Assembly (NCBI GenBank): GCA_041742355.1 | Contig: JBGSIV010000191.1 | Span: forward strand, 1-58,656 | Reading direction: 5' to 3' | DNA: 58,656 nt | Source: Candidatus Zixiibacteriota bacterium | GTDB lineage: Bacteria > Zixibacteria > MSB-5A5 > GN15 > FEB-12 | Shown here: positions 1 through 58,656 of the stretch, one piece after another | How positions within the stretch are numbered: the stretch's first letter is position 1 | Layout: every line of letters starts with the position of its first letter | Translations under genes and position numbers: made by a program | The notes under the pieces: generated by a model | Told to the model about the DNA's origin: nothing | Database searches by the model: none | What the model saw: the letters and a program-made list of their open reading frames with translations, nothing else

Positions 1-1026
1 ATGATGCAGGTCGGCTGGACCTCGTTCTTGGTCGCCGTGCTTGGCATTATAGCCCCCTTCTTTCTTGGCTGGGGCGTGTCCGCCTGGTTCCTGCCGCATG
101 AATCCGCGTATGTTCATGCCTTTATCGGCGCCACGCTCTGCGCCACGTCGGTCGGCATCACCGCCCGCGTCCTCAAGGACATCAACAAGACCGACACGCG
201 CGAAGCCAAAATCATTCTTGGCGCCGCCGTCATCGACGATATCCTCGGCCTTGTCATTCTCGCTGTTGTCACCGGCCTCATCACCGCTGCCGGCAGCGGC
301 GCCGGCGAAGGCATATCGTCGCTCGCGATTGCGTGGATCATCGGCAAGGCGGTGCTCTTCATCGTCGGCGCCGTCGCTATCGGCGCCTTCGTGATGCCGA
401 CTGTATTCAAAGCCGCGATCCGGCTGCGGGGACAGGGAATCTTCCTGACCCTCGTCCTCATGATCTGCTTCATCTTCGCCTACGTCGCCGGTAAAATCGG
501 CCTCGCCCCGATCGTCGGGGCGTTCGCCGCCGGACTCATCCTCGAGGATGTTCACTACAGGGGTTTCCACGAACGCGGCGAACACGAAATCCACGAGCTG
601 ATCGCCCCCATCGCCGTCTTCCTCGTCCCGATCTTCTTTGTGCGCATGGGAATGATGGTCGATGTGAGCGTCTTCTGGCGCGAAACGAGCATCCTCGGCT
701 TCGCCTTTGTCCTGACTCTGGCCGCCATCATCGGCAAGCAGGTGTGTTCCCTCGGTGTGTGGGACAAGCAGACCAACCGCCTCGCGATCGGCCTGGGTAT
801 GATCCCGCGCGGCGAGGTTGGGCTCATTTTCGCCGGTATCGGCCTGACTCTGGTCCTCGACAACCACCAGGTCATTTCTCCTGAAACCTACGCTGCCGTC
901 ATCATCATGGTCCTGATCACGACTCTGGTGACGCCGCCGCTGCTGATACACTCCCTCAAGAGGAGCAGTTCGCGCACAGAGAAACCGGTGGAGAAACCGC
1001 GGAGATCCATTCCGCCGACACCGTGA
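1..1026 (+). CDS. Cation:proton antiporter (CPA2/Na+/H+ exchanger family), probably 5'-truncated by the window edge
   Basis: Multiple hydrophobic helices; motifs ATSVGITARVL, GAAVIDDILG, GAFAAGL, MIPRGEVGLI typical of CPA2 antiporters. Confidence 0.9.
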   Translation: MMQVGWTSFLVAVLGIIAPFFLGWGVSAWFLPHESAYVHAFIGATLCATSVGITARVLKDINKTDTREAKIILGAAVIDDILGLVILAVVTGLITAAGSGAGEGISSLAIAWIIGKAVLFIVGAVAIGAFVMPTVFKAAIRLRGQGIFLTLVLMICFIFAYVAGKIGLAPIVGAFAAGLILEDVHYRGFHERGEHEIHELIAPIAVFLVPIFFVRMGMMVDVSVFWRETSILGFAFVLTLAAIIGKQVCSLGVWDKQTNRLAIGLGMIPRGEVGLIFAGIGLTLVLDNHQVISPETYAAVIIMVLITTLVTPPLLIHSLKRSSSRTEKPVEKPRRSIPPTP

Positions 1027-1027
1027 C

Positions 1028-1900
1028 ATGAGTATTCTCCCCCTGACAATTGACATGTTGCGCTTCCGGTTTGGTGAGGATCCCGAGACCGATCCCGATT
1101 GGTTCACTCTCCGGATTCGCGATTACCTCAAGTACGAACCTGAGGGACGCTTCGCGCTCGCCGACGATGCTGGACCGATTGGCATGATTACGGCAATCTG
1201 CTACCAGCGCGTGGGATGGCTCGGTTGGCTCTTCGTTGTGCCGGGGCGCCGCGGACAGGGCTTCGGCGCGCAACTCATGCGTCACGGAATGGGTTACTGT
1301 ATATCTCGCGGCATGCGCACTGTACTGCTTGAGGCCGTGCTCCCGGCCGCCCCGCTCTATCGTCGCCTCGGATTCAAGGATCACTTCCGCACCCAGCACT
1401 TCGGGCTTGAGCCGGAGGACTTTGTCGCCGCCCACCCGACGCCCGATCCCAGTGTGCGCGTGCGTCCCTTCGCCCCGCAGTATCTGGGCACCGTGTCGCT
1501 GCTCGATGAACGGCAGTTCCATCAGAACCGTCGCGTGATGATCGAAATCCTCTCGGGCAACCCGGCGTTCTCGGGATGGGTGGCCGAACGGGGCGGACGG
1601 GTCGTGGGATTTCTGTTCATGACAGAGACGGCCGCCAATCGCTCGGTCGGACCGTTTATCGTCGATCCGCGTGCCGGATCAGTTGTCGGAATAGCCACGC
1701 GCCTCCTCGAGGCTGCTTTCAGCCGTCGGCCCAAGCCGCTTGTGATCCGTTGCCCGCTATTGTCGCCCGACCGGGCCGAACCGCTGCGTGCGCTTGGCGC
1801 GCGCCCGTATGATTACCAGACTATTCGGATGTTCGCCGGCGAACCGTATGCTCCTGAAGGCGACGGTGTCCTGTCGCTCGGCTGCCCCGGCAAGGGGTAG
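1028..1900 (+). CDS. GNAT-family N-acetyltransferase (tandem GNAT, YitH-like)
   Basis: Acetyl-CoA motif A FVVPGRRGQGFG, LYRRLGF; second degenerate GNAT half; starts 1 nt after the antiporter stop. Confidence 0.8.
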   Translation: MSILPLTIDMLRFRFGEDPETDPDWFTLRIRDYLKYEPEGRFALADDAGPIGMITAICYQRVGWLGWLFVVPGRRGQGFGAQLMRHGMGYCISRGMRTVLLEAVLPAAPLYRRLGFKDHFRTQHFGLEPEDFVAAHPTPDPSVRVRPFAPQYLGTVSLLDERQFHQNRRVMIEILSGNPAFSGWVAERGGRVVGFLFMTETAANRSVGPFIVDPRAGSVVGIATRLLEAAFSRRPKPLVIRCPLLSPDRAEPLRALGARPYDYQTIRMFAGEPYAPEGDGVLSLGCPGKG

Positions 1901-2171
1901 AGAGCGGTTCAAAGGGCAGGAAGTCTTCAAGGGATAGGCCGTGAGGCAACGGGTCATCAATGGGTGGGGAATCCGTACGGTCATGCAGATCCGGTTTGCG
2001 CTGTAGAGTCCCAGATGCGAGGTTGTCGGGCTTTGTTCTTGTGCATGGGTGACGGAACGGCGGGGATCTTTGTCGTGCGGCTGAAGTCGTGCGGCTGAAG
2101 ATGAGTCGGCTGAGCGATCCGATGGCGCTCTTCAGGTTCGGGTCTTGTTGTTGCGGTGGCGAAATGTCGTT

Positions 2172-2297
2172 GGTCACTCCAATTTCGGCGGTCGCTCCAA
2201 TTTCGGCGGTCGCTCCGATTTCGGCGGTCGCTCCGATTTCGGTGGTCGCTCCAATTTCGGTGGTCGCTCCAATTTCACTGTTCACTCCAGTTGCGCA
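2172..2297. repeat. 18-bp tandem repeat, 6 good units plus 1 degenerate (consensus GGTCGCTCCAATTTCGGC)
   Basis: Units start at 2172, 2190, 2208, 2226, 2244, 2262 and 2280; no spacers. Confidence 0.9.
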
Positions 2298-2385
2298 GTT
2301 CACCCGGTTTCGTTATTCCGGCCGATGTCGGAACTATTTTCCTGTCGAAGGCTGTAATTATTGTGTGACAGATCGGTAATGGGAC

Positions 2386-2413
2386 TTGACAATGGTCTCC
2401 GAACCGGTATTTT
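2386..2413 (+). promoter_or_regulatory. Putative sigma-70 promoter of the tRNA
   Basis: TTGACA (2386-2391), 16-bp spacer, TATTTT (2408-2413), 12 bp upstream of the tRNA. Confidence 0.6.
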
Positions 2414-2425
2414 GTGCGGACTGAT

Positions 2426-2480
<55 letters not shown>

Positions 2481-2499
<19 letters not shown>

Positions 2500-4154
2500 T
2501 TACTCAAGTTGGACGCTCCCCCGATAATCCCCAGAATCCCCTCAAGCTTCGGCTGCCCAATTAGCATCACCCCCGCTTTGCCGTCCTGGGTCGCTGGCAT
2601 GGCCGTCAGCCGTCCGATAAGCCCCGCGATATCCTGCCGTGCCGCCAAAGGGTCAGTGGTAATCAAATCCTGAAGCCGCTTCAGCCAATCTGAAATGCGA
2701 GGTGGCTCTACTCGAATCTTCTTCGCAGCCCGCCGATTCCTGTACTCCTCGAACTGCACGTTCAGCCCCGCGAGCTCGATCTCCTTCTGTTTGAGCGACT
2801 GCTGAATTGCGGCCGAGACTTCCCCGGTTCGGGCAACGTAGCCCACCAAGTTCTGGATCTCCCGGGTGACCGAAGCAATCCGCTTGTCAATCTTGTCCCG
2901 CTCTCCCCAGGCGGATTGCTGTTCTTCCTCGATAGCCTCGTTGACCTTTTCCACCAGGATCTGGACCACGTCGGGATTCAGAACCCGCTCTCGGAGCGCC
3001 GTCAATACCCTGTCCTCAATGTCGGCCTTGCGGATTCGGACGTTATTGGGGCAAGCCTTGTGGCCCCGCTGCCAGTTGAAACTGCAACCGTATACGATGT
3101 TCTCGGAATTACTCCCCCGAACCACGACATAGCTGGCTCCGCAAACCCCGCACTTCAGGAGGCCGGACATGACGTAATGGTTCCGAGGCGTCGGGTTGCC
3201 CCGGACGTATCTCCGGGAGTTACCGGCGAACCGTGCTTGCACGGCATTCCACGTGTCCTGGTCGATAATCGCCAACTTCGGGTCTTTGTGCTCTACCCAA
3301 TCGTCCTTCGGCCGCTCCACCCTCACCCGCTTGCCGGTATTCCGCTTGCGGACGTACTTGTTCTTATTCCAGGTCCAGTCTCCAATGTACTTGGTATTTT
3401 GGAGCATTACTCGAATGGCATGAGGACACCAAGTCGGATTCGGATTTCCCCTGTTGCGCTTGTCCTGGGCTGCCGGGGGTTCAATGCCTTGCTCGTTGAG
3501 CGCCGCTGCAACCGCCTTAAGGCCGTATCCATCGGCATAGAGTGCAAAGATGAGCTTGATTGCCCGAGCCTGTTCGGGGTCTACGCTGATTGCCGTGCCC
3601 AAACGCCTCGTCAGCCCGGTACTCCTGTCGCGGGCTCCAGACGGATCTAAAACAGGCTCGTACCTATACCCAAAGGTCTTTCCACCAGGATTATACCCTT
3701 GGAGAACCTGATCCTCCATACCGCGCTTCGTCTTCTTGGCGAGGTCCCGGCTGTATAGGGCATCTTTGATCCCGAAGACCGGGAGGATCACGTCTTGTGT
3801 CGTTTCGTCCTCGGTGTCGATATTATCTGACACGAAATGGACGAAGACACCTGCATCCTTCAACTCTTCGACTGACTGAAAGAGATCCAGTTTATTTCTG
3901 GCAAGTCTGGAGGTATCGTCAATCAGGACCCGATCAAACGGTCGGGGGCGCTTGGACGCTGCCCGCAGTAACTGGTGCAACGCATCCCGGCCCTCGGCGC
4001 TAGTCCCAGACACGGCGCGGTCAGCGTAAATGTGTTCCTCAGTGATAGTCCACCCGCGTTCTCGGGCACGTTTCCGGCAGTTACGGACCTGTTGCTCGAT
4101 AGAGCGGTCGTTCTGCCTGTCACTTGAGTATCTGGCGTAGATTGCACAGCGCAT
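2481..4154 (-). CDS. Large serine recombinase (integrase)
   Basis: CAIYARYSS catalytic Ser motif, DDTSRLAR, recombinase domain, Zn-ribbon LLKCGVCG..YGC..C, coiled coil; stop codon lies inside the tRNA T-arm. Confidence 0.95.
2490..2513. other. attL of the LSR element (core plus P' arm)
   Basis: P' arm GCCATTACTCAAGTTGGA (2496-2513) is the reverse complement of 24679-24696 at 16 of 18 positions. Confidence 0.85.
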
Positions 4155-4163
4155 ACTACAACT

Positions 4164-4412
4164 CTACAGCGGATTCCCCCGTTTGGCAATCACAAATGGC
4201 CGACGGCGGCGAGATTCATGCAACGATTCCGGCACCTGCTTCGCAGCTCGGCAGCACGACTGCCCGGCAGACTCCGAATCCTGCGGCGAGTTCTGCTCCT
4301 CTTCCAGGATCTTCTTCGCAATGGCCTTGGCTAGAAAATTCAGGAAGCGGTCCCAATCGGGATCGTCAAGAATCCCCTCGGATTCTCCGATATGCAGCCC
4401 CTCATCCTTCAA
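4164..4412 (-). CDS. Small hypothetical protein directly upstream of the integrase (candidate directionality factor)
   Basis: 82-aa ORF overlapping the stop of the upstream gene and ending 9 bp before the LSR start; function inferred from position only. Confidence 0.5.
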   Translation of the reverse strand: MKDEGLHIGESEGILDDPDWDRFLNFLAKAIAKKILEEEQNSPQDSESAGQSCCRAAKQVPESLHESRRRRPFVIAKRGNPL

Positions 4413-4993
4413 CGCCGTTTCTTTCGTTTCCCTATGACTTCGCTGTGCAGCTTGGCTATCTCGTAGGACATCCGAAGCATTTTGTTCGCAATTTGGGTCT
4501 GCTTGCGCCTTGACCGCGTTCGCTGGAACCGTTCCTCAAGCAGAGGCATCACGTCAAGGTAAGCGAAAAACGATGACCATTTCGTCTTGCCTTCCTGCTG
4601 GCTCTGATAGGTGAGCTTGTAGCATACCCGACAGGCGAAGTACTTCTGGCCTGGAGGCAGGTACAAAAGGCGGCACCGCCGGTAGCAGCTCGGGCAGTTG
4701 AACCACCAGCGGGAGTTGCCAAAGAAGCAGGGAGTTGTCTCCAGGCAGACGTAGTACGAGAGGTTTTCGGGTTCACCAGAGCGGGGCGTAAGGGTGTAGG
4801 TCAGTAGCAGCGAGGTTTCCGGGATGACTTTCCAAGCGATCATGCTCTCTTTCCCCAACCCACTCGTCCAGGTCGAGTAGCCTGTCTGAGCCAAGGTGAA
4901 GTCGATCTTTTTGGCAAGCCTGCTCATATCCAACCTCAGACACGCCTCCGTCTGCGTCTTTTTCCAGAAGACGCCTCGTCCTACATGAGCCAT
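4409..4993 (-). CDS. Hypothetical Cys-rich (Zn-binding) basic protein of integrative elements
   Basis: WWFNCPSC..RCRLLY..FACRVCYKLTYQSQ; ATG 4993 chosen because of a GGGAGA RBS (ORF track starts at 5008). Confidence 0.7.
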   Translation of the reverse strand: MAHVGRGVFWKKTQTEACLRLDMSRLAKKIDFTLAQTGYSTWTSGLGKESMIAWKVIPETSLLLTYTLTPRSGEPENLSYYVCLETTPCFFGNSRWWFNCPSCYRRCRLLYLPPGQKYFACRVCYKLTYQSQQEGKTKWSSFFAYLDVMPLLEERFQRTRSRRKQTQIANKMLRMSYEIAKLHSEVIGKRKKRR

Positions 4994-5236
4994 GGACATT
5001 TCTCCCACTTTTCGAAATCAATAGAGAAAGCGGACATTTCCTGAAACACTGACGCGGCGCGTACGCTGTTACTAGTCAGTAGGTTAAGTCTCCAGTTCCG
5101 AACTTCATCCGAGTGTCGCATGTGCCTTACAAATCTGGCTCTTTTTGGCTCACCAAAACTGGGCGGACAAGGTCGGTCAAGCCCCACAGAAATCTCCCCA
5201 CTGAGCCTCGATCTCACTGTACCCATATCTTATCCC

Positions 5237-5548
5237 TCACTTCCGATCATTCGCACCCTGCGGCGATTTGGGGTCGTGCAAGTCCTTGTCGTTCAATCCG
5301 CGTTTTGCGGCAGTTTCTGGCGGTTGAGACCGGGTTCCTATCTGCTTTCGGATGCTATCAACTTGGTCCTCGGACACGATCACATCCCAGGCCCGGGTGC
5401 CATCCGGATAGTAGTAACGGGCGGAGTGACAGCAGCCCTTGCGGCGGATGAGCCGTTCATACAAGCTCCGGTCTTCAGTGTAGACCCGATACTCGCAGCC
5501 GAACCACCGGCTGATCTCTGTCGCCCCAGCGTTATCTGTCCTTGTCAT
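5237..5548 (-). CDS. Hypothetical protein
   Basis: 103-aa ORF whose start overlaps the stop of the upstream gene (ATGA). Confidence 0.55.
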   Translation of the reverse strand: MTRTDNAGATEISRWFGCEYRVYTEDRSLYERLIRRKGCCHSARYYYPDGTRAWDVIVSEDQVDSIRKQIGTRSQPPETAAKRGLNDKDLHDPKSPQGANDRK

Positions 5549-6348
5549 TTTGCCCCCACCCCATTGTCACTATTGCCCCCACATGAATCAGTATCCAATG
5601 GGATACTGGAGGTCTTTTTCTTCAAGGCTTCTCTGCGACTGTGTGTAGGAGCAGGAACAGGGAAACAGCGTCGGATCTCTGAGGCTTTGTTCTCCCAGAC
5701 CCGAGGAGTGCCCGGCGTGTATTCGATCAGCCCGACAGCAGCAAGTGCAACAAGATCCTGCCCGATGCGGCTGCGGTCCTTGCCGAGGGCTTCGGCCAGT
5801 TCACGGTGACTCACGAAGATTAGACCGCCCTTGCCGACTCGTCGCTTTCGTTCGAAGTGGGGCAGAATACCGGAGTAGAGCAGCACTTGGCGCGAAGTCA
5901 GGTAATGCGACCAGTGGTAGTCAAAGAAAGCCATATCGTTGACATCCTTTTGTTTTGATCGGACGCGATTGATCCACGGGCACTCCTCACCGATGCAGAG
6001 GGACTTCAGAACCGCATGGCCGCAGGAGTAGTTGTATTTTCCGAGATAACCATTGTTGACGGCTTTGCGCAGTTCATTGAGCCGAAGAGGCGGCTGGTGA
6101 TATTTATTCCATTGCTCGACTCGCAAGTAGCCCTCGTCGTAGTTCTTGCCAATCCTGTCCATTTCGGTTGCGATGATCAAGGCCGCCTCGTTGCGATTGG
6201 GGAAGTCCCCCTTTTTGAGGGCCATCTCCATGAGTTGCGCGATACACGGTCGAATGTCCTGGGCCGGATGGGTGACTGCCTTGGAGACCTCACCTGAGGC
6301 GATCAGGCCCTTTTCGATCCGCGTGGCTGCCTTTGTGTCAAATTCCAT
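5545..6348 (-). CDS. Putative replication protein: primase C-terminal-like (PriCT/PriL-like) domain plus winged HTH
   Basis: RPCI..RNEAA..WN..PPL..EL..NYSC..C..C followed by VSHRELAEALGKDRSRIGQDLVALAAVGLIEY (wHTH). Confidence 0.6.
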   Translation of the reverse strand: MEFDTKAATRIEKGLIASGEVSKAVTHPAQDIRPCIAQLMEMALKKGDFPNRNEAALIIATEMDRIGKNYDEGYLRVEQWNKYHQPPLRLNELRKAVNNGYLGKYNYSCGHAVLKSLCIGEECPWINRVRSKQKDVNDMAFFDYHWSHYLTSRQVLLYSGILPHFERKRRVGKGGLIFVSHRELAEALGKDRSRIGQDLVALAAVGLIEYTPGTPRVWENKASEIRRCFPVPAPTHSRREALKKKTSSIPLDTDSCGGNSDNGVGAK

Positions 6349-6387
6349 TTGCTGTCGCTGCCAGATCCTTTGGCAGTCTCTTTCATT

Positions 6388-6651
6388 TCATTGTAAATGC
6401 CCACCGAGCCCTCCCGAACTGGCCATGGCCTTGAGGGTCTTAAGTGTATCCAGGAAAGCGAGGGGTTCAACGGATGCGCGTCGGTTCACGAAGTCGATTG
6501 CGTTTCTGTCGAGATCAGGCGTTCTCTGAAGCAGAAAGGTTGCTCTGCCGCGATTGCTTTGACTAATGGAGTGCAGGGAATAGCCGGAGAGGATTAGGTA
6601 TGCAGCGAGGGCGATGTCGGGGGTTCGAAAGTCGCTGTTGGTATCTCTCAT
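6388..6651 (-). CDS. Small DUF5659-like protein
   Basis: FRTPDIALAAYL..GY..GRATF..F..VEPLAF pattern; start placed at ATG 6651, downstream of the predicted sigma-54 promoter. Confidence 0.65.
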   Translation of the reverse strand: MRDTNSDFRTPDIALAAYLILSGYSLHSISQSNRGRATFLLQRTPDLDRNAIDFVNRRASVEPLAFLDTLKTLKAMASSGGLGGHLQ

Positions 6652-6698
6652 CTCATAGCATCCATGCAGGACGATGTTTTCATCTGCACAAATGCAAA

Positions 6699-6713
6699 TC
6701 AAGAACCGTGCCA
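6699..6713 (-). promoter_or_regulatory. Putative sigma-54 (-24/-12) promoter
   Basis: Minus strand reads TGGCAC-GGTTC-TTGA against consensus TGGCAC-N5-TTGC. Confidence 0.7.
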
Positions 6714-6742
6714 ATTATGGAGAAAAAAGAGAATACAAAGAA

Positions 6743-6755
6743 TCTCAAGGGGTTA
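6743..6755 (+). promoter_or_regulatory. Putative IHF site
   Basis: TCTCAAGGGGTTA against WATCAANNNNTTR (one mismatch), with an A-rich tract on its 5' side; lies between promoter and enhancer. Confidence 0.5.
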
Positions 6756-6800
6756 CATGAAATAGCAAGAGCGGATCAAAGCGACTTTCACCTTGGCTGC

Positions 6801-6835
6801 TCGGAGTAATTCCGAAAATCTCGGAACTACTCCGA
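6801..6835. promoter_or_regulatory. Putative enhancer (UAS): two palindromes TCGGA-N5-TCCGA, centres 20 bp apart
   Basis: TCGGAGTAATTCCGA (6801-6815) and TCGGAACTACTCCGA (6821-6835). Confidence 0.6.
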
Positions 6836-8308
6836 ACCGTATTGCTTCCGCTTGACTTTGATAGTCTTGTCAGACAAGCCTGTCATCTTCGCGATCCGAT
6901 TGTCAGTGTACTGACCGTATTTCGAAAACAATCGCCGAAAGAACTGGCGGTCGAAATCTTCCTTTGCGTCTCTATAGCGGTCAATGGCTTTGCGCGGCGA
7001 TTGCTCTTCGGAAGAGGTACGAACGCTCTGCCTGAAGCCGAAGTAATTGAGGCTGATCTGTACGGCAAGTTGACTTATGGAACGCCGGTCGGCACCACCA
7101 TATCGGGGCGGCTTGGACTTTTTTCCCAGCTTGACCCCGAGATCTGGAAGGTCATCGATCAGGAGATTCCCATAGTGAAGGATTGTGACTTGCTTCGGTA
7201 TGCCTTCGAGCCTCAAGAGTCCTAAAAACTTGATCGGCTTTGAACCAATACGCATGGATGATAGAATCGTTGGTTCAATGACAGTTGAACCATCATCCGA
7301 CATTTGAGCAAGGAATCTGTAGATTCCGCTGATCGGCTTGTTGTCACTCGTTTCGCCTACTTGCAGGAAGTACAGGAACTCAAGATACTTGCGAAGCTCT
7401 ACAGAAACACCATAGGCAAGGTACCCGGGAAGGTCCTCGTCCAGTCGGCAGGCATATTCCTCCGGCTTGCAGAATATTGGCCTATTCAGTTCGAAGTACC
7501 TTTCAAGTTTTTCGTCAAGCTGTTCCGCCAGAGGATAAAACTCCGTGACGGCCGGAAAGAGGCGGATCGTCGAACCTAGCGACCTATGCGCTGCATAGGT
7601 ACAAAAAGCCCCAAGCTCACGAACATTTCCGCGCCACTCGTTGACCAGGCAGAATGCCAAGAAATGGAAGTCCATCGATTCAAAATCGAAAGGCTTGAGG
7701 TATTTCCGGAGAAGCGGAAGCATCACTTGACTACTCATCACATGCGACAGACGCTCGGTTGTGATCAGGATGGATCTAATCCTGTACAGGAGATCCGGCC
7801 GGAAATCCCGGGCATCGAAGACGTTCTTGCTCGTGGCTGCCACTATGCGCACGTCCGTCCTAACCGGAGGCTGCTCGCTGCCGAGCGGCATCACTTCCCC
7901 GGTCTCCAGGAATCGGAGCAGACCCGACTGTGCATCCGGGGGCAAGTCTCCGATTTCATCGAGAAATACGGTGCCCCCATTTGCCCTGGCAAATAGACCC
8001 TTCTTAGTGTGATCAGCCCCCGTGAATGCTCCTTTCATATGACCGAACAGCTCAGAATACAGCAGGTCGCGCGGGTAGAATGCACAGTTTATAGAGAGGA
8101 AGCGGTCCGGGCTGCGTTTGCCGTTGTCCCTAATGAGCCCTGCGATGAGTTCTTTTCCTGTGCCAGTAGGACCGTAGATTAGGACAGGCAGGTCACAGCG
8201 ACTTGCCAAATAGATCTGTTCGAAGACTTCGGGCCGTTTAGTTACCAGAATCTCAGTCGCCCTCACTAGAAAGTCCTGGAACTCCCGCGTTATTTTCGTC
8301 TGTGGCAT
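6827..8308 (-). CDS. Sigma-54-dependent enhancer-binding protein (bEBP) without an N-terminal sensor domain
   Basis: Walker A GPTGTGKE, SELFGHMKGAFTGA (intact GAFTGA), Walker B FLDEIG, FRPDLLYR, WRGNVREL, C-terminal HTH; likely start ATG 8308 (ORF track 8389). Confidence 0.9.
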   Translation of the reverse strand: MPQTKITREFQDFLVRATEILVTKRPEVFEQIYLASRCDLPVLIYGPTGTGKELIAGLIRDNGKRSPDRFLSINCAFYPRDLLYSELFGHMKGAFTGADHTKKGLFARANGGTVFLDEIGDLPPDAQSGLLRFLETGEVMPLGSEQPPVRTDVRIVAATSKNVFDARDFRPDLLYRIRSILITTERLSHVMSSQVMLPLLRKYLKPFDFESMDFHFLAFCLVNEWRGNVRELGAFCTYAAHRSLGSTIRLFPAVTEFYPLAEQLDEKLERYFELNRPIFCKPEEYACRLDEDLPGYLAYGVSVELRKYLEFLYFLQVGETSDNKPISGIYRFLAQMSDDGSTVIEPTILSSMRIGSKPIKFLGLLRLEGIPKQVTILHYGNLLIDDLPDLGVKLGKKSKPPRYGGADRRSISQLAVQISLNYFGFRQSVRTSSEEQSPRKAIDRYRDAKEDFDRQFFRRLFSKYGQYTDNRIAKMTGLSDKTIKVKRKQYGSE

Positions 8309-8514
8309 TTCGCTATTCTCTCGTTCGTGTTCTAGCTCTCCGGAACATGCCTGAATCGGCTGTCGGCTCTTGAGGTCCCCCAAAGGCATTCCCCCCAGCC
8401 GAATCGAAAGGTTAGTGAACGGGCCAGGTTCAGTTCCAAGGTGAGACTAACTTCGAGGATCGTCAACGATAATCAGTGCCGCGTCGTGAATGGCAAATCG
8501 CCCGTACCCAGCCA

Positions 8515-8799
8515 CTAAAGATCGATCCCCTTCTCCTTGGCAATCTCGGCCACTGACTTCCTTCGCGGCCGAGCCTTGATATTCTCCCGGGCAAGGTAGT
8601 CGATTAGAGCCAACGAGACAAATTCGCTCTGCGACATTCCCCGGTGCTCAGACTCGCTCTCGATTATCTCGATAATCCGCACGGGAAGGTTGAATGTCTT
8701 GGGTTTGAGTTCAATCCCTTTAGGGGGACGCCCCCGCCCATCAACTTGCTTTGTGGTCTTGGACCGGGAGAGAAGGCTGTCTTTCGTTCTCTTGACCAT
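8515..8799 (-). CDS. Ribbon-helix-helix (CopG-like) DNA-binding protein
   Basis: GRPPKG..KTFNLP..IESESEHRGMSQSEFVSLALIDYL. Confidence 0.7.
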   Translation of the reverse strand: MVKRTKDSLLSRSKTTKQVDGRGRPPKGIELKPKTFNLPVRIIEIIESESEHRGMSQSEFVSLALIDYLARENIKARPRRKSVAEIAKEKGIDL

Positions 8800-9409
8800 G
8801 ATGATTCAATCCTCCAATATCTTCGCGTGCTATAAAATCAAGCCAGTACATACTTCACGCACCTGCGAACAGCGCCAATAAGTAATAGGCGTCGTAATAT
8901 GTCAACTTTTTTTCATAATTATTTGTGTTTGTGGCGGTTGGCCTCGTCCTGGCCGAGACTCCGAAAACCTCGCTCCACTAAGACTCAGCTTGGAGAGGCC
9001 GCCGACAAGGAATCGAATGGCCGATCCGAGCAGAATTTGGCAGAGAGGTTGAGGAGCGGAAGTTCGCTTATCGCTTCAGGCGCTTAAGCTCACTTCGCGC
9101 CTCAATCGGTCTGCATGCATGATCTGATCACTAAGGCAATCAAGAAGTGGATTGACTATCCTGAAGCCACAGTGTAATTTATCATAGTCCGCTGGTCAGG
9201 AGTTGCTTAACTGGGGAGTCTAATCCCAAATCGCATGGAAGGGACTTCGCTGAGTTGCTTGAGGACTTCAACTTGTTGACTCAACTGGTGACCTGCCCGG
9301 AATCCCATTCCCGCGAATCGTGCGGAACCGGCATCAAACTGAGACAAGCGGCTCACGGGGTTCAAGACAAGATTCTGATACGGACTGTAACAACGAGGGT
9401 GGGTGATAC

Positions 9410-12400
9410 TTGAGGCTAATCCGTAATTCCGGAACCGATCGTGTTGTAGATGAGGTTCGGAGGCGGCTCCAGGGTGGGGTACAGCTTGACATCGCTTCCC
9501 CGTCCTTCTCATTGATGGCGTTTGCCGCTCTGAATGACCTCCTCTACTGTTTATCCAAAGCTCGCCTGATTCTGCCGCTTTCAGTAGAAAGCGATCTCGG
9601 ACTTTTTGGCAACGCAGATGATCGAGCAAGAAGGAACCGACTGCAGGGCCGTTGGCTTGCTAATGCCTGCGCAGATTGGATTCGAGAGAAGGCGGAAGTT
9701 AGGTCTCCTGGCAGCTTCATACCGCAGTCACTGTACGGAATCCGAAACGAGAACTTCGCCGCAACTACAATCATTACCGGAAATTGCCCCTTTACGACCA
9801 ATGGCTTGGGCATTACACCGAACGACCAGTTGAGCCTCATTAACTGCGCAGATACTCGTAGTGAGGTCGAACTTCTCTCCAATTGGTTTGAATCTCTCTG
9901 GAAATCGTTGCCCGACTCAGAAACTCCAAAGGCGTCTCTCCTCGAACGACTCCATGAGGCCGGACGGCATTTCACCCCCGCAGAAGTGTTCTTCTGCACA
10001 TTGTTCCACCTTTTCAGAGCCCGAGGAGATGAGTTGGACGAGGAACTCATCGTAAAATCGGCTACAGGAATCAGGAACACGGTGGTTTGGAGAAAGCTCT
10101 ACAAGTTCCAACGTGACGGAGTTATCGGCGCTATTGAAAAACTTGAGCGCTTTGGCGGGTGCATCATCGCTGATAGCGTTGGACTCGGAAAGACCTTCGA
10201 GGCCCTTGCGATTATCAAGTACTACGAGCTGCGGAATGATCGGGTTCTCGTGTTAGTCCCCAAGAGGTTACGAGACAATTGGACTCTGTATAAAGCCAAT
10301 GACCGGCGGAATATATTGGCCCCGGACCGGCTGAATTATGACGTTCTCAACCACACGGATCTTTCACGCGACGATGGGCTTTCAGGTGATATCGATCTTG
10401 CTCACGTCAATTGGGGCAACTACGATCTTCTCGTGATTGACGAATCACACAATTTCCGCAATAAGCCGAGTCACAAAGATCGTGAGTCTCGATACGACCG
10501 ATTGATGCAGACTATTATCCGGCAGGGAGTAAAGACACGTGTGCTCATGCTTTCAGCAACGCCTGTGAATAACCGGCTTGCCGATTTGCGAAACCAGATT
10601 GCTTTCGCGACGGAGGGAGACGACACTGCCCTCTTCGAGCACGGGATACCGAGCATCGAGGCGACGACGCGGATGGCCCAACGGCAGTTCAACCGATGGC
10701 TTGCACTGGAAGATTCGGATCGTACGCCCACTGGCCTCATAGATATGCTCGGCTTCGACTACTTCCATCTGCTCGATCTGCTTACCATCGCGAGATCCAG
10801 GAAGCACATTGAGAAGTACTACGGCACCGTGGAAACTGGGCGATTCCCAGACCGTCTCAAGCCCATTAATATCAAACCTGATGTCGATAGTGCTGGCGAA
10901 TTCAGATCAGTTAAAGAGATTAATAATGAAATCCGTCGATTGAACTTGGCCGCGTATGCCCCTCTGCGCTATGTGATGCCCCACAAGCAGGCAGCTTACG
11001 ACGCTAAGTACAGCACGGCAATTCGTGGGGGAGAAAGCTTCTTCCGGCAACTGGACAGAGAAGAGAGCTTGGTACATCTACTTCGGGTCAATGTTCTCAA
11101 ACGCATGGAGAGCTCCGTTACTTCCTTTGCCCTGACTGTTGGGAGACAGATCGCCGATGTTGAGGCAACGATAGCGAAAATCGAGGCCCATGCAGAGGCG
11201 GTTGAAGAGATCGGTATCGCCGACCTCGACATTGACGACCCCACATTTGAACCGTTGCTCGTCGGTCGAAAGGTGAAGGTGCTCCTGCAGGACGTTGACC
11301 TTGTGCGCTGGAGACAAGACCTAATCGAGGACCGCAACCGTCTGGCCACTCTCCACACGGCAGCCCGACAGGTTGGCGCTGCGCGAGACGCCAAGCTGGA
11401 GGCCCTTCGAGCAGTTATTCAGCAGAAGTGTACGCACCCGATCAACGACGGGAATCGAAAAGTAATCGTGTTCACGGCATTTGCCGACACGGCCACATAT
11501 CTCTATCAGCAACTATCGCCCTGGGCATCCGAGACACTCGGCATTCAGAGCGCCCTGGTAACCGGGACCGGGAGCAACCAGACCACAATTGTCAGCATAC
11601 GTAGAGACCTTTCTACGATTTTAACGGCCTTCTCGCCGAGATCCAAAGACTGTCCACCCGACTTGGCTCAGGAGGGTGAAATCGACTTGCTGATCGCCAC
11701 CGATTGTATCTCTGAGGGCCAGAATCTCCAGGACTGTGATTGGTTGGTGAACTACGATATACATTGGAACCCGGTCCGTATTATTCAGCGTTTCGGGCGG
11801 ATTGATCGCTTAGGCTCGCCCAATGCTCGGATTCAGCTAGTGAATTTCTGGCCCAATATGCAACTGGAGGAGTACATCAAGCTTGAGCAGCGCGTGACCG
11901 GCAAGATGGTGCTGCTTGATGTTTCGGCCACGGGAGAAGAAAACCTCATCGAGTTGCAGTCCGGCAATCAAATGAACGATTTAGAGTACAGGCGGAAGCA
12001 ACTCCTGAAGCTACAGGATGCCGTTATTGATCTGGAAGACTTGTCAAGTGGAGTCTCAATTACCGACCTTACCCTCACCGATTTTCGCATCGAGTTGGCG
12101 AGTTATCTCAAAGACCACGAGGGACATTTGAACCGCCTTCCACTTGGAGCCTATGCGGTCACCTCATCGCAGAGCTTTGGCGAAGTGACTATTCCTCCCG
12201 GAGTGGTGTTCTGCCTCAAGTCTGAGAGTAGAGCGACGGGTGAAGTCGAGGACCCGGGCTATCCCCTGAATCAGCACTACTTGGTTCACATGGGTGAGGA
12301 CGGGCAAACTTTGCTATCACCTAATCAAGTGAAGCCAATTCTGGACCGTTTGAGAAAGCTCTGCGTTGGACGGGATCACCTGGACCAAGAGGCTTGCAGG

Positions 12401-12613
12401 AGATTTGATGCATTGACCAGGAATGGTGAAGAGATGGCTGTCTACCAGAAGCTCCTGGCAGAGGCTGTTGCAGCCGTCGCCGGTCGATCCGATGAGCGAG
12501 CAGTAGAGAGTCTTTTCACGCCTGGGGGGACGTTTAGCGCCAAGGGTGAGTTTGCTGGCATGAACGACTTTGAAGTGATTGCATTCGTGATTGTTCTTCC
12601 GGAGGAGAAGTAG
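9410..12613 (+). CDS. SNF2-family helicase with an N-terminal PLD-like domain
   Basis: ADSVGLGKT, VIDESHNFRN, LSATPVNN, ATDCISEGQNLQ, QRFGRIDR; TTG start. Confidence 0.9.
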   Translation: MRLIRNSGTDRVVDEVRRRLQGGVQLDIASPSFSLMAFAALNDLLYCLSKARLILPLSVESDLGLFGNADDRARRNRLQGRWLANACADWIREKAEVRSPGSFIPQSLYGIRNENFAATTIITGNCPFTTNGLGITPNDQLSLINCADTRSEVELLSNWFESLWKSLPDSETPKASLLERLHEAGRHFTPAEVFFCTLFHLFRARGDELDEELIVKSATGIRNTVVWRKLYKFQRDGVIGAIEKLERFGGCIIADSVGLGKTFEALAIIKYYELRNDRVLVLVPKRLRDNWTLYKANDRRNILAPDRLNYDVLNHTDLSRDDGLSGDIDLAHVNWGNYDLLVIDESHNFRNKPSHKDRESRYDRLMQTIIRQGVKTRVLMLSATPVNNRLADLRNQIAFATEGDDTALFEHGIPSIEATTRMAQRQFNRWLALEDSDRTPTGLIDMLGFDYFHLLDLLTIARSRKHIEKYYGTVETGRFPDRLKPINIKPDVDSAGEFRSVKEINNEIRRLNLAAYAPLRYVMPHKQAAYDAKYSTAIRGGESFFRQLDREESLVHLLRVNVLKRMESSVTSFALTVGRQIADVEATIAKIEAHAEAVEEIGIADLDIDDPTFEPLLVGRKVKVLLQDVDLVRWRQDLIEDRNRLATLHTAARQVGAARDAKLEALRAVIQQKCTHPINDGNRKVIVFTAFADTATYLYQQLSPWASETLGIQSALVTGTGSNQTTIVSIRRDLSTILTAFSPRSKDCPPDLAQEGEIDLLIATDCISEGQNLQDCDWLVNYDIHWNPVRIIQRFGRIDRLGSPNARIQLVNFWPNMQLEEYIKLEQRVTGKMVLLDVSATGEENLIELQSGNQMNDLEYRRKQLLKLQDAVIDLEDLSSGVSITDLTLTDFRIELASYLKDHEGHLNRLPLGAYAVTSSQSFGEVTIPPGVVFCLKSESRATGEVEDPGYPLNQHYLVHMGEDGQTLLSPNQVKPILDRLRKLCVGRDHLDQEACRRFDALTRNGEEMAVYQKLLAEAVAAVAGRSDERAVESLFTPGGTFSAKGEFAGMNDFEVIAFVIVLPEEK

Positions 12614-13386
12614 TGACTACGGGGGAGTTCGTCGCAGCGTTCGAGTTTCCCCCGGAAGCACGGGTTGACCGTCGTATTCCGAAAAGCCTTCTGATTCAGA
12701 AGTGCGAGGCAACTGCGGCTGATAAGCGCCAAATCAATGAGGGCATTGAGGAGCTTTTGTGGGCCTTTGCGCTGAAGCCGTCCGGTATTGGCGTGCCGGA
12801 ATACGTGGATTCGGTACGAGAGTACCTGGAAATCGCCGTTCTGACAGTGTCATTCCGCCCTGAAGCAAAGTCCGCTCGCATTGCAGAGTTGATTCATCGG
12901 TCGATTCCGTATCCAGTTGTGCTCTTGTCAGCAATGGGAGAAGCCGTTAGTCTCTCGCTTGCTCACAAACGCTGGTCGCTGGGTGAAGGTGGAAAAGTAG
13001 TCGTGGATGATTTGTATCAAACTGGCAACCAAGGCATTGTCCGCGAGACGTTGGAATTTGAAGAGTTTCTATCCAGCCTGGCACTAACGAGAATGCCGCG
13101 AGCCGACCTCTTTGCACTTTACCAAGGCTGGGCGGACCGAATTGTAGCATTTGAGGCGGCGCGAATTACTGGTCGATTCCGCGTCCCAGATTCTCCGGCG
13201 CGGGCGGCCGAGATACGTGCCGGGCTTGACTCCTACAGTCAGCTTCGGCGAGAAATTGCCAAACTTAGAGCGGGTGCTGCGAAAGAGAAGCAGCTTAATA
13301 AACTCGTCGGGTTAAACCTTGAGATAAGACAACTTGAGGCAGACCTTTCAACAATCTGCAAAGTTTTGGGAGAGGGAGTACGATGA
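12613..13386 (+). CDS. DUF4391-family protein
   Basis: YLEIAVL..ELIHRSIPYP, C-terminal coiled coil KEKQLNKLVGLNLEI; typical position between SNF2 helicase and type III Mod. Confidence 0.8.
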   Translation: MTTGEFVAAFEFPPEARVDRRIPKSLLIQKCEATAADKRQINEGIEELLWAFALKPSGIGVPEYVDSVREYLEIAVLTVSFRPEAKSARIAELIHRSIPYPVVLLSAMGEAVSLSLAHKRWSLGEGGKVVVDDLYQTGNQGIVRETLEFEEFLSSLALTRMPRADLFALYQGWADRIVAFEAARITGRFRVPDSPARAAEIRAGLDSYSQLRREIAKLRAGAAKEKQLNKLVGLNLEIRQLEADLSTICKVLGEGVR

Positions 13387-15338
13387 AGATCTCGACAATC
13401 CTCGATCACATTGACAGTGGGCACATGGCCCTACCGGAGTTTCAAAGAGGCTACGTTTGGAACAGGGATCAGGTTCGAGCTCTTATGCTATCGCTCTATC
13501 GGCGGCATCCGGTTGGGGGATTATTGGTCTGGGCTACCGAGTCTCAGACGGCATCCCACAGGGGGGACGGACCGTTGGCAGCAGGAGTCGTCAAACTCCT
13601 GTTGGACGGGCAGCAGCGTATGACCTCAATATACGGCGTTGTCAGAGGGACACCGCCGAAATTCTTCGATGGCAACGCGGCTGCATTTACCGGGCTACGA
13701 TTCCATCTCGAAACCGAGACGTTTGCCTTTTATCAGCCCCAAAAAATGCAGGGAGATCCGCATTGGATCGACGTCACCCAGCTTATGCAGCGAGGCACCG
13801 CCGGTCTTGGGGAGTTTGTTGCTCGGTTGAGTGTGCAGCCAGGACTGGATGTAAAGCTTGGAGAATACGTTGGGCGTTTGAGCAGGTTGCTTGGGATTAC
13901 GGATGTAGACTTGCACATAGAGGAAGTGACGGGAACAGACAAGTCACTCGATATAGTAGTAGATATCTTCAACCGGGTGAACAGCGGTGGCACAAAGCTC
14001 TCGAAAGGTGATTTGGCACTGGCTAAAATCTGTGCCGATTGGCCGACTGCGCGCGACGGAATGAAGCACGCCTTGAGGGGTTGGAGCGCCAGCGGCTACC
14101 ACTTCAACCTGGATTGGTTGCTTCGGTCGGTGAATACAGTTCTGACCGGAGAGGCAAAATTCAATTTCCTTCACGACAAGTCTGCTGAGCAAGTGCAGGA
14201 AGGGCTTAAGCGGGCCATTGTCAGCACTGATACGTGCCTTAATATGATAGGGGGGCGGTTGGGCCTTGACCATGACCAAGTGCTCTTCGGCCGCTTTGCA
14301 ATCCCGGTCATGGTGCGCTACCTTGACCAACGCGGGGGAAGACTGGATTCAAAGGAGCGCGACAAGCTACTGTTCTGGTTCATGCAAGCGGGTATGTGGG
14401 GCCGTTTCTCTGGTTCTACCGAGTCCTTTATTGATCAGGACTTGGCTGCTCTCGATGACGACGGCGGCGGGCTCGATGCACTTTTGAAACAACTTCGTCT
14501 GTGGCACGGCAGCCTACGGGTTGAATCTGGCCATTTCAGCACGTGGAGTCTCGGAGCCCGGTTTTATCCTGTCCTCTATTTTATCACGCGGATGGGTGAA
14601 GCAAGGGATTGGGGTACTGGGCTGCCCCTGAAAAGTAATCTCCTCGGTAAGATGAGCAGGCTGGAAGTGCACCATATTTTCCCCAAGGCGCAGCTCTATA
14701 AGCACGGATACCGGAAGTCAGAAGTGAATGCCTTGGCTAACTTCTGTTTCCTTACTAAAGATACTAACCTGAACATCAGAGACAGGCTGCCCGAGGAGTA
14801 TTTTCCCGAGATCGAGGCAAAACACCCGGGCGCATTGGCGTCACAGTGGATTCCGACAGATCCGAGTCTCTGGAAAATCGACCGTTTCAGTGCGTTCCTG
14901 CAGGCTCGCCGAGAATTGCTCGCGGCGGAGACAAATAGGTGCCTCTGCGACTTGCTGCACGGTGAATCGGAGTGGATAGAAGTCGAATCCGCGGCAGCGC
15001 CTGCCGATATCGCATCGGCACCGATTGGAGGTATCGCTACCGACGACGAGGAGGCACAACTTGAGGCTGTGGGTGATTGGATGGAGCAGAATGGTCTGGC
15101 TCGGGGGACGAAGTCGTTCGAAATTGCGGATGAAGCCAGTGGCGATCAGCTCGCCGTTTTTGACTTGGCCTGGCCAAATGGCATTCAGGAGGGACTTTCC
15201 AAACCTGTCGCAATCTTGCTGAATGAGAGCCAGGAGGTCTTGGCGCTCGCAAGTCAGTTAGGGTTCCGTTACTTCACGGCTGTTGAGGATTTCAAGAATT
15301 ACGTGAACCGGGAGATTCTGGTGGAACAGTTGGCTTAG
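13383..15338 (+). CDS. GmrSD-type (type IV) restriction protein: DUF262 plus HNH (DUF1524-like) plus an extra C-terminal domain
   Basis: LPEFQRGYVW, LLDGQQR, IFNRVNSGG; LEVHHIFPK..NALANFCFL..N. Confidence 0.85.
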   Translation: MKISTILDHIDSGHMALPEFQRGYVWNRDQVRALMLSLYRRHPVGGLLVWATESQTASHRGDGPLAAGVVKLLLDGQQRMTSIYGVVRGTPPKFFDGNAAAFTGLRFHLETETFAFYQPQKMQGDPHWIDVTQLMQRGTAGLGEFVARLSVQPGLDVKLGEYVGRLSRLLGITDVDLHIEEVTGTDKSLDIVVDIFNRVNSGGTKLSKGDLALAKICADWPTARDGMKHALRGWSASGYHFNLDWLLRSVNTVLTGEAKFNFLHDKSAEQVQEGLKRAIVSTDTCLNMIGGRLGLDHDQVLFGRFAIPVMVRYLDQRGGRLDSKERDKLLFWFMQAGMWGRFSGSTESFIDQDLAALDDDGGGLDALLKQLRLWHGSLRVESGHFSTWSLGARFYPVLYFITRMGEARDWGTGLPLKSNLLGKMSRLEVHHIFPKAQLYKHGYRKSEVNALANFCFLTKDTNLNIRDRLPEEYFPEIEAKHPGALASQWIPTDPSLWKIDRFSAFLQARRELLAAETNRCLCDLLHGESEWIEVESAAAPADIASAPIGGIATDDEEAQLEAVGDWMEQNGLARGTKSFEIADEASGDQLAVFDLAWPNGIQEGLSKPVAILLNESQEVLALASQLGFRYFTAVEDFKNYVNREILVEQLA

Positions 15339-15409
15339 GAGACTCTAAGCTGCGGCAATTCCTCACGCGGATCTCACTTTGCTTTGACTACACCAAAGGG
15401 GCATGAAGG

Positions 15410-17308
15410 ATGAAGAAGCTTTCAGCTAACGATCTAGAGACCAAATCGGCTGATATTGTGGCTCAGAATGTTGAGCAGTTGAAGGTCCTCTTCCCCGAGG
15501 CATTCATTGAGGGTAAGATTGACTTCGAAGTGCTCAAACAGATCCTGGGCGGACAGGTAGACGAGCGGGAGGAGAAGTACGGCCTGAATTGGCATGGGAA
15601 GCGTCGGGCACGGCAATTGGCCCTCACGCCGAGCACTGGCACACTCCGCCCTTGCCCCGAGGATAGTGTTGATTGGGACACGACCCAGAACCTGTTGATT
15701 GAGGGCGATAACCTCGAAGTACTCAAACTCCTTCAGAAGAGCTTCAGCCGGAAGATTAGAGCCATCTACATTGATCCGCCCTACAACACAGGTCGCAACC
15801 TGATATATCCGAACGACTATCAGGACGGTATTCGGACATACTTGGAAGTGACAGGTCAGATTGAGGGTAGTGCAAAGCTCACGAGTAACCCCGATGCTGG
15901 AGGGCGCTTTCACACTAATTGGCTCTCAATGATTTACCCACGTCTGAAGCTAGCGAGAAATCTGCTTACGAGTGACGGTGTTTTGATATGTGCCATCGAT
16001 GATAACGAAGTCAGTCAGTTAGGGGTTGTCTTGAGGGAGATATTCGAAGAGGGTACCTATGACCACGTATGCGTACCAGTGGTGCATAATCCACGAGGAG
16101 TTCAAGGAAAGAATTTTTCTTACGTCCACGAGTACGCGTACTTCGTGTATCCGTCAGGGTTGAAAGCAATCTGTGACCGCAAGATCGAAGAGGATGAAGT
16201 CGATTGGTCTCAGTTTCGTAATTGGGGCTCAGAGTCAGAAAGAACGGATGCAAAAAATTGCTTCTATCCTGTCTTGGTGAAAGACGGACAAATCATCGGG
16301 TTCGGTGACGTATGTGATGACAGCTTCCACCCCAACCAAACAGAAGTCGCTAACGATATTGCACACGTGTATCCTATCGACAGAGCAGGTGTGGAACGCA
16401 AATGGCGCTATGCCCGTCAATCCGTCGACTCAATTGCGAGCATGCTGCGTGCAAGGAAGACGGCTTACGGCTATGAGATTGAGCTCGGCAAGACCTTTGG
16501 CTTGTACAAGACGGTGTGGCATGACAAGAGGTACGATGCGAACGATTACGGCACAGGTATGGTGGGTGACCTTGTTCCTGATTCCCCATTCACGTTCCCA
16601 AAGAGTCTTTGGGCGGTTTACGACAGCCTCCTTGCTGCGACCGGAGATGACCCCAATGCCCTGATCCTTGACTTCTTCGCTGGCAGTGGCACGACGGGAC
16701 ACGCTGTAATGGAGTTGAACAAGGAAACGGCTGGAAACCGGCGATTCATCCTTGTCCAGTTGCCCGAAGTAGTAGAAGGCAACGACAAGTTCCCGACAAT
16801 CTTCGAAGTTACTAAGGCGAGGGTCAAGGCGGCCGCTGAACAGATTAGGTCAGCAGACCCCGACTGTAGAGCTGACTTGGGCTTCCGCGTTTTCAGACTC
16901 GACAGTAGCAATATTCGCGCTTGGGAGCCGGATCGGGACGACCTTCCCAAGACCCTTGAGGAGTCGGTTCAACACCTGAAGACAGATCGAACTGAGCAGG
17001 ACATCCTCTTTGAGCTTCTTCTCAAGCTGGGCCTCGATCTCACAGTACCCATTGAAGAGAAGGCCATTGCCTGCAAGACTGTCTATAGCGTTGGGGCTGG
17101 CACCCTTTTGGTGTGTCTCGCTACGGAAATAGCGGTTCCAGAGGTAGAGCCGTTGGCGCTTGGTATCATAGAGTGGCACAAGCAGTTAGCTCCAGCCGGT
17201 GACACCCAGGTTGTCTTCCGCGACAGCGCCTTTGCTAACGACGTGGCTAAGACCAACTTAGCGGCTATCCTCCAACAGCATGGGTTGGAGAATGTAAGGA
17301 GCTTGTAA
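15410..17308 (+). CDS. mod: Type III R-M methyltransferase (Mod)
   Basis: LIEGDNLEVLK, IYIDPPYNTG (motif IV), DFFAGSGTTG (motif I), beta-class order. Confidence 0.95.
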   Translation: MKKLSANDLETKSADIVAQNVEQLKVLFPEAFIEGKIDFEVLKQILGGQVDEREEKYGLNWHGKRRARQLALTPSTGTLRPCPEDSVDWDTTQNLLIEGDNLEVLKLLQKSFSRKIRAIYIDPPYNTGRNLIYPNDYQDGIRTYLEVTGQIEGSAKLTSNPDAGGRFHTNWLSMIYPRLKLARNLLTSDGVLICAIDDNEVSQLGVVLREIFEEGTYDHVCVPVVHNPRGVQGKNFSYVHEYAYFVYPSGLKAICDRKIEEDEVDWSQFRNWGSESERTDAKNCFYPVLVKDGQIIGFGDVCDDSFHPNQTEVANDIAHVYPIDRAGVERKWRYARQSVDSIASMLRARKTAYGYEIELGKTFGLYKTVWHDKRYDANDYGTGMVGDLVPDSPFTFPKSLWAVYDSLLAATGDDPNALILDFFAGSGTTGHAVMELNKETAGNRRFILVQLPEVVEGNDKFPTIFEVTKARVKAAAEQIRSADPDCRADLGFRVFRLDSSNIRAWEPDRDDLPKTLEESVQHLKTDRTEQDILFELLLKLGLDLTVPIEEKAIACKTVYSVGAGTLLVCLATEIAVPEVEPLALGIIEWHKQLAPAGDTQVVFRDSAFANDVAKTNLAAILQQHGLENVRSL

Positions 17309-17369
17309 ATAAGGGAAACTTCCTTTTAGCCCCGTAAAAGGGGGCCGGGCTTAAGCTATTGAGGCTTGA

Positions 17370-17405
17370 TTTTGTCACGAAAAGTGTATACTTTTCGTGA
17401 CAAAA
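17370..17405. promoter_or_regulatory. Perfect 16-bp inverted repeat, probable AbiEi operator
   Basis: TTTTGTCACGAAAAGT-gtat-ACTTTTCGTGACAAAA overlapping TATACT (17387-17392) and abutting the AAGGAG RBS. Confidence 0.8.
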
Positions 17406-17419
17406 GGAGCCTGAATATT

Positions 17420-18043
17420 ATGGCGCAAGGCTTAAGCCAGCAAATACTTGCAAGAATATACCAGTTTGAGAGGGGTAAGGTTTTTACTCCAAAGGATTTT
17501 TTAGACCTTGCAAGCCACGAAACCACAAGAAAGACATTAGAGCGTCTGACTAAGCAAGGGACAATCCGTCGCCTCTTGCGGGGAGTCTATGAATACCCAG
17601 TATTTAGCACACTGTTTCAGGCTCCAGCCAGCCCTGATCCCGATGCTATCGCCAGAGCAATTGCCAGAGCTCATGGGTGGACGATTCTGCCATCAGGAGA
17701 GACAGCATTAAACCTACTCGGACTGTCTACTCAAGTCCCCGCCAAATGGGAGTATTTTAGCGACGGTCCTTCTAAGATCTACGAATGGCAGGGAGGGAAG
17801 CTCATATTCAAACGCCGAACCAACAAAGAGACAACAATTCTCTCACCCAAAACCGCCTTGCTGGTTCAGGCACTCAAGACCCTCGGCGAGGAGCACGTCT
17901 CGGAATCTGTGATAGTCGCGCTTCAAGCCAAACTCGGTGCCGAGGACCGAAAACGTGCCGCCCGAGAGGCCCAGTATGCGACATCATGGGTGTATGAGAT
18001 AATAAAGCGGCTGGCGGCAGACAACGAGTCAGGCAATGCGTGA
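17420..18043 (+). CDS. AbiEi-like antitoxin/transcriptional regulator (DUF6088-like)
   Basis: N-terminal wHTH (VFTPKDFLDL..LERL..GTIRRLLRGVY), ALNLLGLSTQVP; ATG 17420 after AAGGAG. Confidence 0.85.
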   Translation: MAQGLSQQILARIYQFERGKVFTPKDFLDLASHETTRKTLERLTKQGTIRRLLRGVYEYPVFSTLFQAPASPDPDAIARAIARAHGWTILPSGETALNLLGLSTQVPAKWEYFSDGPSKIYEWQGGKLIFKRRTNKETTILSPKTALLVQALKTLGEEHVSESVIVALQAKLGAEDRKRAAREAQYATSWVYEIIKRLAADNESGNA

Positions 18044-19169
18044 TATAGCTCGGCGTTCAACAAAAGATAGGCGAGACCTATTCATGGGCACAGCCGAGGC
18101 CATGAAAGTGCATCAAGCCATTGTGGAAAAGGACTTCTGGGTATGTTGGATTTTGGACTATCTGTTTCAGGAGAGTCCGTGGAAAGATGATCTTGCCTTC
18201 AAAGGTGGAACCAGCCTGTCAAAGGGATACGGAGCCATCGAGAGATTCTCAGAGGACATAGATCTTATCCTCGATTGGAAGATATTGGGTTATTCCGATG
18301 AGGAGCCGTGGAGGGAGCGGAGTACAACTCAGCAGGACAAGTTCTGTAAGGTTGTCGTAAAACGCACTGTCGACTACTTGAGGAACGAATTCGCTACTGC
18401 ATTGACTCCAGCATTGGCAGAGCGAATCGACGCTGGTGCTGCTGGTGCCGCTGCTGCCGCTGCTGCCGCTGCCGCAAGAGGAATGACCGTCTCTAATTCG
18501 CAAGGTGACAGTGATAGTGGCGGTGGTGCTGGTGCTGGTGCCGACAGAGATGAAGAAGTAGGTGGCATCAATGTAGAAGTGAGCGCAGATGGCGAGGCTT
18601 TGTTGGTGCGATATCCAAGAGCCTTTTCGTTAGAAGCCATTCAACCGGAAATCAGGCTCGAAATTGGACCACTTTCAGAAGCGGTCCCGAACGAATTGAG
18701 GGCCATTTCCCCCTTTGCTGCCCAGGTTTTCCCAGAGATTTTCACGCAGCGCAGCACTAGCGTGACGACTATCCGAGCGGAGAGGACGTTTTGGGAGAAG
18801 GCGACAATCCTCCACCAAGAAGCACACCGCAGCATTGAGCGACCACTCCCTAGACGGTATTCCCGGCACTATTACGATCTGTATCGTCTTAGTTGTCTGC
18901 CGATAAGAAGCAGTGCGCTCAGGCAGATGGATCTGCTGAAGCAAGTCGTTGAGTTCAAGTCAAAATTCTACTACTGCTCCTGGGCTAAGTTCGGAGACGC
19001 TAAGCCGGGGACGCTCAAGTTGCTTCCTCCGGCCCACTACAAGGCCGATCTGGAGAGAGATTATCAATCCATGAGGGCGATGCTCTTCGGTTCTGTTCCG
19101 AGTTTCGAGGACATTATCAATGGGTTGAAGGCCTTGGAGGAAGAAATCAACCAACTACCTGGATTCTGA
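18036..19169 (+). CDS. AbiEii-family nucleotidyltransferase toxin
   Basis: VEKDFWV, FKGGTSLSK..IERFSEDIDL, RTFWEKATILH, SRHYYDL. Confidence 0.92.
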   Translation: MRDIARRSTKDRRDLFMGTAEAMKVHQAIVEKDFWVCWILDYLFQESPWKDDLAFKGGTSLSKGYGAIERFSEDIDLILDWKILGYSDEEPWRERSTTQQDKFCKVVVKRTVDYLRNEFATALTPALAERIDAGAAGAAAAAAAAAARGMTVSNSQGDSDSGGGAGAGADRDEEVGGINVEVSADGEALLVRYPRAFSLEAIQPEIRLEIGPLSEAVPNELRAISPFAAQVFPEIFTQRSTSVTTIRAERTFWEKATILHQEAHRSIERPLPRRYSRHYYDLYRLSCLPIRSSALRQMDLLKQVVEFKSKFYYCSWAKFGDAKPGTLKLLPPAHYKADLERDYQSMRAMLFGSVPSFEDIINGLKALEEEINQLPGF

Positions 19170-19171
19170 TA

Positions 19172-22141
19172 ATGAAACTGCACTTTGAACCAAATCTCGA
19201 CTACCAGTTACAAGCAATTGATGCCGTATGCGGGCTGTTCAGGGGCCAGGAAGTATGCCGTACTGAGTTTACCGTTACGCGGGATGCGCTGTCCCTCCAA
19301 CAGACCTTGGCATTCGCACAAAACGAGCTGGGTATAGGAAACCGCCTGCATTTGCTGAACGATGAGATTCTGAGCAATCTCAAGAGCATACAACTGAACA
19401 ACGGGTTACCGCCCTCTTCCGCCCTGGATTCGGGCGACTTTACAGTTGAGATGGAAACCGGAACCGGCAAGACGTACGTCTACACCCGAACAATCTTTGA
19501 GCTCAATCGAAAGTACGGGTTCACGAAATTCGTGATCGTCGTGCCATCGGTGGCCATTAAGGAAGGCGTTTACAAGTCGCTCCAAATCACCGAGGATCAC
19601 TTTCGATCTCTCTATGCAAATGTCCCCTTTGAATACTTCCTGTACGATTCAAGCAAGCTGGGCCAAGTCCGCAATTTTGCCACCAGCCCGAATATCCAAA
19701 TCATGATCGTGACCGTGGGGGCAATCAATAAGAAGGATGTCAATAACCTCTATAAGGACTCTGAGAAGACCGGCGGTGAGAAACCCATCGACCTGATCAA
19801 GGCGACCCGGCCGATTCTGATTGTGGACGAACCTCAGAGCGTCGATGGTGGCCTAAAAGGACGGGGAAAGGGGGCACTCGAAGACATGAACCCGCTTTGC
19901 ACTCTTCGCTACTCTGCTACACACGTAGACAAACACCATATGGTCTATCGCCTCGATGCGGTAACCGCTTACGAGCGTAAGCTGGTCAAGCAGATTGAGG
20001 TCGCCTCAGCTACGGTAGAAGGAGGTCATAATAAGCCATTTATCCGGCTTCTGTCGGTTGCCAATAAGAGAGGCGTGATCACGGCCAAGGTGGAACTGGA
20101 TGTTCAAACCAGGACCGGAGTAAGCCGACGTGAAATCAATGTGCAGGATGGTGACGACCTTGAATTGACCACAAGCCGGGCAATCTACCACGACTGCCGT
20201 ATCGGCGAAATCCGCGTGGCGCAAGGTGACGAGTTTATGGAGGTGCGTTTTCCTGGCGGGGAGCAATTCCTTGGAGTCGGTCAAGCATACGGGGATGTTG
20301 ATCCTCTCGCAGTCCAGCGGGAGATGATTCGGCGGACAATCAAGGAGCACCTTGATAAAGAGAAGCGACTGCGTCCGATGGGAATCAAGGTCCTTAGCCT
20401 TTTCTTTATTGATGCCGTTGACAAATATCGCAAGCACGATGAGGAGGGAAGGGCAGAAAAGGGGGAGTATGCTCGGATTTTTGAAGAGGAGTACAGTCGA
20501 TTTGCCAATCACCCGGATTACCGCACGCTGTTCAAGGAAGTTGACCTGTCCGCAACACTCGATGAGATCCACAACGGCTATTTTTCCATCGACAGGAAGG
20601 GCGGCTGGACAGATACAGCAGACAACGATCAGCCTAACCGAGACAACGCCGAAAGAGCATACAATTTGATCATGCGGGACAAGGAGAGACTACTCAGTCT
20701 TGATACGCCATTGAAGTTTATATTCTCGCACTCGGCCCTGCGGGAGGGTTGGGATAACCCGAACGTGTTCCAGATATGTTCACTCCGTGAGATGGGATCG
20801 GAGCAAGAACGCCGGCAGACAATCGGACGCGGATTGAGGTTATGTGTCAATCAGCAGGGAGAACGTGTTCGAGGGTTCGAGGTCAATACTCTTACGGTAA
20901 TTGCGACCGAAGCGTACGAACAGTATGCGGAGAACTTGCAGAAGGAGATTGAAAGGGACACGGGCATACGTTTCGGAATCGTTGAAGAACATCAATTTGC
21001 TGCGATTCCGGTAGCAGGCGACAACGGTGAGATATCGCCGCTCGGTGTGGATCTTTCCAAAGAGTTATGGGATTACCTGAAGCATGAGGGATTGATCAAT
21101 GCACAGGGCAAGGTCCAGGACTCTCTGAGGCGAGTGCTTAAGGATGGAAATCTCACCGTCCCAGAGGCTTTTGAAGCACATTTGCCGCAGATAAAGGAGA
21201 TTCTTCGCAAACTGAGTGGGAAGCTGGACATTAAGGACGCTGACCACAAGAGGCCGGTGCGGGCACGACAGGCAATTCTCCACGGCGAGCAGTTTAGGGC
21301 TCTCTGGGATCGCATCAAGCATAAGACGACATACCGAGTCGAGTTTGATAATGAGGAGCTGATTGAATCGTGTGTCAGGTCAATGCGAGAAGCTCCGCCA
21401 GTTTCCAAAACGAGGCTTGAATGGCGCAAGGCCGACCTCGCAATTGGGCGTGCCGGAGTGGAGGCCACGGAGACAGGCACGGCGGCTCCAGTGACCATTG
21501 AAGAGCAGGACATTGAGCTTCCGGACCTGATCACGGATTTGCAGGACAAGACGCAGCTTACCAGGCGCACAATAGTCCGCATTTTGAACGAATGCGGCAG
21601 GCTCAATGATTTCAAGCGGAACCCTCAGCAGTTCATAGAGCTTGCGGCAGAGGCCATCAACCGTTCAAAGCGGCTCTGCGTCGTGGACGGCATCAAATAC
21701 CAGAAGCTCGGCGATGAGTACTACTACGCACAAGAGCTTTTCGAACAAAAGGAGCTCATGGGGTACCTGAGAAATATGCTCACCGATACGGTGAAGTCGG
21801 TGTTCGAGCACGTGGTTTACGACTCTGACAATGAAGCGAATTTCGCCACTCAACTGGAGAAGAACGAGGCCGTCAAAGTGTACGCTAAATTGCCTGGGTG
21901 GTTCACTGTTCCAACTCCGCTGGGTACATACAATCCAGATTGGGCCGTGCTAGTGCAAAAGGACAATGCCGAGCGCCTCTATTTGGTCGTGGAAACCAAG
22001 AGCAGCCTTTTCACGGGCGATCTACGGGACAAGGAGGGTGCAAAAATCAAATGCGGTCATGCCCATTTCGAAGCACTCAAGCAAGGCGCTTCTCCTGCGG
22101 AGTTCAAGGTGGCACGGGAAGTCTCGGGTCTATTTGAATAG
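19172..22141 (+). CDS. res: Type III R-M restriction subunit (Res)
   Basis: VEMETGTGKT, IVDEPQ, LREGWDNPNVFQ, QTIGRGLRL, YNPDW..VETK nuclease motif. Confidence 0.95.
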   Translation: MKLHFEPNLDYQLQAIDAVCGLFRGQEVCRTEFTVTRDALSLQQTLAFAQNELGIGNRLHLLNDEILSNLKSIQLNNGLPPSSALDSGDFTVEMETGTGKTYVYTRTIFELNRKYGFTKFVIVVPSVAIKEGVYKSLQITEDHFRSLYANVPFEYFLYDSSKLGQVRNFATSPNIQIMIVTVGAINKKDVNNLYKDSEKTGGEKPIDLIKATRPILIVDEPQSVDGGLKGRGKGALEDMNPLCTLRYSATHVDKHHMVYRLDAVTAYERKLVKQIEVASATVEGGHNKPFIRLLSVANKRGVITAKVELDVQTRTGVSRREINVQDGDDLELTTSRAIYHDCRIGEIRVAQGDEFMEVRFPGGEQFLGVGQAYGDVDPLAVQREMIRRTIKEHLDKEKRLRPMGIKVLSLFFIDAVDKYRKHDEEGRAEKGEYARIFEEEYSRFANHPDYRTLFKEVDLSATLDEIHNGYFSIDRKGGWTDTADNDQPNRDNAERAYNLIMRDKERLLSLDTPLKFIFSHSALREGWDNPNVFQICSLREMGSEQERRQTIGRGLRLCVNQQGERVRGFEVNTLTVIATEAYEQYAENLQKEIERDTGIRFGIVEEHQFAAIPVAGDNGEISPLGVDLSKELWDYLKHEGLINAQGKVQDSLRRVLKDGNLTVPEAFEAHLPQIKEILRKLSGKLDIKDADHKRPVRARQAILHGEQFRALWDRIKHKTTYRVEFDNEELIESCVRSMREAPPVSKTRLEWRKADLAIGRAGVEATETGTAAPVTIEEQDIELPDLITDLQDKTQLTRRTIVRILNECGRLNDFKRNPQQFIELAAEAINRSKRLCVVDGIKYQKLGDEYYYAQELFEQKELMGYLRNMLTDTVKSVFEHVVYDSDNEANFATQLEKNEAVKVYAKLPGWFTVPTPLGTYNPDWAVLVQKDNAERLYLVVETKSSLFTGDLRDKEGAKIKCGHAHFEALKQGASPAEFKVAREVSGLFE

Positions 22142-22467
22142 AGAACAAAATCTACGGCTTTTCCAGCGAGACCGGCGTAACGTCGATTCCCAAGTTCTAT
22201 AGTTCGGGAAATTCCCTGAGCATAGGGTCCCATAGTTCACAATAGAGGACCCGCGTTTCTTCCCCCCGTCCCCCCTTGGAGATTTTCCGAGCATGGGACC
22301 CGTTCAATTATAGTCCTGCCCCGCAGGGTTCGTGCGTTTCACCCCTGCAATGGCCCTGAAGGACCGCCCGAAAACCGGGGGAAAACCGCCCCCAAAGGCA
22401 GGGCAAAGCTACCTTATATACCGCCGAATACCGCAAGGGGCAGAGAACCAAGCCCACTTTGCGGCTA

Positions 22468-22513
22468 TTTTCTTCATAATTAAACTTGACATATGAAGAA
22501 AAGGCGGTATATT
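22468..22513 (+). promoter_or_regulatory. Sigma-70 promoter with an overlapping 11-bp inverted repeat
   Basis: TTGACA (22486-22491), 16 bp, TATATT (22508-22513); TTTTCTTCATA (22468-22478) and TATGAAGAAAA (22492-22502) flank the -35. Confidence 0.65.
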
Positions 22514-22572
22514 GCCGATGTAAACAACACGACAACCGATCCAAAACTACCTTCTAACACGAGGTAAACCAA

Positions 22573-22788
22573 ATGCAAAGCTCCCTCAATCTCCCTCCCT
22601 CGGCTCCGCATATGCGCAAGTGCGCCGATTGCGGCCGATACACTGCCGTCTACCACTTCCTCGGCAGCGCCGTGTGCCCCTCTTGTCGGCGAATCCGTGA
22701 GGCGTTCCTGGATGAAATCTACCGCCAGTGGGATCGCCAGGATGAAACGGCAGCCCTCTCTGCCACTAACCGCTCTAACGAGCACTGA
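22573..22788 (+). CDS. Small Zn-finger protein
   Basis: CADC..CPSC; GAGGT RBS upstream. Confidence 0.6.
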   Translation: MQSSLNLPPSAPHMRKCADCGRYTAVYHFLGSAVCPSCRRIREAFLDEIYRQWDRQDETAALSATNRSNEH

Positions 22789-22799
22789 AGGGGGCAGCC

Positions 22800-23633
22800 A
22801 TGAAATTCTACGGCAAGGCGCAAACAGTGGCCGATGACATCGTCTCGGCCTTTGAACAGGGTCGAATCCCCAAAGCTCTGGCGCAAGTGTTCATCCACAA
22901 GCGGGATGATATCCCCTCCAACAAGTGGTCCTGGTCGAATCAATTGCTTGTGGCCCTGCACGGCTATGCTGATGCCCGAGGCATTCGGCAGTGGAACCAG
23001 GTCAACCGTTCAGTCATGAAGGGGCAGCGGGCCTTTGATATCCTGGCCCCTCGGTTTATCCGCAAGAGAAACGAGCACACGGGTGAGGAAGAGGCAGCCC
23101 TGATCGGCTTTGTGACTGTCCCAGTTTTCGGGTATGAGCAAACGCACGGGGCAGCCCTGCCGGGGGCAAACCCTGGACTTGAGGCTTGGCAGCACAATCT
23201 GCCCTTGCGGGAAGTGGCCGAGGCTTGGGGCTTGTCGGTAACGACCTTCAGCGGAGCAGGGGCTCGTTATCACGGGTATTACCGACACGGGCAGGCCATT
23301 GCCCTTGGCGTCAAGAATCTCTCCACGTGGGCGCACGAGCTCATCCATGCCGCCGATGATCGGGTGCAAGGTGGGCTTAAAGGGGGGCAGGATCTGGATC
23401 AGGAGGTGATTGCCGAATTTGGCGGGGCGGTCCTGCTGGAAATCCTCGGTATGGATCAGGAATCGGATCGGGGCGGCTGCTGGGAGTATGTCAATGCATA
23501 CGCCGACAAAGCCAAAATCCACCCCATAACCGCCATTAACAGGGTTCTGGACCGCACGTGCAAGGCGGTCTCTCTGATCCTGGAGTCGGCGGACTCCATG
23601 AGAGCCAATCAGCCGCAGACGGCGGTTGCCTGA
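22800..23633 (+). CDS. ArdC-like antirestriction protein (ssDNA-binding domain plus zincin-like HExxH domain)
   Basis: WSWSNQLLV..ARGIRQWN..V.KG..I.AP..VFGYEQTHG; WAHELIHA..EVIAE. Confidence 0.75.
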   Translation: MKFYGKAQTVADDIVSAFEQGRIPKALAQVFIHKRDDIPSNKWSWSNQLLVALHGYADARGIRQWNQVNRSVMKGQRAFDILAPRFIRKRNEHTGEEEAALIGFVTVPVFGYEQTHGAALPGANPGLEAWQHNLPLREVAEAWGLSVTTFSGAGARYHGYYRHGQAIALGVKNLSTWAHELIHAADDRVQGGLKGGQDLDQEVIAEFGGAVLLEILGMDQESDRGGCWEYVNAYADKAKIHPITAINRVLDRTCKAVSLILESADSMRANQPQTAVA

Positions 23634-23641
23634 ACGAGCAC

Positions 23642-23672
23642 GGAAGGGGCGGGTAATCCCGCCCTTTCCTTT
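23642..23672 (+). terminator. Putative intrinsic terminator/attenuator after ardC
   Basis: GGAAGGGGCGGG-taat-CCCGCCCTTTCC followed by TTT. Confidence 0.55.
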
Positions 23673-23707
23673 GATCGGAAACGCACAATCCATACGGAGC
23701 CAATACA

Positions 23708-24346
23708 ATGTTGAAGCTTACCGATAAATACAGACCGAAGGCCCTGGCCGATGTAGTGGGGCAGGACAAGGCGGTTGCCATTGTCGGCAAGATACTGGAA
23801 AGAGGCATTGGGGGCAGGGCATTCTGGGTAACGGGGGATTCCGGTACGGGCAAGACAACCTTAGCGAAGATCATCGCCGAGGCCGTGGCCGATCCGACCT
23901 GGGATCTTACGGAATCGGTTGCCCGTGAACTTACGCCAAACGGCATCCGGGAAGTGGCCAAGCGGTGGGGCAGGGTGCCGATGAAATCAGCCCATGCCTG
24001 GATCGTCAACGAGGCGCATGGGCTATCCCGACCCTGCATTGAGATCCTCCTGGAGATCCTTGAGAATCTCACGGAGAAGGTCGTGGTCGTATTCACCACA
24101 ACCAAACAGGGCAACGATCTCTTCGAGGAGCAGCTTGACTCGGGGCCATTTGCCTCACGTTGCATCGGGATTCGCTTGACTAATCAGGGGCTTTGTGCCG
24201 CCTTTGCTCGGAGGGCCAGGGAGATTGCCGAGGCCGAGGGCCTGGACGGGCAGCCAATCGAAGCCTACGAGAAACTGGCCAAGCGCAACCGGAACAACTT
24301 CCGAGCCATGCTTAACGAGATCGAATCCGGGGTCATGCTATGTTAG
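23708..24346 (+). CDS. Stand-alone clamp-loader-clade AAA+ ATPase (DnaX/RFC/RarA-like, no collar domain)
   Basis: [22 protein letters not shown], Walker B variant IVNEAH, SRC motif; only 212 aa. Confidence 0.85.
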
Positions 24347-24678
24347 TGGGGCAGACCGCAAGACTCCCCTGGAAGCCAGAAACGGGCTGGCTCCAAATGA
24401 AAAACCGCCTGGCCCTTGCGAGGCCAGACGGCTAACACGAGGGTCGAAGCCAATGCAAAGGCCTCGATCTTCGGCAGCAAGATACCCGACGGCACTGATT
24501 CAGGCAAGGAAATGTGCTTTGGGGAGGGATATGAGATATCGGCCTAATGGTTACAATCCGGCGAGGCTTCGCCTCGGTATACACAATTCTGACCGCTTTG
24601 TCAATCCTTTTGCAGCAGTGCTGTGAGAGAGCAGCTTAAGCCGCACACACGAAGATAGCAAACTGGGGCGATTCTCCA

Positions 24679-24714
24679 TCCAACTTGGGTAATTGCAGCC
24701 CCCCGCCACCATAA
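24679..24714. other. attR of the LSR element (P arm, core and displaced tRNA CCA end)
   Basis: TCCAACTTGGGTAATTGC-AG-CCCCCCGCCA-CCATAA. Confidence 0.85.
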
Positions 24715-25063
24715 GTCAATATCTCCCAACAGCTTCTATCGTTTATCGTGGATATTTAGACCTACCAAAAACGCGATTTTCTAACAGTTTGCTAACAACA
24801 GCTTGCTTTGCGAACAGGGTAAGCTGATTCGAGCCGCCGATCCACTCAGATCTCGTGTTGCAACGCAAGGGCTTACTGAACCCGTCGTAAACTGATGGCC
24901 GCACAGTACTTGACCGCTCAGCCAAGAACCCGAAGGTCATAGTCATCGGCCAAATCAGGTATGAGAACATAACAGATTTGGCTTGACAATTGATCTCAAA
25001 TAGAGTTCACTTGTTCCGACAATAGAATCAGTTGTATCAAGAATAGAATCAGGTAGTGATAGG

Positions 25064-25702
25064 ATGTGCGCGCGAAGCTCAAAGAGCAAATCGTCGATTG
25101 GGGTGAGCTCCGGAATTGGGGAAGCCCTGTTTCCCAAGATACGGCGGAAAGCACTTGCGCTCTTCTTGCTGAATCCCGACAAACGCTACTACTTCCGAGA
25201 GGCGGTCAGGCTCTTGGGCGACACACCGGGTTCACTCCAGCGGGAGCTCAAGACGCTTACCGCCGCCGGTATACTGACAGTGGAGCCAATTGGCATTCAG
25301 AAGTTCTACCGCGCCAACTCCGACAGTCCGGTCTTCGGTGAACTCAAGGCAATAGCCGAGAAGACGTTTGGCATCGCGGATGTTATCCGTGACATCCTCC
25401 GGACACAAGCCGAATCGAAGATTGGCCTGGCCTGGATCTACGGTTCAGTCGCCAGCGGTCAGGATACCAGTTCAAGTGATATTGATCTCATGGTAGTTGG
25501 AAGCTTGTCATTTCGCGAGTTGGTTGCTATCCTGAAGCCGGTGGAAGAACACATGCAGCGGCCAATCAATCCGACGCTGTATGCGGAGAGTGAGTTTCGA
25601 CAGAAGGTCCGAGAAGGAAACCACTTTCTCCTCAACGTGCTGAAGTCGGACAAGCTATTCGTGATGGGGAACGAAGATGACCTTGGAAGACTGGCTCAGT
25701 AG
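25064..25702 (+). CDS. HTH plus minimal nucleotidyltransferase (MNT antitoxin)
   Basis: N-terminal wHTH; IYGSVASGQDTSSSDIDLMVV (GS-x10-DxD); true start may be GTG 25103. Confidence 0.88.
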   Translation: MCARSSKSKSSIGVSSGIGEALFPKIRRKALALFLLNPDKRYYFREAVRLLGDTPGSLQRELKTLTAAGILTVEPIGIQKFYRANSDSPVFGELKAIAEKTFGIADVIRDILRTQAESKIGLAWIYGSVASGQDTSSSDIDLMVVGSLSFRELVAILKPVEEHMQRPINPTLYAESEFRQKVREGNHFLLNVLKSDKLFVMGNEDDLGRLAQ

Positions 25703-26123
25703 CGGTTGGCTGAAACGGCATTCGACGAGCCGGACAGAGATCGCCGATCTCCTTGCCAAGGTCGACCGGGACATCATCGAAGCGGCCAAGATCGAGATTA
25801 CGCTGGACTGGCGCCTGGCCATCGCTTACAACGCCTGCCTCGGCTGCGCTACGACCGCCTTACGGGCGAGCGGCTACCGAATTCCCGGTGGTGCCGGGCA
25901 GCACTACCGAACCATTCAATCGCTGCGACTCACCATCAACCCTCCGCCTGATATAATAGCGTCCTTGGAGGCCATTAGCCGCAAGCGAGCCATAGTCAGC
26001 TACGATGCGGCGGGGACTATCACCGAGTCGGCGCTGGTGGAGGCAATGAGTCTGGCGGGAGACCTGCGGGAGAAGTTGCTGTCCTGGCTCCGGGAAGAGC
26101 ATCCCGAGTTGATGCAGGAGTGA
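25677..26123 (+). CDS. HEPN-domain protein (partner of MNT)
   Basis: Overlaps the MNT gene; helical; AYNA..ALRASGYR..H..RKRAIVSY. Confidence 0.75.
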   Translation: MTLEDWLSSGWLKRHSTSRTEIADLLAKVDRDIIEAAKIEITLDWRLAIAYNACLGCATTALRASGYRIPGGAGQHYRTIQSLRLTINPPPDIIASLEAISRKRAIVSYDAAGTITESALVEAMSLAGDLREKLLSWLREEHPELMQE

Positions 26124-26132
26124 TCGGCCGCC

Positions 26133-27362
26133 ATGTCTGACACCGATGCTGTCAAATCAATCAAATCTCGATTGGCCGGACTGAAACGCGGGCGTCGGTT
26201 TATCGATTACCGCGAGTCAGGACCATATGCCCGTGAACTCGAGAGTATGCTGGACGAGATTGACAGCCTGGCCGCAGGCCCGCGCCAGAGTGTTGAGCTG
26301 GTGGCGGCGTTTATCCAGACTGACAACGCCGTGCTGGGCCGTGCCGATGATTCCGACGGATCAATCGGCGATGTGTACCGCATCTTCGCCAGCGAGAGCT
26401 TCACTTCTCACGCGTCTCAATGTGAAGATAAGGAATGGCTGTACGACCTGACTCTCAAGCTGTACAGGCAGGATGAATTCGGGGTTCGTGATTCTGTGAT
26501 TGCCAACGCTGCCGCCTTCCTGCCGGAGTCGTATCTCCGGCGCATGGTCGACGAGTTCTGGGCTTTGGGCGCGCAGGAAGCGGGCGAATTCAAGAGATAT
26601 CACTGGTACCTGGCTATCGAGTCTATCGCCAGGCAATTGAAAGACCCCGCTCTATTTGAGAAGGCGTGCCGCGCCAAGTGGCCAGACCTGCCGGTGGCGG
26701 GACACTTTCACATCGCGGAAGCTTACCATGAGAGCGGTTTTCCACTCGTAGCCCTGCACTGGTTGGACAAAGTTCCATCCGGCGAGATGTTCCAGCTTGA
26801 TGAGCGCGAGCGATTGCTGCTGCCAGTGCTCATGGATCTCGGCAACCGGGGGAGAGCCGAAGAGGTGGCATGGAGGGTATTCCGCCGTTCGAGGAGCAAG
26901 GAGAGGCTGTCTCTGCTGGGGAGTGTCATCGGTGAGTCTGAAACGGAACGCATAATCGACAGCGAGATCGCACTGGTGCTGGAGTCTCCAACTCTCGACT
27001 ATGTCGACGCCTCGTTCTTGTTGGAATTGGAACGCTTCGCCGAGGCCGAGCGCTACTTGATCGAACGCTCCACTCAGCTTAACGGAGACTACTACGACCA
27101 GTTGTTGCCGTGGGCAAAGGCATTCGAGAAGCAGGAGAGATTCCTCGTGGCCAGTGTTCTCTATCGAGTCTTGCTCGATTCAATTCTCCGGCGCGCAGTA
27201 TCAAAGTACTACACCTACGCTGTTCGGTACTTGCGAAAACTCGATGATCTGGGTCCGCGCATTCGCGACTGGGGAGGATTGCCAGGTCATGACGAGTACA
27301 AAATGAATTTGCGGCTTGAGCACAAGTTGAAGCGCAGCTTCTGGGCGCGGTATGAGCCGTAG
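26133..27362 (+). CDS. Helical-repeat hypothetical protein (DUF6880-like)
   Basis: RADDSDGSIGDV, DEFGVR, LLDSIL..SKYYTYAVRYLRKL, H..Y..L..H..K.SFW. Confidence 0.7.
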   Translation: MSDTDAVKSIKSRLAGLKRGRRFIDYRESGPYARELESMLDEIDSLAAGPRQSVELVAAFIQTDNAVLGRADDSDGSIGDVYRIFASESFTSHASQCEDKEWLYDLTLKLYRQDEFGVRDSVIANAAAFLPESYLRRMVDEFWALGAQEAGEFKRYHWYLAIESIARQLKDPALFEKACRAKWPDLPVAGHFHIAEAYHESGFPLVALHWLDKVPSGEMFQLDERERLLLPVLMDLGNRGRAEEVAWRVFRRSRSKERLSLLGSVIGESETERIIDSEIALVLESPTLDYVDASFLLELERFAEAERYLIERSTQLNGDYYDQLLPWAKAFEKQERFLVASVLYRVLLDSILRRAVSKYYTYAVRYLRKLDDLGPRIRDWGGLPGHDEYKMNLRLEHKLKRSFWARYEP

Positions 27363-27897
27363 ACGGGAGGTACCCGGTTCCTCACGCTTGACGAATGCGA
27401 CCACGTGGATGAAGGCTGCCTGATTCGACAGCCTCTCAGCCCAAATTGGTTGCGAATCTCGCTGGTCGCTGATAGCAGGCGGCGGCTGAGTCAACCTACC
27501 GTAGACACGCTTCGCAGCAGCCCGCGACCTCCGGGTCCAAAACCCGGACGTCGCGTTACAAAAGTCGCTGTGGTTGGTTAGCTCAGGGGGCGAGGGCGAT
27601 CTTGAAGTTTCAGGAGGGACTTTGCCTAACCCCTCACATTATCTCAAATGTCGTGAAAGGCGCGCCAATGAACCTGCGCTTAAGCATCGCCACAGAGTGG
27701 CTTCAGAGATCCCTCATATTTCTGAATTTTGTTATTGACAAAGAACCCCACGATAATTATCCATCAACTGGTAATAGCAACGGTAATTGTGGTTGCGGGC
27801 ATACGGGCATTTGGGAATGGGGCTCTCCCTGCCATAGATTCCTGTTGGCGTTATCAGGCGATGTGCCTGCGACCATGTCAACCACGGGAGGTTCGTC

Positions 27898-30800
27898 ATG
27901 TGCGCACGCCACCTTTCTTCTCGAGGGACTCACTCGCGTCTTCTCTCATTTACAGTCCTTCGTTCTCTAGTCGTTTGTACGATCATTCTACCAACGCTCA
28001 CCTGGACAGCCACCCCCCAATATAGTGGGCAGATGCCCAGCGATATGCCCTCCTCCTCGCCTTTGGGGTCAGGAGGAGGATTCGGTGGCCAGTATCAAGA
28101 CGCGTTTCCAATTGGCAGCATTGCGGTGCCGAACGGCCCTTCGTTTGAGTTGTCGCTGTCGTACTCCAGCGCCGTCGGTTCGGTTGTGAGGGAGCAGAAC
28201 CGTGACGTTCAGGCGTCCTGCGTGGGGCTTGGTTTTGGCTTACCGGAGTGCTACATTGCTTCTGATCACCGGAACACGGTTGATTTACGGGATGACCGCT
28301 ACTATTACATTGGTCCGGAAGGTGTGCTCCAACTGGCGCATGACAATTGGACCTATACTACTCAGAATTTTAGGGTCGTTGGAGACATTAGGTGGAGAGT
28401 CGAACGTGATGTCTATAGCTCCGGGGACATTAAGCGAATTCAGGGATGGACCATCTATAAGGATGACAGCATGGTCTACACCTTTGGCGACCAAGTGGCG
28501 TATGATCAGGGGCCGCTGCCTACAAGAAGCAGCACAGACTATACACTTTCATGGGGCAGCAGCGTTGCGGTCGGACAGACCGCTGGCGATGCATTGTATC
28601 CGTTTCGCTGGCGGCTCGCCAAAATCCAGACGATGGGCGTCAGTTCCAGCGTGCGTTCTGAGTATGAACAGGATACAGCGCAACTGGCGACACTGAATCC
28701 GGGCAATGGCAATGTGTCAGACCACTACTACACCGCATACTCGTATCTGACGCATGCGCACGCCGAGTCAGGTAATGCTCTGGAGCTGGTGTACGGCAAT
28801 CGGGCCGACCTCCAATCGTTCCTGATGCCTACGGAATACCGGACATATGCGACGAAACGGCTAGATTCCGTATATGTCATATCGCCGTTGGAGACAATTC
28901 TGAGTCGGGTAGCATTCTCGTACGACCATCTAGGCAATGTTCTGGAACCTGCGAGTTGCAAACTTCTCCTAATGGGGATTACGCGTGCGAATGCGGTAGG
29001 GGACTCGTCTCTGCCCGGAACAATTTTCGAGTACTACAATACTCCGACCGATGCCAACTACGGCGCGCTTAAGAGCGCGCTATCGCCGGCGGGTGGGCTT
29101 GCTGCCCTCGATTATCAACTGCTTTCGACCGACAGCATCTTGACGCAGCTCAATTACGCGGATACCGGGTACTCACCCAGTATAGGCTATAGGCGCAACT
29201 GGGGAAGCCAAGCGTGGTCCCGCAACATCTTCATCGGCAAGTACCAGGATGCCCGCGGTGCCATGTACAGAACCTTCCAGGTAGGAAGCTGGAACGGCTA
29301 TTGGCATTTTCAAGACTTCCCTGATCTTGTTGATAACTCTTCGGGCAAGGATTGGCCCGGCATGAGCTTCGAAGTGGCTGCTTCCGATGGATGGGGGGTG
29401 CTTCGCAAGCGAGCAGATAACCTCTTCATCGTGCTGGAAAATGCGGGAGGAGTTTGGGTTCGCGATACAATTATCCCCTCTTGGGCATGCAATGACTGGA
29501 CGGCCATCGTTGCTGGAGATCGGTTCTTTATTGCATCGGAGGTATACCCTCCTGATTACACCTCGTGGCGTCCCGATAGCCTCATGTTTCGCCGTGCATA
29601 CTACTACTGCAGGAGCGATACCGGATGGATAGAGCGCCTGATTGTCGATCGGAGCGGAGAGAACCTGCTGTACGGCGGTGTCGGGCTGGGTCTCGACTGC
29701 TTTGGATTGGCTCTCTACACCCGGAGCACGACCCAGACCCGCGGGGCCTTCTACTACGGAAAATTTAACTTCGCCACCGGAGGTTTAGAGGTCGGGTACG
29801 ACAGTGAGTTGGGGAATTGGTACCCCGACCCCAGATGGGCGGTAGGAGACGATTTTGTTGTGTGCGCAAGTCACGAGAACTCCGGGGCCGGCGGCCACTA
29901 TCGGGTTCACCGGTACGTGCCTTCAGTAGGATGGCAACACACCTCTTGGTCAATTCCGGACGATCCCGTCGGCACCTTGGGAGTGGAGTCTATCTCACCA
30001 ATGAGTAACGGCTTCGTGATTTCGTCTCATAAGACGACGGTCGGTCCATTCGGAACACCGCAGTTGCGTGTTTATCACCATTACAAGAACGCTCAAGGCT
30101 GGGAAAGGCAACGCTACGACTACGAGGGAGATGAGTGCAGGGTCTACTCATCGGGCGCAAACACGGTGGCGCTGAAGGTGCTCCAAACCTCTACCTGTTT
30201 CGGCTCGAACAGATATCGGGTATCCGTCGGCCGGTGGAATGGATCGAATATCGGCTTCCAGTTGCTGGCGGAACGGATCTTCGGTTCGGGAAACAAAGAC
30301 GCCTCGCTAAAAGTGTCGGAAGAGATGATCGCTTGGCACGAGCGCAACTCGGGTACAGTGTTTGGTGCCCGGTACTTAGGCTCTGGCCAATGGAGTCAGT
30401 CGGAACAGCTTGTATCCGGTATTCAGGCTCCTTATCTCCAGTTGGCACGCGATAGCAGCACGGAAGAGTCCAAATGTGCAATGCTCGATCTCTCGCGCGA
30501 CGTCTTAGTCGCCGCAGGGGTAAACGCCGCAGACCTCGACGACCCGAAACGGATTCTGATGTACCATGCTTTGGGCAATTGGCATGAGCTCGACATCGAG
30601 CCGCTGACCGCCAACGGGTTCTTTGATCCCTATGTTCCTTACAACTACATGGTTGGGAACTTCTTCGATTCCTACGCACCAGTTGTGTTTCGCGATCGCG
30701 TCGCCCTTATCTCGGGTTGCGTTTCACGGGCCGCATTCCAACTCTATAAAGGAAGTTGGACGGCCAAGCCCTCCATCCCTGTCGTCACCAGGATCACGAG

Positions 30801-33800
30801 AAGCGCCTACCAAGGAGCCCCGGATGCCATTGCCACCGACGTTTCCTACTCCGGTGGGCTTTTCGATCCTCCGTCCGGGAGTGCACGATTCCGCCGTTGC
30901 CGCGTGTCAGCGCCACACTTTCTGTCGGCAACTCCGCAGGCCTACACAATCAGCTACTTCTACAACGATGTCGATACCACCTTCCCGGTTGGTCCGGCAT
31001 ACAACGGTCCGAAGTTTCCTGACCTGGTTGATCTTTACAGGTACGGCATTTCGGGTGGTGGTTTCCTGCTGGATGGGCAGGTGGAGTACAGCTTCGATTC
31101 ATCAGCTACTGATCCCTCGGGGACATGCTTTGATACAACGCGGGTTGACTTCGAAATCAGTCAGTTGTCCGTTCAAGGATACCGCACTTTCAGGACGCGG
31201 ACGCCACACGTACACAACCGTGCTAACTGGGTAGCATTCGAAAGCTACACCGGGTACGATGCTCATGGTCGGCCGGTGTCGCAACGCTCCCGCCTGTACG
31301 ATGATCTTGTCAAAGTGGACAGTACTAAGTATGATTACGACGATGACCTGACATTCTTTAACCGACCATCGCAGCAGATCAGCCTTGTTATCGACAACGA
31401 GCCGAGTGTCCCCGATACCCAGTTTGTCAGCCGTCGAGGCATGGAGTACAGAGCCGACGGGAGGTTGGCGAGGTCGTGGCAATGGGGGGATGCCTCGAGG
31501 TGGTACCTGACCGGAAGTATCGACAGCATCTACAACCAGCTCGTCTACCAGACGTTCGATTCCACCAGTGTGCACACATACGAAGAGGAGGTTCAAGAGG
31601 ATGGCTGGTGCGCCTTCCGGTCGGAGTTGGTCAGCTCAGTTCTAGGGGAGTACTGTGTAATCAAGTTGAACGGGCTGGTAGTTGATTCTCTCTCTTCTAT
31701 TTGGTGCAAGCAGGGGTGGCAACTTCTTACGTCCGAAGGCTCGTTCAATGTCTCGGCAGGCGACGTTATCGTGATTGTGCACAATAACACTCGCCACTAC
31801 CCGGCTGGCTCTGGGAACTACTGCATGACGGTCGGAGATTACCACAAGACGATGGGAATTGATGGGACAGAGGTTATCCAGTTCGACACGTTGGCGGGTC
31901 AGCCAAACCAAGGTTATGATGTGTTCGGCAATCTAGTGGTCTGGACCGGTGCAGGTGGGGATACCGCCGCGGTTAAGTTTAGTGCCGACGGGCGTTTTCA
32001 ACTGGCTACCCTCGCAAACGCTCACCCCAACGAGTGCCTGTTCTTCAATGGCGAGTACGACTTTGACGCGCTCGGTTATGGGCAAGACAACTGGTACAAC
32101 AGCAGCCCCCAATACGGGGCAATCGTGCACGGTTCCGGCTTCTCGGGCAGCGGAGCCTTCGGGTTTCTGCCTGTCCCCGGCAACCAGATGCTCACCAGAG
32201 CGATGAGCCGCGACAGCCTGCTCAGCGACACGTATTGGCTTGATTTCTGGGCCCGCCAGCGCAACGCTACCGGAGGTATCGCCCGGGTGCGGCTCCGCAG
32301 CTATACCCCGAGTACGAACGAGGTATTTGACTCAGTATTGATCTCCCCGGGAGATCAGAACTGGGGGCATATCCGGCATCGGTTCGATACAGCACCGCTG
32401 GGGAACATTGACTCGATCCGGATCGAATTTGTTGCAGTCGATCTTGTCGCTGATTCGCTGCTCCTGGACGACATTCGCGTCTTTCCCAGCGACGCATCCG
32501 TGAGCACGACGGTGTACGACCAGGAGACCGGACTGGTGCTGGCTGCATCGGGTCAGGAGAACCTGCCCGCGAAACACCGGTATGACACTTTCCTGAGGCC
32601 GGTCGCCATCTATGACTTCAAGGACAGGCCCGTCGCTCGAACTCGGTACTATCTTTCTCGTCAGGGGAACAATGGCGTCTACGTTCCCAGCGATCCCAAC
32701 TACACGCGCACCGTGGCCTATTCGGACAATGACTCGACGGTGAGTGTGTCGTACACCGACGGCAGCGGCGCCACTCTTCAGACCCGGACGACCGCGGCTT
32801 ACCGCGGAGCGGCCATGACCGCGGTGTCCGGCGTCAACGAGCGCAATGCGCTCGGCCAGCCCTTTAAGTCCTACCGGTCGTACATTGACTTGGTGGGTGC
32901 GGCTGGTGTCCTAGACTACTCGACGACCCCGGAGGCGGAAGCGGCCTACTTCTTCAATGGGACCAATAACGTAGACTGCTTCTCGACGCCCTACGCAGGG
33001 AGCCGCTATGCGTCCGACAAGACGGCTCGGCTGATCGAGTTCGCGTCGCCAGGTGCAGACTCTCTGGGTTCGCCGTATACTCGTGTCTATGGTCTGACGC
33101 CCTTCGCGGTCGTGTCGGGCGACACAGTGTCCATTTCCAGCACAAGTGATGAAGACGGCGTTGAGTCGCACCAGGTGGCTCATGCTCGTGGCAAATTCGC
33201 CAAGACTGTCTCTCGTTACTATCGGCCCGACCTGTCAGAGGACTCGGTCGTGGCAATGCAGACCCAGAATCTGATCGGGCAAGAGAGCGTGGAAGCAATC
33301 GGATACTCTTCCGGACCGAGCCACACTTGGGTTGAGGCCCCGTTGACCAGAGTGTACACGAATGACCTGGGCCAGGTCGACAGCTCTTGGCAGGTTGACC
33401 GGGGCGTTGTCCGTATGCTCTATGACGTGCATGGCAGAGCACGATTCTCTCAGACGGACAAGCAGGCCGCGCTGGACCGTTTCGCATACTGTAAGTACGA
33501 CCGGTTGGGTCGGTCGGTGGAAGCAGGCGAACTGACTGGAGCGGCTACCTTTTTCACTCAGAGCCATGCCGAGAATGAAACGTTCCCGAGTTCGGCCAGC
33601 AATCCGGAGGTTGCCTATCGCTGGTACTATGACTGGTACGTATCGGGAAGCGATACGATCGTGTCGCCAGGCGCCTTGGTGCGCGTGGAGAGTGGCGACA
33701 GAACGTACTATCAGGAATACTACCGCTACCCGACTGAGCAGTATGACCTGACGGTGACAAGACTACCCATTTCCGGAGGGACTTTGAAAGCGGTCCGGCA

Positions 33801-36363
33801 TGACTATGACCGCGACGGCGCGCTGAAGCGTTTGACTATTATGCCCCACTACCCGGATACTAATGGACTCCTCATATACGAGTACGGCTATGGGCAATCC
33901 GGGGAGCTAGCCTCGGTATCTCGCGGTGTAACTGGGCCCAGCATTGATCACTTGGACTACGCCCGCTATACGTACGATGTCCACGGTGCGCCCGAGAAGA
34001 TCGTGCTCGGCGTCTACGACAGCCCGGAAGCGATTCCGGAGGTACATGACACCCTGCAGAAACTCGATTTCCGCTACGATCCCAAGGGAGCCCTTCTCGG
34101 GATGAACGTGGGCGAGAATCTGGTGCCGTCGGTTGTTCCCTACATGTCGGGCGGTGTAGAGGATGGGTACGACCAGGACCATTTCGCTTACTCGCTGGTA
34201 TATAACGAAGGCTCAGTCTTTTACCATAACGGACGTATTCGCAGAATCAGAAGCCTGAATTCGACCGACGTTGGTCAGCGTGATCACCATTATACCTTGA
34301 CTTACAACGAACTGGGGTATCTAAGTCGGGCCGATCACGTCACCGACCAAGCTTTCAACCGCGACTACTACTACGGTGGACTGGGGAACCGAGACTCGGT
34401 GAAAAACGGTGACGGGTCCATCGTGCGGTATACCTACGACGCCCAACCCGGTTCATCGAAGCTCGTGGCTACATCAGGTGCGGTCACCCACTCGCTCCGA
34501 TACGATGCGGTCGGTAATCTGGTCGCCGATACGGCCGGGCAGATTTACGAAATGCGCTATGATTTCGGCAACCGGCTGATCTTCGCCAAGGTCGCGCCGA
34601 ATCTGGCCGGAGGCACGCAGAACACGCTGGAGTTTGCCTATGATGACGCCGGTCAGCGCATTCGGAAAACCTACCACTTCCAATACCTGGAAGAGTGCGG
34701 TGGAGGAGGCATTGAGGATCTCATTGGCGGTGGTGGGGGGGTTGCTGAGGATGGCGCTTCTGTTACCGGCAGCGACAGCGTCGGCTTTGTGGTGGAGTCA
34801 GGGGGAGCTACGACAGACGGGTCCGGTGGAGGAGAATGGTGCCTTCGAAACGGCACGAGCCATACGTACTACCTGTATGACGGCGGCACGCTACTGGGCA
34901 CTTTCGATGAGCTTGATCGAGAGCTCGACATATACGTTGTGGGCCCGAATGGTACGATAGCCACCTACCGGTTCAATGACAATACCCAGCTCCATTACCA
35001 TCTGACCGACCATCTGGGCTCATCCCGGGCCTTCATGCGGGGGGTTCCCGGAACGACCCCCTTCGTGCGCGAGTACATCAACTACCATCCCTTTGGAGAG
35101 ATTGCCGAGCAGCAGGGGAGTTTCCTCTCGGACGTGCAGTACACCGGTAAACTGCATGACAAACACAGCACCTTTGACTACGACTACTTCGGTGCACGCT
35201 ACTACGATCCACAATTGGGGCGGTTCACGAGTTTGGATGCCGCTCAGCAGACGGCTAGTGGCTACATGTTCGTCGGCAATGACCCCTTTCGAAACGTCGA
35301 TCCAGACGGAAATTTCTTTTGGCAGATTATTCCCTTCGCTTCGATGGCGTACCAATGGTATCAATGGTCGCGGTGTACGGGGCCGGTGCCAACTGGAACC
35401 GACATCCCCGGAGGAACCCGGGACATGCTGGTCGGGATGGCCTCTGTTGCAGCCTCGTCCGTAGGTGGGATAACCGGAGCGGGTATACCGAACCCATACA
35501 AGGGGTGCAACTTAGCATATGGGATGGCTGGCGCCGCAGCCTCCAGTGCGGCAAACACTGCACTATGGAATGTTGCGGGAGGACATCCATGGAACCAGGG
35601 GATTGGTATTAGTGCGGCAGCCGGGGCTGCAATGTATCCCGCTTGGGTCAACAAGTGTGACGCTCGCCAATCGGCAGGATCGTCTGGTACGGAATTCTCT
35701 CTATTGGGGGATTTCCTCCCAACGTGGGGAACAGATAATACCGAACAAGTGCCGGTGCAGGGGCTCCACTTTGAGAATCCCATTGAAGTGAAGTCAATCA
35801 CAGTCATCGGGAAGATCAGAGCATGGTTCTCTTCCACCGTCGAGGGTTTTGCGAATGGCGTAGCCTCCTTTTGGGCTGCATCGTTTGGTGCTGACCCTTC
35901 TGGCAGCACTCCAGTTCTGACTCAGGCTTTTATGGGCTACTCAAACCAAAACTGCTATGACGCCGGATATTGGGGAGGCTACAGCTGGTCCGCGGGTCTC
36001 TCTATGCAAGCAGAGGCACAGATCGGGCTGTTTCAAGCTCCTGGCGCAGGCGGTATGGCAAGAGTGGGGAGTAGCTTGAGCTCTGACGCGGCCGGTTGTG
36101 GCTACATAGGATTTGACAAGGAAGGTGTCATTAGGTATATTGGCCAAACGGGACGGCCCGCTGCGGAACGGTTCGCCGAACACGCCCTTGCTGTGGGAAC
36201 TGGTCGAGAGTTCCTCCGATATCAGCCTGCTTTCTGGAGTGCAAGTTCGAGAGCTCGTCTAGTTTGGGAACAGGCTATGATCGACCGGTGGGGACTCGCC
36301 AAGAATGGCGGGCAGTTGCTCAATAAGATCAACGCGATTGCCCCTAAGAGGCGGCTCTGGTAG
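27898..36363 (+). CDS. RHS-repeat polymorphic toxin, 2821 aa, with a GIY-YIG (URI)-like nuclease tip
   Basis: YD repeats; core TDHLGS..YHPFGE..YTGK..YFGARYYDPQLGRF..DPDG; tip GYI..YIGQT..RFAEH..EQAMI..LLN; hydrophobic N-terminal segment. Confidence 0.92.
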   Translation: MCARHLSSRGTHSRLLSFTVLRSLVVCTIILPTLTWTATPQYSGQMPSDMPSSSPLGSGGGFGGQYQDAFPIGSIAVPNGPSFELSLSYSSAVGSVVREQNRDVQASCVGLGFGLPECYIASDHRNTVDLRDDRYYYIGPEGVLQLAHDNWTYTTQNFRVVGDIRWRVERDVYSSGDIKRIQGWTIYKDDSMVYTFGDQVAYDQGPLPTRSSTDYTLSWGSSVAVGQTAGDALYPFRWRLAKIQTMGVSSSVRSEYEQDTAQLATLNPGNGNVSDHYYTAYSYLTHAHAESGNALELVYGNRADLQSFLMPTEYRTYATKRLDSVYVISPLETILSRVAFSYDHLGNVLEPASCKLLLMGITRANAVGDSSLPGTIFEYYNTPTDANYGALKSALSPAGGLAALDYQLLSTDSILTQLNYADTGYSPSIGYRRNWGSQAWSRNIFIGKYQDARGAMYRTFQVGSWNGYWHFQDFPDLVDNSSGKDWPGMSFEVAASDGWGVLRKRADNLFIVLENAGGVWVRDTIIPSWACNDWTAIVAGDRFFIASEVYPPDYTSWRPDSLMFRRAYYYCRSDTGWIERLIVDRSGENLLYGGVGLGLDCFGLALYTRSTTQTRGAFYYGKFNFATGGLEVGYDSELGNWYPDPRWAVGDDFVVCASHENSGAGGHYRVHRYVPSVGWQHTSWSIPDDPVGTLGVESISPMSNGFVISSHKTTVGPFGTPQLRVYHHYKNAQGWERQRYDYEGDECRVYSSGANTVALKVLQTSTCFGSNRYRVSVGRWNGSNIGFQLLAERIFGSGNKDASLKVSEEMIAWHERNSGTVFGARYLGSGQWSQSEQLVSGIQAPYLQLARDSSTEESKCAMLDLSRDVLVAAGVNAADLDDPKRILMYHALGNWHELDIEPLTANGFFDPYVPYNYMVGNFFDSYAPVVFRDRVALISGCVSRAAFQLYKGSWTAKPSIPVVTRITRSAYQGAPDAIATDVSYSGGLFDPPSGSARFRRCRVSAPHFLSATPQAYTISYFYNDVDTTFPVGPAYNGPKFPDLVDLYRYGISGGGFLLDGQVEYSFDSSATDPSGTCFDTTRVDFEISQLSVQGYRTFRTRTPHVHNRANWVAFESYTGYDAHGRPVSQRSRLYDDLVKVDSTKYDYDDDLTFFNRPSQQISLVIDNEPSVPDTQFVSRRGMEYRADGRLARSWQWGDASRWYLTGSIDSIYNQLVYQTFDSTSVHTYEEEVQEDGWCAFRSELVSSVLGEYCVIKLNGLVVDSLSSIWCKQGWQLLTSEGSFNVSAGDVIVIVHNNTRHYPAGSGNYCMTVGDYHKTMGIDGTEVIQFDTLAGQPNQGYDVFGNLVVWTGAGGDTAAVKFSADGRFQLATLANAHPNECLFFNGEYDFDALGYGQDNWYNSSPQYGAIVHGSGFSGSGAFGFLPVPGNQMLTRAMSRDSLLSDTYWLDFWARQRNATGGIARVRLRSYTPSTNEVFDSVLISPGDQNWGHIRHRFDTAPLGNIDSIRIEFVAVDLVADSLLLDDIRVFPSDASVSTTVYDQETGLVLAASGQENLPAKHRYDTFLRPVAIYDFKDRPVARTRYYLSRQGNNGVYVPSDPNYTRTVAYSDNDSTVSVSYTDGSGATLQTRTTAAYRGAAMTAVSGVNERNALGQPFKSYRSYIDLVGAAGVLDYSTTPEAEAAYFFNGTNNVDCFSTPYAGSRYASDKTARLIEFASPGADSLGSPYTRVYGLTPFAVVSGDTVSISSTSDEDGVESHQVAHARGKFAKTVSRYYRPDLSEDSVVAMQTQNLIGQESVEAIGYSSGPSHTWVEAPLTRVYTNDLGQVDSSWQVDRGVVRMLYDVHGRARFSQTDKQAALDRFAYCKYDRLGRSVEAGELTGAATFFTQSHAENETFPSSASNPEVAYRWYYDWYVSGSDTIVSPGALVRVESGDRTYYQEYYRYPTEQYDLTVTRLPISGGTLKAVRHDYDRDGALKRLTIMPHYPDTNGLLIYEYGYGQSGELASVSRGVTGPSIDHLDYARYTYDVHGAPEKIVLGVYDSPEAIPEVHDTLQKLDFRYDPKGALLGMNVGENLVPSVVPYMSGGVEDGYDQDHFAYSLVYNEGSVFYHNGRIRRIRSLNSTDVGQRDHHYTLTYNELGYLSRADHVTDQAFNRDYYYGGLGNRDSVKNGDGSIVRYTYDAQPGSSKLVATSGAVTHSLRYDAVGNLVADTAGQIYEMRYDFGNRLIFAKVAPNLAGGTQNTLEFAYDDAGQRIRKTYHFQYLEECGGGGIEDLIGGGGGVAEDGASVTGSDSVGFVVESGGATTDGSGGGEWCLRNGTSHTYYLYDGGTLLGTFDELDRELDIYVVGPNGTIATYRFNDNTQLHYHLTDHLGSSRAFMRGVPGTTPFVREYINYHPFGEIAEQQGSFLSDVQYTGKLHDKHSTFDYDYFGARYYDPQLGRFTSLDAAQQTASGYMFVGNDPFRNVDPDGNFFWQIIPFASMAYQWYQWSRCTGPVPTGTDIPGGTRDMLVGMASVAASSVGGITGAGIPNPYKGCNLAYGMAGAAASSAANTALWNVAGGHPWNQGIGISAAAGAAMYPAWVNKCDARQSAGSSGTEFSLLGDFLPTWGTDNTEQVPVQGLHFENPIEVKSITVIGKIRAWFSSTVEGFANGVASFWAASFGADPSGSTPVLTQAFMGYSNQNCYDAGYWGGYSWSAGLSMQAEAQIGLFQAPGAGGMARVGSSLSSDAAGCGYIGFDKEGVIRYIGQTGRPAAERFAEHALAVGTGREFLRYQPAFWSASSRARLVWEQAMIDRWGLAKNGGQLLNKINAIAPKRRLW

Positions 36364-36377
36364 AGGATTATTCAGCA

Positions 36378-36863
36378 ATGGCCAGAATCGTAATCCGACT
36401 CGGTGACGTCTTCGTTGCTCAGTTGAACGGGAATCGAAAGAAGTTCTTTCAATACGTAGGCGACGATCTGTCCATGATGAACAGCCGAGTCATCCGGGTA
36501 TTCAGGGAGGCCTTCCCGCTGGATGTATCTCCGGACCTGGAATTTGTTGTTGGTGGAGACGTTGACTTCTACGCCCATGTAGTGATTCGCTGGGGCCTTC
36601 AGCTGGGTCTCTGGCAGAAAGTGGGCAATGTCAAAGAGATCGGTACAGTAAACGTCGTCTTTCGGGGTAGTCATGACGTCGGCAATCCGGCCATGAAGCG
36701 ATCGCTCAGATGGTATGTGTGGAATATTAATGGACCTTACCAAGAGGTCGGCAAGCTTCCACCAGAACACTTTTCGGCGGAAATCGGAATCGTGGTTTCG
36801 CCAGCCGACATTTTGGACCGAATGCGAACGGGCAGCTATGACTTCTTCTATCCTGGGTATTAA
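36378..36863 (+). CDS. Cognate immunity protein (Imm26-like)
   Basis: Immediately after the RHS stop with an AGGA RBS; LGDVF..KKFFQY..D..NSRVIRVF pattern. Confidence 0.75.
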   Translation: MARIVIRLGDVFVAQLNGNRKKFFQYVGDDLSMMNSRVIRVFREAFPLDVSPDLEFVVGGDVDFYAHVVIRWGLQLGLWQKVGNVKEIGTVNVVFRGSHDVGNPAMKRSLRWYVWNINGPYQEVGKLPPEHFSAEIGIVVSPADILDRMRTGSYDFFYPGY

Positions 36864-37093
36864 TGTTGGCGTCATATAGGAGCGGGAAAAGCATCAGATA
36901 CGATGACGCCTCGTTCAAGATGGGGTTGAGCCCAAGGCTGCTGCGATAAGCAGACTCATTTGACGAGAGCCGATAACCGAGCGGGCCACTCCTTTGCCTT
37001 GTGCTTGGCTATGCTATGGCCCCTAAGGGACATCGACGGCGCGTGCTCAAATTCGATTTTGTTAGCCTGGGATTGCATATTGGAGACAAGGTA

Positions 37094-38656
37094 ATGATAT
37101 CTGGCTATCAAACGCCCATATCGTATCGGTCCCAACGAGAGACGACTCGCGGAAGCCCATTCCGGCGGTTCGTTGATATCTGTTGTGCTGTCGGACACGC
37201 AAGTTTGGTGATTGGAATTTGTGTATTGGCGGAGCCGGCGCGAAGCTCTTCCGACTGGCCCATGTTCCAGTACAACCTGCTCCATACCGGGTACAACGAC
37301 CGGGACAGCATCACCGTGCCGCTGGAGGTCCGGTGGCACATACGGTACCAGTTGGGCTTTCCGCTTGATCAGCTCAGTGTGGTTGGCAACCGCCTCTACA
37401 TGACCAGTGAAGAGACCCACCCTTACCAGGAGCCCGATCCGGTGGTGCGGTGCGTCGACGCGACAACGGGCCGAGGCATATGGCACAGATATTGGCAAGC
37501 ATATGAGTGCGATGAGATCAGCGGGATTGCGTACGATAACGGCAGAGTGTATTTCGAGGTGTTCTACGGGAATCTCAGCACATTCTGGACCTGCAACGCC
37601 GAGAGCGGCGAGCCTCTCTGGGTAGATCTATTTCCAATGCAGTTCGCCGACTACTTCAGCCCAGTGCCCTACAAGGGCCGGGTACTCGGCTTCGGCGGGT
37701 ACTACTGCGGGGTGTTTTCCTGGGACGTAGCGACCGGCCGGAAACAGCACTACTTCGGCCTCAGCCAGGGTATCGATGAATTCACGGTGGCCGTCCATCA
37801 GGATACGATCTACTCGTTCGTGGCCGGCTTGATTCGTGCCCACGACGTGAACACCGGAGAGAAGCTCTGGTCGGTTTCAACGCTAATTCTTAAGGACGCC
37901 GAATCCGGGCTCTCCGGTATGGGTACCGCACCGGTCATCGATACCGTCCGTCACATCCTCTACGCGGTATGGCAGGGACACTTTGACGCTTTGGATCTGA
38001 CCACCCGTACATTTCTCTGGCACCGGCCCGGGAAGTACAACTCACTCGACCGGGCGGTCAATCCGACCATCTATGAGGACAAAGTCATCATCTCCGATTC
38101 AGGCATTGTGAAGGCATACAACTGCTACTCGGGCGAGGAGCAGTGGCGGGTCGCCTGCGATTCGGCGGTTACCTACCACATGGCCGGGGCCAACGGCCTT
38201 ATCTTCGCCAGTTCGGACGGCAAGACCACGGCCATCGATGCCGAGCGGGGGGAGATCGTGTGGGAGTGCGATGTCGGAGGGAATCTCTCAATCGCCAACA
38301 ACTGCCTGTATATTGCGACCATCGATGGCGAAGTATATGTCTACGGCTCCCCACCGACAGACTTCGAGGACCCGGACGAGCCCGCGCTGCCCGAAGGGTA
38401 TGCCCTCTTCCAGAACCAGCCGAACCCGTTCAATCCGAGCACGGAGATCAGCTTCAGTGTACCGGTATCGGGACGGGTACGGATTGAGATAGTCAATAGT
38501 CTGGGGCAGGTGGTGGCAATGGTAGCGGATAGGAGGTTCAGCGTCGGGACGCATATGGTGAACTGGGATGGGAGCGGGTGTGCCTCCGGAGTATACCTCT
38601 GCCGTATGACGGCGGGGACGTTTATCGAAACCAAGAAGATGGTGCTGGTGATGTAG
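37094..38656 (+). CDS. Secreted PQQ-like beta-propeller protein with a C-terminal sorting-type Ig domain
   Basis: DWPMFQYNLLHTG, repeated D..TG..W blades, LFQNQPNPFNPSTEI..WDG..ASGVY..KKMVL; start uncertain (37001-37094). Confidence 0.85.
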   Translation: MISGYQTPISYRSQRETTRGSPFRRFVDICCAVGHASLVIGICVLAEPARSSSDWPMFQYNLLHTGYNDRDSITVPLEVRWHIRYQLGFPLDQLSVVGNRLYMTSEETHPYQEPDPVVRCVDATTGRGIWHRYWQAYECDEISGIAYDNGRVYFEVFYGNLSTFWTCNAESGEPLWVDLFPMQFADYFSPVPYKGRVLGFGGYYCGVFSWDVATGRKQHYFGLSQGIDEFTVAVHQDTIYSFVAGLIRAHDVNTGEKLWSVSTLILKDAESGLSGMGTAPVIDTVRHILYAVWQGHFDALDLTTRTFLWHRPGKYNSLDRAVNPTIYEDKVIISDSGIVKAYNCYSGEEQWRVACDSAVTYHMAGANGLIFASSDGKTTAIDAERGEIVWECDVGGNLSIANNCLYIATIDGEVYVYGSPPTDFEDPDEPALPEGYALFQNQPNPFNPSTEISFSVPVSGRVRIEIVNSLGQVVAMVADRRFSVGTHMVNWDGSGCASGVYLCRMTAGTFIETKKMVLVM

Positions 38657-38744
38657 GGGGCTATCGAAGCGCAGCTGACTCCCTCCGGTCCGAGCAGTTG
38701 TGACCATGAAGCGCGGTGTGATTGCCGCTGCGAAACGGTGTTCT

Positions 38745-38866
38745 TTCTAACAGTTTTCTAACGACCCAGGCCAAAACACCCCAAAATAGTGGACAACACC
38801 GGACAACGATCACTGCCGTAAGTATTTGCTGTTACTACAGGATACTGCCCGGTGTTGTCTGGTGTT
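38745..38866. repeat. Arm-like direct and inverted repeats next to the right att
   Basis: TTCTAAC twice (38745, 38756); GACAACACCGG (38792-38802) inverted at 38849-38859. Confidence 0.6.
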
Positions 38867-38882
38867 AGGTGCTCGGACTCGA

Positions 38883-38930
38883 CTCATAACCCGAAGGTCG
38901 GAGGTTCAAATCCTCCCCCCGCCACCATAA
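38883..38930 (+). repeat. Duplicated 3' half of tRNA-fMet including CCA (outer attR)
   Basis: CTCATAACCCGAAGGTCGGAGGTTCAAATCCTCCCCCCGCCA-CCATAA. Confidence 0.95.
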
Positions 38931-39141
38931 AGCACTACCTCCCATCAGCTTCTATTGCCTATCGTGGATATTCAGACCTACGCAAGGCGTGACTATCTAT
39001 AAGTCTCGCTTCGATGGCTCTCTATGAGCCAAAGCAACTCAACTGAACTGCAGGTCTGCGCACCCCCTTACATCGGGCCAAGAGCCTCGCCAACCAGCTG
39101 CCAGCAGTACGCCAGCCGCTCAGGCGTGGATCAATCACAGA

Positions 39142-39178
39142 AACGGGGTGGAACGTTGATCTATTGTTCCACCCCGTT
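39142..39178 (-). terminator. 13-bp stem hairpin downstream of the 913-aa gene
   Basis: AACGGGGTGGAAC-N11-GTTCCACCCCGTT. Confidence 0.55.
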
Positions 39179-39209
39179 GGCAGATCCATTCAAAGCATTC
39201 TTCTGACCG

Positions 39210-41951
39210 TCAATCGTGGCACGATTGGGGCTCGGGACCTCCCCTGAACAAGTATTTCACAAAGGCGGTGATATCCGCAACGTTTACCTGGCAGTCGCCG
39301 GTAGCATCACACGGCTGCAAGAACACGGGCGACGGGCCGCCACGGAAGATGAAGGCGACGAGGTAGGTCAAATCCGAGACAGTTGCCTGGCCATCGGCAT
39401 TAACATCGCCGGAGCGATGCCCTATTAACACGAACTCGCCGACGTGGCCGAATGGGCTGGCATCGTTGAACTCACCCGTCAGGGCATACGGGCGGACAGT
39501 TGTGCCCCAGCTCGGGACGAACTGCGCAACCAGCGGCGGGATGGGGAAAGTCACCATAAGCACATCTCCCGGGAAACCAGCGTAGTCGTTTACCACTTCG
39601 GCCGCAGCCGGCTCAATACTTCCATTGACGCGCAAGCTGGAGAGATTGATGTCATTGACGTTCCCTGCGGCTGTGCCACCGAGATAGATGGTTCCGGTAA
39701 TGCTGTTAACTGCGAAGGCTTGGAACGCGTACAGCGTGGGCGGCTCGAGGGCAACGGCGATCGGAGCCGCAAGCGTCAGCAGCGAGAAACCATCCACGTC
39801 GGTCACCGTGACAGTGTTGGCGGATGCATCAACTGTGCCGCCGACGAGAGACCATGTGGCGCCGGCATCGTTTGATGCGTACACCAGGAGACCGCCCTCG
39901 CCCATTCCGCCGAGTTCGCTCTCGTCGTAGTGGAGGACGGTGGTAGCAGCCAGGCCGGTGTTGACGGCCGGCAGCACCTCAAAGTACCGTGGCAAGGTAG
40001 TAACATCGGCGATTGTGTAGGGGGAACCGGTGACGCGACGCACCGTGGTCTCGCCCGGGCTGTCGTTGTCAGCATTGATCTCCAGACCGATACCGCTGAA
40101 GGACTCGTTGACGCCCAATCCCAGTGAGCGAGTGGCTTCAACCGTTCCCTGGACGACGAAGCCCGAGGTCTCCGACAACAGCGACATTTGCCCCAAGATG
40201 AGCTTGTAGCTCCCTGTGTTTAGTTCGCTGCCCACCGGGCTAACTACGCCGTTGACGGTCACATCGGCACTCAGAGTCACCCCCTGGTCGCCGGTAATGG
40301 TCAGATTCTGCAGCACAGCCGGATCGGCCGGAATCTCCAAGCCGGTGGTTACCGGGCTGACGGTACTGATATACTCGACATTGGCCATCGACCCGAAGGC
40401 CGGCGGAGCGGCCACGGTACCGGTGGCGCGGCGGATTGTTGCCCCATCGGCCATCGCGAGAACGGCCCCCGAGTTGTCCAACAAACCAGCGGAGAGAATC
40501 AGGTTGCCGTTGACCGTCGCGTCGGCGCTCAATGTTACGGTCTGGCCGGTGCAGAAGACGGTCAGGTCCATAAGCGTGGAAGGATCGGTCGGCAGTTCCG
40601 GTCCGGTGGCTACGGAACTAGCGGTGCTGGTATACCTGACGTTGGCCCCGCCGAGGAACAACGGCGGCGTCGAGATTTCTCCCGTGGCGCGCGAAATCAA
40701 GCCCCCGTCGGCTAGTGCGAGAATAACCTCGGGGTCCGTAATGTCGAGGAGGCCGGAGGTCAAGCGGACCGTTCCATTCACGGTCAGCGTCTGGGGCGAT
40801 GACGCCGAAAGGACGGCGGCCGCGGAGTTATTGACCGTGAGACTGTCGGCAACCAAACGCCCGCCGGTCAGCGCCCACTGCTTGGGAGCGGCGACCGAGC
40901 CGAAGCTGAACTCGAGATCGTAGTAGTCGAGGTCAGCCACCGTTTGCGTGCTCGAAGTACGCTGGTACCGCACCTTGCCATTGTTGACAAGGGTCGGGGG
41001 GAAGATAGTGGTCGAGCTGGTTGTCTTGTAGGTCGCACCGGGGTTGAGGACCACAGAGCTAGCCGGAAACCAGATATCGGACGTTGTGACGCATTCGATC
41101 TCTCCGCCGGCTTCGACCGTGATCGTACCGGGGTTGAACATGGCCCCGCTGGAACTGGTCCACAGACCGGTACCAAGCGTGATGCTCCCGCCCTCTTTGA
41201 CATCGATGCCCCCGATGCTGATGTCACTGGAGCTGGCGTCGTAGAACTCGGCGATCCCGTAAACGGTCATTTTGCCAATTGGGATTGAGCCGACGTTGCT
41301 GCGGATCCAGTGTGAGCCGGTGCCGTCGACCATCAGGAACTGGCCGTCGGCGCGTACGATGATCTGCAGGACCTGGTTATTGGTGAAGTTCGCACTTGAG
41401 GCGAAGCGGGCCTCGAACTCATCGTCGGCTCCCATTTCGAAAATGCCGCTGATGATCTCAAGGCTGTTCTGGACGGCAAAGCGCATAGCGTTGCCGGCGG
41501 TTGCGACCTTCTTGTCGGCCGGCTTGTCGATCACGATGTCGCGGAAAGACGTGGAGCCTCCGGTGGTGCTCCAGCCGGCAAGTGTCTGGTCATCGTTGCC
41601 GACGAAGTAGACATAGGCCGAGGTGCCGGACCAGCCCGCGCTGAAGACGTTGTGAGATTCAGCGGCGAGTGTGAAATCGCCGTGGATCGTCAGTCGGCTG
41701 TTGGAATTCATGTCGATGTGCGCAGACGTGTCTGCAAACGATATGGAGCTGCAGACCGAAGTGGCATCATCGACGGAAATAGTGTGACCCGCACCGATCA
41801 GGACATCGTCCGTCTCAGTCGGCTCAGATCCGCCGACCCAGGTGGCGCCGACGCGCCACTCTCCCGATTGCGCCGTGGTGACAGTCGCGGCCTGGGCGGC
41901 CCCGCATAGCAGGAGTCCGAGCAGGGCGATGAAAGTGAACGCTGTTTTCAT
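39210..41951 (-). CDS. Large secreted beta-rich protein (G8-like N-terminus, internal repeats, C-terminal dockerin-like domain)
   Basis: Signal peptide ..AAQA; SGEW..TW..P..DDVLI.AGH; two ~88-aa repeats; GDVNADG..VSDLTYLVAFIFRGGP and DATGDCQVNVADI..YLFRGGP. Confidence 0.8.
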   Translation of the reverse strand: MKTAFTFIALLGLLLCGAAQAATVTTAQSGEWRVGATWVGGSEPTETDDVLIGAGHTISVDDATSVCSSISFADTSAHIDMNSNSRLTIHGDFTLAAESHNVFSAGWSGTSAYVYFVGNDDQTLAGWSTTGGSTSFRDIVIDKPADKKVATAGNAMRFAVQNSLEIISGIFEMGADDEFEARFASSANFTNNQVLQIIVRADGQFLMVDGTGSHWIRSNVGSIPIGKMTVYGIAEFYDASSSDISIGGIDVKEGGSITLGTGLWTSSSGAMFNPGTITVEAGGEIECVTTSDIWFPASSVVLNPGATYKTTSSTTIFPPTLVNNGKVRYQRTSSTQTVADLDYYDLEFSFGSVAAPKQWALTGGRLVADSLTVNNSAAAVLSASSPQTLTVNGTVRLTSGLLDITDPEVILALADGGLISRATGEISTPPLFLGGANVRYTSTASSVATGPELPTDPSTLMDLTVFCTGQTVTLSADATVNGNLILSAGLLDNSGAVLAMADGATIRRATGTVAAPPAFGSMANVEYISTVSPVTTGLEIPADPAVLQNLTITGDQGVTLSADVTVNGVVSPVGSELNTGSYKLILGQMSLLSETSGFVVQGTVEATRSLGLGVNESFSGIGLEINADNDSPGETTVRRVTGSPYTIADVTTLPRYFEVLPAVNTGLAATTVLHYDESELGGMGEGGLLVYASNDAGATWSLVGGTVDASANTVTVTDVDGFSLLTLAAPIAVALEPPTLYAFQAFAVNSITGTIYLGGTAAGNVNDINLSSLRVNGSIEPAAAEVVNDYAGFPGDVLMVTFPIPPLVAQFVPSWGTTVRPYALTGEFNDASPFGHVGEFVLIGHRSGDVNADGQATVSDLTYLVAFIFRGGPSPVFLQPCDATGDCQVNVADITAFVKYLFRGGPEPQSCHD

Positions 41952-42244
41952 GGGTGTTCCTCCAATGACTTCTGTAAGACACCTAAATCATCCAATATGA
42001 TCTTCAGGAGCGGGGTCACTCCATTCTTTACTGCCTTCGAGTCGAAGTAGACGGCCCGGCGCAAGATTGGGCGGGTATACGTCGGCGGACAAAGACCGTC
42101 TCAATTATAAGAAGCAAAAAGTGTGCAAGCTCTGAGCAGAATCACATCTGTTTGGTTTGCAAGGTGTTGGCGTGCGCGTCAGGGGTATCCCGCAGCTTGG
42201 GCGGGCTGAATTCGCACGCCCCGGCGGGTTGGAACCGCCCGATT

Positions 42245-43630
42245 TTAGTCTCGGCTTCGTCCCGGAGTGATCCCGTACTCCTGCATCTTGGAATAGAGGA
42301 GCCGGCGGTGGATGTTAAGCAGTTTGGCCGCCTCGGTCCGGTTCCAATCGGCCCGTTTGAGGGCGCGGAGGATCATCTTCTTTTCCATTGCGGCGAGCAC
42401 TTCGTGCATGGAAAGGCCGCGGCTCAATTGCTGGTCCAGGAGAGTGTCATCATCCACCTCGGCGGGGTGCTGGACAAGCGAACCGAACGTCAGAATGTCC
42501 TCCCGGGCGGTCACAACAGCGCTGAGGATGACGTTTTCCAGCTCTCGGACATTCCCTGGCCAGTGGTACGCCCGCAGCTTGTGCAGTTCTTCAGGCGGAA
42601 TGACGAGGCGGCGGTCGGGGGCGTACTTCTGGAGGAAGTGTTTGACGAGCAGGGGGAGGTCCTCCAAGCGGTCGCGCAGGGGTGGGAGATCGATCCGGAC
42701 GACTTTCAAGCGAAAGAAGAGATCCTCGCGGAATCGCCCGGCATGCACCTCATCATCGAGTTTCCGGTTGGTGGCGGCGATCACGCGGACATCGACAGTA
42801 ATCGGTTTCTCGCCGCCGAGGCGGAAGAACGATTTGTGTTCGAGAACCCGCAGCAGTCGTACCTGCAGCGAGGGGGGCATCGAGGAAACCTCGTCCAGAA
42901 AGAGGGTACCCTGGTGGGCCAGTTCAAACTTCCCCTGGCGCTGGGCAATGGCGCCCGTGAAAGAACCTTTTTCGTGGCCGAATATTTCCGATTCGAGCAC
43001 GCTCTCGGAAAAGGCGCCGCAATTGACCTTTACGTAGGGCATGTCCCGCCTGGCGGAATGCCTCTGAATGGCATCGGCGATCAACTCCTTACCGGTCCCG
43101 CTGGATCCGGTAATGAGCACGGCGGCATCGACTGTGGAGATGAGACCGATGAGCTTGAAAATCTCGTTCATTCTCGCGCTTTTCCCGATAATGGCCAGGT
43201 CGTCCTCCGGCGGACGCACACGCAACTTCGTGCGGAGGTCCTGGACTTCGGAAAGCAGGCTGGAGTAGTCGAGGGAGCGTCGGACTATGATCTTGAATTC
43301 TTCGAGTTCGAAAGGTTTTTCGAGGTAGTCATACGCGCCTGCCTTCATCGCCGAAATAGCCCGCTCGCTTGTGCCGAACGCGGTGAAAACGATGACCGGC
43401 AGGTCCGGCCGGAGCTGCTTGAGTTCGTGCAGCACCGCGATCCCGTCGCGCTTGGGCAGATTGATATCCAGGAGAACAAGGTCGAGTTGCCGTTCCGCCG
43501 CGATCGCCATGGCTTCATCAGGGTCTCCCGCTTCCCACAGGCGGTAGCCGTCGGAGGCAAGCAGGTCCACAATATTCGCGCGCATTGAGGGTTCGTCGTC
43601 CACGATGAGTATCTGCTTCCCTGATGTCAT
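42245..43630 (-). CDS. NtrC/AtoC-type sigma-54 response regulator
   Basis: REC domain (ILIVDDE..LLDINLP..KPF), GSSGTGKE, GSFTGA, FLDE, WPGNVRELEN, Fis-type HTH; ATG 43630 overlaps the kinase stop. Confidence 0.95.
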   Translation of the reverse strand: MTSGKQILIVDDEPSMRANIVDLLASDGYRLWEAGDPDEAMAIAAERQLDLVLLDINLPKRDGIAVLHELKQLRPDLPVIVFTAFGTSERAISAMKAGAYDYLEKPFELEEFKIIVRRSLDYSSLLSEVQDLRTKLRVRPPEDDLAIIGKSARMNEIFKLIGLISTVDAAVLITGSSGTGKELIADAIQRHSARRDMPYVKVNCGAFSESVLESEIFGHEKGSFTGAIAQRQGKFELAHQGTLFLDEVSSMPPSLQVRLLRVLEHKSFFRLGGEKPITVDVRVIAATNRKLDDEVHAGRFREDLFFRLKVVRIDLPPLRDRLEDLPLLVKHFLQKYAPDRRLVIPPEELHKLRAYHWPGNVRELENVILSAVVTAREDILTFGSLVQHPAEVDDDTLLDQQLSRGLSMHEVLAAMEKKMILRALKRADWNRTEAAKLLNIHRRLLYSKMQEYGITPGRSRD

Positions 43631-45186
43631 TTTAGAACTCCCTGATGGCCTGTCCGGACGGGCAGGGTTATGACGCACCGTGCGCCGGGTCCATCGGCCG
43701 GACCGTAGATGATCGAGCCGCCGTGCGCGGCGATGATTTCGTAGCAGATCGACAATCCCAGACCGTTTCCGCGGTTCTTGGTGGTGAAGAACGGGTCGAA
43801 GATGCGGTGCAGGATCTGCTCCGGAATGCCCGGTCCGCTATCTGCGATGGCGATAGTGATCGATGCCCCTCGCTCAGTCAATTTTGATTCCACGGTGATG
43901 CAGCCGGGTTCGTTCATGGCTTCATAGGCATTGTTCAGCACGTTCGTGAACACCTGGATAAGGCTGTTGCCGTCGGCCAGGGGCCTCGGGAGGCCGGCTT
44001 CGAGTTGCCGAACGATCGTGATGTCGGGGCGTTTCTGGTTCGAATCGACGAGGCTGATGCTATGTTCGATGAGGGCGTTGATATCAGCCGGTTGAAACTG
44101 CTCCGCTACCGGTTTGGAGAATACGAGCAGGCGCTTGATGAGCCGGGCCAGCCGGTCAGTTTCATTGACAACCAGTTGAATGGATTCCTCGGTGATGCCG
44201 CACGGTCTGCCGGCCCGGCCGCAGTCAGGGGCGCTTTTGATCGACTCCTGCCACATCTGAACCCGGGTTTTGATGATGGCGAGTGGAGTTCGGATTTCGT
44301 GCGCCACGCCGGCGACAAGGGTGCCGAGAGAGGCCATTTTGCGCTTCTGCTGCAGCTCTCGTTCCAATTGTACCTGGTTGGCATGCGCCTTGGCCAGATT
44401 CCCGAGCATAGTGTTGATAGACCGGCTGATCTGCCCGATCGGGCCGCGCGGAACGTACACCGTACTCTGCTCACCGTGCTGGATTCTCTCGAGGTCGGAA
44501 AGGATATGACGGATCTTGGCGCGCTGGAAGGCGGAAATAAAGATCACCAGAAAGAAGCTCAGAAGGGATACGAGGGCCGAAATGTTGGCCACCTGGCGGA
44601 GTCTCAGCGCGGGCAGTTTCCGCTCGATGTGCACGCGAGTCCAGATTGCTCCCACCGTGGTGCCGTCAACCTGAATCGGCACGGTAGCAAGGGGGAAGAC
44701 CGCAGGATCGAAACGGTGGACATCGATGAGAGTCCGACCCGATGCAATTGTCTCGAGTGCTTGGGCCTTGATGATTTCGTAGGATCGGGGCGGAGGGCCG
44801 TAAGCCGGGCTGGGCGGCGGCGAGGTGGGGAACGAGTAGCCGTAAAACCCGTCGTATACGGGGAAGTAGAAGCCGCCCTCCATGCCGACCACGCGTTCGA
44901 GAACGTCATGCGTGACCTCCCGGAGGCGGATATTCAGGGAGTCCAGAGCGTGGTGGGAGATGTCGCCGGTCGCGAAGTAGGAGTCAGTTGCCAGTGAGTC
45001 AAGGACAGTGGCGGAAAGGTCGGCAAGTTCTTCGGCAACCAGCTGCGTCAGCGCATTGTTGGCCTGAATGACGTCGTCCGTCCATCGTCCAATGGTGATG
45101 AAGGCCATCACGGAGAGTGCGGCCACTCCAAGAACAAAAGCGATCGCCCAGACGATAGCACGGGTTGTGATGTCTCTCAGTTGCAT
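43627..45186 (-). CDS. Membrane sensor histidine kinase
   Basis: Two TM helices, H-box AHEIRTPL, N-box [26 protein letters not shown]; likely start 45186. Confidence 0.93.
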
Positions 45187-45440
45187 CCCATTCTCACTTG
45201 ATGCGGCGTCCACGCGGTTTCGCACGACAGCCGGCGACCGCACAATAACCCACGGCCTGTCACACAGTATACAAGATGCATGCCAACCGGGCGAGGTGCC
45301 GCTCTGTTCGTTCAACGGCGCAGGATTTACCGACAACTGGGCTTGAAGCGCCCGTCTTTGGGGCTAAAATAGCACACTCCCGCCGCCTCACCAACACTAA
45401 TTGCGATAGGAACAGTAGTATGGCCTTGACGCTGGCGATT

Positions 45441-45455
45441 CGGCACGCTGGTTGT
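45441..45455 (+). promoter_or_regulatory. Putative sigma-54 promoter of the PGA operon
   Basis: CGGCAC-GCTGG-TTGT; TGT-N10-ACA at 45258-45273 as a possible enhancer. Confidence 0.55.
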
Positions 45456-45583
45456 TATCCTTCTTTTCGAGTGTGAGTGCCCGGCGACCGGTGCGGCGCG
45501 TGTTTCCGTACCGAGGATGTCTGGGCCATGACAACCGAGCGGACCGAGGCGACGACCCGAGTCAAACATCAGGAGGTGGCGAT

Positions 45584-47413
45584 TTGGTCAGACGTCATGG
45601 AATCTTAAGCTGTACTCTCGCGGCGGTCGTGATCCCCTTACTGCTGACCATATCATCGTGTGACTCCCTATTTGTAAACGATGGGGATGCGGACAAGGGA
45701 ATCATGTCCACCAACGGGTACTTCTACTTTGCTGACAACGGTGCGAACTGCGTACTGATGCTGGACAACAACTTGCGTGATCTGGGTGACTGGCGGCTCG
45801 ACGCACTGACTCTGGAGGATCGGGTTCAGGGGCTCAGTTCCGATGGCCGCAACCTCTGGCTGTCTGTCGCGGGAAATATTGACCAGTTGATTCTGGTGGA
45901 CACATCCGGCGACGAGGTGACGGTGGTACGTGCTTTCGAAGCACCGCCGCAGGGGCGCGGGACGATCAGAGACATCGCATGGGACGGCCTTTACCTCTGG
46001 GCGGTCAACAGCGGTTCGACTACGTACAACATTCCGCCGACTCTGTACAAGGTCTCGCCGACCGACGGCAGCATTCTCGGGGAATGGGTCTTGCCGACAT
46101 CCGAACCGAGGGCGCTCGCTCATGTGCCCGAAAACGGTGATGCGTATGGTCGCGGGGCGACGCCGGGTATTTACTACGCTGATGTGGATGCCGATGCCGT
46201 GTACTGCTTCAACACGGCGAAGATGCAGTTCGTGTATGCCTTTGCCAGTCCGGAACCGCCCCGCGGGGTCGACTACATCTTTCCCGTGGGAATGTGCTTC
46301 GACGGAAACAACTTCTGGCTCGTCAACTCAAGCAGCGCCGGCGATCATCTCTTCAGTCTGGATTACCGCGGCAATGTCCGTGAGATGGTCGAGTTGACAC
46401 AGAAGACTCCGGGGCCCATCTGCTGGACCTCCATGCCGATCCTGACCCTGACCGGGGTGACGCCGAACACCGGCGCCCGGGGCAATACCATGACAGCAAA
46501 GGTCATTGGCACCGGTTTCCAGAGCGGAAGCGGTTTGCAGGTGTCATTCGGCGAAGGGATCACGGTCGACCAGATGACCCACATCGATCCGTTTGAACTC
46601 GAGGTGACGATCACTATCGCCGAAGCGGCCGTTTTCGGTTACCGCAACGTGACGGTGACCAATCCCAATGGCCAGTCGGTGACGGGGGAGAACCTGTTCC
46701 AGGTGACTGAATTCGATCCGCTCGCCGGATTCCTCTGGCTTGCCGACGGGTTCAGTAACATCCTCTACAAAATCCGAATTCTCGATACGGCTATCGTTCA
46801 AACCTGGGATCTCCTTGAGGTGGCTCCGGGCGGCTCGCCGCAAGGATTGGCGTTCGACGGCACAGCCCTCTGGCTCTCGGCGGGAGGAACGGACGACTTA
46901 ATCATGCGCCTGGATACAGCCGATGGCTCGCTCTCCAGACTTCAGTCCTTCACCGCACCGCCGAATGCGGAGGGAGTTATCCGGGAGATCGCGTTCGATG
47001 GCGCCTTTATGTGGGCGGGCAACGATGTGAGCGACAAGATATACAAGATCGACTATAGCGATGGGACCGTGGTCGATTCGATCACGACGCCGGGCGTGGA
47101 AATCCGCGGGGTCGCGGTCGCCGAGGGTACGCTCTACTGCAACGATCGCACGCTCGACTCGGTGTACGCCTGGAATGCCCAGTCGTCGACATGGTCGGCC
47201 GTGTTTGCGATTCCCACGCCACCGGGAGGTACGACGGCGAACCGGTATTCGACCGGGATGACTTTCGACGGCGTCAATTTCTGGATTGCCAACAGCACGT
47301 TCGAGTTCGACTACCTCTTCCAGGTAAGCCCCGACGGGACGCTGCTGCGAACCTATGAAGTACCCGGCCGGGGGGATGCCCAGCCGAGCGCCCTGGTTTA
47401 CACACAGGAGTAA
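45584..47413 (+). CDS. Lipoprotein with two beta-propeller regions around an IPT/TIG Ig domain
   Basis: AGGAGGT RBS then TTG 45584; lipobox ISSC; repeated G(L/M).(F/W)DG..(L/F)W blades; LTGVTPNTGARG..GTGF. Confidence 0.8.
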   Translation: MVRRHGILSCTLAAVVIPLLLTISSCDSLFVNDGDADKGIMSTNGYFYFADNGANCVLMLDNNLRDLGDWRLDALTLEDRVQGLSSDGRNLWLSVAGNIDQLILVDTSGDEVTVVRAFEAPPQGRGTIRDIAWDGLYLWAVNSGSTTYNIPPTLYKVSPTDGSILGEWVLPTSEPRALAHVPENGDAYGRGATPGIYYADVDADAVYCFNTAKMQFVYAFASPEPPRGVDYIFPVGMCFDGNNFWLVNSSSAGDHLFSLDYRGNVREMVELTQKTPGPICWTSMPILTLTGVTPNTGARGNTMTAKVIGTGFQSGSGLQVSFGEGITVDQMTHIDPFELEVTITIAEAAVFGYRNVTVTNPNGQSVTGENLFQVTEFDPLAGFLWLADGFSNILYKIRILDTAIVQTWDLLEVAPGGSPQGLAFDGTALWLSAGGTDDLIMRLDTADGSLSRLQSFTAPPNAEGVIREIAFDGAFMWAGNDVSDKIYKIDYSDGTVVDSITTPGVEIRGVAVAEGTLYCNDRTLDSVYAWNAQSSTWSAVFAIPTPPGGTTANRYSTGMTFDGVNFWIANSTFEFDYLFQVSPDGTLLRTYEVPGRGDAQPSALVYTQE

Positions 47414-47423
47414 GGTAGCCGAG

Positions 47424-48713
47424 ATGAACAACATCAGATACATCATTAGCCTGGCGCTGGTGGCGGCCGCCCTGCTAGTTCAGCCATCGGTGCAGGCCGC
47501 TCGCACCAGCCTCGAGGGGGATTTCCGGCTGCGGGCATACAACGACCGCTTCACCGACGACATGGACGGTCGCGGCGACGAGAACTACATGCGGTACCTG
47601 GCGCGGATTCGGTCCAAGGTGCAGGTGAGTCCGCAGACGACCTTTTACGCCGAGTTCACGTCGTGGATCGACAACAACCCGCTGTCGCCGACACGCAACA
47701 TCGCGGGAACCGGCAAGATGCAGTACGGTATCAGCCAGGTTTTCGCCGAATTGAAACAACCCAACGTGTGGTTCGTCGATTTGCTCCGCCTGCGGGTCGG
47801 CCGCCAGCAGTTTCCCATCGGCGAGGGACTGGCGCTGGGTGAGTCGTACTATTATTTCGACCGTTTCGACGGCGCGCGGCTCGATCTCTATATTTCCGGC
47901 TACGCCCTGTCGCTCTTCGGTGCGATTGTCGACCAGAACCTCAGTATTAGCGGCCTGTATCCGGATCCCGGTAGTGAGCAGCTGTACGCGGGGCGGCTGT
48001 CCCACGGCTTCTTCGGGCATGACGTCATGGGATATGCCATCTACCACAAGCTGAAGGGACAGTTTAACGACAGCTATGTCGTCGGCGGCGGCGTCAGCGG
48101 CGAGCGCGAGCGGGGGCGCCTGACGTACTTCGTGGAAGGAGCCTACCAGCGGTTCAACGTACTCGACGGCCTTCCGGAGAAGGCCGGCATGGGCTACATG
48201 GCCGGTATCGGCTACCGCTGGAACATGGGGCCCTTCCGGTCAGTGAAAGTTGAGACGCGCTATGCCGCATACCAGGGGGATGATTCCACAACCGCCGATG
48301 TCGAAATGTTCAGCCCGCTGTACCCGAGTTTCTTCTGGGGGAACCGGGTTGGTTATGTCAGCGGGTCGATCGGCGGCGACTACCCGTTCGATGGGCGCAA
48401 CCTCGAGGGCACGCGCCTGTGGTGGACGCGCGCTTATGTCATTCCGTACCGGCTCCCGAAGCTGCGCGTGCAGGCGGAGTACCTGTACATCACCGAGTGG
48501 GTGGACAATGACGGGTACAATTCCATGGACAGCGAAGTCGCCCTGAAGTTCTACTATGACATTTCGAGCGGAACCCGCCTGGAGCTTCGGTTTGCCCGTG
48601 ATTTCCCGAACGAGGACTACGATCGCGATATGAACGGCAACGGTGCGATTTCGTGGTCGGAGGACCGGGTTTCGGTCACCCGCTTCATGGTGGGATACAC
48701 GGTCAACTTCTAA
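47424..48713 (+). CDS. Outer-membrane beta-barrel (alginate-export/porin-like)
   Basis: Signal peptide ..VQA; LRVGRQ..FDG motif; alternating aromatic strands; terminal YTVNF. Confidence 0.75.
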   Translation: MNNIRYIISLALVAAALLVQPSVQAARTSLEGDFRLRAYNDRFTDDMDGRGDENYMRYLARIRSKVQVSPQTTFYAEFTSWIDNNPLSPTRNIAGTGKMQYGISQVFAELKQPNVWFVDLLRLRVGRQQFPIGEGLALGESYYYFDRFDGARLDLYISGYALSLFGAIVDQNLSISGLYPDPGSEQLYAGRLSHGFFGHDVMGYAIYHKLKGQFNDSYVVGGGVSGERERGRLTYFVEGAYQRFNVLDGLPEKAGMGYMAGIGYRWNMGPFRSVKVETRYAAYQGDDSTTADVEMFSPLYPSFFWGNRVGYVSGSIGGDYPFDGRNLEGTRLWWTRAYVIPYRLPKLRVQAEYLYITEWVDNDGYNSMDSEVALKFYYDISSGTRLELRFARDFPNEDYDRDMNGNGAISWSEDRVSVTRFMVGYTVNF

Positions 48714-48722
48714 CGATCCTGC

Positions 48723-48759
48723 CGATCCCGGCGCGGGAGAACCTCCCGCGCCGGGATCG
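48723..48759. other. Perfect 17-bp intergenic hairpin without a U-tract
   Basis: CGATCCCGGCGCGGGAG-aac-CTCCCGCGCCGGGATCG. Confidence 0.8.
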
Positions 48760-48801
48760 CACCCGTACCAACCAAGCTCGTTTCCTGGAGGCTTCTGCGC
48801 A

Positions 48802-50061
48802 GTGGAGTGGTTCGTACTCATAGTGATGCTCGCGGTCTTCGCCCTCGGCGTCTTTGCGCTCAAGGTCCCGGCCGGGGTCAGTCTCATGCTGGCCGCTGTC
48901 GCCGGAGCTCTCGCGGCCGGAGAAGGGATACCGGTGCGCCACTTGGTCGAAGGTGGGTTCGGATTTCTTGAAGCAATCTTGATCATTGCCTCCGCCATGG
49001 TCTTCATGAAAGCGATCGAAGCTGCGGGCACACTCGGTACCGTCAATTATTACATGATCAAGTGGTTTCACCGCAGTCCGTCGCTGCTGTTGATCGTAAT
49101 CGTTTTCTTTGTGATGTTCCCCGGGATGCTCACCGGGTTGTCGTCGGCTTGCATCCTGACGACCGGGGCGCTGGTGGCCCCGGGGTTGATTGCGATGGGG
49201 ATGGCGCCGCGCGCAGTGGGCGCGTTCATTGCAATGGGAGCGGTCCTCGGCGAGGTCGCGCCGCCCATATGCATCCCGGTGATGCTTATCGGCGGCGGGG
49301 TCGACATGCCGTATGTCGGTTTCGCACTCCCCCTGCTCCTGGCGTCGTTTCCGATCGCCATCGCCACCGCCCTCTATTTCCGCTTCCGGTATCTCGGGTC
49401 CTTCCGGGTCGAGGAGGTCCTGCCCAAACTGCGCCCGCCGGTGTACGATAAATATGGAGTCAAGCTGTTTCTCCCCACCGTAGCGGTGGTGGGTTTCCTG
49501 ATTCTCGAACAGATCATTCCGGAGCAACTGCCCCATGTCGGCGTGCCGCTATCGTTCATGATCGGCGCGGTGTTGGCCCTCCCCTCGGGGGATCGGTTCA
49601 GCTTGTGGCAGGTGCTGCGAAGCGCGGTGCGGGATGCGATGCCGGTCATGGCCATTCTCGTCGGAGTTGGTATGTTTCTGCAGATATTCACGCTCACCGG
49701 AACGCGCGGCAATCTTGCGGTCAATGCACTGCTGCTGCCGGAGGAGATCCGCTATCTGGCGGCGGGTATCATGCCGTTCTTCGGTTCCGCTTACGCATCG
49801 GCGTCAGTCATCGGGGTGCCGCTGGTGTTCGTGTTTATAGGCAAGAACGAAATCGTGGTAACAGCGGGGCTCGCGCTGTTGGCGGCACTGGGGGACTTGA
49901 TGCCTCCGCCGTGCCTGCTCTGCGCGTACGCCTCCCAGATCACCGGGGGGGAGAACCACTTCAGGATCCTGCGGCTGCTGCTGTTGCCGATCACCTTTGC
50001 CCTGGCAATCGGAATCGGGATCATTTACTTCGCCGACAACATCGCGGCAGTCATCTTCTGA
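48802..50061 (+). CDS. IT-superfamily (DctM/TRAP large subunit-like) transporter
   Basis: Many TM helices; GMLTGLSSA, GEVAPPICIPVMLIGGGVDMPY, GDLMPP; GGAGG RBS then GTG 48802. Confidence 0.8.
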   Translation: MEWFVLIVMLAVFALGVFALKVPAGVSLMLAAVAGALAAGEGIPVRHLVEGGFGFLEAILIIASAMVFMKAIEAAGTLGTVNYYMIKWFHRSPSLLLIVIVFFVMFPGMLTGLSSACILTTGALVAPGLIAMGMAPRAVGAFIAMGAVLGEVAPPICIPVMLIGGGVDMPYVGFALPLLLASFPIAIATALYFRFRYLGSFRVEEVLPKLRPPVYDKYGVKLFLPTVAVVGFLILEQIIPEQLPHVGVPLSFMIGAVLALPSGDRFSLWQVLRSAVRDAMPVMAILVGVGMFLQIFTLTGTRGNLAVNALLLPEEIRYLAAGIMPFFGSAYASASVIGVPLVFVFIGKNEIVVTAGLALLAALGDLMPPPCLLCAYASQITGGENHFRILRLLLLPITFALAIGIGIIYFADNIAAVIF

Positions 50062-50077
50062 GGAGAGGAATAGGCGA

Positions 50078-50224
50078 ATGCTCTACTGGACATACATAGC
50101 CATCGTCGCGATTCTCGCCGTGGTTGTCCTCGTGGAACTTGTAAACGAGCGCTCGTGGAAGCGGCAAGCGGCCATGGCAATGGTGCTGGTCGTGTTTATA
50201 CTGCGCGTCCTGCAGATCAAGTGA
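50078..50224 (+). CDS. 48-aa two-helix membrane protein
   Basis: AGGAGAGGA RBS, ATG 50078; MLYWTYIAIVAILAVVVLVELVNERSWKRQAAMAMVLVVFILRVLQIK; ends 1 nt before the next gene. Confidence 0.7.
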   Translation: MLYWTYIAIVAILAVVVLVELVNERSWKRQAAMAMVLVVFILRVLQIK

Positions 50225-50225
50225 G

Positions 50226-51350
50226 GTGCGTGTGCAGAAGCATCATATCAGTGCACTGGTGATACTGGCGGCCGCCGCTGCTGCTGCGGCTCTGGCTGCC
50301 TCTGATTTCCTGCAGATGCGCCATCCGGATAACCTGCTCGCGAGTCCGGGCCTGACGACGGTGCGGCAGTTGAGCGACTACGCCCCCTGGCTCAAGGGGA
50401 CCAACGGCGATACGCGCATATTCGAGTTTGACAGCGGCATTCCCGGTGGAACCCTGCTCCTGCTCGGCGGCACCCACCCGAATGAACCTGCTGGATTCAT
50501 TGCGGCGACGGTCATACTGGAGAACATCCGGGTGGAACAGGGGCGCGTGCTGGTTATCCCGCAGGCCTGCGCCAGCGGTTTCACCTGTACCGATCCGTTC
50601 GAGGGAGCGCCCATGAACTTCTCGCTGGAAGGGCGGTCCGGTACAAGGACATTTCGGTTCGGGTCGAGGGTTTCCAATCCGCTTGATCAGTGGCCTGATC
50701 CACTGGTGTACTCGCACTATCCGTCGGGGCAGCAGCTCTCCGGTTTCGAGACGCGAAACTTGAACCGGTCATACCCGGGAAGGCCGGACGGCACGTTCAC
50801 CGAGCAGGTGGGCAACGCGATTGTGGAACTGCTCCGGCAGGAGAATGTCGATCTGGCGTTCGACCTGCATGAGGCCGCACCGGAAATTCCGATTATCAAC
50901 GCAATCGTGTACCACGAGAAGGGGGAGGACCTGGCAATGAGCGCGGTGCTGGCCCTCGAGTTTGAAGACATGCGCTACGCCCCCGAGCTGTCACCCGCGA
51001 ACTTCCGCGGCCTCAGTCACCGCGAGTGGGGGGATGGCACGAATGTGATCCCGTTCCTCATGGAGACGTCGAACCCTATTCAGGGGCGCCTCCGGGGCCG
51101 GACTAACGCCGACTTGATCGTGAAGGGGGTCAGCGACGGTTACCGTCGAGCCCTGGAGTCCGGTGTGCTGCGCATCGAGTACGAAGCTGACGGCGAACCG
51201 TTATCCCGACGGGTGGGGCGGCATGTTCAGGGATTCACGGCGCTGGTCAACGCCTATAACGAGTACCGAGGGGAACGGCCGATCGTGATTAGTAACTTGC
51301 CCTCATTCCCCGAAGTCCTTAGCAATGGTGTAGGAAGTTATTTGAACTAG
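50226..51350 (+). CDS. Exported M14-like Zn peptidase/deacylase (succinylglutamate desuccinylase family)
   Basis: GGTHPNE (HxxE), RNLNR, DLHE; N-terminal hydrophobic signal. Confidence 0.85.
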   Translation: MRVQKHHISALVILAAAAAAAALAASDFLQMRHPDNLLASPGLTTVRQLSDYAPWLKGTNGDTRIFEFDSGIPGGTLLLLGGTHPNEPAGFIAATVILENIRVEQGRVLVIPQACASGFTCTDPFEGAPMNFSLEGRSGTRTFRFGSRVSNPLDQWPDPLVYSHYPSGQQLSGFETRNLNRSYPGRPDGTFTEQVGNAIVELLRQENVDLAFDLHEAAPEIPIINAIVYHEKGEDLAMSAVLALEFEDMRYAPELSPANFRGLSHREWGDGTNVIPFLMETSNPIQGRLRGRTNADLIVKGVSDGYRRALESGVLRIEYEADGEPLSRRVGRHVQGFTALVNAYNEYRGERPIVISNLPSFPEVLSNGVGSYLN

Positions 51351-51370
51351 TCTCATAGAGGAGTCCAGAG

Positions 51371-51976
51371 ATGAAAGCAGATCGGATACTTATGCGTGCC
51401 GCCGCAGGCCTGATCCTTCTTGTCGGATTGGCCGCCGCTACGTCGTTACTGGCCGGTGCGGCCCGGGCCGCGGATCCAAAGCCGCTGGAACTGCCGGCGC
51501 TTATATCGTCGGCCGGGCAAAGCGCCGATGTTAAGCTGGCCGAGATGATCGCGAAACGGAGCAACCTGGAGGTCACAGTTGCCTCGATGGCCACCAAGGC
51601 CGACCTCGAGGGAATCAAGACCCTCATTCTCGTGCCCGGTTTCAGTTCCAAGGGTCTCGGTGCGGCCGGCGTCAGCCAAGCGCAGGAACTCGATCGCGTC
51701 AACGCCCTCATTGCAGCGGCTAAGGAACTGAATATCCCGGTCGTTATGATGCATATCGGCGGTACCGCCCGACGTGGCGAGCAGTCCGATCCGTTTAACA
51801 AAGCCGCCGCGGAGGCGTCGGTGCAAATGATCGTCGTGGCCCAGGGAGATGAGGACAAGTTCTTCTCGACCATTGCCGCGGAGAAGAGCATTCCCATCGT
51901 GACAGTGCAGAAGATCGCGGAGACCGGTGAACCGCTGGCTGCCCTGTTTGCATCGAAGCCGGAGGCATCGCACTAA
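51371..51976 (+). CDS. Exported DUF6305-like protein
   Basis: Signal peptide; ISSAGQSAD, GFSSKGLGAAG, HIGG..RRG..SD. Confidence 0.7.
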   Translation: MKADRILMRAAAGLILLVGLAAATSLLAGAARAADPKPLELPALISSAGQSADVKLAEMIAKRSNLEVTVASMATKADLEGIKTLILVPGFSSKGLGAAGVSQAQELDRVNALIAAAKELNIPVVMMHIGGTARRGEQSDPFNKAAAEASVQMIVVAQGDEDKFFSTIAAEKSIPIVTVQKIAETGEPLAALFASKPEASH

Positions 51977-52016
51977 TGCGGATGTGGTAGTCCGGGAGGA
52001 CCTCAAGGAGTACGGT

Positions 52017-53933
52017 ATGAAGAAGAAATACACCTGGTTTGCGCTGATAATTCTCCTGGTGGCTGCGAGCGCGACCGCCTCTGCGGCTGGGGCGCAGGAG
52101 GCTGTCGAGGATAGCGGCCTGGTATGCAGCCCGCAGGGGATAGTGGCCGTTGCCCACCCGCTGGCCGCCGAGGCTGGAATGGCCATGCTGCGACAGGGCG
52201 GCAACGCGGTCGACGCCGCGGTGGCCGCCGCGTTCGCTATCGGAGTGGTCGAGCCTGATGGTTCAGGAATCGGCGGCGGCGGCGGCATGGTGATTTACCT
52301 CAACGACACCCGGGCCGCGCATTACATCAACTACTACCAGCAGGCCCCGGCCGCTGTCAACAAGCTCAACTACAATCCCGATACGGACCGCCACACCGGC
52401 AAATCGGTATTGATCCCCGGCACCGTTGCAGGGCTCCTGATGGCCTTGGAGAAATTCGGGACGCTTTCGCGTGAGATGGTCATGGAGCCGGCAATCCGCC
52501 TGGCGGAAGAGGGATTTGCATGCGACCGAACCCTGGCCCAGCTTGTGCTGGACAACATGACCCTGATTCAAAGACACGATTCGACGGCGGCTGTGTTCCT
52601 CGATGAGGGATTTCCCCGAATGGAGGGAGACCTGATCATACAACCGGCGCTGGCCAGGTCGCTTCGTGCGGTGGCGGAGAACGGCCGCGACGGATTCTAC
52701 AAAGGGGAAGTGGCGAACACGATCATTGCCGAGGTTAACCGCCTCGGCGGCGTGCTCACTGCAGATGACTTTGCGGCGTTCGAACCGACATTGACGGTAC
52801 CGGTACGCGGCACGTACCGGGGCTACGGCATCCTCTCGGCCAGCGCACCACAATCAGGCTCGACTGTGATTCAGTCCCTCAACATGCTGGAGAATGCCGA
52901 TCTCGCCGCCATGGGACACTACACCCAGTCGGCGGCCACCCTCCATCTCATGACCGAAACCTTCCGACGGTCCTACGCCGACCGGTGGCAGTACCTGGGG
53001 GATCCGGAGTCAGGGTATATCCCGCTACGGGGGCTGGTGTCGAAAGACTTCGCGTACGAGCGCTTTGCCGATATCAACCAATATCGCGCCGAGCCCGAGA
53101 CGTACCGACAGACACAGGCAGGTAACCCCGCCACCTATGACTTCGAAACGGATGAAACGTACTCCGGGCCGGACGAGACCTCCGGTGAACGGCAATCGGT
53201 GTTCGACGATGAGGAGGACGAAGGCCGGTCATCCTATGACACCTGGGGAGAAGACCTCTTTGACAGCTGGGGCTCGCGCAAAGCAAAGAATACCACGGCC
53301 GTCAAAACAAAAAAGGGCGCCAAGGCCGACACCACCGACAACGACACCCAGCACGATATCGACGAAGTCGACGGGCACACCACCCACCTTTCGGTGGCTG
53401 ACTCACACGGCAATATGGTGTCGCTGACGCAGACCCTGGGCACGTTTTTCGGATCAGGCATCACCGCCTCGGGCGTGCTCATGAACTGCGGTATGTCCAA
53501 TTTTTCGCTTACATCGGCGATCAATGTCGCGGAGCCCGGAAAGCAGCCGCGCAGTTCGATCTCACCGACGATCGTTCTTAAGGACAATCGGGCGGTGATG
53601 GCGATAGGGTCACCCGGGGCGAGCCGAATCATCACGACGGTGGTCGAGTTGATAGTCAACGCGATCGATTTCGGGATGAATGCGTGGGAAGCCAACGACG
53701 CTCCGCGATTCTACTGCCAGAAGTTCGAAGACAATCTGGCGATTGAAGGAGGAATCTCAGAGGAGGTGCAGGCCGAATTGACGAAAATGGGGCATTCGGT
53801 CCGGGCATACTCCTCGCATGATCTATTCTTCGGCGGCGCCCAGGTCATCTTCAGGGACAGTCTTACCGGCACCTACTGCGGCTCGGCGGATCCTCGCAGA
53901 GGCGGTGTCGCGCTCGGTTCCGATACTGAATAG
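52017..53933 (+). CDS. ggt: Gamma-glutamyltranspeptidase (GGT/CapD-like)
   Basis: GGNAVDAAVA..EP..SGIGGGG, catalytic TTHLSV, PRSSISP, GSPGA, ADPRRGG; AAGGAG RBS then ATG 52017. Confidence 0.95.
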   Translation: MKKKYTWFALIILLVAASATASAAGAQEAVEDSGLVCSPQGIVAVAHPLAAEAGMAMLRQGGNAVDAAVAAAFAIGVVEPDGSGIGGGGGMVIYLNDTRAAHYINYYQQAPAAVNKLNYNPDTDRHTGKSVLIPGTVAGLLMALEKFGTLSREMVMEPAIRLAEEGFACDRTLAQLVLDNMTLIQRHDSTAAVFLDEGFPRMEGDLIIQPALARSLRAVAENGRDGFYKGEVANTIIAEVNRLGGVLTADDFAAFEPTLTVPVRGTYRGYGILSASAPQSGSTVIQSLNMLENADLAAMGHYTQSAATLHLMTETFRRSYADRWQYLGDPESGYIPLRGLVSKDFAYERFADINQYRAEPETYRQTQAGNPATYDFETDETYSGPDETSGERQSVFDDEEDEGRSSYDTWGEDLFDSWGSRKAKNTTAVKTKKGAKADTTDNDTQHDIDEVDGHTTHLSVADSHGNMVSLTQTLGTFFGSGITASGVLMNCGMSNFSLTSAINVAEPGKQPRSSISPTIVLKDNRAVMAIGSPGASRIITTVVELIVNAIDFGMNAWEANDAPRFYCQKFEDNLAIEGGISEEVQAELTKMGHSVRAYSSHDLFFGGAQVIFRDSLTGTYCGSADPRRGGVALGSDTE

Positions 53934-53941
53934 GAGTTTTG

Positions 53942-55081
53942 ATGCCGGCACTCATACCTCTCATTCTCCTGGCCCTCGTGTTGGGTCTCCTAGTCTGGGA
54001 GGCGATGTGGGTGAAAAGCCGGGTTCGCCGGATACCGCTGCGAATTCATGTGGTCGGTACCCGCGGCAAGTCGAGTGTGACGCGGTTCATCGCCGCCGGG
54101 CTCAGGACGTCGGGGCGAAGAACCGTAGCCAAAATCACCGGCGTAATCCCGACTGTCATTGACACCGAGGGGCGCGACGTTCCGATCCATCGCCGCAGCG
54201 AGCCCCGGGTGGTCGAACAGTTTCGCATCATCGGACGCGCGGCTGCGTCAAAGGCCGAGGCGCTCGTGCTGGAGTGTATGTCAATTACTCCGGAGCTGCA
54301 GGAACTCGAATGCCGTCACTACCGTCCGACACTCTGTGTCGTTACGACTATCGGCGATGACCACCAGGAGCAACTGGGAGATGATTACCAACAGCAGGTG
54401 GACGCTGTGAGATCGGCAATCCCGGAGAATTCGACAGTCCTGACGTTTGAGAGTCCCCAACTGCCGGCAATTCGGGAGATGGCGCAGCAAAGGCACTGCG
54501 CCCTCCTGGTTGCCGATATGAACCTCGGGGAGATATCTCTTGGGATTCTGCCGGTGAATGTGGCTCTTGCTGTCGAGGCATGCGCCTTCGCCGGCGTGCC
54601 GCCGATACAAAGCATGCCAGCCATTATCGAGGAAGCCCGACGGGTGCGGGACGAGATCTTCGATATCGAGCCGGGCAGCAAGTTTGTCAACGGCTTTGCT
54701 ATCAACGACGTCACCACGGCCGGCAACTTCGTCCAGTACTGGCGAAGCGCGTTCCCGCAGACCACGGGCACCGTTGTGATGCTAAACACGCGCCAGGATC
54801 GTCCGCTGCGAACCAGGACATTTGCCCGATGGCTGGCGCAACTTCCCGAACGGACCGCAGTGATTCTCACCGGTACCCACGTTCCATACGCGAGGAGGCG
54901 CCTCGCGGCGGCTGGCGTTCCGCCGGAACAGATAGTATATTGGAATCAAAGGGATCTGCCCGGGGTCCGACGGAAACTGGAATTGCTGGCCGGTCAGAAC
55001 GCCCTGATTGTCGGCCTCGGAAACATCGCCGGCGATGGTCACAAAGTTCTCGCCGCTCTGCGACGCCACCAACACGAGTAG
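53942..55081 (+). CDS. pgsB: Poly-gamma-glutamate synthase PgsB/CapB
   Basis: RIHVVGTRGKSSVTR..AK.TG, LVLECM..PELQ, DHQE, NGFAIND, R.DR..R, GLGNI.G. Confidence 0.93.
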   Translation: MPALIPLILLALVLGLLVWEAMWVKSRVRRIPLRIHVVGTRGKSSVTRFIAAGLRTSGRRTVAKITGVIPTVIDTEGRDVPIHRRSEPRVVEQFRIIGRAAASKAEALVLECMSITPELQELECRHYRPTLCVVTTIGDDHQEQLGDDYQQQVDAVRSAIPENSTVLTFESPQLPAIREMAQQRHCALLVADMNLGEISLGILPVNVALAVEACAFAGVPPIQSMPAIIEEARRVRDEIFDIEPGSKFVNGFAINDVTTAGNFVQYWRSAFPQTTGTVVMLNTRQDRPLRTRTFARWLAQLPERTAVILTGTHVPYARRRLAAAGVPPEQIVYWNQRDLPGVRRKLELLAGQNALIVGLGNIAGDGHKVLAALRRHQHE

Positions 55082-55084
55082 GCC

Positions 55085-55516
55085 ATGCTGTTCGAATACT
55101 TCTTTATCGGACTGGTAGTCGGGTTCGTTTTCTACGAGCTGACTGACATCTCTCCCGGTGGGGTGATTGCCCCGGCGTATTTCGCACTCTATGTGGACCA
55201 GCCGAACAGGATAGCTATGACAGTTGCTGTTGCTCTTCTGCTGTGGCTTCTGCTGTGGTGGCTCTCGGCCCGACTCGTGCTCTTCGGGCGCCGTCGCCTC
55301 CTGCTTTCGGTCCTGCTCGGCTTCTGTATCATGGCGGGCATCGACTACTGGGTTCAGCCGGTGTTGCCGTCATGGCTGGCGTTCAATCCGATCGGCAACA
55401 TCATCCCCGGGCTGATCGCCAGCGAAATGGCCCGCCAGCGACCGCTGCCGACGCTGTCAGGGCTCGGCATAGTGACCGCCATCACCTATCTCATCATGCT
55501 TCCATGGAGAGGATAG
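55085..55516 (+). CDS. pgsC: Poly-gamma-glutamate biosynthesis protein PgsC/CapC
   Basis: SPGGVIAPAYFA, LFGRRR, IGNIIPGLIA; follows pgsB. Confidence 0.93.
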   Translation: MLFEYFFIGLVVGFVFYELTDISPGGVIAPAYFALYVDQPNRIAMTVAVALLLWLLLWWLSARLVLFGRRRLLLSVLLGFCIMAGIDYWVQPVLPSWLAFNPIGNIIPGLIASEMARQRPLPTLSGLGIVTAITYLIMLPWRG

Positions 55517-55520
55517 CGCT

Positions 55521-56639
55521 GTGATGAACGCCGTTCGCACATTCAGCCTGCTCGGTATCCTCCTGGTCTCGGTAGCCGCCGCTTGGTGGGTTGGCCGCTA
55601 CCATGTGTCCAGTTTCACGCGCTCGGATGCGGCGGCTATGCACGCGGCGGCAGATCTGGCCGAATCGTTGTTTGAGCAAATCGGCGAGCTCAAACGGGAG
55701 CGTCAAATCACTGTATCTCCGGCAGTCAGCCCCCCCCGAGGGTATCTGATCGGTGATGACTTCACGGAGATGACAACAACACTGGGGGCCCTGTCGGCGA
55801 AGGTGACGGCCACGAGTCCCGACTTTGCCGCGTTGATTGCGCACCTGCTGATCACGAGCGGGATTGACTCGACCCGCACGGTGGGTATTGTGCTGTCGGG
55901 CTCGTTTCCTTCTCTGGGGATCTCGGCGCTCGCAGCCGTGCAAACGCTCGGCGCCCGGGCTGTTGTGATCAGTTCCCTCGGTTCGTCGACCTACGGCGCG
56001 AACCAGCCGGGAGCGACGTGGATCGATATGGAGAGCCGGCTGTTCGAGCGCGGGCTGTTGAAGCATCGCTCCTCGCTCGTGACCCTGGGCGGCGAGAATG
56101 ACGACGGCGGCGGGATTCTGGATGAAGGCGTTGCTGCCATGGAGGAGGCGGCGCGACGCAACGGCGTGAGTCTGTACCGGCCCGGCACGCTTGAGGAATC
56201 GATCCGGCGGAAGACCGAGCTGATGGCTTCATCTGGCGTGGACGTTCTGATCAACATCGGCGGCAACCAGGCGAGCCTCGGATCGTGCGCGCATGCGCTG
56301 AGTATTCCGAACGGACTGCACCGGGAGTATGTCGGCTGCAACGATGCGAATCGCGGCATAATCGTCGCCATGGCCGCCGGGGGAACGCCGTTCATACATC
56401 TGCTCAATATCAAGGATCTTGCGGTCCGCTGGGGGATTCCCCTCGATCCCGCCTCAGGGCTGGCGCGATCTGAGTCGCTTTATACAGTCCGCCGCGCTTC
56501 ACCATTAGCGGCAGCCTCAGGAGTCGGCATTATCGGGCTGTTGCTCATCGGATTCAAATTGAAGACCGTCAGGAGTGTTCGTCGATGGAGCGTAGCAGCC
56601 CCACAGCCAAAAAGGACAACGAGGGAGAGGCTCATATGA
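55521..56639 (+). CDS. pgsW: Poly-gamma-glutamate system protein (PgsW-like)
   Basis: LIG..TTTLG.L.AK..T.PDFAA, SGSFP, SSLGSSTYGAN, INIGG, IHLLNI. Confidence 0.85.
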   Translation: MMNAVRTFSLLGILLVSVAAAWWVGRYHVSSFTRSDAAAMHAAADLAESLFEQIGELKRERQITVSPAVSPPRGYLIGDDFTEMTTTLGALSAKVTATSPDFAALIAHLLITSGIDSTRTVGIVLSGSFPSLGISALAAVQTLGARAVVISSLGSSTYGANQPGATWIDMESRLFERGLLKHRSSLVTLGGENDDGGGILDEGVAAMEEAARRNGVSLYRPGTLEESIRRKTELMASSGVDVLINIGGNQASLGSCAHALSIPNGLHREYVGCNDANRGIIVAMAAGGTPFIHLLNIKDLAVRWGIPLDPASGLARSESLYTVRRASPLAAASGVGIIGLLLIGFKLKTVRSVRRWSVAAPQPKRTTRERLI

Positions 56640-58656
56640 TAAACCGCAATCGAATCCGTGCCAGTTTCCTGCTTTGCGTCCTAACCGCCCTTGGTTTGAT
56701 GCCGGCCCCACAAGCGTATGGCCAAAACGTCCGTTCCGGAGACGTGATCGACTATATCGACAGCCTGATCGGGGAGATCGCCGATGCCACTCCGGCCGAT
56801 CTGTACGTGCAGCCGACGGCAGCAGAGCAGGATCTCTGGCAGCAGATTATCTTGGATATGGCGGCCGGTCACTATGCCGATGCGCATGCCGAAGCGGCCC
56901 CGATCAACTACCGCGTTACGCAATTCTCCGACCTGTCCCAGTCTCCTAATCGGACATTCTATGTACTGGAGCGGATACCCGGTTCGACCACGACGTGGTG
57001 GGGGACGTTCGTTTTCAATGCCCAGGCGTCTCGCCCGAGACTGGTGATTCAATCGCCACACCCGCTGCAGAACCGCAACACCGGGAACCAGGGACTGCGA
57101 GTTTTCCATGAAGCTGGAGCTTGGGCGTTCTTTGTGTCAGGCACACATAAGTGCAACTCGACCATCTACACACCCTGCACCGGGGAGACTTCCACCTCGT
57201 GCAGTGTCGATCCGGAGCCGTACCGCAACTGTGATCAGGCTCATTCGGTAGAGGGGACTTTTCAGTTGGCAACGGAAGTGCTTCTCCAGGCCCGTCCCGA
57301 TATCATTGTCATTCAGCCGCACGGTTTCACGAAGGAGTCCGGTGATCCCGACCTGATCATGAGCAACGGCACCCGTTTCACGCCCTCCGACACCGATTGG
57401 GTGGCCACACTCCGGGACAACCTGCTGTTGCAGGACAACACGCTGACGTTCAAGGTAGCTCATATTGACCTCTCATGGACAAAGTTCGTCGGGCGCGAGA
57501 ATGTACAGGGACGGCTTGTGAACAATGGCAGTAATCCGTGTTATTCATTCGCAACATCAACGACCGGGCGCTTCGTCCATCTGGAGCAAGCGTATTCGAA
57601 GCTCCGTGATACGGAAGCCAACTGGTACAAACTGGCCAACGCGGTGGCTCTGACCTTCCCGGCGACCGACCAAATTCTGTCGGTGCAGTCGGGCCCGTGG
57701 CGGAGTCCGTCGACCTGGGCCAACAACGTGATTCCGATGGCTTCGGATGACGTTCGAATCGAGGCCGGCCACACCGTGTCCGTTGACGATTCCTCATCGG
57801 TGTGCCGCTCCCTGTCGTTTGCCGATACCTCGTCCCACCTCGATATGAACGCCTACAGCCGGCTGAACGTCTACGGCGACTTCACCCTGGCCGGGGTCAC
57901 CCACAACGTCTTCTCAGCCGGATGGTCGCCCGACAGCGCCTTTGTGCGCTTTGTCGGGAGCGAACCGGTGCAGACGATCAGCGGCTTCAGCACGACCGGC
58001 GGGTCGACCTCGTTCCGCAACGTGATCGTGGCGAAGGACTCCGGCACGGTGGTGACTACGGCCGGGAACGGCATGCGGCTGGGCCTGCAGCAGAGCCTGG
58101 ACATTGTCAGCGGCACTCTCCTGCTTGCCGACGGCGACGATATCGAAGGCCGCTGGACCAACAGCGGCAACTTCACGAGCGACCAGCAGCTGGAGATCGT
58201 CATTCATCCGGAGGGTGCGCTGCGATTAGTCGATGGGGCCGACTGGCACCACGTCCGCAGCGGCAGCGCGGCAATCCCGATCGGGAAAATGACGGTGTTC
58301 GGCACAGTTGAGTTCTACGACGCCAGTTCGCTCTTCATCAGCATCGGCGGTATCGACGTGAAGGACGGTGGAACGATCGAGATCGGCACAAGCCTGTGGA
58401 GCTCGACCTCGGGCCCGAAGTTCAACCCCGGTACAATCACGCTGGAGCCCGGAGCAACGCTTCTCAATTTCTCGACAGTTCAAGTGTACTTTGACACGAG
58501 TGTCGTAGTTCTAAACAGCGGGGCGACGTACAAGACATCCAGTTCGGTTACGATCTTCCCGCCCACCTTCACCGAGCAGGGGACAGTCCGCTACCAGCGC
58601 ACGACCAGTGACCAGACGGTCACCGACCGGGACTACCAGTCGGTGGAGTTCAGCTT
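56636..58656 (+). CDS. Large secreted protein, 3'-truncated: Zn-hydrolase-like N-terminal domain plus a beta-rich domain paralogous to 39210-41951
   Basis: Absent from the ORF track (no stop in window); ATG 56636 overlaps the pgsW stop; manual translation gives MINRNRIRASFLL..LVIQSPHP..SGTH..DQAH..IQPHGF..SGPWRSPSTW..HNVFSAGWS..STTGGSTSFR. Confidence 0.85.
   Translation, partial: MINRNRIRASFLLCVLTALGLMPAPQAYGQNVRSGDVIDYIDSLIGEIADATPADLYVQPTAAEQDLWQQIILDMAAGHYADAHAEAAPINYRVTQFSDLSQSPNRTFYVLERIPGSTTTWWGTFVFNAQASRPRLVIQSPHPLQNRNTGNQGLRVFHEAGAWAFFVSGTHKCNSTIYTPCTGETSTSCSVDPEPYRNCDQAHSVEGTFQLATEVLLQARPDIIVIQPHGFTKESGDPDLIMSNGTRFTPSDTDWVATLRDNLLLQDNTLTFKVAHIDLSWTKFVGRENVQGRLVNNGSNPCYSFATSTTGRFVHLEQAYSKLRDTEANWYKLANAVALTFPATDQILSVQSGPWRSPSTWANNVIPMASDDVRIEAGHTVSVDDSSSVCRSLSFADTSSHLDMNAYSRLNVYGDFTLAGVTHNVFSAGWSPDSAFVRFVGSEPVQTISGFSTTGGSTSFRNVIVAKDSGTVVTTAGNGMRLGLQQSLDIVSGTLLLADGDDIEGRWTNSGNFTSDQQLEIVIHPEGALRLVDGADWHHVRSGSAAIPIGKMTVFGTVEFYDASSLFISIGGIDVKDGGTIEIGTSLWSSTSGPKFNPGTITLEPGATLLNFSTVQVYFDTSVVVLNSGATYKTSSSVTIFPPTFTEQGTVRYQRTTSDQTVTDRDYQSVEFS

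Follow-up and report, generated by a model that had tools for sequence, protein, structure and literature searches.

A tRNA-targeting large serine recombinase that may gain and lose a conserved C-terminal tail through its own recombination

Results

An integrase with two predicted C-termini

We analyzed a window of 58,656 nucleotides from a Zixibacteria contig (JBGSIV010000191.1) and found that the large serine recombinase (LSR) gene of a 22.2-kb element (2490–24708) is read across the element's own attachment site. The integrated ORF ends ..SNGGG-RI-stop inside a tRNA-Met gene, and the ORF rebuilt by script on the excised circle encodes 575 aa, including a 20-residue tail that ends in Ala-Ala. 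Recombination with the initiator-tRNA gene divides the ORF where crossover occurs. Once integrated, the gene encodes a 557-aa protein with two tRNA-coded end residues; on the excised circle it would encode a 575-aa protein carrying the tail. The first-pass annotation of this DNA had described the change from 557 to 575 aa and the -AA tail, and our script returned the identical reading. It had also proposed that the protein being switched is the integrase itself. This is supported: relatives show the same switch, with conserved length and character of the free-form tail. We consider the isoform swap very likely to be real. Our broader proposal is tentative: a widespread clade of tRNA-targeting LSRs might encode its own free or integrated state, with recombination adding or removing a conserved strand-plus-degron tail that would set the lifetime of the enzyme, its reaction preference, or both.

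The protein shows the domain order of LSRs (resolvase catalytic domain, Recombinase, zinc ribbon with coiled coil). Pfam matched Resolvase (PF00239, 1.2e-28, residues 4–153), Recombinase (PF07508, 1.4e-24) and Zn_ribbon_recom (PF13408, 2.6e-13). In a 27-sequence alignment the catalytic residues R8 and S10 are nearly invariant and four cysteines are invariant. The orphaned tail exon at the far end of the element resembles the natural tails of free-form homologues. A 20-codon open frame is by itself not improbable; it is the comparative evidence that raises the tail above chance.

Element ends and rebuilt attP

The longest word common to both junction regions has 10 nt and occurs as a direct repeat (2490–2499 and 24699–24708; Table 1). 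Joining 24698 to 2490 by script rebuilt an attP that is an inverted repeat, complementary at 17 of 22 positions, with its symmetry centre between the second and third C of the 10-nt core. An inverted repeat of 16/18 positions centred on CC had been noted before at this junction; we reproduced it, with 16 of those 18 positions complementary. Random junctions made from window segments never reached 17 (0 of 2000), and the maximum of 16 was obtained once. An independent attR finder, which put the length of the element at 22,209 bp, ranked the attR at 24699 first of 116 candidate direct repeats (17 versus 13 for the next best). The site has the form of LSR-type attP sites, which are short (~40–50 bp), imperfect inverted repeats; a crossover dinucleotide marks their centre, and identity between attP and attB is minimal. 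The circle junction that the first-pass annotation had suggested looking for did not appear: neither a circle nor an empty-site junction was seen in Logan contigs. In the Logan contigs of the likely source run, depth is equal between flank (8.87) and island (8.8–9.8).

Table 1. Coordinates of the element, its integrase gene and neighbouring features within the window
Feature	Position	Strand	Basis or remark
tRNA-Met(CAT), initiator type	2425..2500	+	ARAGORN; integration target (attB left half and core)
Large serine recombinase gene, integrated isoform (557 aa)	2481..4154	-	ORF, Pfam; last two codons and stop from tRNA gene
attL copy of 10-nt core	2490..2499	none	Direct repeat; centre of inverted repeat
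Predicted crossover dinucleotide CC	2491-2492		T-stem/acceptor-stem boundary of tRNA-Met
P' arm of attP	2500..2513		Within integrase ORF, coding ..SNLSN; complementary to 24679-24698
Element cargo	4164..24626	none	Pfam, PADLOC, PHROGs
Orphaned tail exon, 20 codons and stop	24636..24698	-	In frame with integrase ORF only on excised circle
P arm of attP, at attR	24679..24698	none	Script-joined junction
attR copy of 10-nt core	24699..24708		Followed by CCA and flank like that downstream of the tRNA
Second island (context)	24709..38927	none	Integrase-less; ends in 45-nt 3' tRNA fragment, 38883-38927

tRNA target, cargo and neighbouring island

The tRNA-Met was assigned to the initiator type by the three G:C pairs at the foot of its anticodon stem, as read from the sequence. 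It is the sole initiator-type gene among three CAT tRNAs in the assembly, which is 93.8% complete. Integration regenerates the tRNA-Met body and replaces the encoded CCA; the unoccupied site in a genome of the same genus (G100) reads on ..GCCA-CCA. The cargo includes a sigma54-type AAA regulator, a Snf2/HKD helicase, a DUF4391 protein and a GmrSD-like protein, then a type III restriction-modification system (mod and res) with AbiEi/AbiEii in between, a weak ArdC-like protein and a small AAA ATPase. The element is best read as an integrative defence island moved by an LSR whose frame crosses its own attP.

The neighbourhood offers another way to draw the boundaries. The second island ends in a 45-nt fragment of a tRNA 3' end, whose flank is 86% like the flank at 24709–24756, and no integrase was found in 24709–38882. 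The junction could thus be mis-assigned, with a true island of 2490–38927 that was moved by another, now lost, integrase and a merely coincidental repeat at 24699. We regard this as very improbable, because the inverted repeat (17/22, rank 1 of 116) arises only when 24698 is joined to 2490, because the rebuilt tail matches natural tails of free-form homologues that played no part in locating the junction, and because both facts about the second island also fit a tandem array. The arrangement fits an LSR element that sits in such an array and was inserted into a tRNA copy that the older island had regenerated.

The switch and the tail in relatives

Among 28 close homologues (41–69% identity), 22 have tRNA-coded ends of the type ..GG(R/W/G/V)I, and six carry tails of 20–24 aa, all of which begin at one shared N(S/G)GG junction. 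P0011, a protein with the short end, has 78% identity over the C-terminal 136 aa to P0013, whose tail ends -MAA, and the two part at the junction. Within the same phylum, locus L173 encodes a free form with a 21-aa tail ending -AA, and L181 encodes the same protein with its stop in tRNA-Met. Relatives with tRNA-Met, -His, -Thr, -Glu, -Phe and other targets share this architecture, and members of the clade occur in Zixibacteria, Acidobacteriota, Proteobacteria and viral contigs. Some free-form genes lie within Mb-scale chromosomal contigs (L034), an observation that simple alternation between circle and prophage does not explain.

Tails were also rebuilt from attL and attR in three other genomes (G070, G004 and G123), with tRNA-His, -Thr and -Glu as targets. 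The rebuilt tail has 20 aa and an -AA end in G070 (12-nt core, 13.8-kb element), 21 aa and an -IA end in G004 (18-nt core, 14.3 kb) and 25 aa and a -TG end in the more distant G123 (17-nt core, 13.6 kb). All three resemble the natural tails of free-form homologues. The position-wise alignment of eight tails beat 2000 of 2000 shuffles whether the tails were anchored from one end or the other, and the result was unchanged when the close pair P0007/P0029 was left out. An inverted repeat of at least 15/22, located 9–37 codons before the stop, was detected at 26 of 80 free-ended loci; the same test was positive at 4 of 59 tRNA-ended loci and at 18 of 600 random places.

It could be argued that the tail is a neutral by-product, in that attP happens to fall in the last codons and the read-through into the far end of the element has no function. 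By our estimate, a 20-codon open frame after the junction is not rare by chance at 61% G+C; the DNA sequence of the attP arm fixes the first ~7 tail residues, and the tail ends vary (-AA, -RA, -GA, -IA, -TG). We nevertheless find this explanation improbable. The attP arm constrains only ~7–8 tail codons, and both length and pattern are conserved well past them: tails keep 20–25 aa across lineages whose bodies are only 33–55% identical, and the C-anchored similarity outside the arm is above that of all 2000 shuffles. In addition, terminal Ala and Ala-Ala are enriched, and the L173 model predicts a strand in the tail with fair confidence. Taken from these comparisons, the tail is probably under selection.

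Predicted structure of the tail

We examined AlphaFold models from two lineages that are 33% identical. In P0013, residues 545–560 have pLDDT <50 and are followed by a strand at 568–573 (pLDDT 68–77); long paired helices span 394–475. Foldseek matched this model to SPbeta-type, Bxb1 and phiC31 integrase structures (E 4.6e-19 to 6.8e-17). In the L173 protein, residues 540–554 again have pLDDT <50, a strand is predicted at 560–567 in a block with pLDDT 86, and the last three residues drop to ~49 right behind residues predicted as strand. The recombination site is therefore predicted to be coded in a disordered linker, with a beta-strand and then a loose C-terminus behind it. The strand presumably docks on a hairpin of the C-terminal domain, a partner that we assumed. 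The last few residues, often basic and then Ala-Ala, are predicted to stay loose. Because the hydrophobic part of the tail is predicted as a beta-strand, its hydrophobicity can be explained without a degron.

These models raise the alternative that the tail serves the structure or activity of the enzyme rather than acting as a stability tag, its strand completing a small sheet of the C-terminal domain. We hold this only tentatively. A corollary, equally tentative, is that the free form would be the integration-competent enzyme, and the prophage form would be either excision-prone or weakened, with the element locked in (compare IntX of Mx8). The strand is predicted after a disordered linker in both lineages, and the hydrophobic alternating pattern is kept even in tails without an Ala end. 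Some integrated copies at the same site have decayed: G099 retains a remnant of 49 aa, G101 also holds a remnant, and the copy in G190 carries an in-frame stop. Mx8 offers a precedent (PMC6070905). However, the structural reading leaves the terminal Ala-Ala enrichment unexplained, and the strand in the P0013 model reaches a pLDDT of only 68–77. Of the 242 database homologues with 500 aa or more, 135 are full-length integrated forms, which shows that truncation is not followed by rapid decay. The structural reading is also compatible with a degron and does not exclude it.

Terminal Ala-Ala and a possible degron

The tail in the window ends in -AA and is mostly nonpolar over its last 10 residues (8 of 10). 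The host tmRNA (ssrA) tag ends -MAA, and the host encodes clpX (TIGR00382, 585.5 bits against a cut-off of 370.75). The first-pass annotation had raised the question of whether an in-frame tail ending -AA is conserved in homologues. Length and pattern proved conserved rather than random, but the -AA end is found in only 4 of 8 close-clade tails, with an Ala end in 6 of 8; the four without Ala-Ala end in -TG (two), -RA and -GA.

More broadly, free-form LSRs end in Ala in 30 of 80 cases and in Ala-Ala in 11 of 80, and database proteins without a tRNA-coded end do so in 27 and 12 of 107, against a background of 8.5% and 0.47% in 2775 ORFs of the own genome; these counts come from related sequences and a noisy free/tRNA classification with duplicates, so the P values of the enrichment are overstated. 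The same holds for a 13-lineage count, whose lineages were picked after their ends had been seen.

It is possible that the tail acts as a degron. We see this role as plausible, and as an equal rival the view that the tail strand matters for structure or activity. As we envisage it, the tail would be a module kept by selection because it endows the free-form integrase with properties absent from the prophage form. The effect we favour is a short lifetime, which would be conferred by an ssrA-like Ala-Ala C-terminus that ClpXP would read. The integrase would then be confined to a pulse after entry or excision, and the integrated isoform would be untagged. If true, control of directionality or dosage would be written by recombination, beside or without a separate directionality factor.

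Comparison with known systems

The closest precedents are IntP/IntX of Mx8 and the BPs-type removal of a tag from a repressor. In the myxophage Mx8, attP lies in the integrase coding sequence, and integration creates a new 3' end and alters the properties of the protein (PMC6070905); the authors of Islander likewise state that the Mx8 and SSV integrases extend across attP (PMC4383910). As in Mx8, the integrase ORF studied here spans attP and its C-terminus changes on integration. Mx8 Int, however, is a tyrosine recombinase, unrelated in fold and chemistry, whereas Pfam found only serine-recombinase domains here. A conserved short tail ending in Ala-Ala is not described for Mx8 in the available portions of PMC6070905. 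The case studied here is a feature of a whole clade of serine recombinases.

In BPs-type mycobacteriophages, which have integration-dependent immunity, the tyrosine Int itself is C-terminally tagged for ClpXP-type proteolysis (PMC3694055). For Bifidobacterium prophages at tRNA-Met, an in silico reconstruction gave a repressor tail of 18 residues that is present only in the viral form (PMC6109161). The analogy to BPs-type phages drawn earlier for this element agrees with both articles. Integration here removes an Ala-Ala-ended tail, as read from sequence, which may be a proteolysis tag like that of BPs. In BPs, however, the repressor is switched and Int is tagged in both states, whereas here the integrase is switched and no repressor is involved: no repressor gene was found at either junction of the element, and attP lies in the integrase gene instead. 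The BPs enzyme is a tyrosine integrase without an arm-binding domain, in contrast to the serine recombinase here, and the element is a defence island rather than a recognisable phage.

The integrase shares its three Pfam domains, and a short imperfect inverted-repeat attP with a central dinucleotide, with phiC31, Bxb1, SPbeta SprA and A118. In these canonical large serine integrases, attP typically lies outside the int ORF, the targets are protein-coding genes, and direction is set by a separate recombination directionality factor (RDF). The gene of SSV1-type archaeal integrases, too, spans attP and is cut on tRNA integration (PMC4383910). The SSV1-type enzyme is a tyrosine recombinase, and its gene breaks into two large pieces, whereas here only a short tail is lost.

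Implications

If true, an integrase that rewrites its own C-terminus would have a further level of control, encoded by the recombination event itself. The prevailing view is that a separate directionality factor, acting on the coiled coil, controls the direction of serine integrases. The principles of Mx8 and BPs would be carried into the other recombinase superfamily and would reach the tRNA-targeting LSRs, a large group that has been little studied. tRNA genes were once stated to be unknown as targets of serine integrases (PMC4383910), and the word tRNA occurs zero times in the main text of the largest survey of LSR att sites (PMC10083194).

Surveys and tool pipelines take LSRs from integrated copies, which for this clade would provide the truncated isoform with tRNA-coded residues. 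That isoform would not be the protein that performs integration, which could explain inactive LSR candidates. Finally, a DNA site placed inside a predicted disordered protein linker would be an example of a coding region that tolerates a cis element.

Target gene and reconstruction of the free form

The integrase has the Pfam domain order Resolvase, Recombinase and Zn_ribbon_recom, which is canonical for a large serine recombinase (LSR), and its gene ends inside a tRNA gene. Three G:C pairs closing the anticodon stem are a hallmark of initiator tRNAs. The anticodon stem of the target tRNA, read from the sequence, ends in three such pairs, a feature limited to this gene among the three CAT tRNAs of the assembly (93.8% complete). 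The direct repeat at the two junctions covers the final two bases of the T stem together with the 3' acceptor strand and the discriminator, and the element's own 8-nt copy of the acceptor strand restores the tRNA body on integration. The encoded CCA of this initiator-type tRNA is swapped for TTA by integration (window 2497-2503); at the empty site in a genome of the same genus (G100), ..GCCA-CCA precedes a hairpin. The sole initiator-type tRNA gene found must therefore depend on CCA addition. This loss should be tolerable, because only 15 of the 49 tRNA genes of the window genome encode CCA.

Coordinates of the main features, with strand where assigned
Feature	Position	Strand	Description
tRNA-Met(CAT)	2425-2500	+	sole tRNA called in the window (ARAGORN)
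Integrase ORF	4154 down to 2481	-	557 aa; final two codons and stop within the tRNA gene
Direct repeat	2490-2499 and 24699-24708		10 nt; longest word common to both junction regions
Second island	24709-38927		14.2 kb; without integrase; in tandem behind attR
tRNA fragment	38883-38927		end of the second island; 45-nt 3' fragment of initiator tRNA, CCA included

We rebuilt attP by script, joining position 24698 to 2490. The product carries an inverted repeat that is complementary at 17 of 22 positions and centred on a CC inside the core. No such score was attained in 2000 junctions made at random from window segments. An independent search for attR scored every direct repeat of 7 nt or longer shared by the tRNA end and the upstream 40 kb; this junction ranked first of 116 with a score of 17, and the next best scored 13. 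We consider it very unlikely that the junction was mis-assigned and that the element is instead a 36-kb island. Across the junction, the script followed the integrase frame for 20 further codons, which gives the 575-aa protein that the first-pass annotation had claimed. No candidate directionality factor was recognised among the small ORFs adjoining int or attR.

Two sequencing runs, X2 and the likely source X1, contain the stretch, both in the form of Logan contigs. The contig layout covered 2001-22000, a 20-kb span set against an element of 22.2 kb, so that both ends never appear in one layout. None of the joints and loose ends listed (a further 148 loose ends are unlisted) falls at 2490, a result that is neutral on the circle. 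Loose ends at 2497 and 2499 are low-agreement consensus sequences at ~900x depth, and we read them as initiator tRNA genes of other organisms.

Tailed and truncated forms among homologues

A word-indexed search returned 570 homologues, the best 120 of which were listed. At 41-69% identity there are 28 homologues: 22 stop two residues past a conserved N(S/G)GG motif and have tRNA-coded ends, and the other six run on for 20-24 residues from exactly this point. For instance, the short protein P0011 and the tailed protein P0013 are 78% identical over their final 136 residues and split at the junction; P0011 was the sole match when the C-terminal region of P0013 was used as query. In most of the more distant homologues, the C-terminus is a peptide read antisense from the T-arm and acceptor stem of a tRNA gene. 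Such tRNA-derived ends, assessed by k-mers, occur in 135 of the 242 database proteins with a length of 500 aa or more. Of the 139 loci whose ORF end is complete, 59 have a tRNA gene opposite the stop, on the other strand (Phe, Met, His, Thr, Glu, Leu, Ser, Arg, Ala and Gly). Homologues at E <= 1e-80 occur in 17 of the 285 genomes of the window's phylum. One of these (locus L173) is a free form whose tail of 21 residues ends in -AA, and a relative of it (L181) stops in a tRNA-Met at the same point.

We then took eight integrated homologues and, on the side of the element, retrieved as much as 60 kb of sequence for an attR finder. Tails could be rebuilt for genomes G070 (target tRNA-His, core 12 nt, element 13.8 kb, tail of 20 aa ending in -AA), G004 (tRNA-Thr, 18 nt, 14.3 kb, 21 aa ending in -IA) and G123 (tRNA-Glu, 17 nt, 13.6 kb, 25 aa ending in -TG), the last from a long-core candidate that was second by inverted-repeat score. 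G112, G013, G150 and G012 gave no convincing attR, with short contigs, cores of 7-8 nt and inverted repeats of at most 13; G190 was left out, as it has an in-frame stop and the script saw no tRNA at its ORF end. Conservation of an in-frame tail ending in -AA was the check proposed from the sequence; the three rebuilt tails measure 20-25 aa, and that of G070 ends in -AA.

The tail rebuilt for G070 starts like the natural tail of the database protein P0008, and that of G004 resembles the natural tail of L173. From the likeness of their tails to those rebuilt from attL and attR, the database proteins P0007, P0008, P0013, P0016, P0024 and P0029 probably represent the attP state. With P0024 as query, the metagenome contigs yielded two distant loci (37% identity), neither of them the contig of P0024 or P0029.

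Eight tails (the window's, six from database proteins and that of G070) were aligned without gaps and compared with shuffles. The observed score was reached by 0 of 2000 shuffles whether the tails were anchored at either end, and the result was unchanged without the close pair P0007/P0029. The attP arm dictates the first ~7 tail residues; the C-anchored similarity falls outside the arm. One may argue that the tail is a neutral by-product of an attP placed inside a gene. The bodies of the tail-bearing proteins are just 33-55% identical, and neutral DNA should therefore have lost all tail likeness. We infer that the tail is under selection, and its conservation makes a neutral by-product unlikely. 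Recombination is shown to toggle the integrase between tailed and truncated isoforms: the switched protein is the integrase itself, as had been proposed from the sequence, and the homologue ends and rebuilt tails extend the switch to the whole clade, with a conserved tail.

Several further loci were noted in the course of the searches. The second-closest genomic homologue (43% identity; L165 and L183-L184, G190:C8) lies at a tRNA-Met gene and has an in-frame TAG, and is therefore a decaying integrated copy. The 11.7-kb contig that carries the L173 free form (L206), taken in its entirety, has no terminal overlap indicative of a circle, and its best inverted repeat is only 14/22. On viral contigs, one LSR lineage occurs in two forms (L158 versus L155/L159) that part after a common ..GLALP, one with a 14-aa tail ending in -KAA and the other with a different 8-aa end; this is apparently a natural pair of free and integrated forms at a non-tRNA site. 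Six Acidobacteriota contigs that range in length from 94 kb to 2.76 Mb (L028, L034, L035, L039, L044 and L045) have free-form LSR genes with inverted repeats of 16-18/22 located 26-32 codons before the stop, and four of the six tails end in -AA. An intact attP-form gene is here situated within a chromosome, a placement that plain alternation between circle and prophage does not account for.

Predicted structure and possible roles of the tail

We examined AlphaFold models of two free-form proteins, P0013 and L173, which are 33% identical to each other (alignments of 52-60 sequences). For the P0013 model, matches were obtained among solved integrase structures (SPbeta-type, Bxb1 and phiC31). Both models have a coiled coil and, after it, a small domain built from two helices, a beta-hairpin and one short helix. 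The next stretch of 15 residues has pLDDT below 50 and holds the junction; the hydrophobic part of the tail then forms a strand of 6-8 residues, and the final residues are loose. In P0013 the disordered segment is 545-560 and the strand 568-573 (pLDDT 68-77); in L173 they are 540-554 and 560-567 (block pLDDT 86), with the last three residues at ~49. As modelled, attP falls in the part of the gene that codes for a disordered linker, where a constraint at the DNA level would be cheap for the protein. We assume that the predicted tail strand pairs with the hairpin.

The tail may also be a degron. It is established that ClpX recognises ssrA tags chiefly by a terminal Ala-Ala whose carboxylate is free; PMC6109161 cites Flynn et al. 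2001. Because of this, and because the host tmRNA tag ends in -MAA and clpX is present in the window genome, a degron is plausible, judging from sequence. Among the eight close tails, four end in Ala-Ala, two in -TG, one in -RA and one in -GA. Free ORF ends in the loci are Ala in 30 of 80 and Ala-Ala in 11 of 80, and database proteins without a tRNA-coded end give 27 and 12 of 107, as against backgrounds of 8.5% and 0.47% for long ORFs of the window genome (n = 2775) and 12.9% and 3.4% for ORFs in the loci (n = 1332, integrases included); these enrichments are rough because both 'free' classes (k-mer-based and ARAGORN-based) still hold tRNA-coded ends, the classes also contain duplicates (for instance L155/L159, L147/L151, L154/L160 and L093/L094), and binomial figures are overstated, given the relatedness of the sequences, the noise in the classes and, for one count, a choice of 13 lineages whose ends had already been seen.

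A purely structural or activity module is an equally good explanation of the tail and is compatible with a degron. The tail may shorten the life of the free-form enzyme, complete its C-terminal domain, or both. The two states of the element would thereby have integrases that differ in dose or activity.

Comparison with known systems

In Mx8, attP lies within int, and integration gives the gene a new 3' end and the protein altered properties (PMC6070905, partial text). Rewriting of the integrase by itself is common to both systems; here it occurs in the serine recombinase superfamily and is tied to tRNA targets. The Islander authors describe the Mx8 and SSV integrase genes as reaching across attP, and state that tRNA-gene targeting is not known for serine integrases (PMC4383910, partial text). 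In BPs, it is the repressor gene that contains attP, and the repressor loses its tag on integration; the BPs tyrosine Int is also tagged, yet it is not switched (PMC3694055, partial text). Removal of a tail by integration is common to BPs and our element, whereas here the tail is taken from a serine integrase and its role as a tag is putative. A similar repressor tail has been rebuilt for Bifidobacterium prophages (PMC6109161, partial text). Durrant et al. 2022 analysed protein-coding targets, and the word tRNA occurs 0 times in the main text (PMC10083194). The architecture is not described in the available portions of PMC12884075, PMC12424338 and PMC9144972. In open-access full text we found no serine integrase ORF that spans attP or rewrites its own C-terminus, and the Durrant att-site table and TIGER/Islander may list cases; likewise, we found no tRNA-targeting LSR clade there, and supplementary att-site tables may hold such cases.

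Cargo and tandem setting

The element encodes a type III restriction-modification (R-M) pair (MTase_III, 568 bits; REase_III, 1330 bits). Between mod and res lies an AbiEi/AbiEii pair, an abortive-infection/toxin-antitoxin module nested in the R-M operon (window 15410-22141). Other cargo in the interval from the integrase to attR includes a trio upstream of the R-M/AbiE block (Snf2/HKD helicase, DUF4391 and a GmrSD-like protein), a sigma54-type AAA regulator and an ArdC-like protein (weak match). The element is a defence island rather than a recognisable phage.

The second island encodes a nucleotidyltransferase, a DUF6880 protein, a 2821-aa protein (weak DUF6443) and a PQQ-propeller protein with a T9SS sorting domain. 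The flank beyond its terminal tRNA fragment is 86% like 24709-24756, the flank after attR. The arrangement is consistent with a tandem array, the LSR element having been inserted into the tRNA copy that this older island regenerated. Two genomes of the same genus, neither of which has a full LSR, retain integrase remnants: in G099 (L200, G099:C3) a 49-aa C-terminal remnant, 67% identical, lies beside the initiator tRNA gene, and in G101 (L203, G101:C10) one that is 42% identical and has a stop lies beside a tRNA 3' fragment. The initiator tRNA site is a recurrent landing pad in the genus, where elements decay in place. In G101, the tRNA and a 47-nt tRNA fragment are 58 kb apart.

Follow-up and report, generated by a model that had tools for sequence, protein, structure and literature searches.

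A candidate sigma-54 promoter and activator gene ahead of the rep-integrase operon of an integrative island in a Zixibacteria-type genome

What turns on the replication and integration genes of an integrative island? Mobile elements have usually been described as held by a repressor (CI, SetR, ImmR) or as switched by quorum or stationary-phase signals. For the locus analysed here, the original prediction was that a bEBP encoded by the element itself, i.e. an ATP-driven activator, gates excision and replication via a sigma-54 promoter. The sigma-54 holoenzyme cannot open a promoter without an ATP-hydrolysing activator, and its promoters have almost no basal activity. We computed motifs and their uniqueness, the host promoter consensus, the packing of the operon and the borders of the element. 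The window, i.e. the whole stretch of DNA that was analysed, has a length of 58,656 nt.

The window contains an integrative island of ~36.5 kb, spanning about 2458-38924, which is inserted into a tRNA-Met gene of a Zixibacteria-type genome. Its borders are marked by two features:

2425..2500, plus strand: tRNA-Met (CAT), identified with ARAGORN; the left 42-bp direct repeat (attL side) comprises its 3' part, 2458-2499
38883..38924, plus strand: right 42-bp direct repeat (attR side), 100% identical over 42 nt to 2458-2499 (blastn)

The GC content is 0.51-0.56 within the island vs about 0.60 outside. DUF5659, encoded by the first gene of the operon described below, is absent from all three same-genus genomes. 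The genome G101 has the tRNA without island genes, and in G099 just a 49-aa remnant of the large serine recombinase (LSR) is left. The tRNA-Met insertion, the 42-bp border repeats, the deviant GC content and the absence from close relatives characterize the locus as a bona fide integrative element.

The island carries a rep-integrase operon of seven closely packed minus-strand genes, in the order DUF5659, PriCT-like rep, four small or unknown genes, and LSR:

6388..6651, minus strand: DUF5659 protein, 87 aa, PF18903 at 2.8e-9, ATG at 6651, first gene past the promoter
5545..6348, minus strand: p267, rep-like, with a PriCT-like N-terminal part and a winged HTH; phrog primase match at 1.4e-4, weak wHTH matches
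5237..5548, minus strand: p103, small ORF with a 4-nt overlap with p267; a homologue is present in L047 and L054
4981..5226, minus strand: p81, small ORF with a weak match to phrog_18333
4409..5008, minus strand: p199, conserved element protein without a family; homologues with 39-46% identity occupy the same position in L048, L050, L054 and L056
4164..4412, minus strand: 82-aa ORF without a family, starting with a TTG that overlaps the p199 stop and terminating 9 nt ahead of the LSR start
2481..4154, minus strand: LSR, 557 aa, at the end of the operon, with a stop codon overlapping the tRNA

The intergenic gaps are, in this order, 39, -4, 10, -28, -4 and 9 nt. Additional internal promoters ahead of the LSR gene may exist. 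The LSR has the Resolvase (1.2e-28), Recombinase (1.4e-24) and Zn_ribbon_recom (2.6e-13) domains, all three with Pfam scores above the cut-offs, and it matches the phrog_95 integrase at 2.5e-91. For p267 itself, no Pfam match above the cut-off was found; its orthologue in L048, which is 45% identical, matches PriCT_1 at 9.6e-7 (28.8 bits vs a cut-off of 21.1) and HTH_36 at 1.8e-6.

Two further genes of the same orientation lie upstream of the operon, the RHH-like gene being situated just upstream of the bEBP gene:

6827..8389, minus strand: bEBP with a Sigma54_activat domain, 520 aa (493 aa if translation starts at M28, position 8308)
8515..8799, minus strand: ribbon-helix-helix-like (RHH) protein, 94 aa, with CopG-like matches to phrog_3887 and phrog_7325 (1.9e-5 and 1.4e-4) and a GGAGG ribosome site

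The Sigma54_activat match of the bEBP (PF00158) has a value of 3.4e-51, with 173.7 bits vs a cut-off of 20.2. The claim that its GAFTGA motif is intact was confirmed (residues 120-125), and the translation and an alignment of three sequences showed that the catalytic motifs are complete, i.e. Walker A, Walker B, GAFTGA and the GNVRE sensor II. The AAA+ domain (54-270) is followed by an orphan insert of ~190 aa (about 270-460) and a putative C-terminal HTH (about 470-520). Although the last ~55 residues align to the HTH ends of other bEBPs, no family match of the HTH is above the cut-off, and HTH_50 is weak (0.0025, 17.9 bits vs a cut-off of 27). A domain search of the 26-53 residues ahead of the AAA+ domain revealed no N-terminal sensor (receiver, GAF, PAS, V4R, CARF). 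An N-terminal regulatory domain is not obligatory among bEBPs, as exemplified by the PspF type.

The best paralogue in the host genome is 43% identical in the AAA+ domain only, and the island bEBP is, judging from this comparison, not a copy of a host bEBP. For residues 270-520, no homologue was found in 284 other genomes of the phylum, and a search of a word-indexed collection with the C-terminal 251 residues returned only the self match. Among 1.84 billion representatives, the C-terminal part has just two distant full-length relatives, located on contigs of 17.4 kb (P0003) and 2.4 kb (P0004), and one HTH-only match. For the insert, homologues are limited to two distant relatives, and no match was found among the PDB sequences. 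A metagenome scan for relatives of the bEBP yielded an ordinary bEBP (L058).

The region between the bEBP gene and the operon had been predicted to contain the elements of an enhancer-dependent promoter. The expected order, i.e. bEBP gene, twin dyads, AT-rich stretch, -24/-12 site and operon, is indeed present:

6801..6835 (6801-6815 and 6821-6835), no strand assigned: two dyads TCGGA-N5-TCCGA, i.e. four half-sites in 10-bp phase, putative bEBP enhancer
6720..6755, no strand assigned: AT-rich stretch with an A6 tract, including a weak IHF-like match at 6743-6755 (centre about -62)
6699..6713, minus strand: sigma-54 -24/-12 element TGGCACGGTTCTTGA, with GG at 6712-6711 and the -12 A at 6699

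The promoter motif lies in the 175 nt that separate the bEBP stop (6827) from the DUF5659 start (6651), and the proposed TGGCAC-N5-TTGA was found there as TGGCACGGTTCTTGA. Promoters that depend on sigma-54 have GG at -24 and TTG(C) at -12, with a distance of exactly one helical turn, and are transcribed from about 12 nt further downstream. For the island site, transcription is accordingly predicted to start near 6687, which would result in a 36-nt leader. The pattern TGGCAC-N5-TTGM has this single match in the window, with 0.28 matches expected by chance and at least one match in 24 of 100 shuffled sequences. The pattern YGGCAC-N5-TTG[ACT] occurs 87 times genome-wide (both strands of 4.37 Mb), and from this count the chance of a match in that gap and on that strand is estimated to be about 0.002. 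We also scored all positions on both strands (about 8.7 million) with a matrix based on 22 host intergenic sites, from which the island site was left out. The island site reaches 20.8 bits and rank 12, and it is the only site within the island with more than 13.1 bits. A weaker sigma-54-like site of 13.1 bits, at 9038, faces an SNF2 / Type III R-M operon on the island. A search of the minus strand between the bEBP and DUF5659 genes revealed no sigma-70-like promoter. In the contigs of four DNA runs, the locus is represented by small pieces, which are without informative variation in the promoter gap and near-identical save for one divergent p267 stretch.

The -12 element of this site is unusual, i.e. 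TTGA and not TTGC, and for comparison we analysed the sigma-54 sites of the host lineage. The host encodes rpoN at C214:41641-43005 (433 bits, above the cut-off). In its genome, intergenic regions are enriched for YGGCAC-N5-TTGA (8/29, p=0.0036) as well as for the TTGC form (8/28, p=0.0028), and not for the TTGG form (1/15). TTGA-type sites adjoin host bEBP genes at C92, C263 and C215. Footprinting of the hsp20 promoter included the loci of 29 relatives, out of 45 relatives with a match. TGGCA[CT]-N5-TTG[A/T] is present in 25 of the 29 loci, 73-148 nt ahead of the start codon, and the -12 base of these 25 promoters is A in 13 cases, T in 12 cases and never C. At hsp20 promoters, TTG[A/T] is thus the norm for the lineage, which bears on how sigma-54 regulons are predicted. 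The site at 6713-6699 looks like a real sigma-54 promoter that fits the host lineage's own consensus.

The twin palindromes had been placed two helical turns apart and ~95-115 bp upstream of the -24 element, in good agreement with the distances of 97 and 117 bp between their centres and the -24 G at 6711. Enhancers of bEBPs (UAS) consist of pairs of sites with dyad symmetry, located about 80-150 bp ahead of the promoter, and the two exact dyads of the island, which are 20 bp apart and centred at about -121 and -141 relative to the predicted start, fit this layout. TCGGA-N5-TCCGA has exactly two copies in the window. Genome-wide, 10 copies were counted where about 5 are expected, and nowhere else do two of them lie within 60 nt of each other. 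The array of four half-sites is likewise unique, with no other copy in the genome that has fewer than four mismatches. It is therefore not a REP-like repeat, and this reading was rejected. A role of the palindrome as attP was also rejected, because the attP of an integrated element is divided between its two ends, here 2458-2499 and 38883-38924.

The IHF-like site can be upheld only in part. The sequence TCTCAAGGGGTTA at 6743-6755 matches the consensus WATCAANNNNTTR with one mismatch (12/13), but matches of this quality were found 39 times in the window vs 23 expected. This is about one per 1.5 kb, so that the site is no better than chance. The two HU/IHF-family proteins of the host both score below the IHF alpha/beta cut-offs (93 vs 111-115 bits).

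Co-conservation of the bEBP gene, the promoter and the LSR gene in other genomes had been suggested as a check of the prediction, and it was not observed. A bEBP gene is missing from all 29 DUF5659 loci (±1.5 kb), from four extended loci and from three further loci. A -24/-12 site at the corresponding position is missing from all 29 DUF5659 loci as well, one of which has a loose match at -235. Seven related elements have the same operon, and none of them has an activator or a sigma-54 promoter; the putative switch is therefore unique to the island in this comparison. A scan of six regions upstream of DUF5659 or rep in relatives revealed no dyadic repeat, just imperfect repeats of 12-18 nt.

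Element-encoded bEBPs followed by a sigma-54 promoter on the same strand, ahead of genes for DNA metabolism, are found on other mobile DNA. The layout recurs on uncultured viral contigs, 31 of 80 of which have a canonical sigma-54 promoter no more than 60 nt behind a short bEBP gene. The genes behind these promoters encode an exonuclease, a Sak4-like annealase and a dNMP kinase. The viral bEBPs have 245-310 aa and no HTH, in contrast to the island bEBP, which keeps a putative C-terminal HTH. The viral promoters also differ in having the canonical -12 TTGC (TGGCA[CT]-N5-TTGCT), in starting 0-50 nt after the bEBP stop, and in lacking an enhancer. A homologue of LSR, DUF5659 or rep is not encoded on any of the 80 contigs, and no named phage relatives of the short bEBPs with at least 60% identity were found in 50,697 phage records. 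The large number of viral contigs with a bEBP gene beside a sigma-54 promoter has implications for the prediction of sigma-54 regulons.

Taken together, we think it probable that the island bEBP activates the sigma-54 promoter of the rep-integrase operon via the twin-dyad enhancer. The operon from DUF5659 to LSR would most likely be transcribed from the promoter at 6713-6699, and the most likely activator would be the island's own bEBP, encoded immediately upstream. Two bEBP dimers would bind the four TCGGA/TCCGA half-sites (about -121 and -141) through the C-terminal HTH, and the bEBP would assemble into a hexamer and loop over the AT-rich spacer, so that GAFTGA could contact sigma-54 and the promoter would open. 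We infer from this arrangement the binding of the bEBP, the activation of the promoter, and the gating of excision and replication. As no N-terminal sensor is present in the bEBP, the orphan insert or the amount of bEBP would determine its activity. A candidate repressor of the bEBP level is encoded by the RHH gene located directly upstream. An activator rather than a CI/SOS repressor, as proposed, would be one possibility, and the RHH-like gene (8515-8799) could instead be the real decision point.

Alternatively, the sigma-54 promoter may be real and the 35-bp inverted repeat formed by the dyads may function chiefly at the RNA level, as a hairpin by which the bEBP transcript is terminated or stabilised. 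In this case, one of the about 22 other bEBPs of the host would fire the promoter, or the island bEBP would do so from solution without a dedicated enhancer. The HTH-less viral bEBPs do adjoin promoters without room for an enhancer. The dyads can pair as a 17-bp RNA hairpin, which overlaps the bEBP stop codon TAG (6829-6827), and the folding energy of a 101-nt stretch is -44.8 kcal/mol (z = -6.3 vs shuffled sequence). In addition, the dyad spacers are complementary at four of five positions, and the sole mismatch is a G-U on the transcribed strand, a complementarity that a pure protein site does not need. However, no T-run follows the stem, unlike at the terminator behind the hsp20 gene of the host. 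Both arms are 5+5 palindromes by themselves; this arises by chance in about 1 of 1000 cases (simple arithmetic), and a plain hairpin can do without it. The 10-bp phase of the half-sites, their positions typical of enhancers at -121 and -141, and the retention of a putative C-terminal HTH by the island bEBP also argue against this alternative, and we regard it as unlikely.

As the promoter site was initially chosen by eye, the -24/-12 match could also be coincidental. The operon would then be transcribed by the housekeeping holoenzyme or by read-through. In favour of this, the seven related elements have the same operon with neither a bEBP nor a sigma-54 site. The bEBP would be cargo that regulates nothing or something else, e.g. 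defence genes, and the site at 9038 ahead of the SNF2 / Type III R-M operon would be compatible with this. Yet no copy of the dyad lies near 9038, whereas the genome-unique array is located exactly between the activator gene and the promoter. The rank of the site, its estimated chance and the missing sigma-70-like site in the gap point in the same direction, and a coincidence is thus improbable. Replication origins, moreover, commonly consist of an inverted repeat and an adjoining AT-rich tract shortly before a rep module, a layout that the island arrangement resembles. Three other putative DNA-binding proteins are encoded nearby, i.e. the PriCT-like rep, the DUF5659 and the RHH protein, and the repeat could be an operator for one of them. 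The six regions scanned in relatives that share the rep module lack a comparable repeat, and it is present only in the one element with a bEBP, making an origin or operator very unlikely. Activation via the twin dyads is the reading that we prefer.

If activation by the island bEBP is real, the island has an unusual control of mobility, with its own activator, candidate docking sites and a sigma-54 promoter before the rep and integrase genes. As a sigma-54 promoter is nearly silent until an ATPase remodels the closed complex, the island could turn on its excision and replication by means of a very tight, energy-checked switch. This would add a regulatory logic to the catalogue of integrative elements, and it would provide an activator, an enhancer and a promoter from an uncultured phylum as one compact and self-contained cassette. 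The orphan insert of the bEBP would point to a new sensor domain. A more far-reaching possibility, which we regard as rather doubtful, is that sigma-54 together with an element-encoded activator represents an overlooked class of master switches of mobile DNA. The insert would sense a signal, e.g. phage attack or DNA damage, and trigger the all-or-none excision and replication of a defence-carrying island, and the viral units of HTH-less bEBP and promoter (31/80) would be the phage version.

No description of bEBP/sigma-54 control over excision or over an LSR element was found in the article texts searched. The closest systems each share a part of the arrangement. PspF and HrpR/S have no N-terminal sensor and an AAA+ domain near the N-terminus, so that control must come from elsewhere, and PspF is restrained by PspA. 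The NCBIfam pspF models match the AAA+ part of the island bEBP at 7.9e-40, far below the cut-off, but the island protein has about 190 extra residues between AAA+ and HTH, and no PspA-like gene was seen at the island locus. A similarity of the AAA+ domain to RtcR is also evident (5.2e-54 for the best NCBIfam model and 2.5e-60 for the best PADLOC model, RtcR_PspF2). In contrast to RtcR, the island bEBP has no CARF domain, it reaches 184 bits vs an equivalog cut-off of 650 bits, and it is not accompanied by rtcBA genes.

The expression of an LSR only under an alternative transcription programme is known from the developmentally timed excisions by SpoIVCA of the skin element (sigma-E) and by XisF of the fdxN element. 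The XisF model matches the island LSR at 2.8e-27, below its cut-off. The skin and fdxN elements are domesticated and depend on sigma-70-family factors and host regulators, whereas the island has a sigma-54 site and carries its activator. The switches of temperate phages and ICEs (CI/LexA-SOS, SetR, Pint of ICEclc) also choose between staying integrated and excising. They operate by relief of repression or with sigma-70-family factors, in contrast to a sigma-54 promoter, which is silent by default and needs ATP-driven activation. Pint of ICEclc is RpoS-dependent, i.e. an alternative sigma factor is needed there too (PMC5812530); in this review, rpoN appears in the reference list only. The arrangement of activator gene and enhancer is similar to AtoC/atoDAEB of E. 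coli, in which the gene for an NtrC-type activator is also located just upstream of the target operon on the same strand and the enhancer is a long palindrome; AtoC binds 40 bp in which two 20-bp sites are inverted, ahead of the sigma-54 promoter of atoDAEB (PMC3118216). As a response regulator, AtoC possesses a receiver domain, and it acts in chromosomal fatty-acid catabolism. The island bEBP has an orphan insert and no receiver domain, and the operon that it is predicted to control contains the rep and integrase genes of a mobile island.

In our reading, which we regard as moderately probable, the island-encoded sigma-54 activator (bEBP) would bind a private twin-dyad enhancer and would thereby open a sigma-54 promoter of the type usual in this lineage, located before the rep/integrase operon. 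The original prediction, that a bEBP gene, twin palindromes, an IHF-like site and a -24/-12 motif precede this operon, is confirmed as a whole, apart from the weight put on the IHF site. By inference, the switch would gate excision, a signal would activate the bEBP, and a ribbon-helix-helix (RHH) protein may stand above it in control. Both strands were read directly at 6300-8400, in addition to the listing of ORFs. The features concerned are as follows.

8515-8799, minus strand: RHH-like protein, 94 aa, weak CopG-like PHROG matches
6827-8389, minus strand: bEBP (Sigma54_activat); gene callers begin at M28 = 8308
Intergenic gap of 175 nt between bEBP and DUF5659
6651-6388, minus strand: DUF5659 protein (PF18903, 2.8e-9)
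6348-5545, minus strand: p267, no Pfam match over the cut-off, rep by orthology
Between p267 and the 82-aa ORF, minus strand: p103, p81 and p199 (ORF list)
4412-4164, minus strand: 82-aa ORF (ORF list)
4154-2481, minus strand: large serine recombinase (LSR); Resolvase, Recombinase and Zn_ribbon_recom, each over the cut-off
9410-22141: defence cargo, i.e. SNF2 helicase (HKD+Snf2-like), DUF4391, GmrSD-like protein, Type III methyltransferase and Type III restriction enzyme

The seven genes 3′ of the gap have spacings of 39, -4, 10, -28, -4 and 9 nt, and because of this tight arrangement the simplest reading would be one shared transcript from DUF5659 through the LSR. A Pfam scan of p267 itself returned nothing over the cut-off, while an orthologue with 45% identity contains PriCT_1 and HTH_36, so that p267 is a putative rep by orthology. 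A profile of three p267 orthologues weakly matched winged-HTH regulators.

The bEBP has a Sigma54_activat score of 3.4e-51 and all characteristic motifs, i.e. Walker A (G73-E80), Walker B (D144, E145), GNVRE (254-258) and, as originally stated, an intact GAFTGA (120-125). Only 26-53 residues precede the AAA+ domain. No homologue of residues ~270-460 was found in any search; the last ~55 residues match the C-termini of other bEBPs, and HTH_50 weakly. Two distant full-length relatives, P0003 (455 aa) and P0004 (474 aa), align end to end with 33-34% identity, and their GAFTGA loops, as read from the alignment, are KAFTGV and GSYTNV, respectively. The closest host paralogue has 43% identity, in the AAA+ domain only, and the gene is therefore, judged by sequence, not a recent host copy.

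The predicted promoter, TGGCACGGTTCTTGA (6713-6699, minus strand), is the sole match to TGGCAC-N5-TTGM in the window. It has GG at 6712-6711, and its predicted start at ~6687 lies 36 nt ahead of the DUF5659 ATG. In the 175-nt gap, a consensus scan of the minus strand gave no match to a sigma-70-like promoter. The weak point of the site is an A instead of C at -12, and tolerance of this base in the host was therefore checked. For the host genome, 8 of the 29 YGGCAC-N5-TTGA sites are intergenic (p=0.0036 versus a crude intergenic fraction of 9%), and the values for TTGC, TTGT and TTGG are 8/28, 6/30 and 1/15, respectively; these counts are based on rough longest-ORF gene calls, by which the 6713-6699 site itself was mis-scored as coding. 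The host encodes ~23 bEBPs and rpoN. TTGA-type sites flank bEBP genes on three host contigs (C92, C263 and C215), and a TTGA site with a high score lies in front of an hsp20 gene (G000:C96:3734-3748).

The hsp20 region was sought in a further 60 genomes of this family; 45 matched, and 29 loci were returned (L148-L176). TGGCA[CT]-N5-TTGN is located 73-148 nt ahead of the inferred hsp20 start in 25 of these loci, and four have no site. At -12, 13 of these sites have A, 12 have T and none has C; therefore, the -12 element of this lineage is TTG[A/T]. Regulon scans based on a consensus that requires GC at -12 would miss such hsp20 promoters in this Zixibacteria family. Using a matrix of 22 host intergenic sites, with the 6713-6699 site left out, this site scores 20.8 bits, a value reached by only 12 genome positions (18 reach 20 bits). 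The -24/-12 element is present, and its -12 A is lineage-typical. The runner-up within the element, the weaker sigma-54-like site TGGCAGAGAGGTTGA (9038-9052, plus strand), has 13.1 bits and is situated where the RHH gene and the SNF2/Type III R-M operon diverge; no dyad copy is found near it. Outside the island, the window contains a host-side bEBP (42245-43678, minus strand) and, ~1.8 kb from it, a very strong sigma-54 site of 23.3 bits, CGGCACGCTGGTTGT (45441-45455, plus strand), directly before an ORF (45452-47413).

The predicted twin palindromes TCGGA-N5-TCCGA were recovered as exact copies at 6801-6815 and 6821-6835, with no other copy in the window. The genome contains 10 copies, versus ~5 expected, this being the only pair within 60 nt, and a template of all four half-sites has no other genome match with fewer than four mismatches. 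The dyads are centred at around -121 and -141, with half-sites in 10-bp phase, which, as expected, would fit two HTH dimers on the same face of the helix. The dyads might, rather than being a protein site, represent an RNA hairpin at the end of the bEBP gene. The two 15-mers are inverted copies of one another, their spacers being complementary at four of five positions with G-U at the fifth, and in the bEBP transcript they pair as a 17-bp stem that overlaps the TAG stop (6829-6827; 101-nt fold of -44.8 kcal/mol, z = -6.3). Three points speak for a protein site instead: a T-run such as that of the host hsp20 terminator is missing 3′ of the stem; the arms are individually 5+5 palindromes, a symmetry that hairpin formation would not call for; and a 40-bp palindrome acts as a sigma-54 enhancer for AtoC (PMC3118216). 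Both roles, protein site and hairpin, may be combined. An origin of replication at the dyad repeat is argued against by relatives that have the same rep module without a comparable repeat.

The IHF-like site, TCTCAAGGGGTTA at 6743-6755, matches the consensus with one mismatch, but it carries no weight because the window contains 39 such matches. Both HU/IHF-family proteins of the host are below the IHF cut-offs. An A6 tract (6720-6728) could bend the DNA unaided.

Within the phylum, DUF5659 was detected in 34 of 285 genomes. At the 29 other loci returned, the surroundings of DUF5659 (±1.5 kb) encode no bEBP, and the position corresponding to the promoter lacks a -24/-12 site; a single loose match, in L045, is at -235. 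Seven related modules (L047=L053, L048=L057, L049, L050, L054, L055 and L056) have DUF5659 and/or p267, p199 and the LSR in common, and all seven lack a bEBP; 2.7-8 kb of upstream sequence was available for L050, L049, L054, L055 and L056. Instead of a bEBP, the slot 5′ of DUF5659 in L056 and L050 contains an unrelated ~470-aa protein without Pfam family (L056:5925-7355; L050:10044-11453), and the two proteins have a common C-terminal domain of 75 residues (39% identity). The slot may be an exchangeable regulator slot. As the relatives lack both bEBP and -24/-12 site, the combination is a singular replacement confined to this element, and conservation gives the switch no backing: the co-conservation of bEBP, promoter and LSR suggested as a check is absent. 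L056 and L057 represent one element type (p267 identity of 45%, with the same tblastn statistics) present in two MAGs, one titled Dehalococcoidia and one Zixibacteria, which suggests transfer or misbinning.

When viral contigs (IMG/VR) were scanned with the three-protein alignment, 117 of 229 candidates were confirmed as bEBP relatives, and 80 were retained (L059-L138). In 31 of the 80 contigs, an HTH-less bEBP of 245-310 aa (e.g. L092:7890-8675; L118:7872-8675) is followed within 60 nt by the canonical motif TGGCA[CT]-N5-TTGCT on the same strand. The downstream genes at 10 loci checked include an exonuclease, a Sak4-like annealase, HNH and a dNMP kinase. LSR, DUF5659 and p267 are absent from all 80 contigs, and none of 50,697 deposited phage records yielded a named phage with at least 60% identity to the short viral bEBPs. 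Published work notes a sigma-54-type regulator in phage phi1422 (PMC3391216), predicted sigma-54 promoters ahead of transposases and sigma-54 control of Bacteroidota chaperones (both PMC12316311), and an RpoS-dependent integrase promoter in ICEclc (PMC5812530). In the literature covered, mostly abstracts, there was no description of a bEBP that controls excision or an LSR element.

The locus is, by its sequence features, a mobile element. A tRNA-Met is present at 2425-2500 (ARAGORN), a perfect 42-nt repeat occurs at 2458-2499 and 38883-38924 and nowhere else, and the GC content is 0.51-0.56 inside the repeats versus ~0.60 outside. DUF5659 was not found in three of three same-genus genomes; one of them, G101, retains the tRNA without any module protein. 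In another, G099, all that is left next to tRNA-Met is a 49-residue C-terminal piece of a related LSR (67% identity; L144, G099:C3, 11639-11847), which suggests that this tRNA is a recurrent landing pad at which an element has decayed. Neither conjugation nor virion genes turned up in the island. Within its defence cargo, an AbiEi/AbiEii pair is embedded between Mod and Res of the Type III R-M system. The island also contains a PDC-M05A candidate (25064-25702) and an ORF of 2821 aa (27898-36363, plus strand) with only a faint DUF6443 match.
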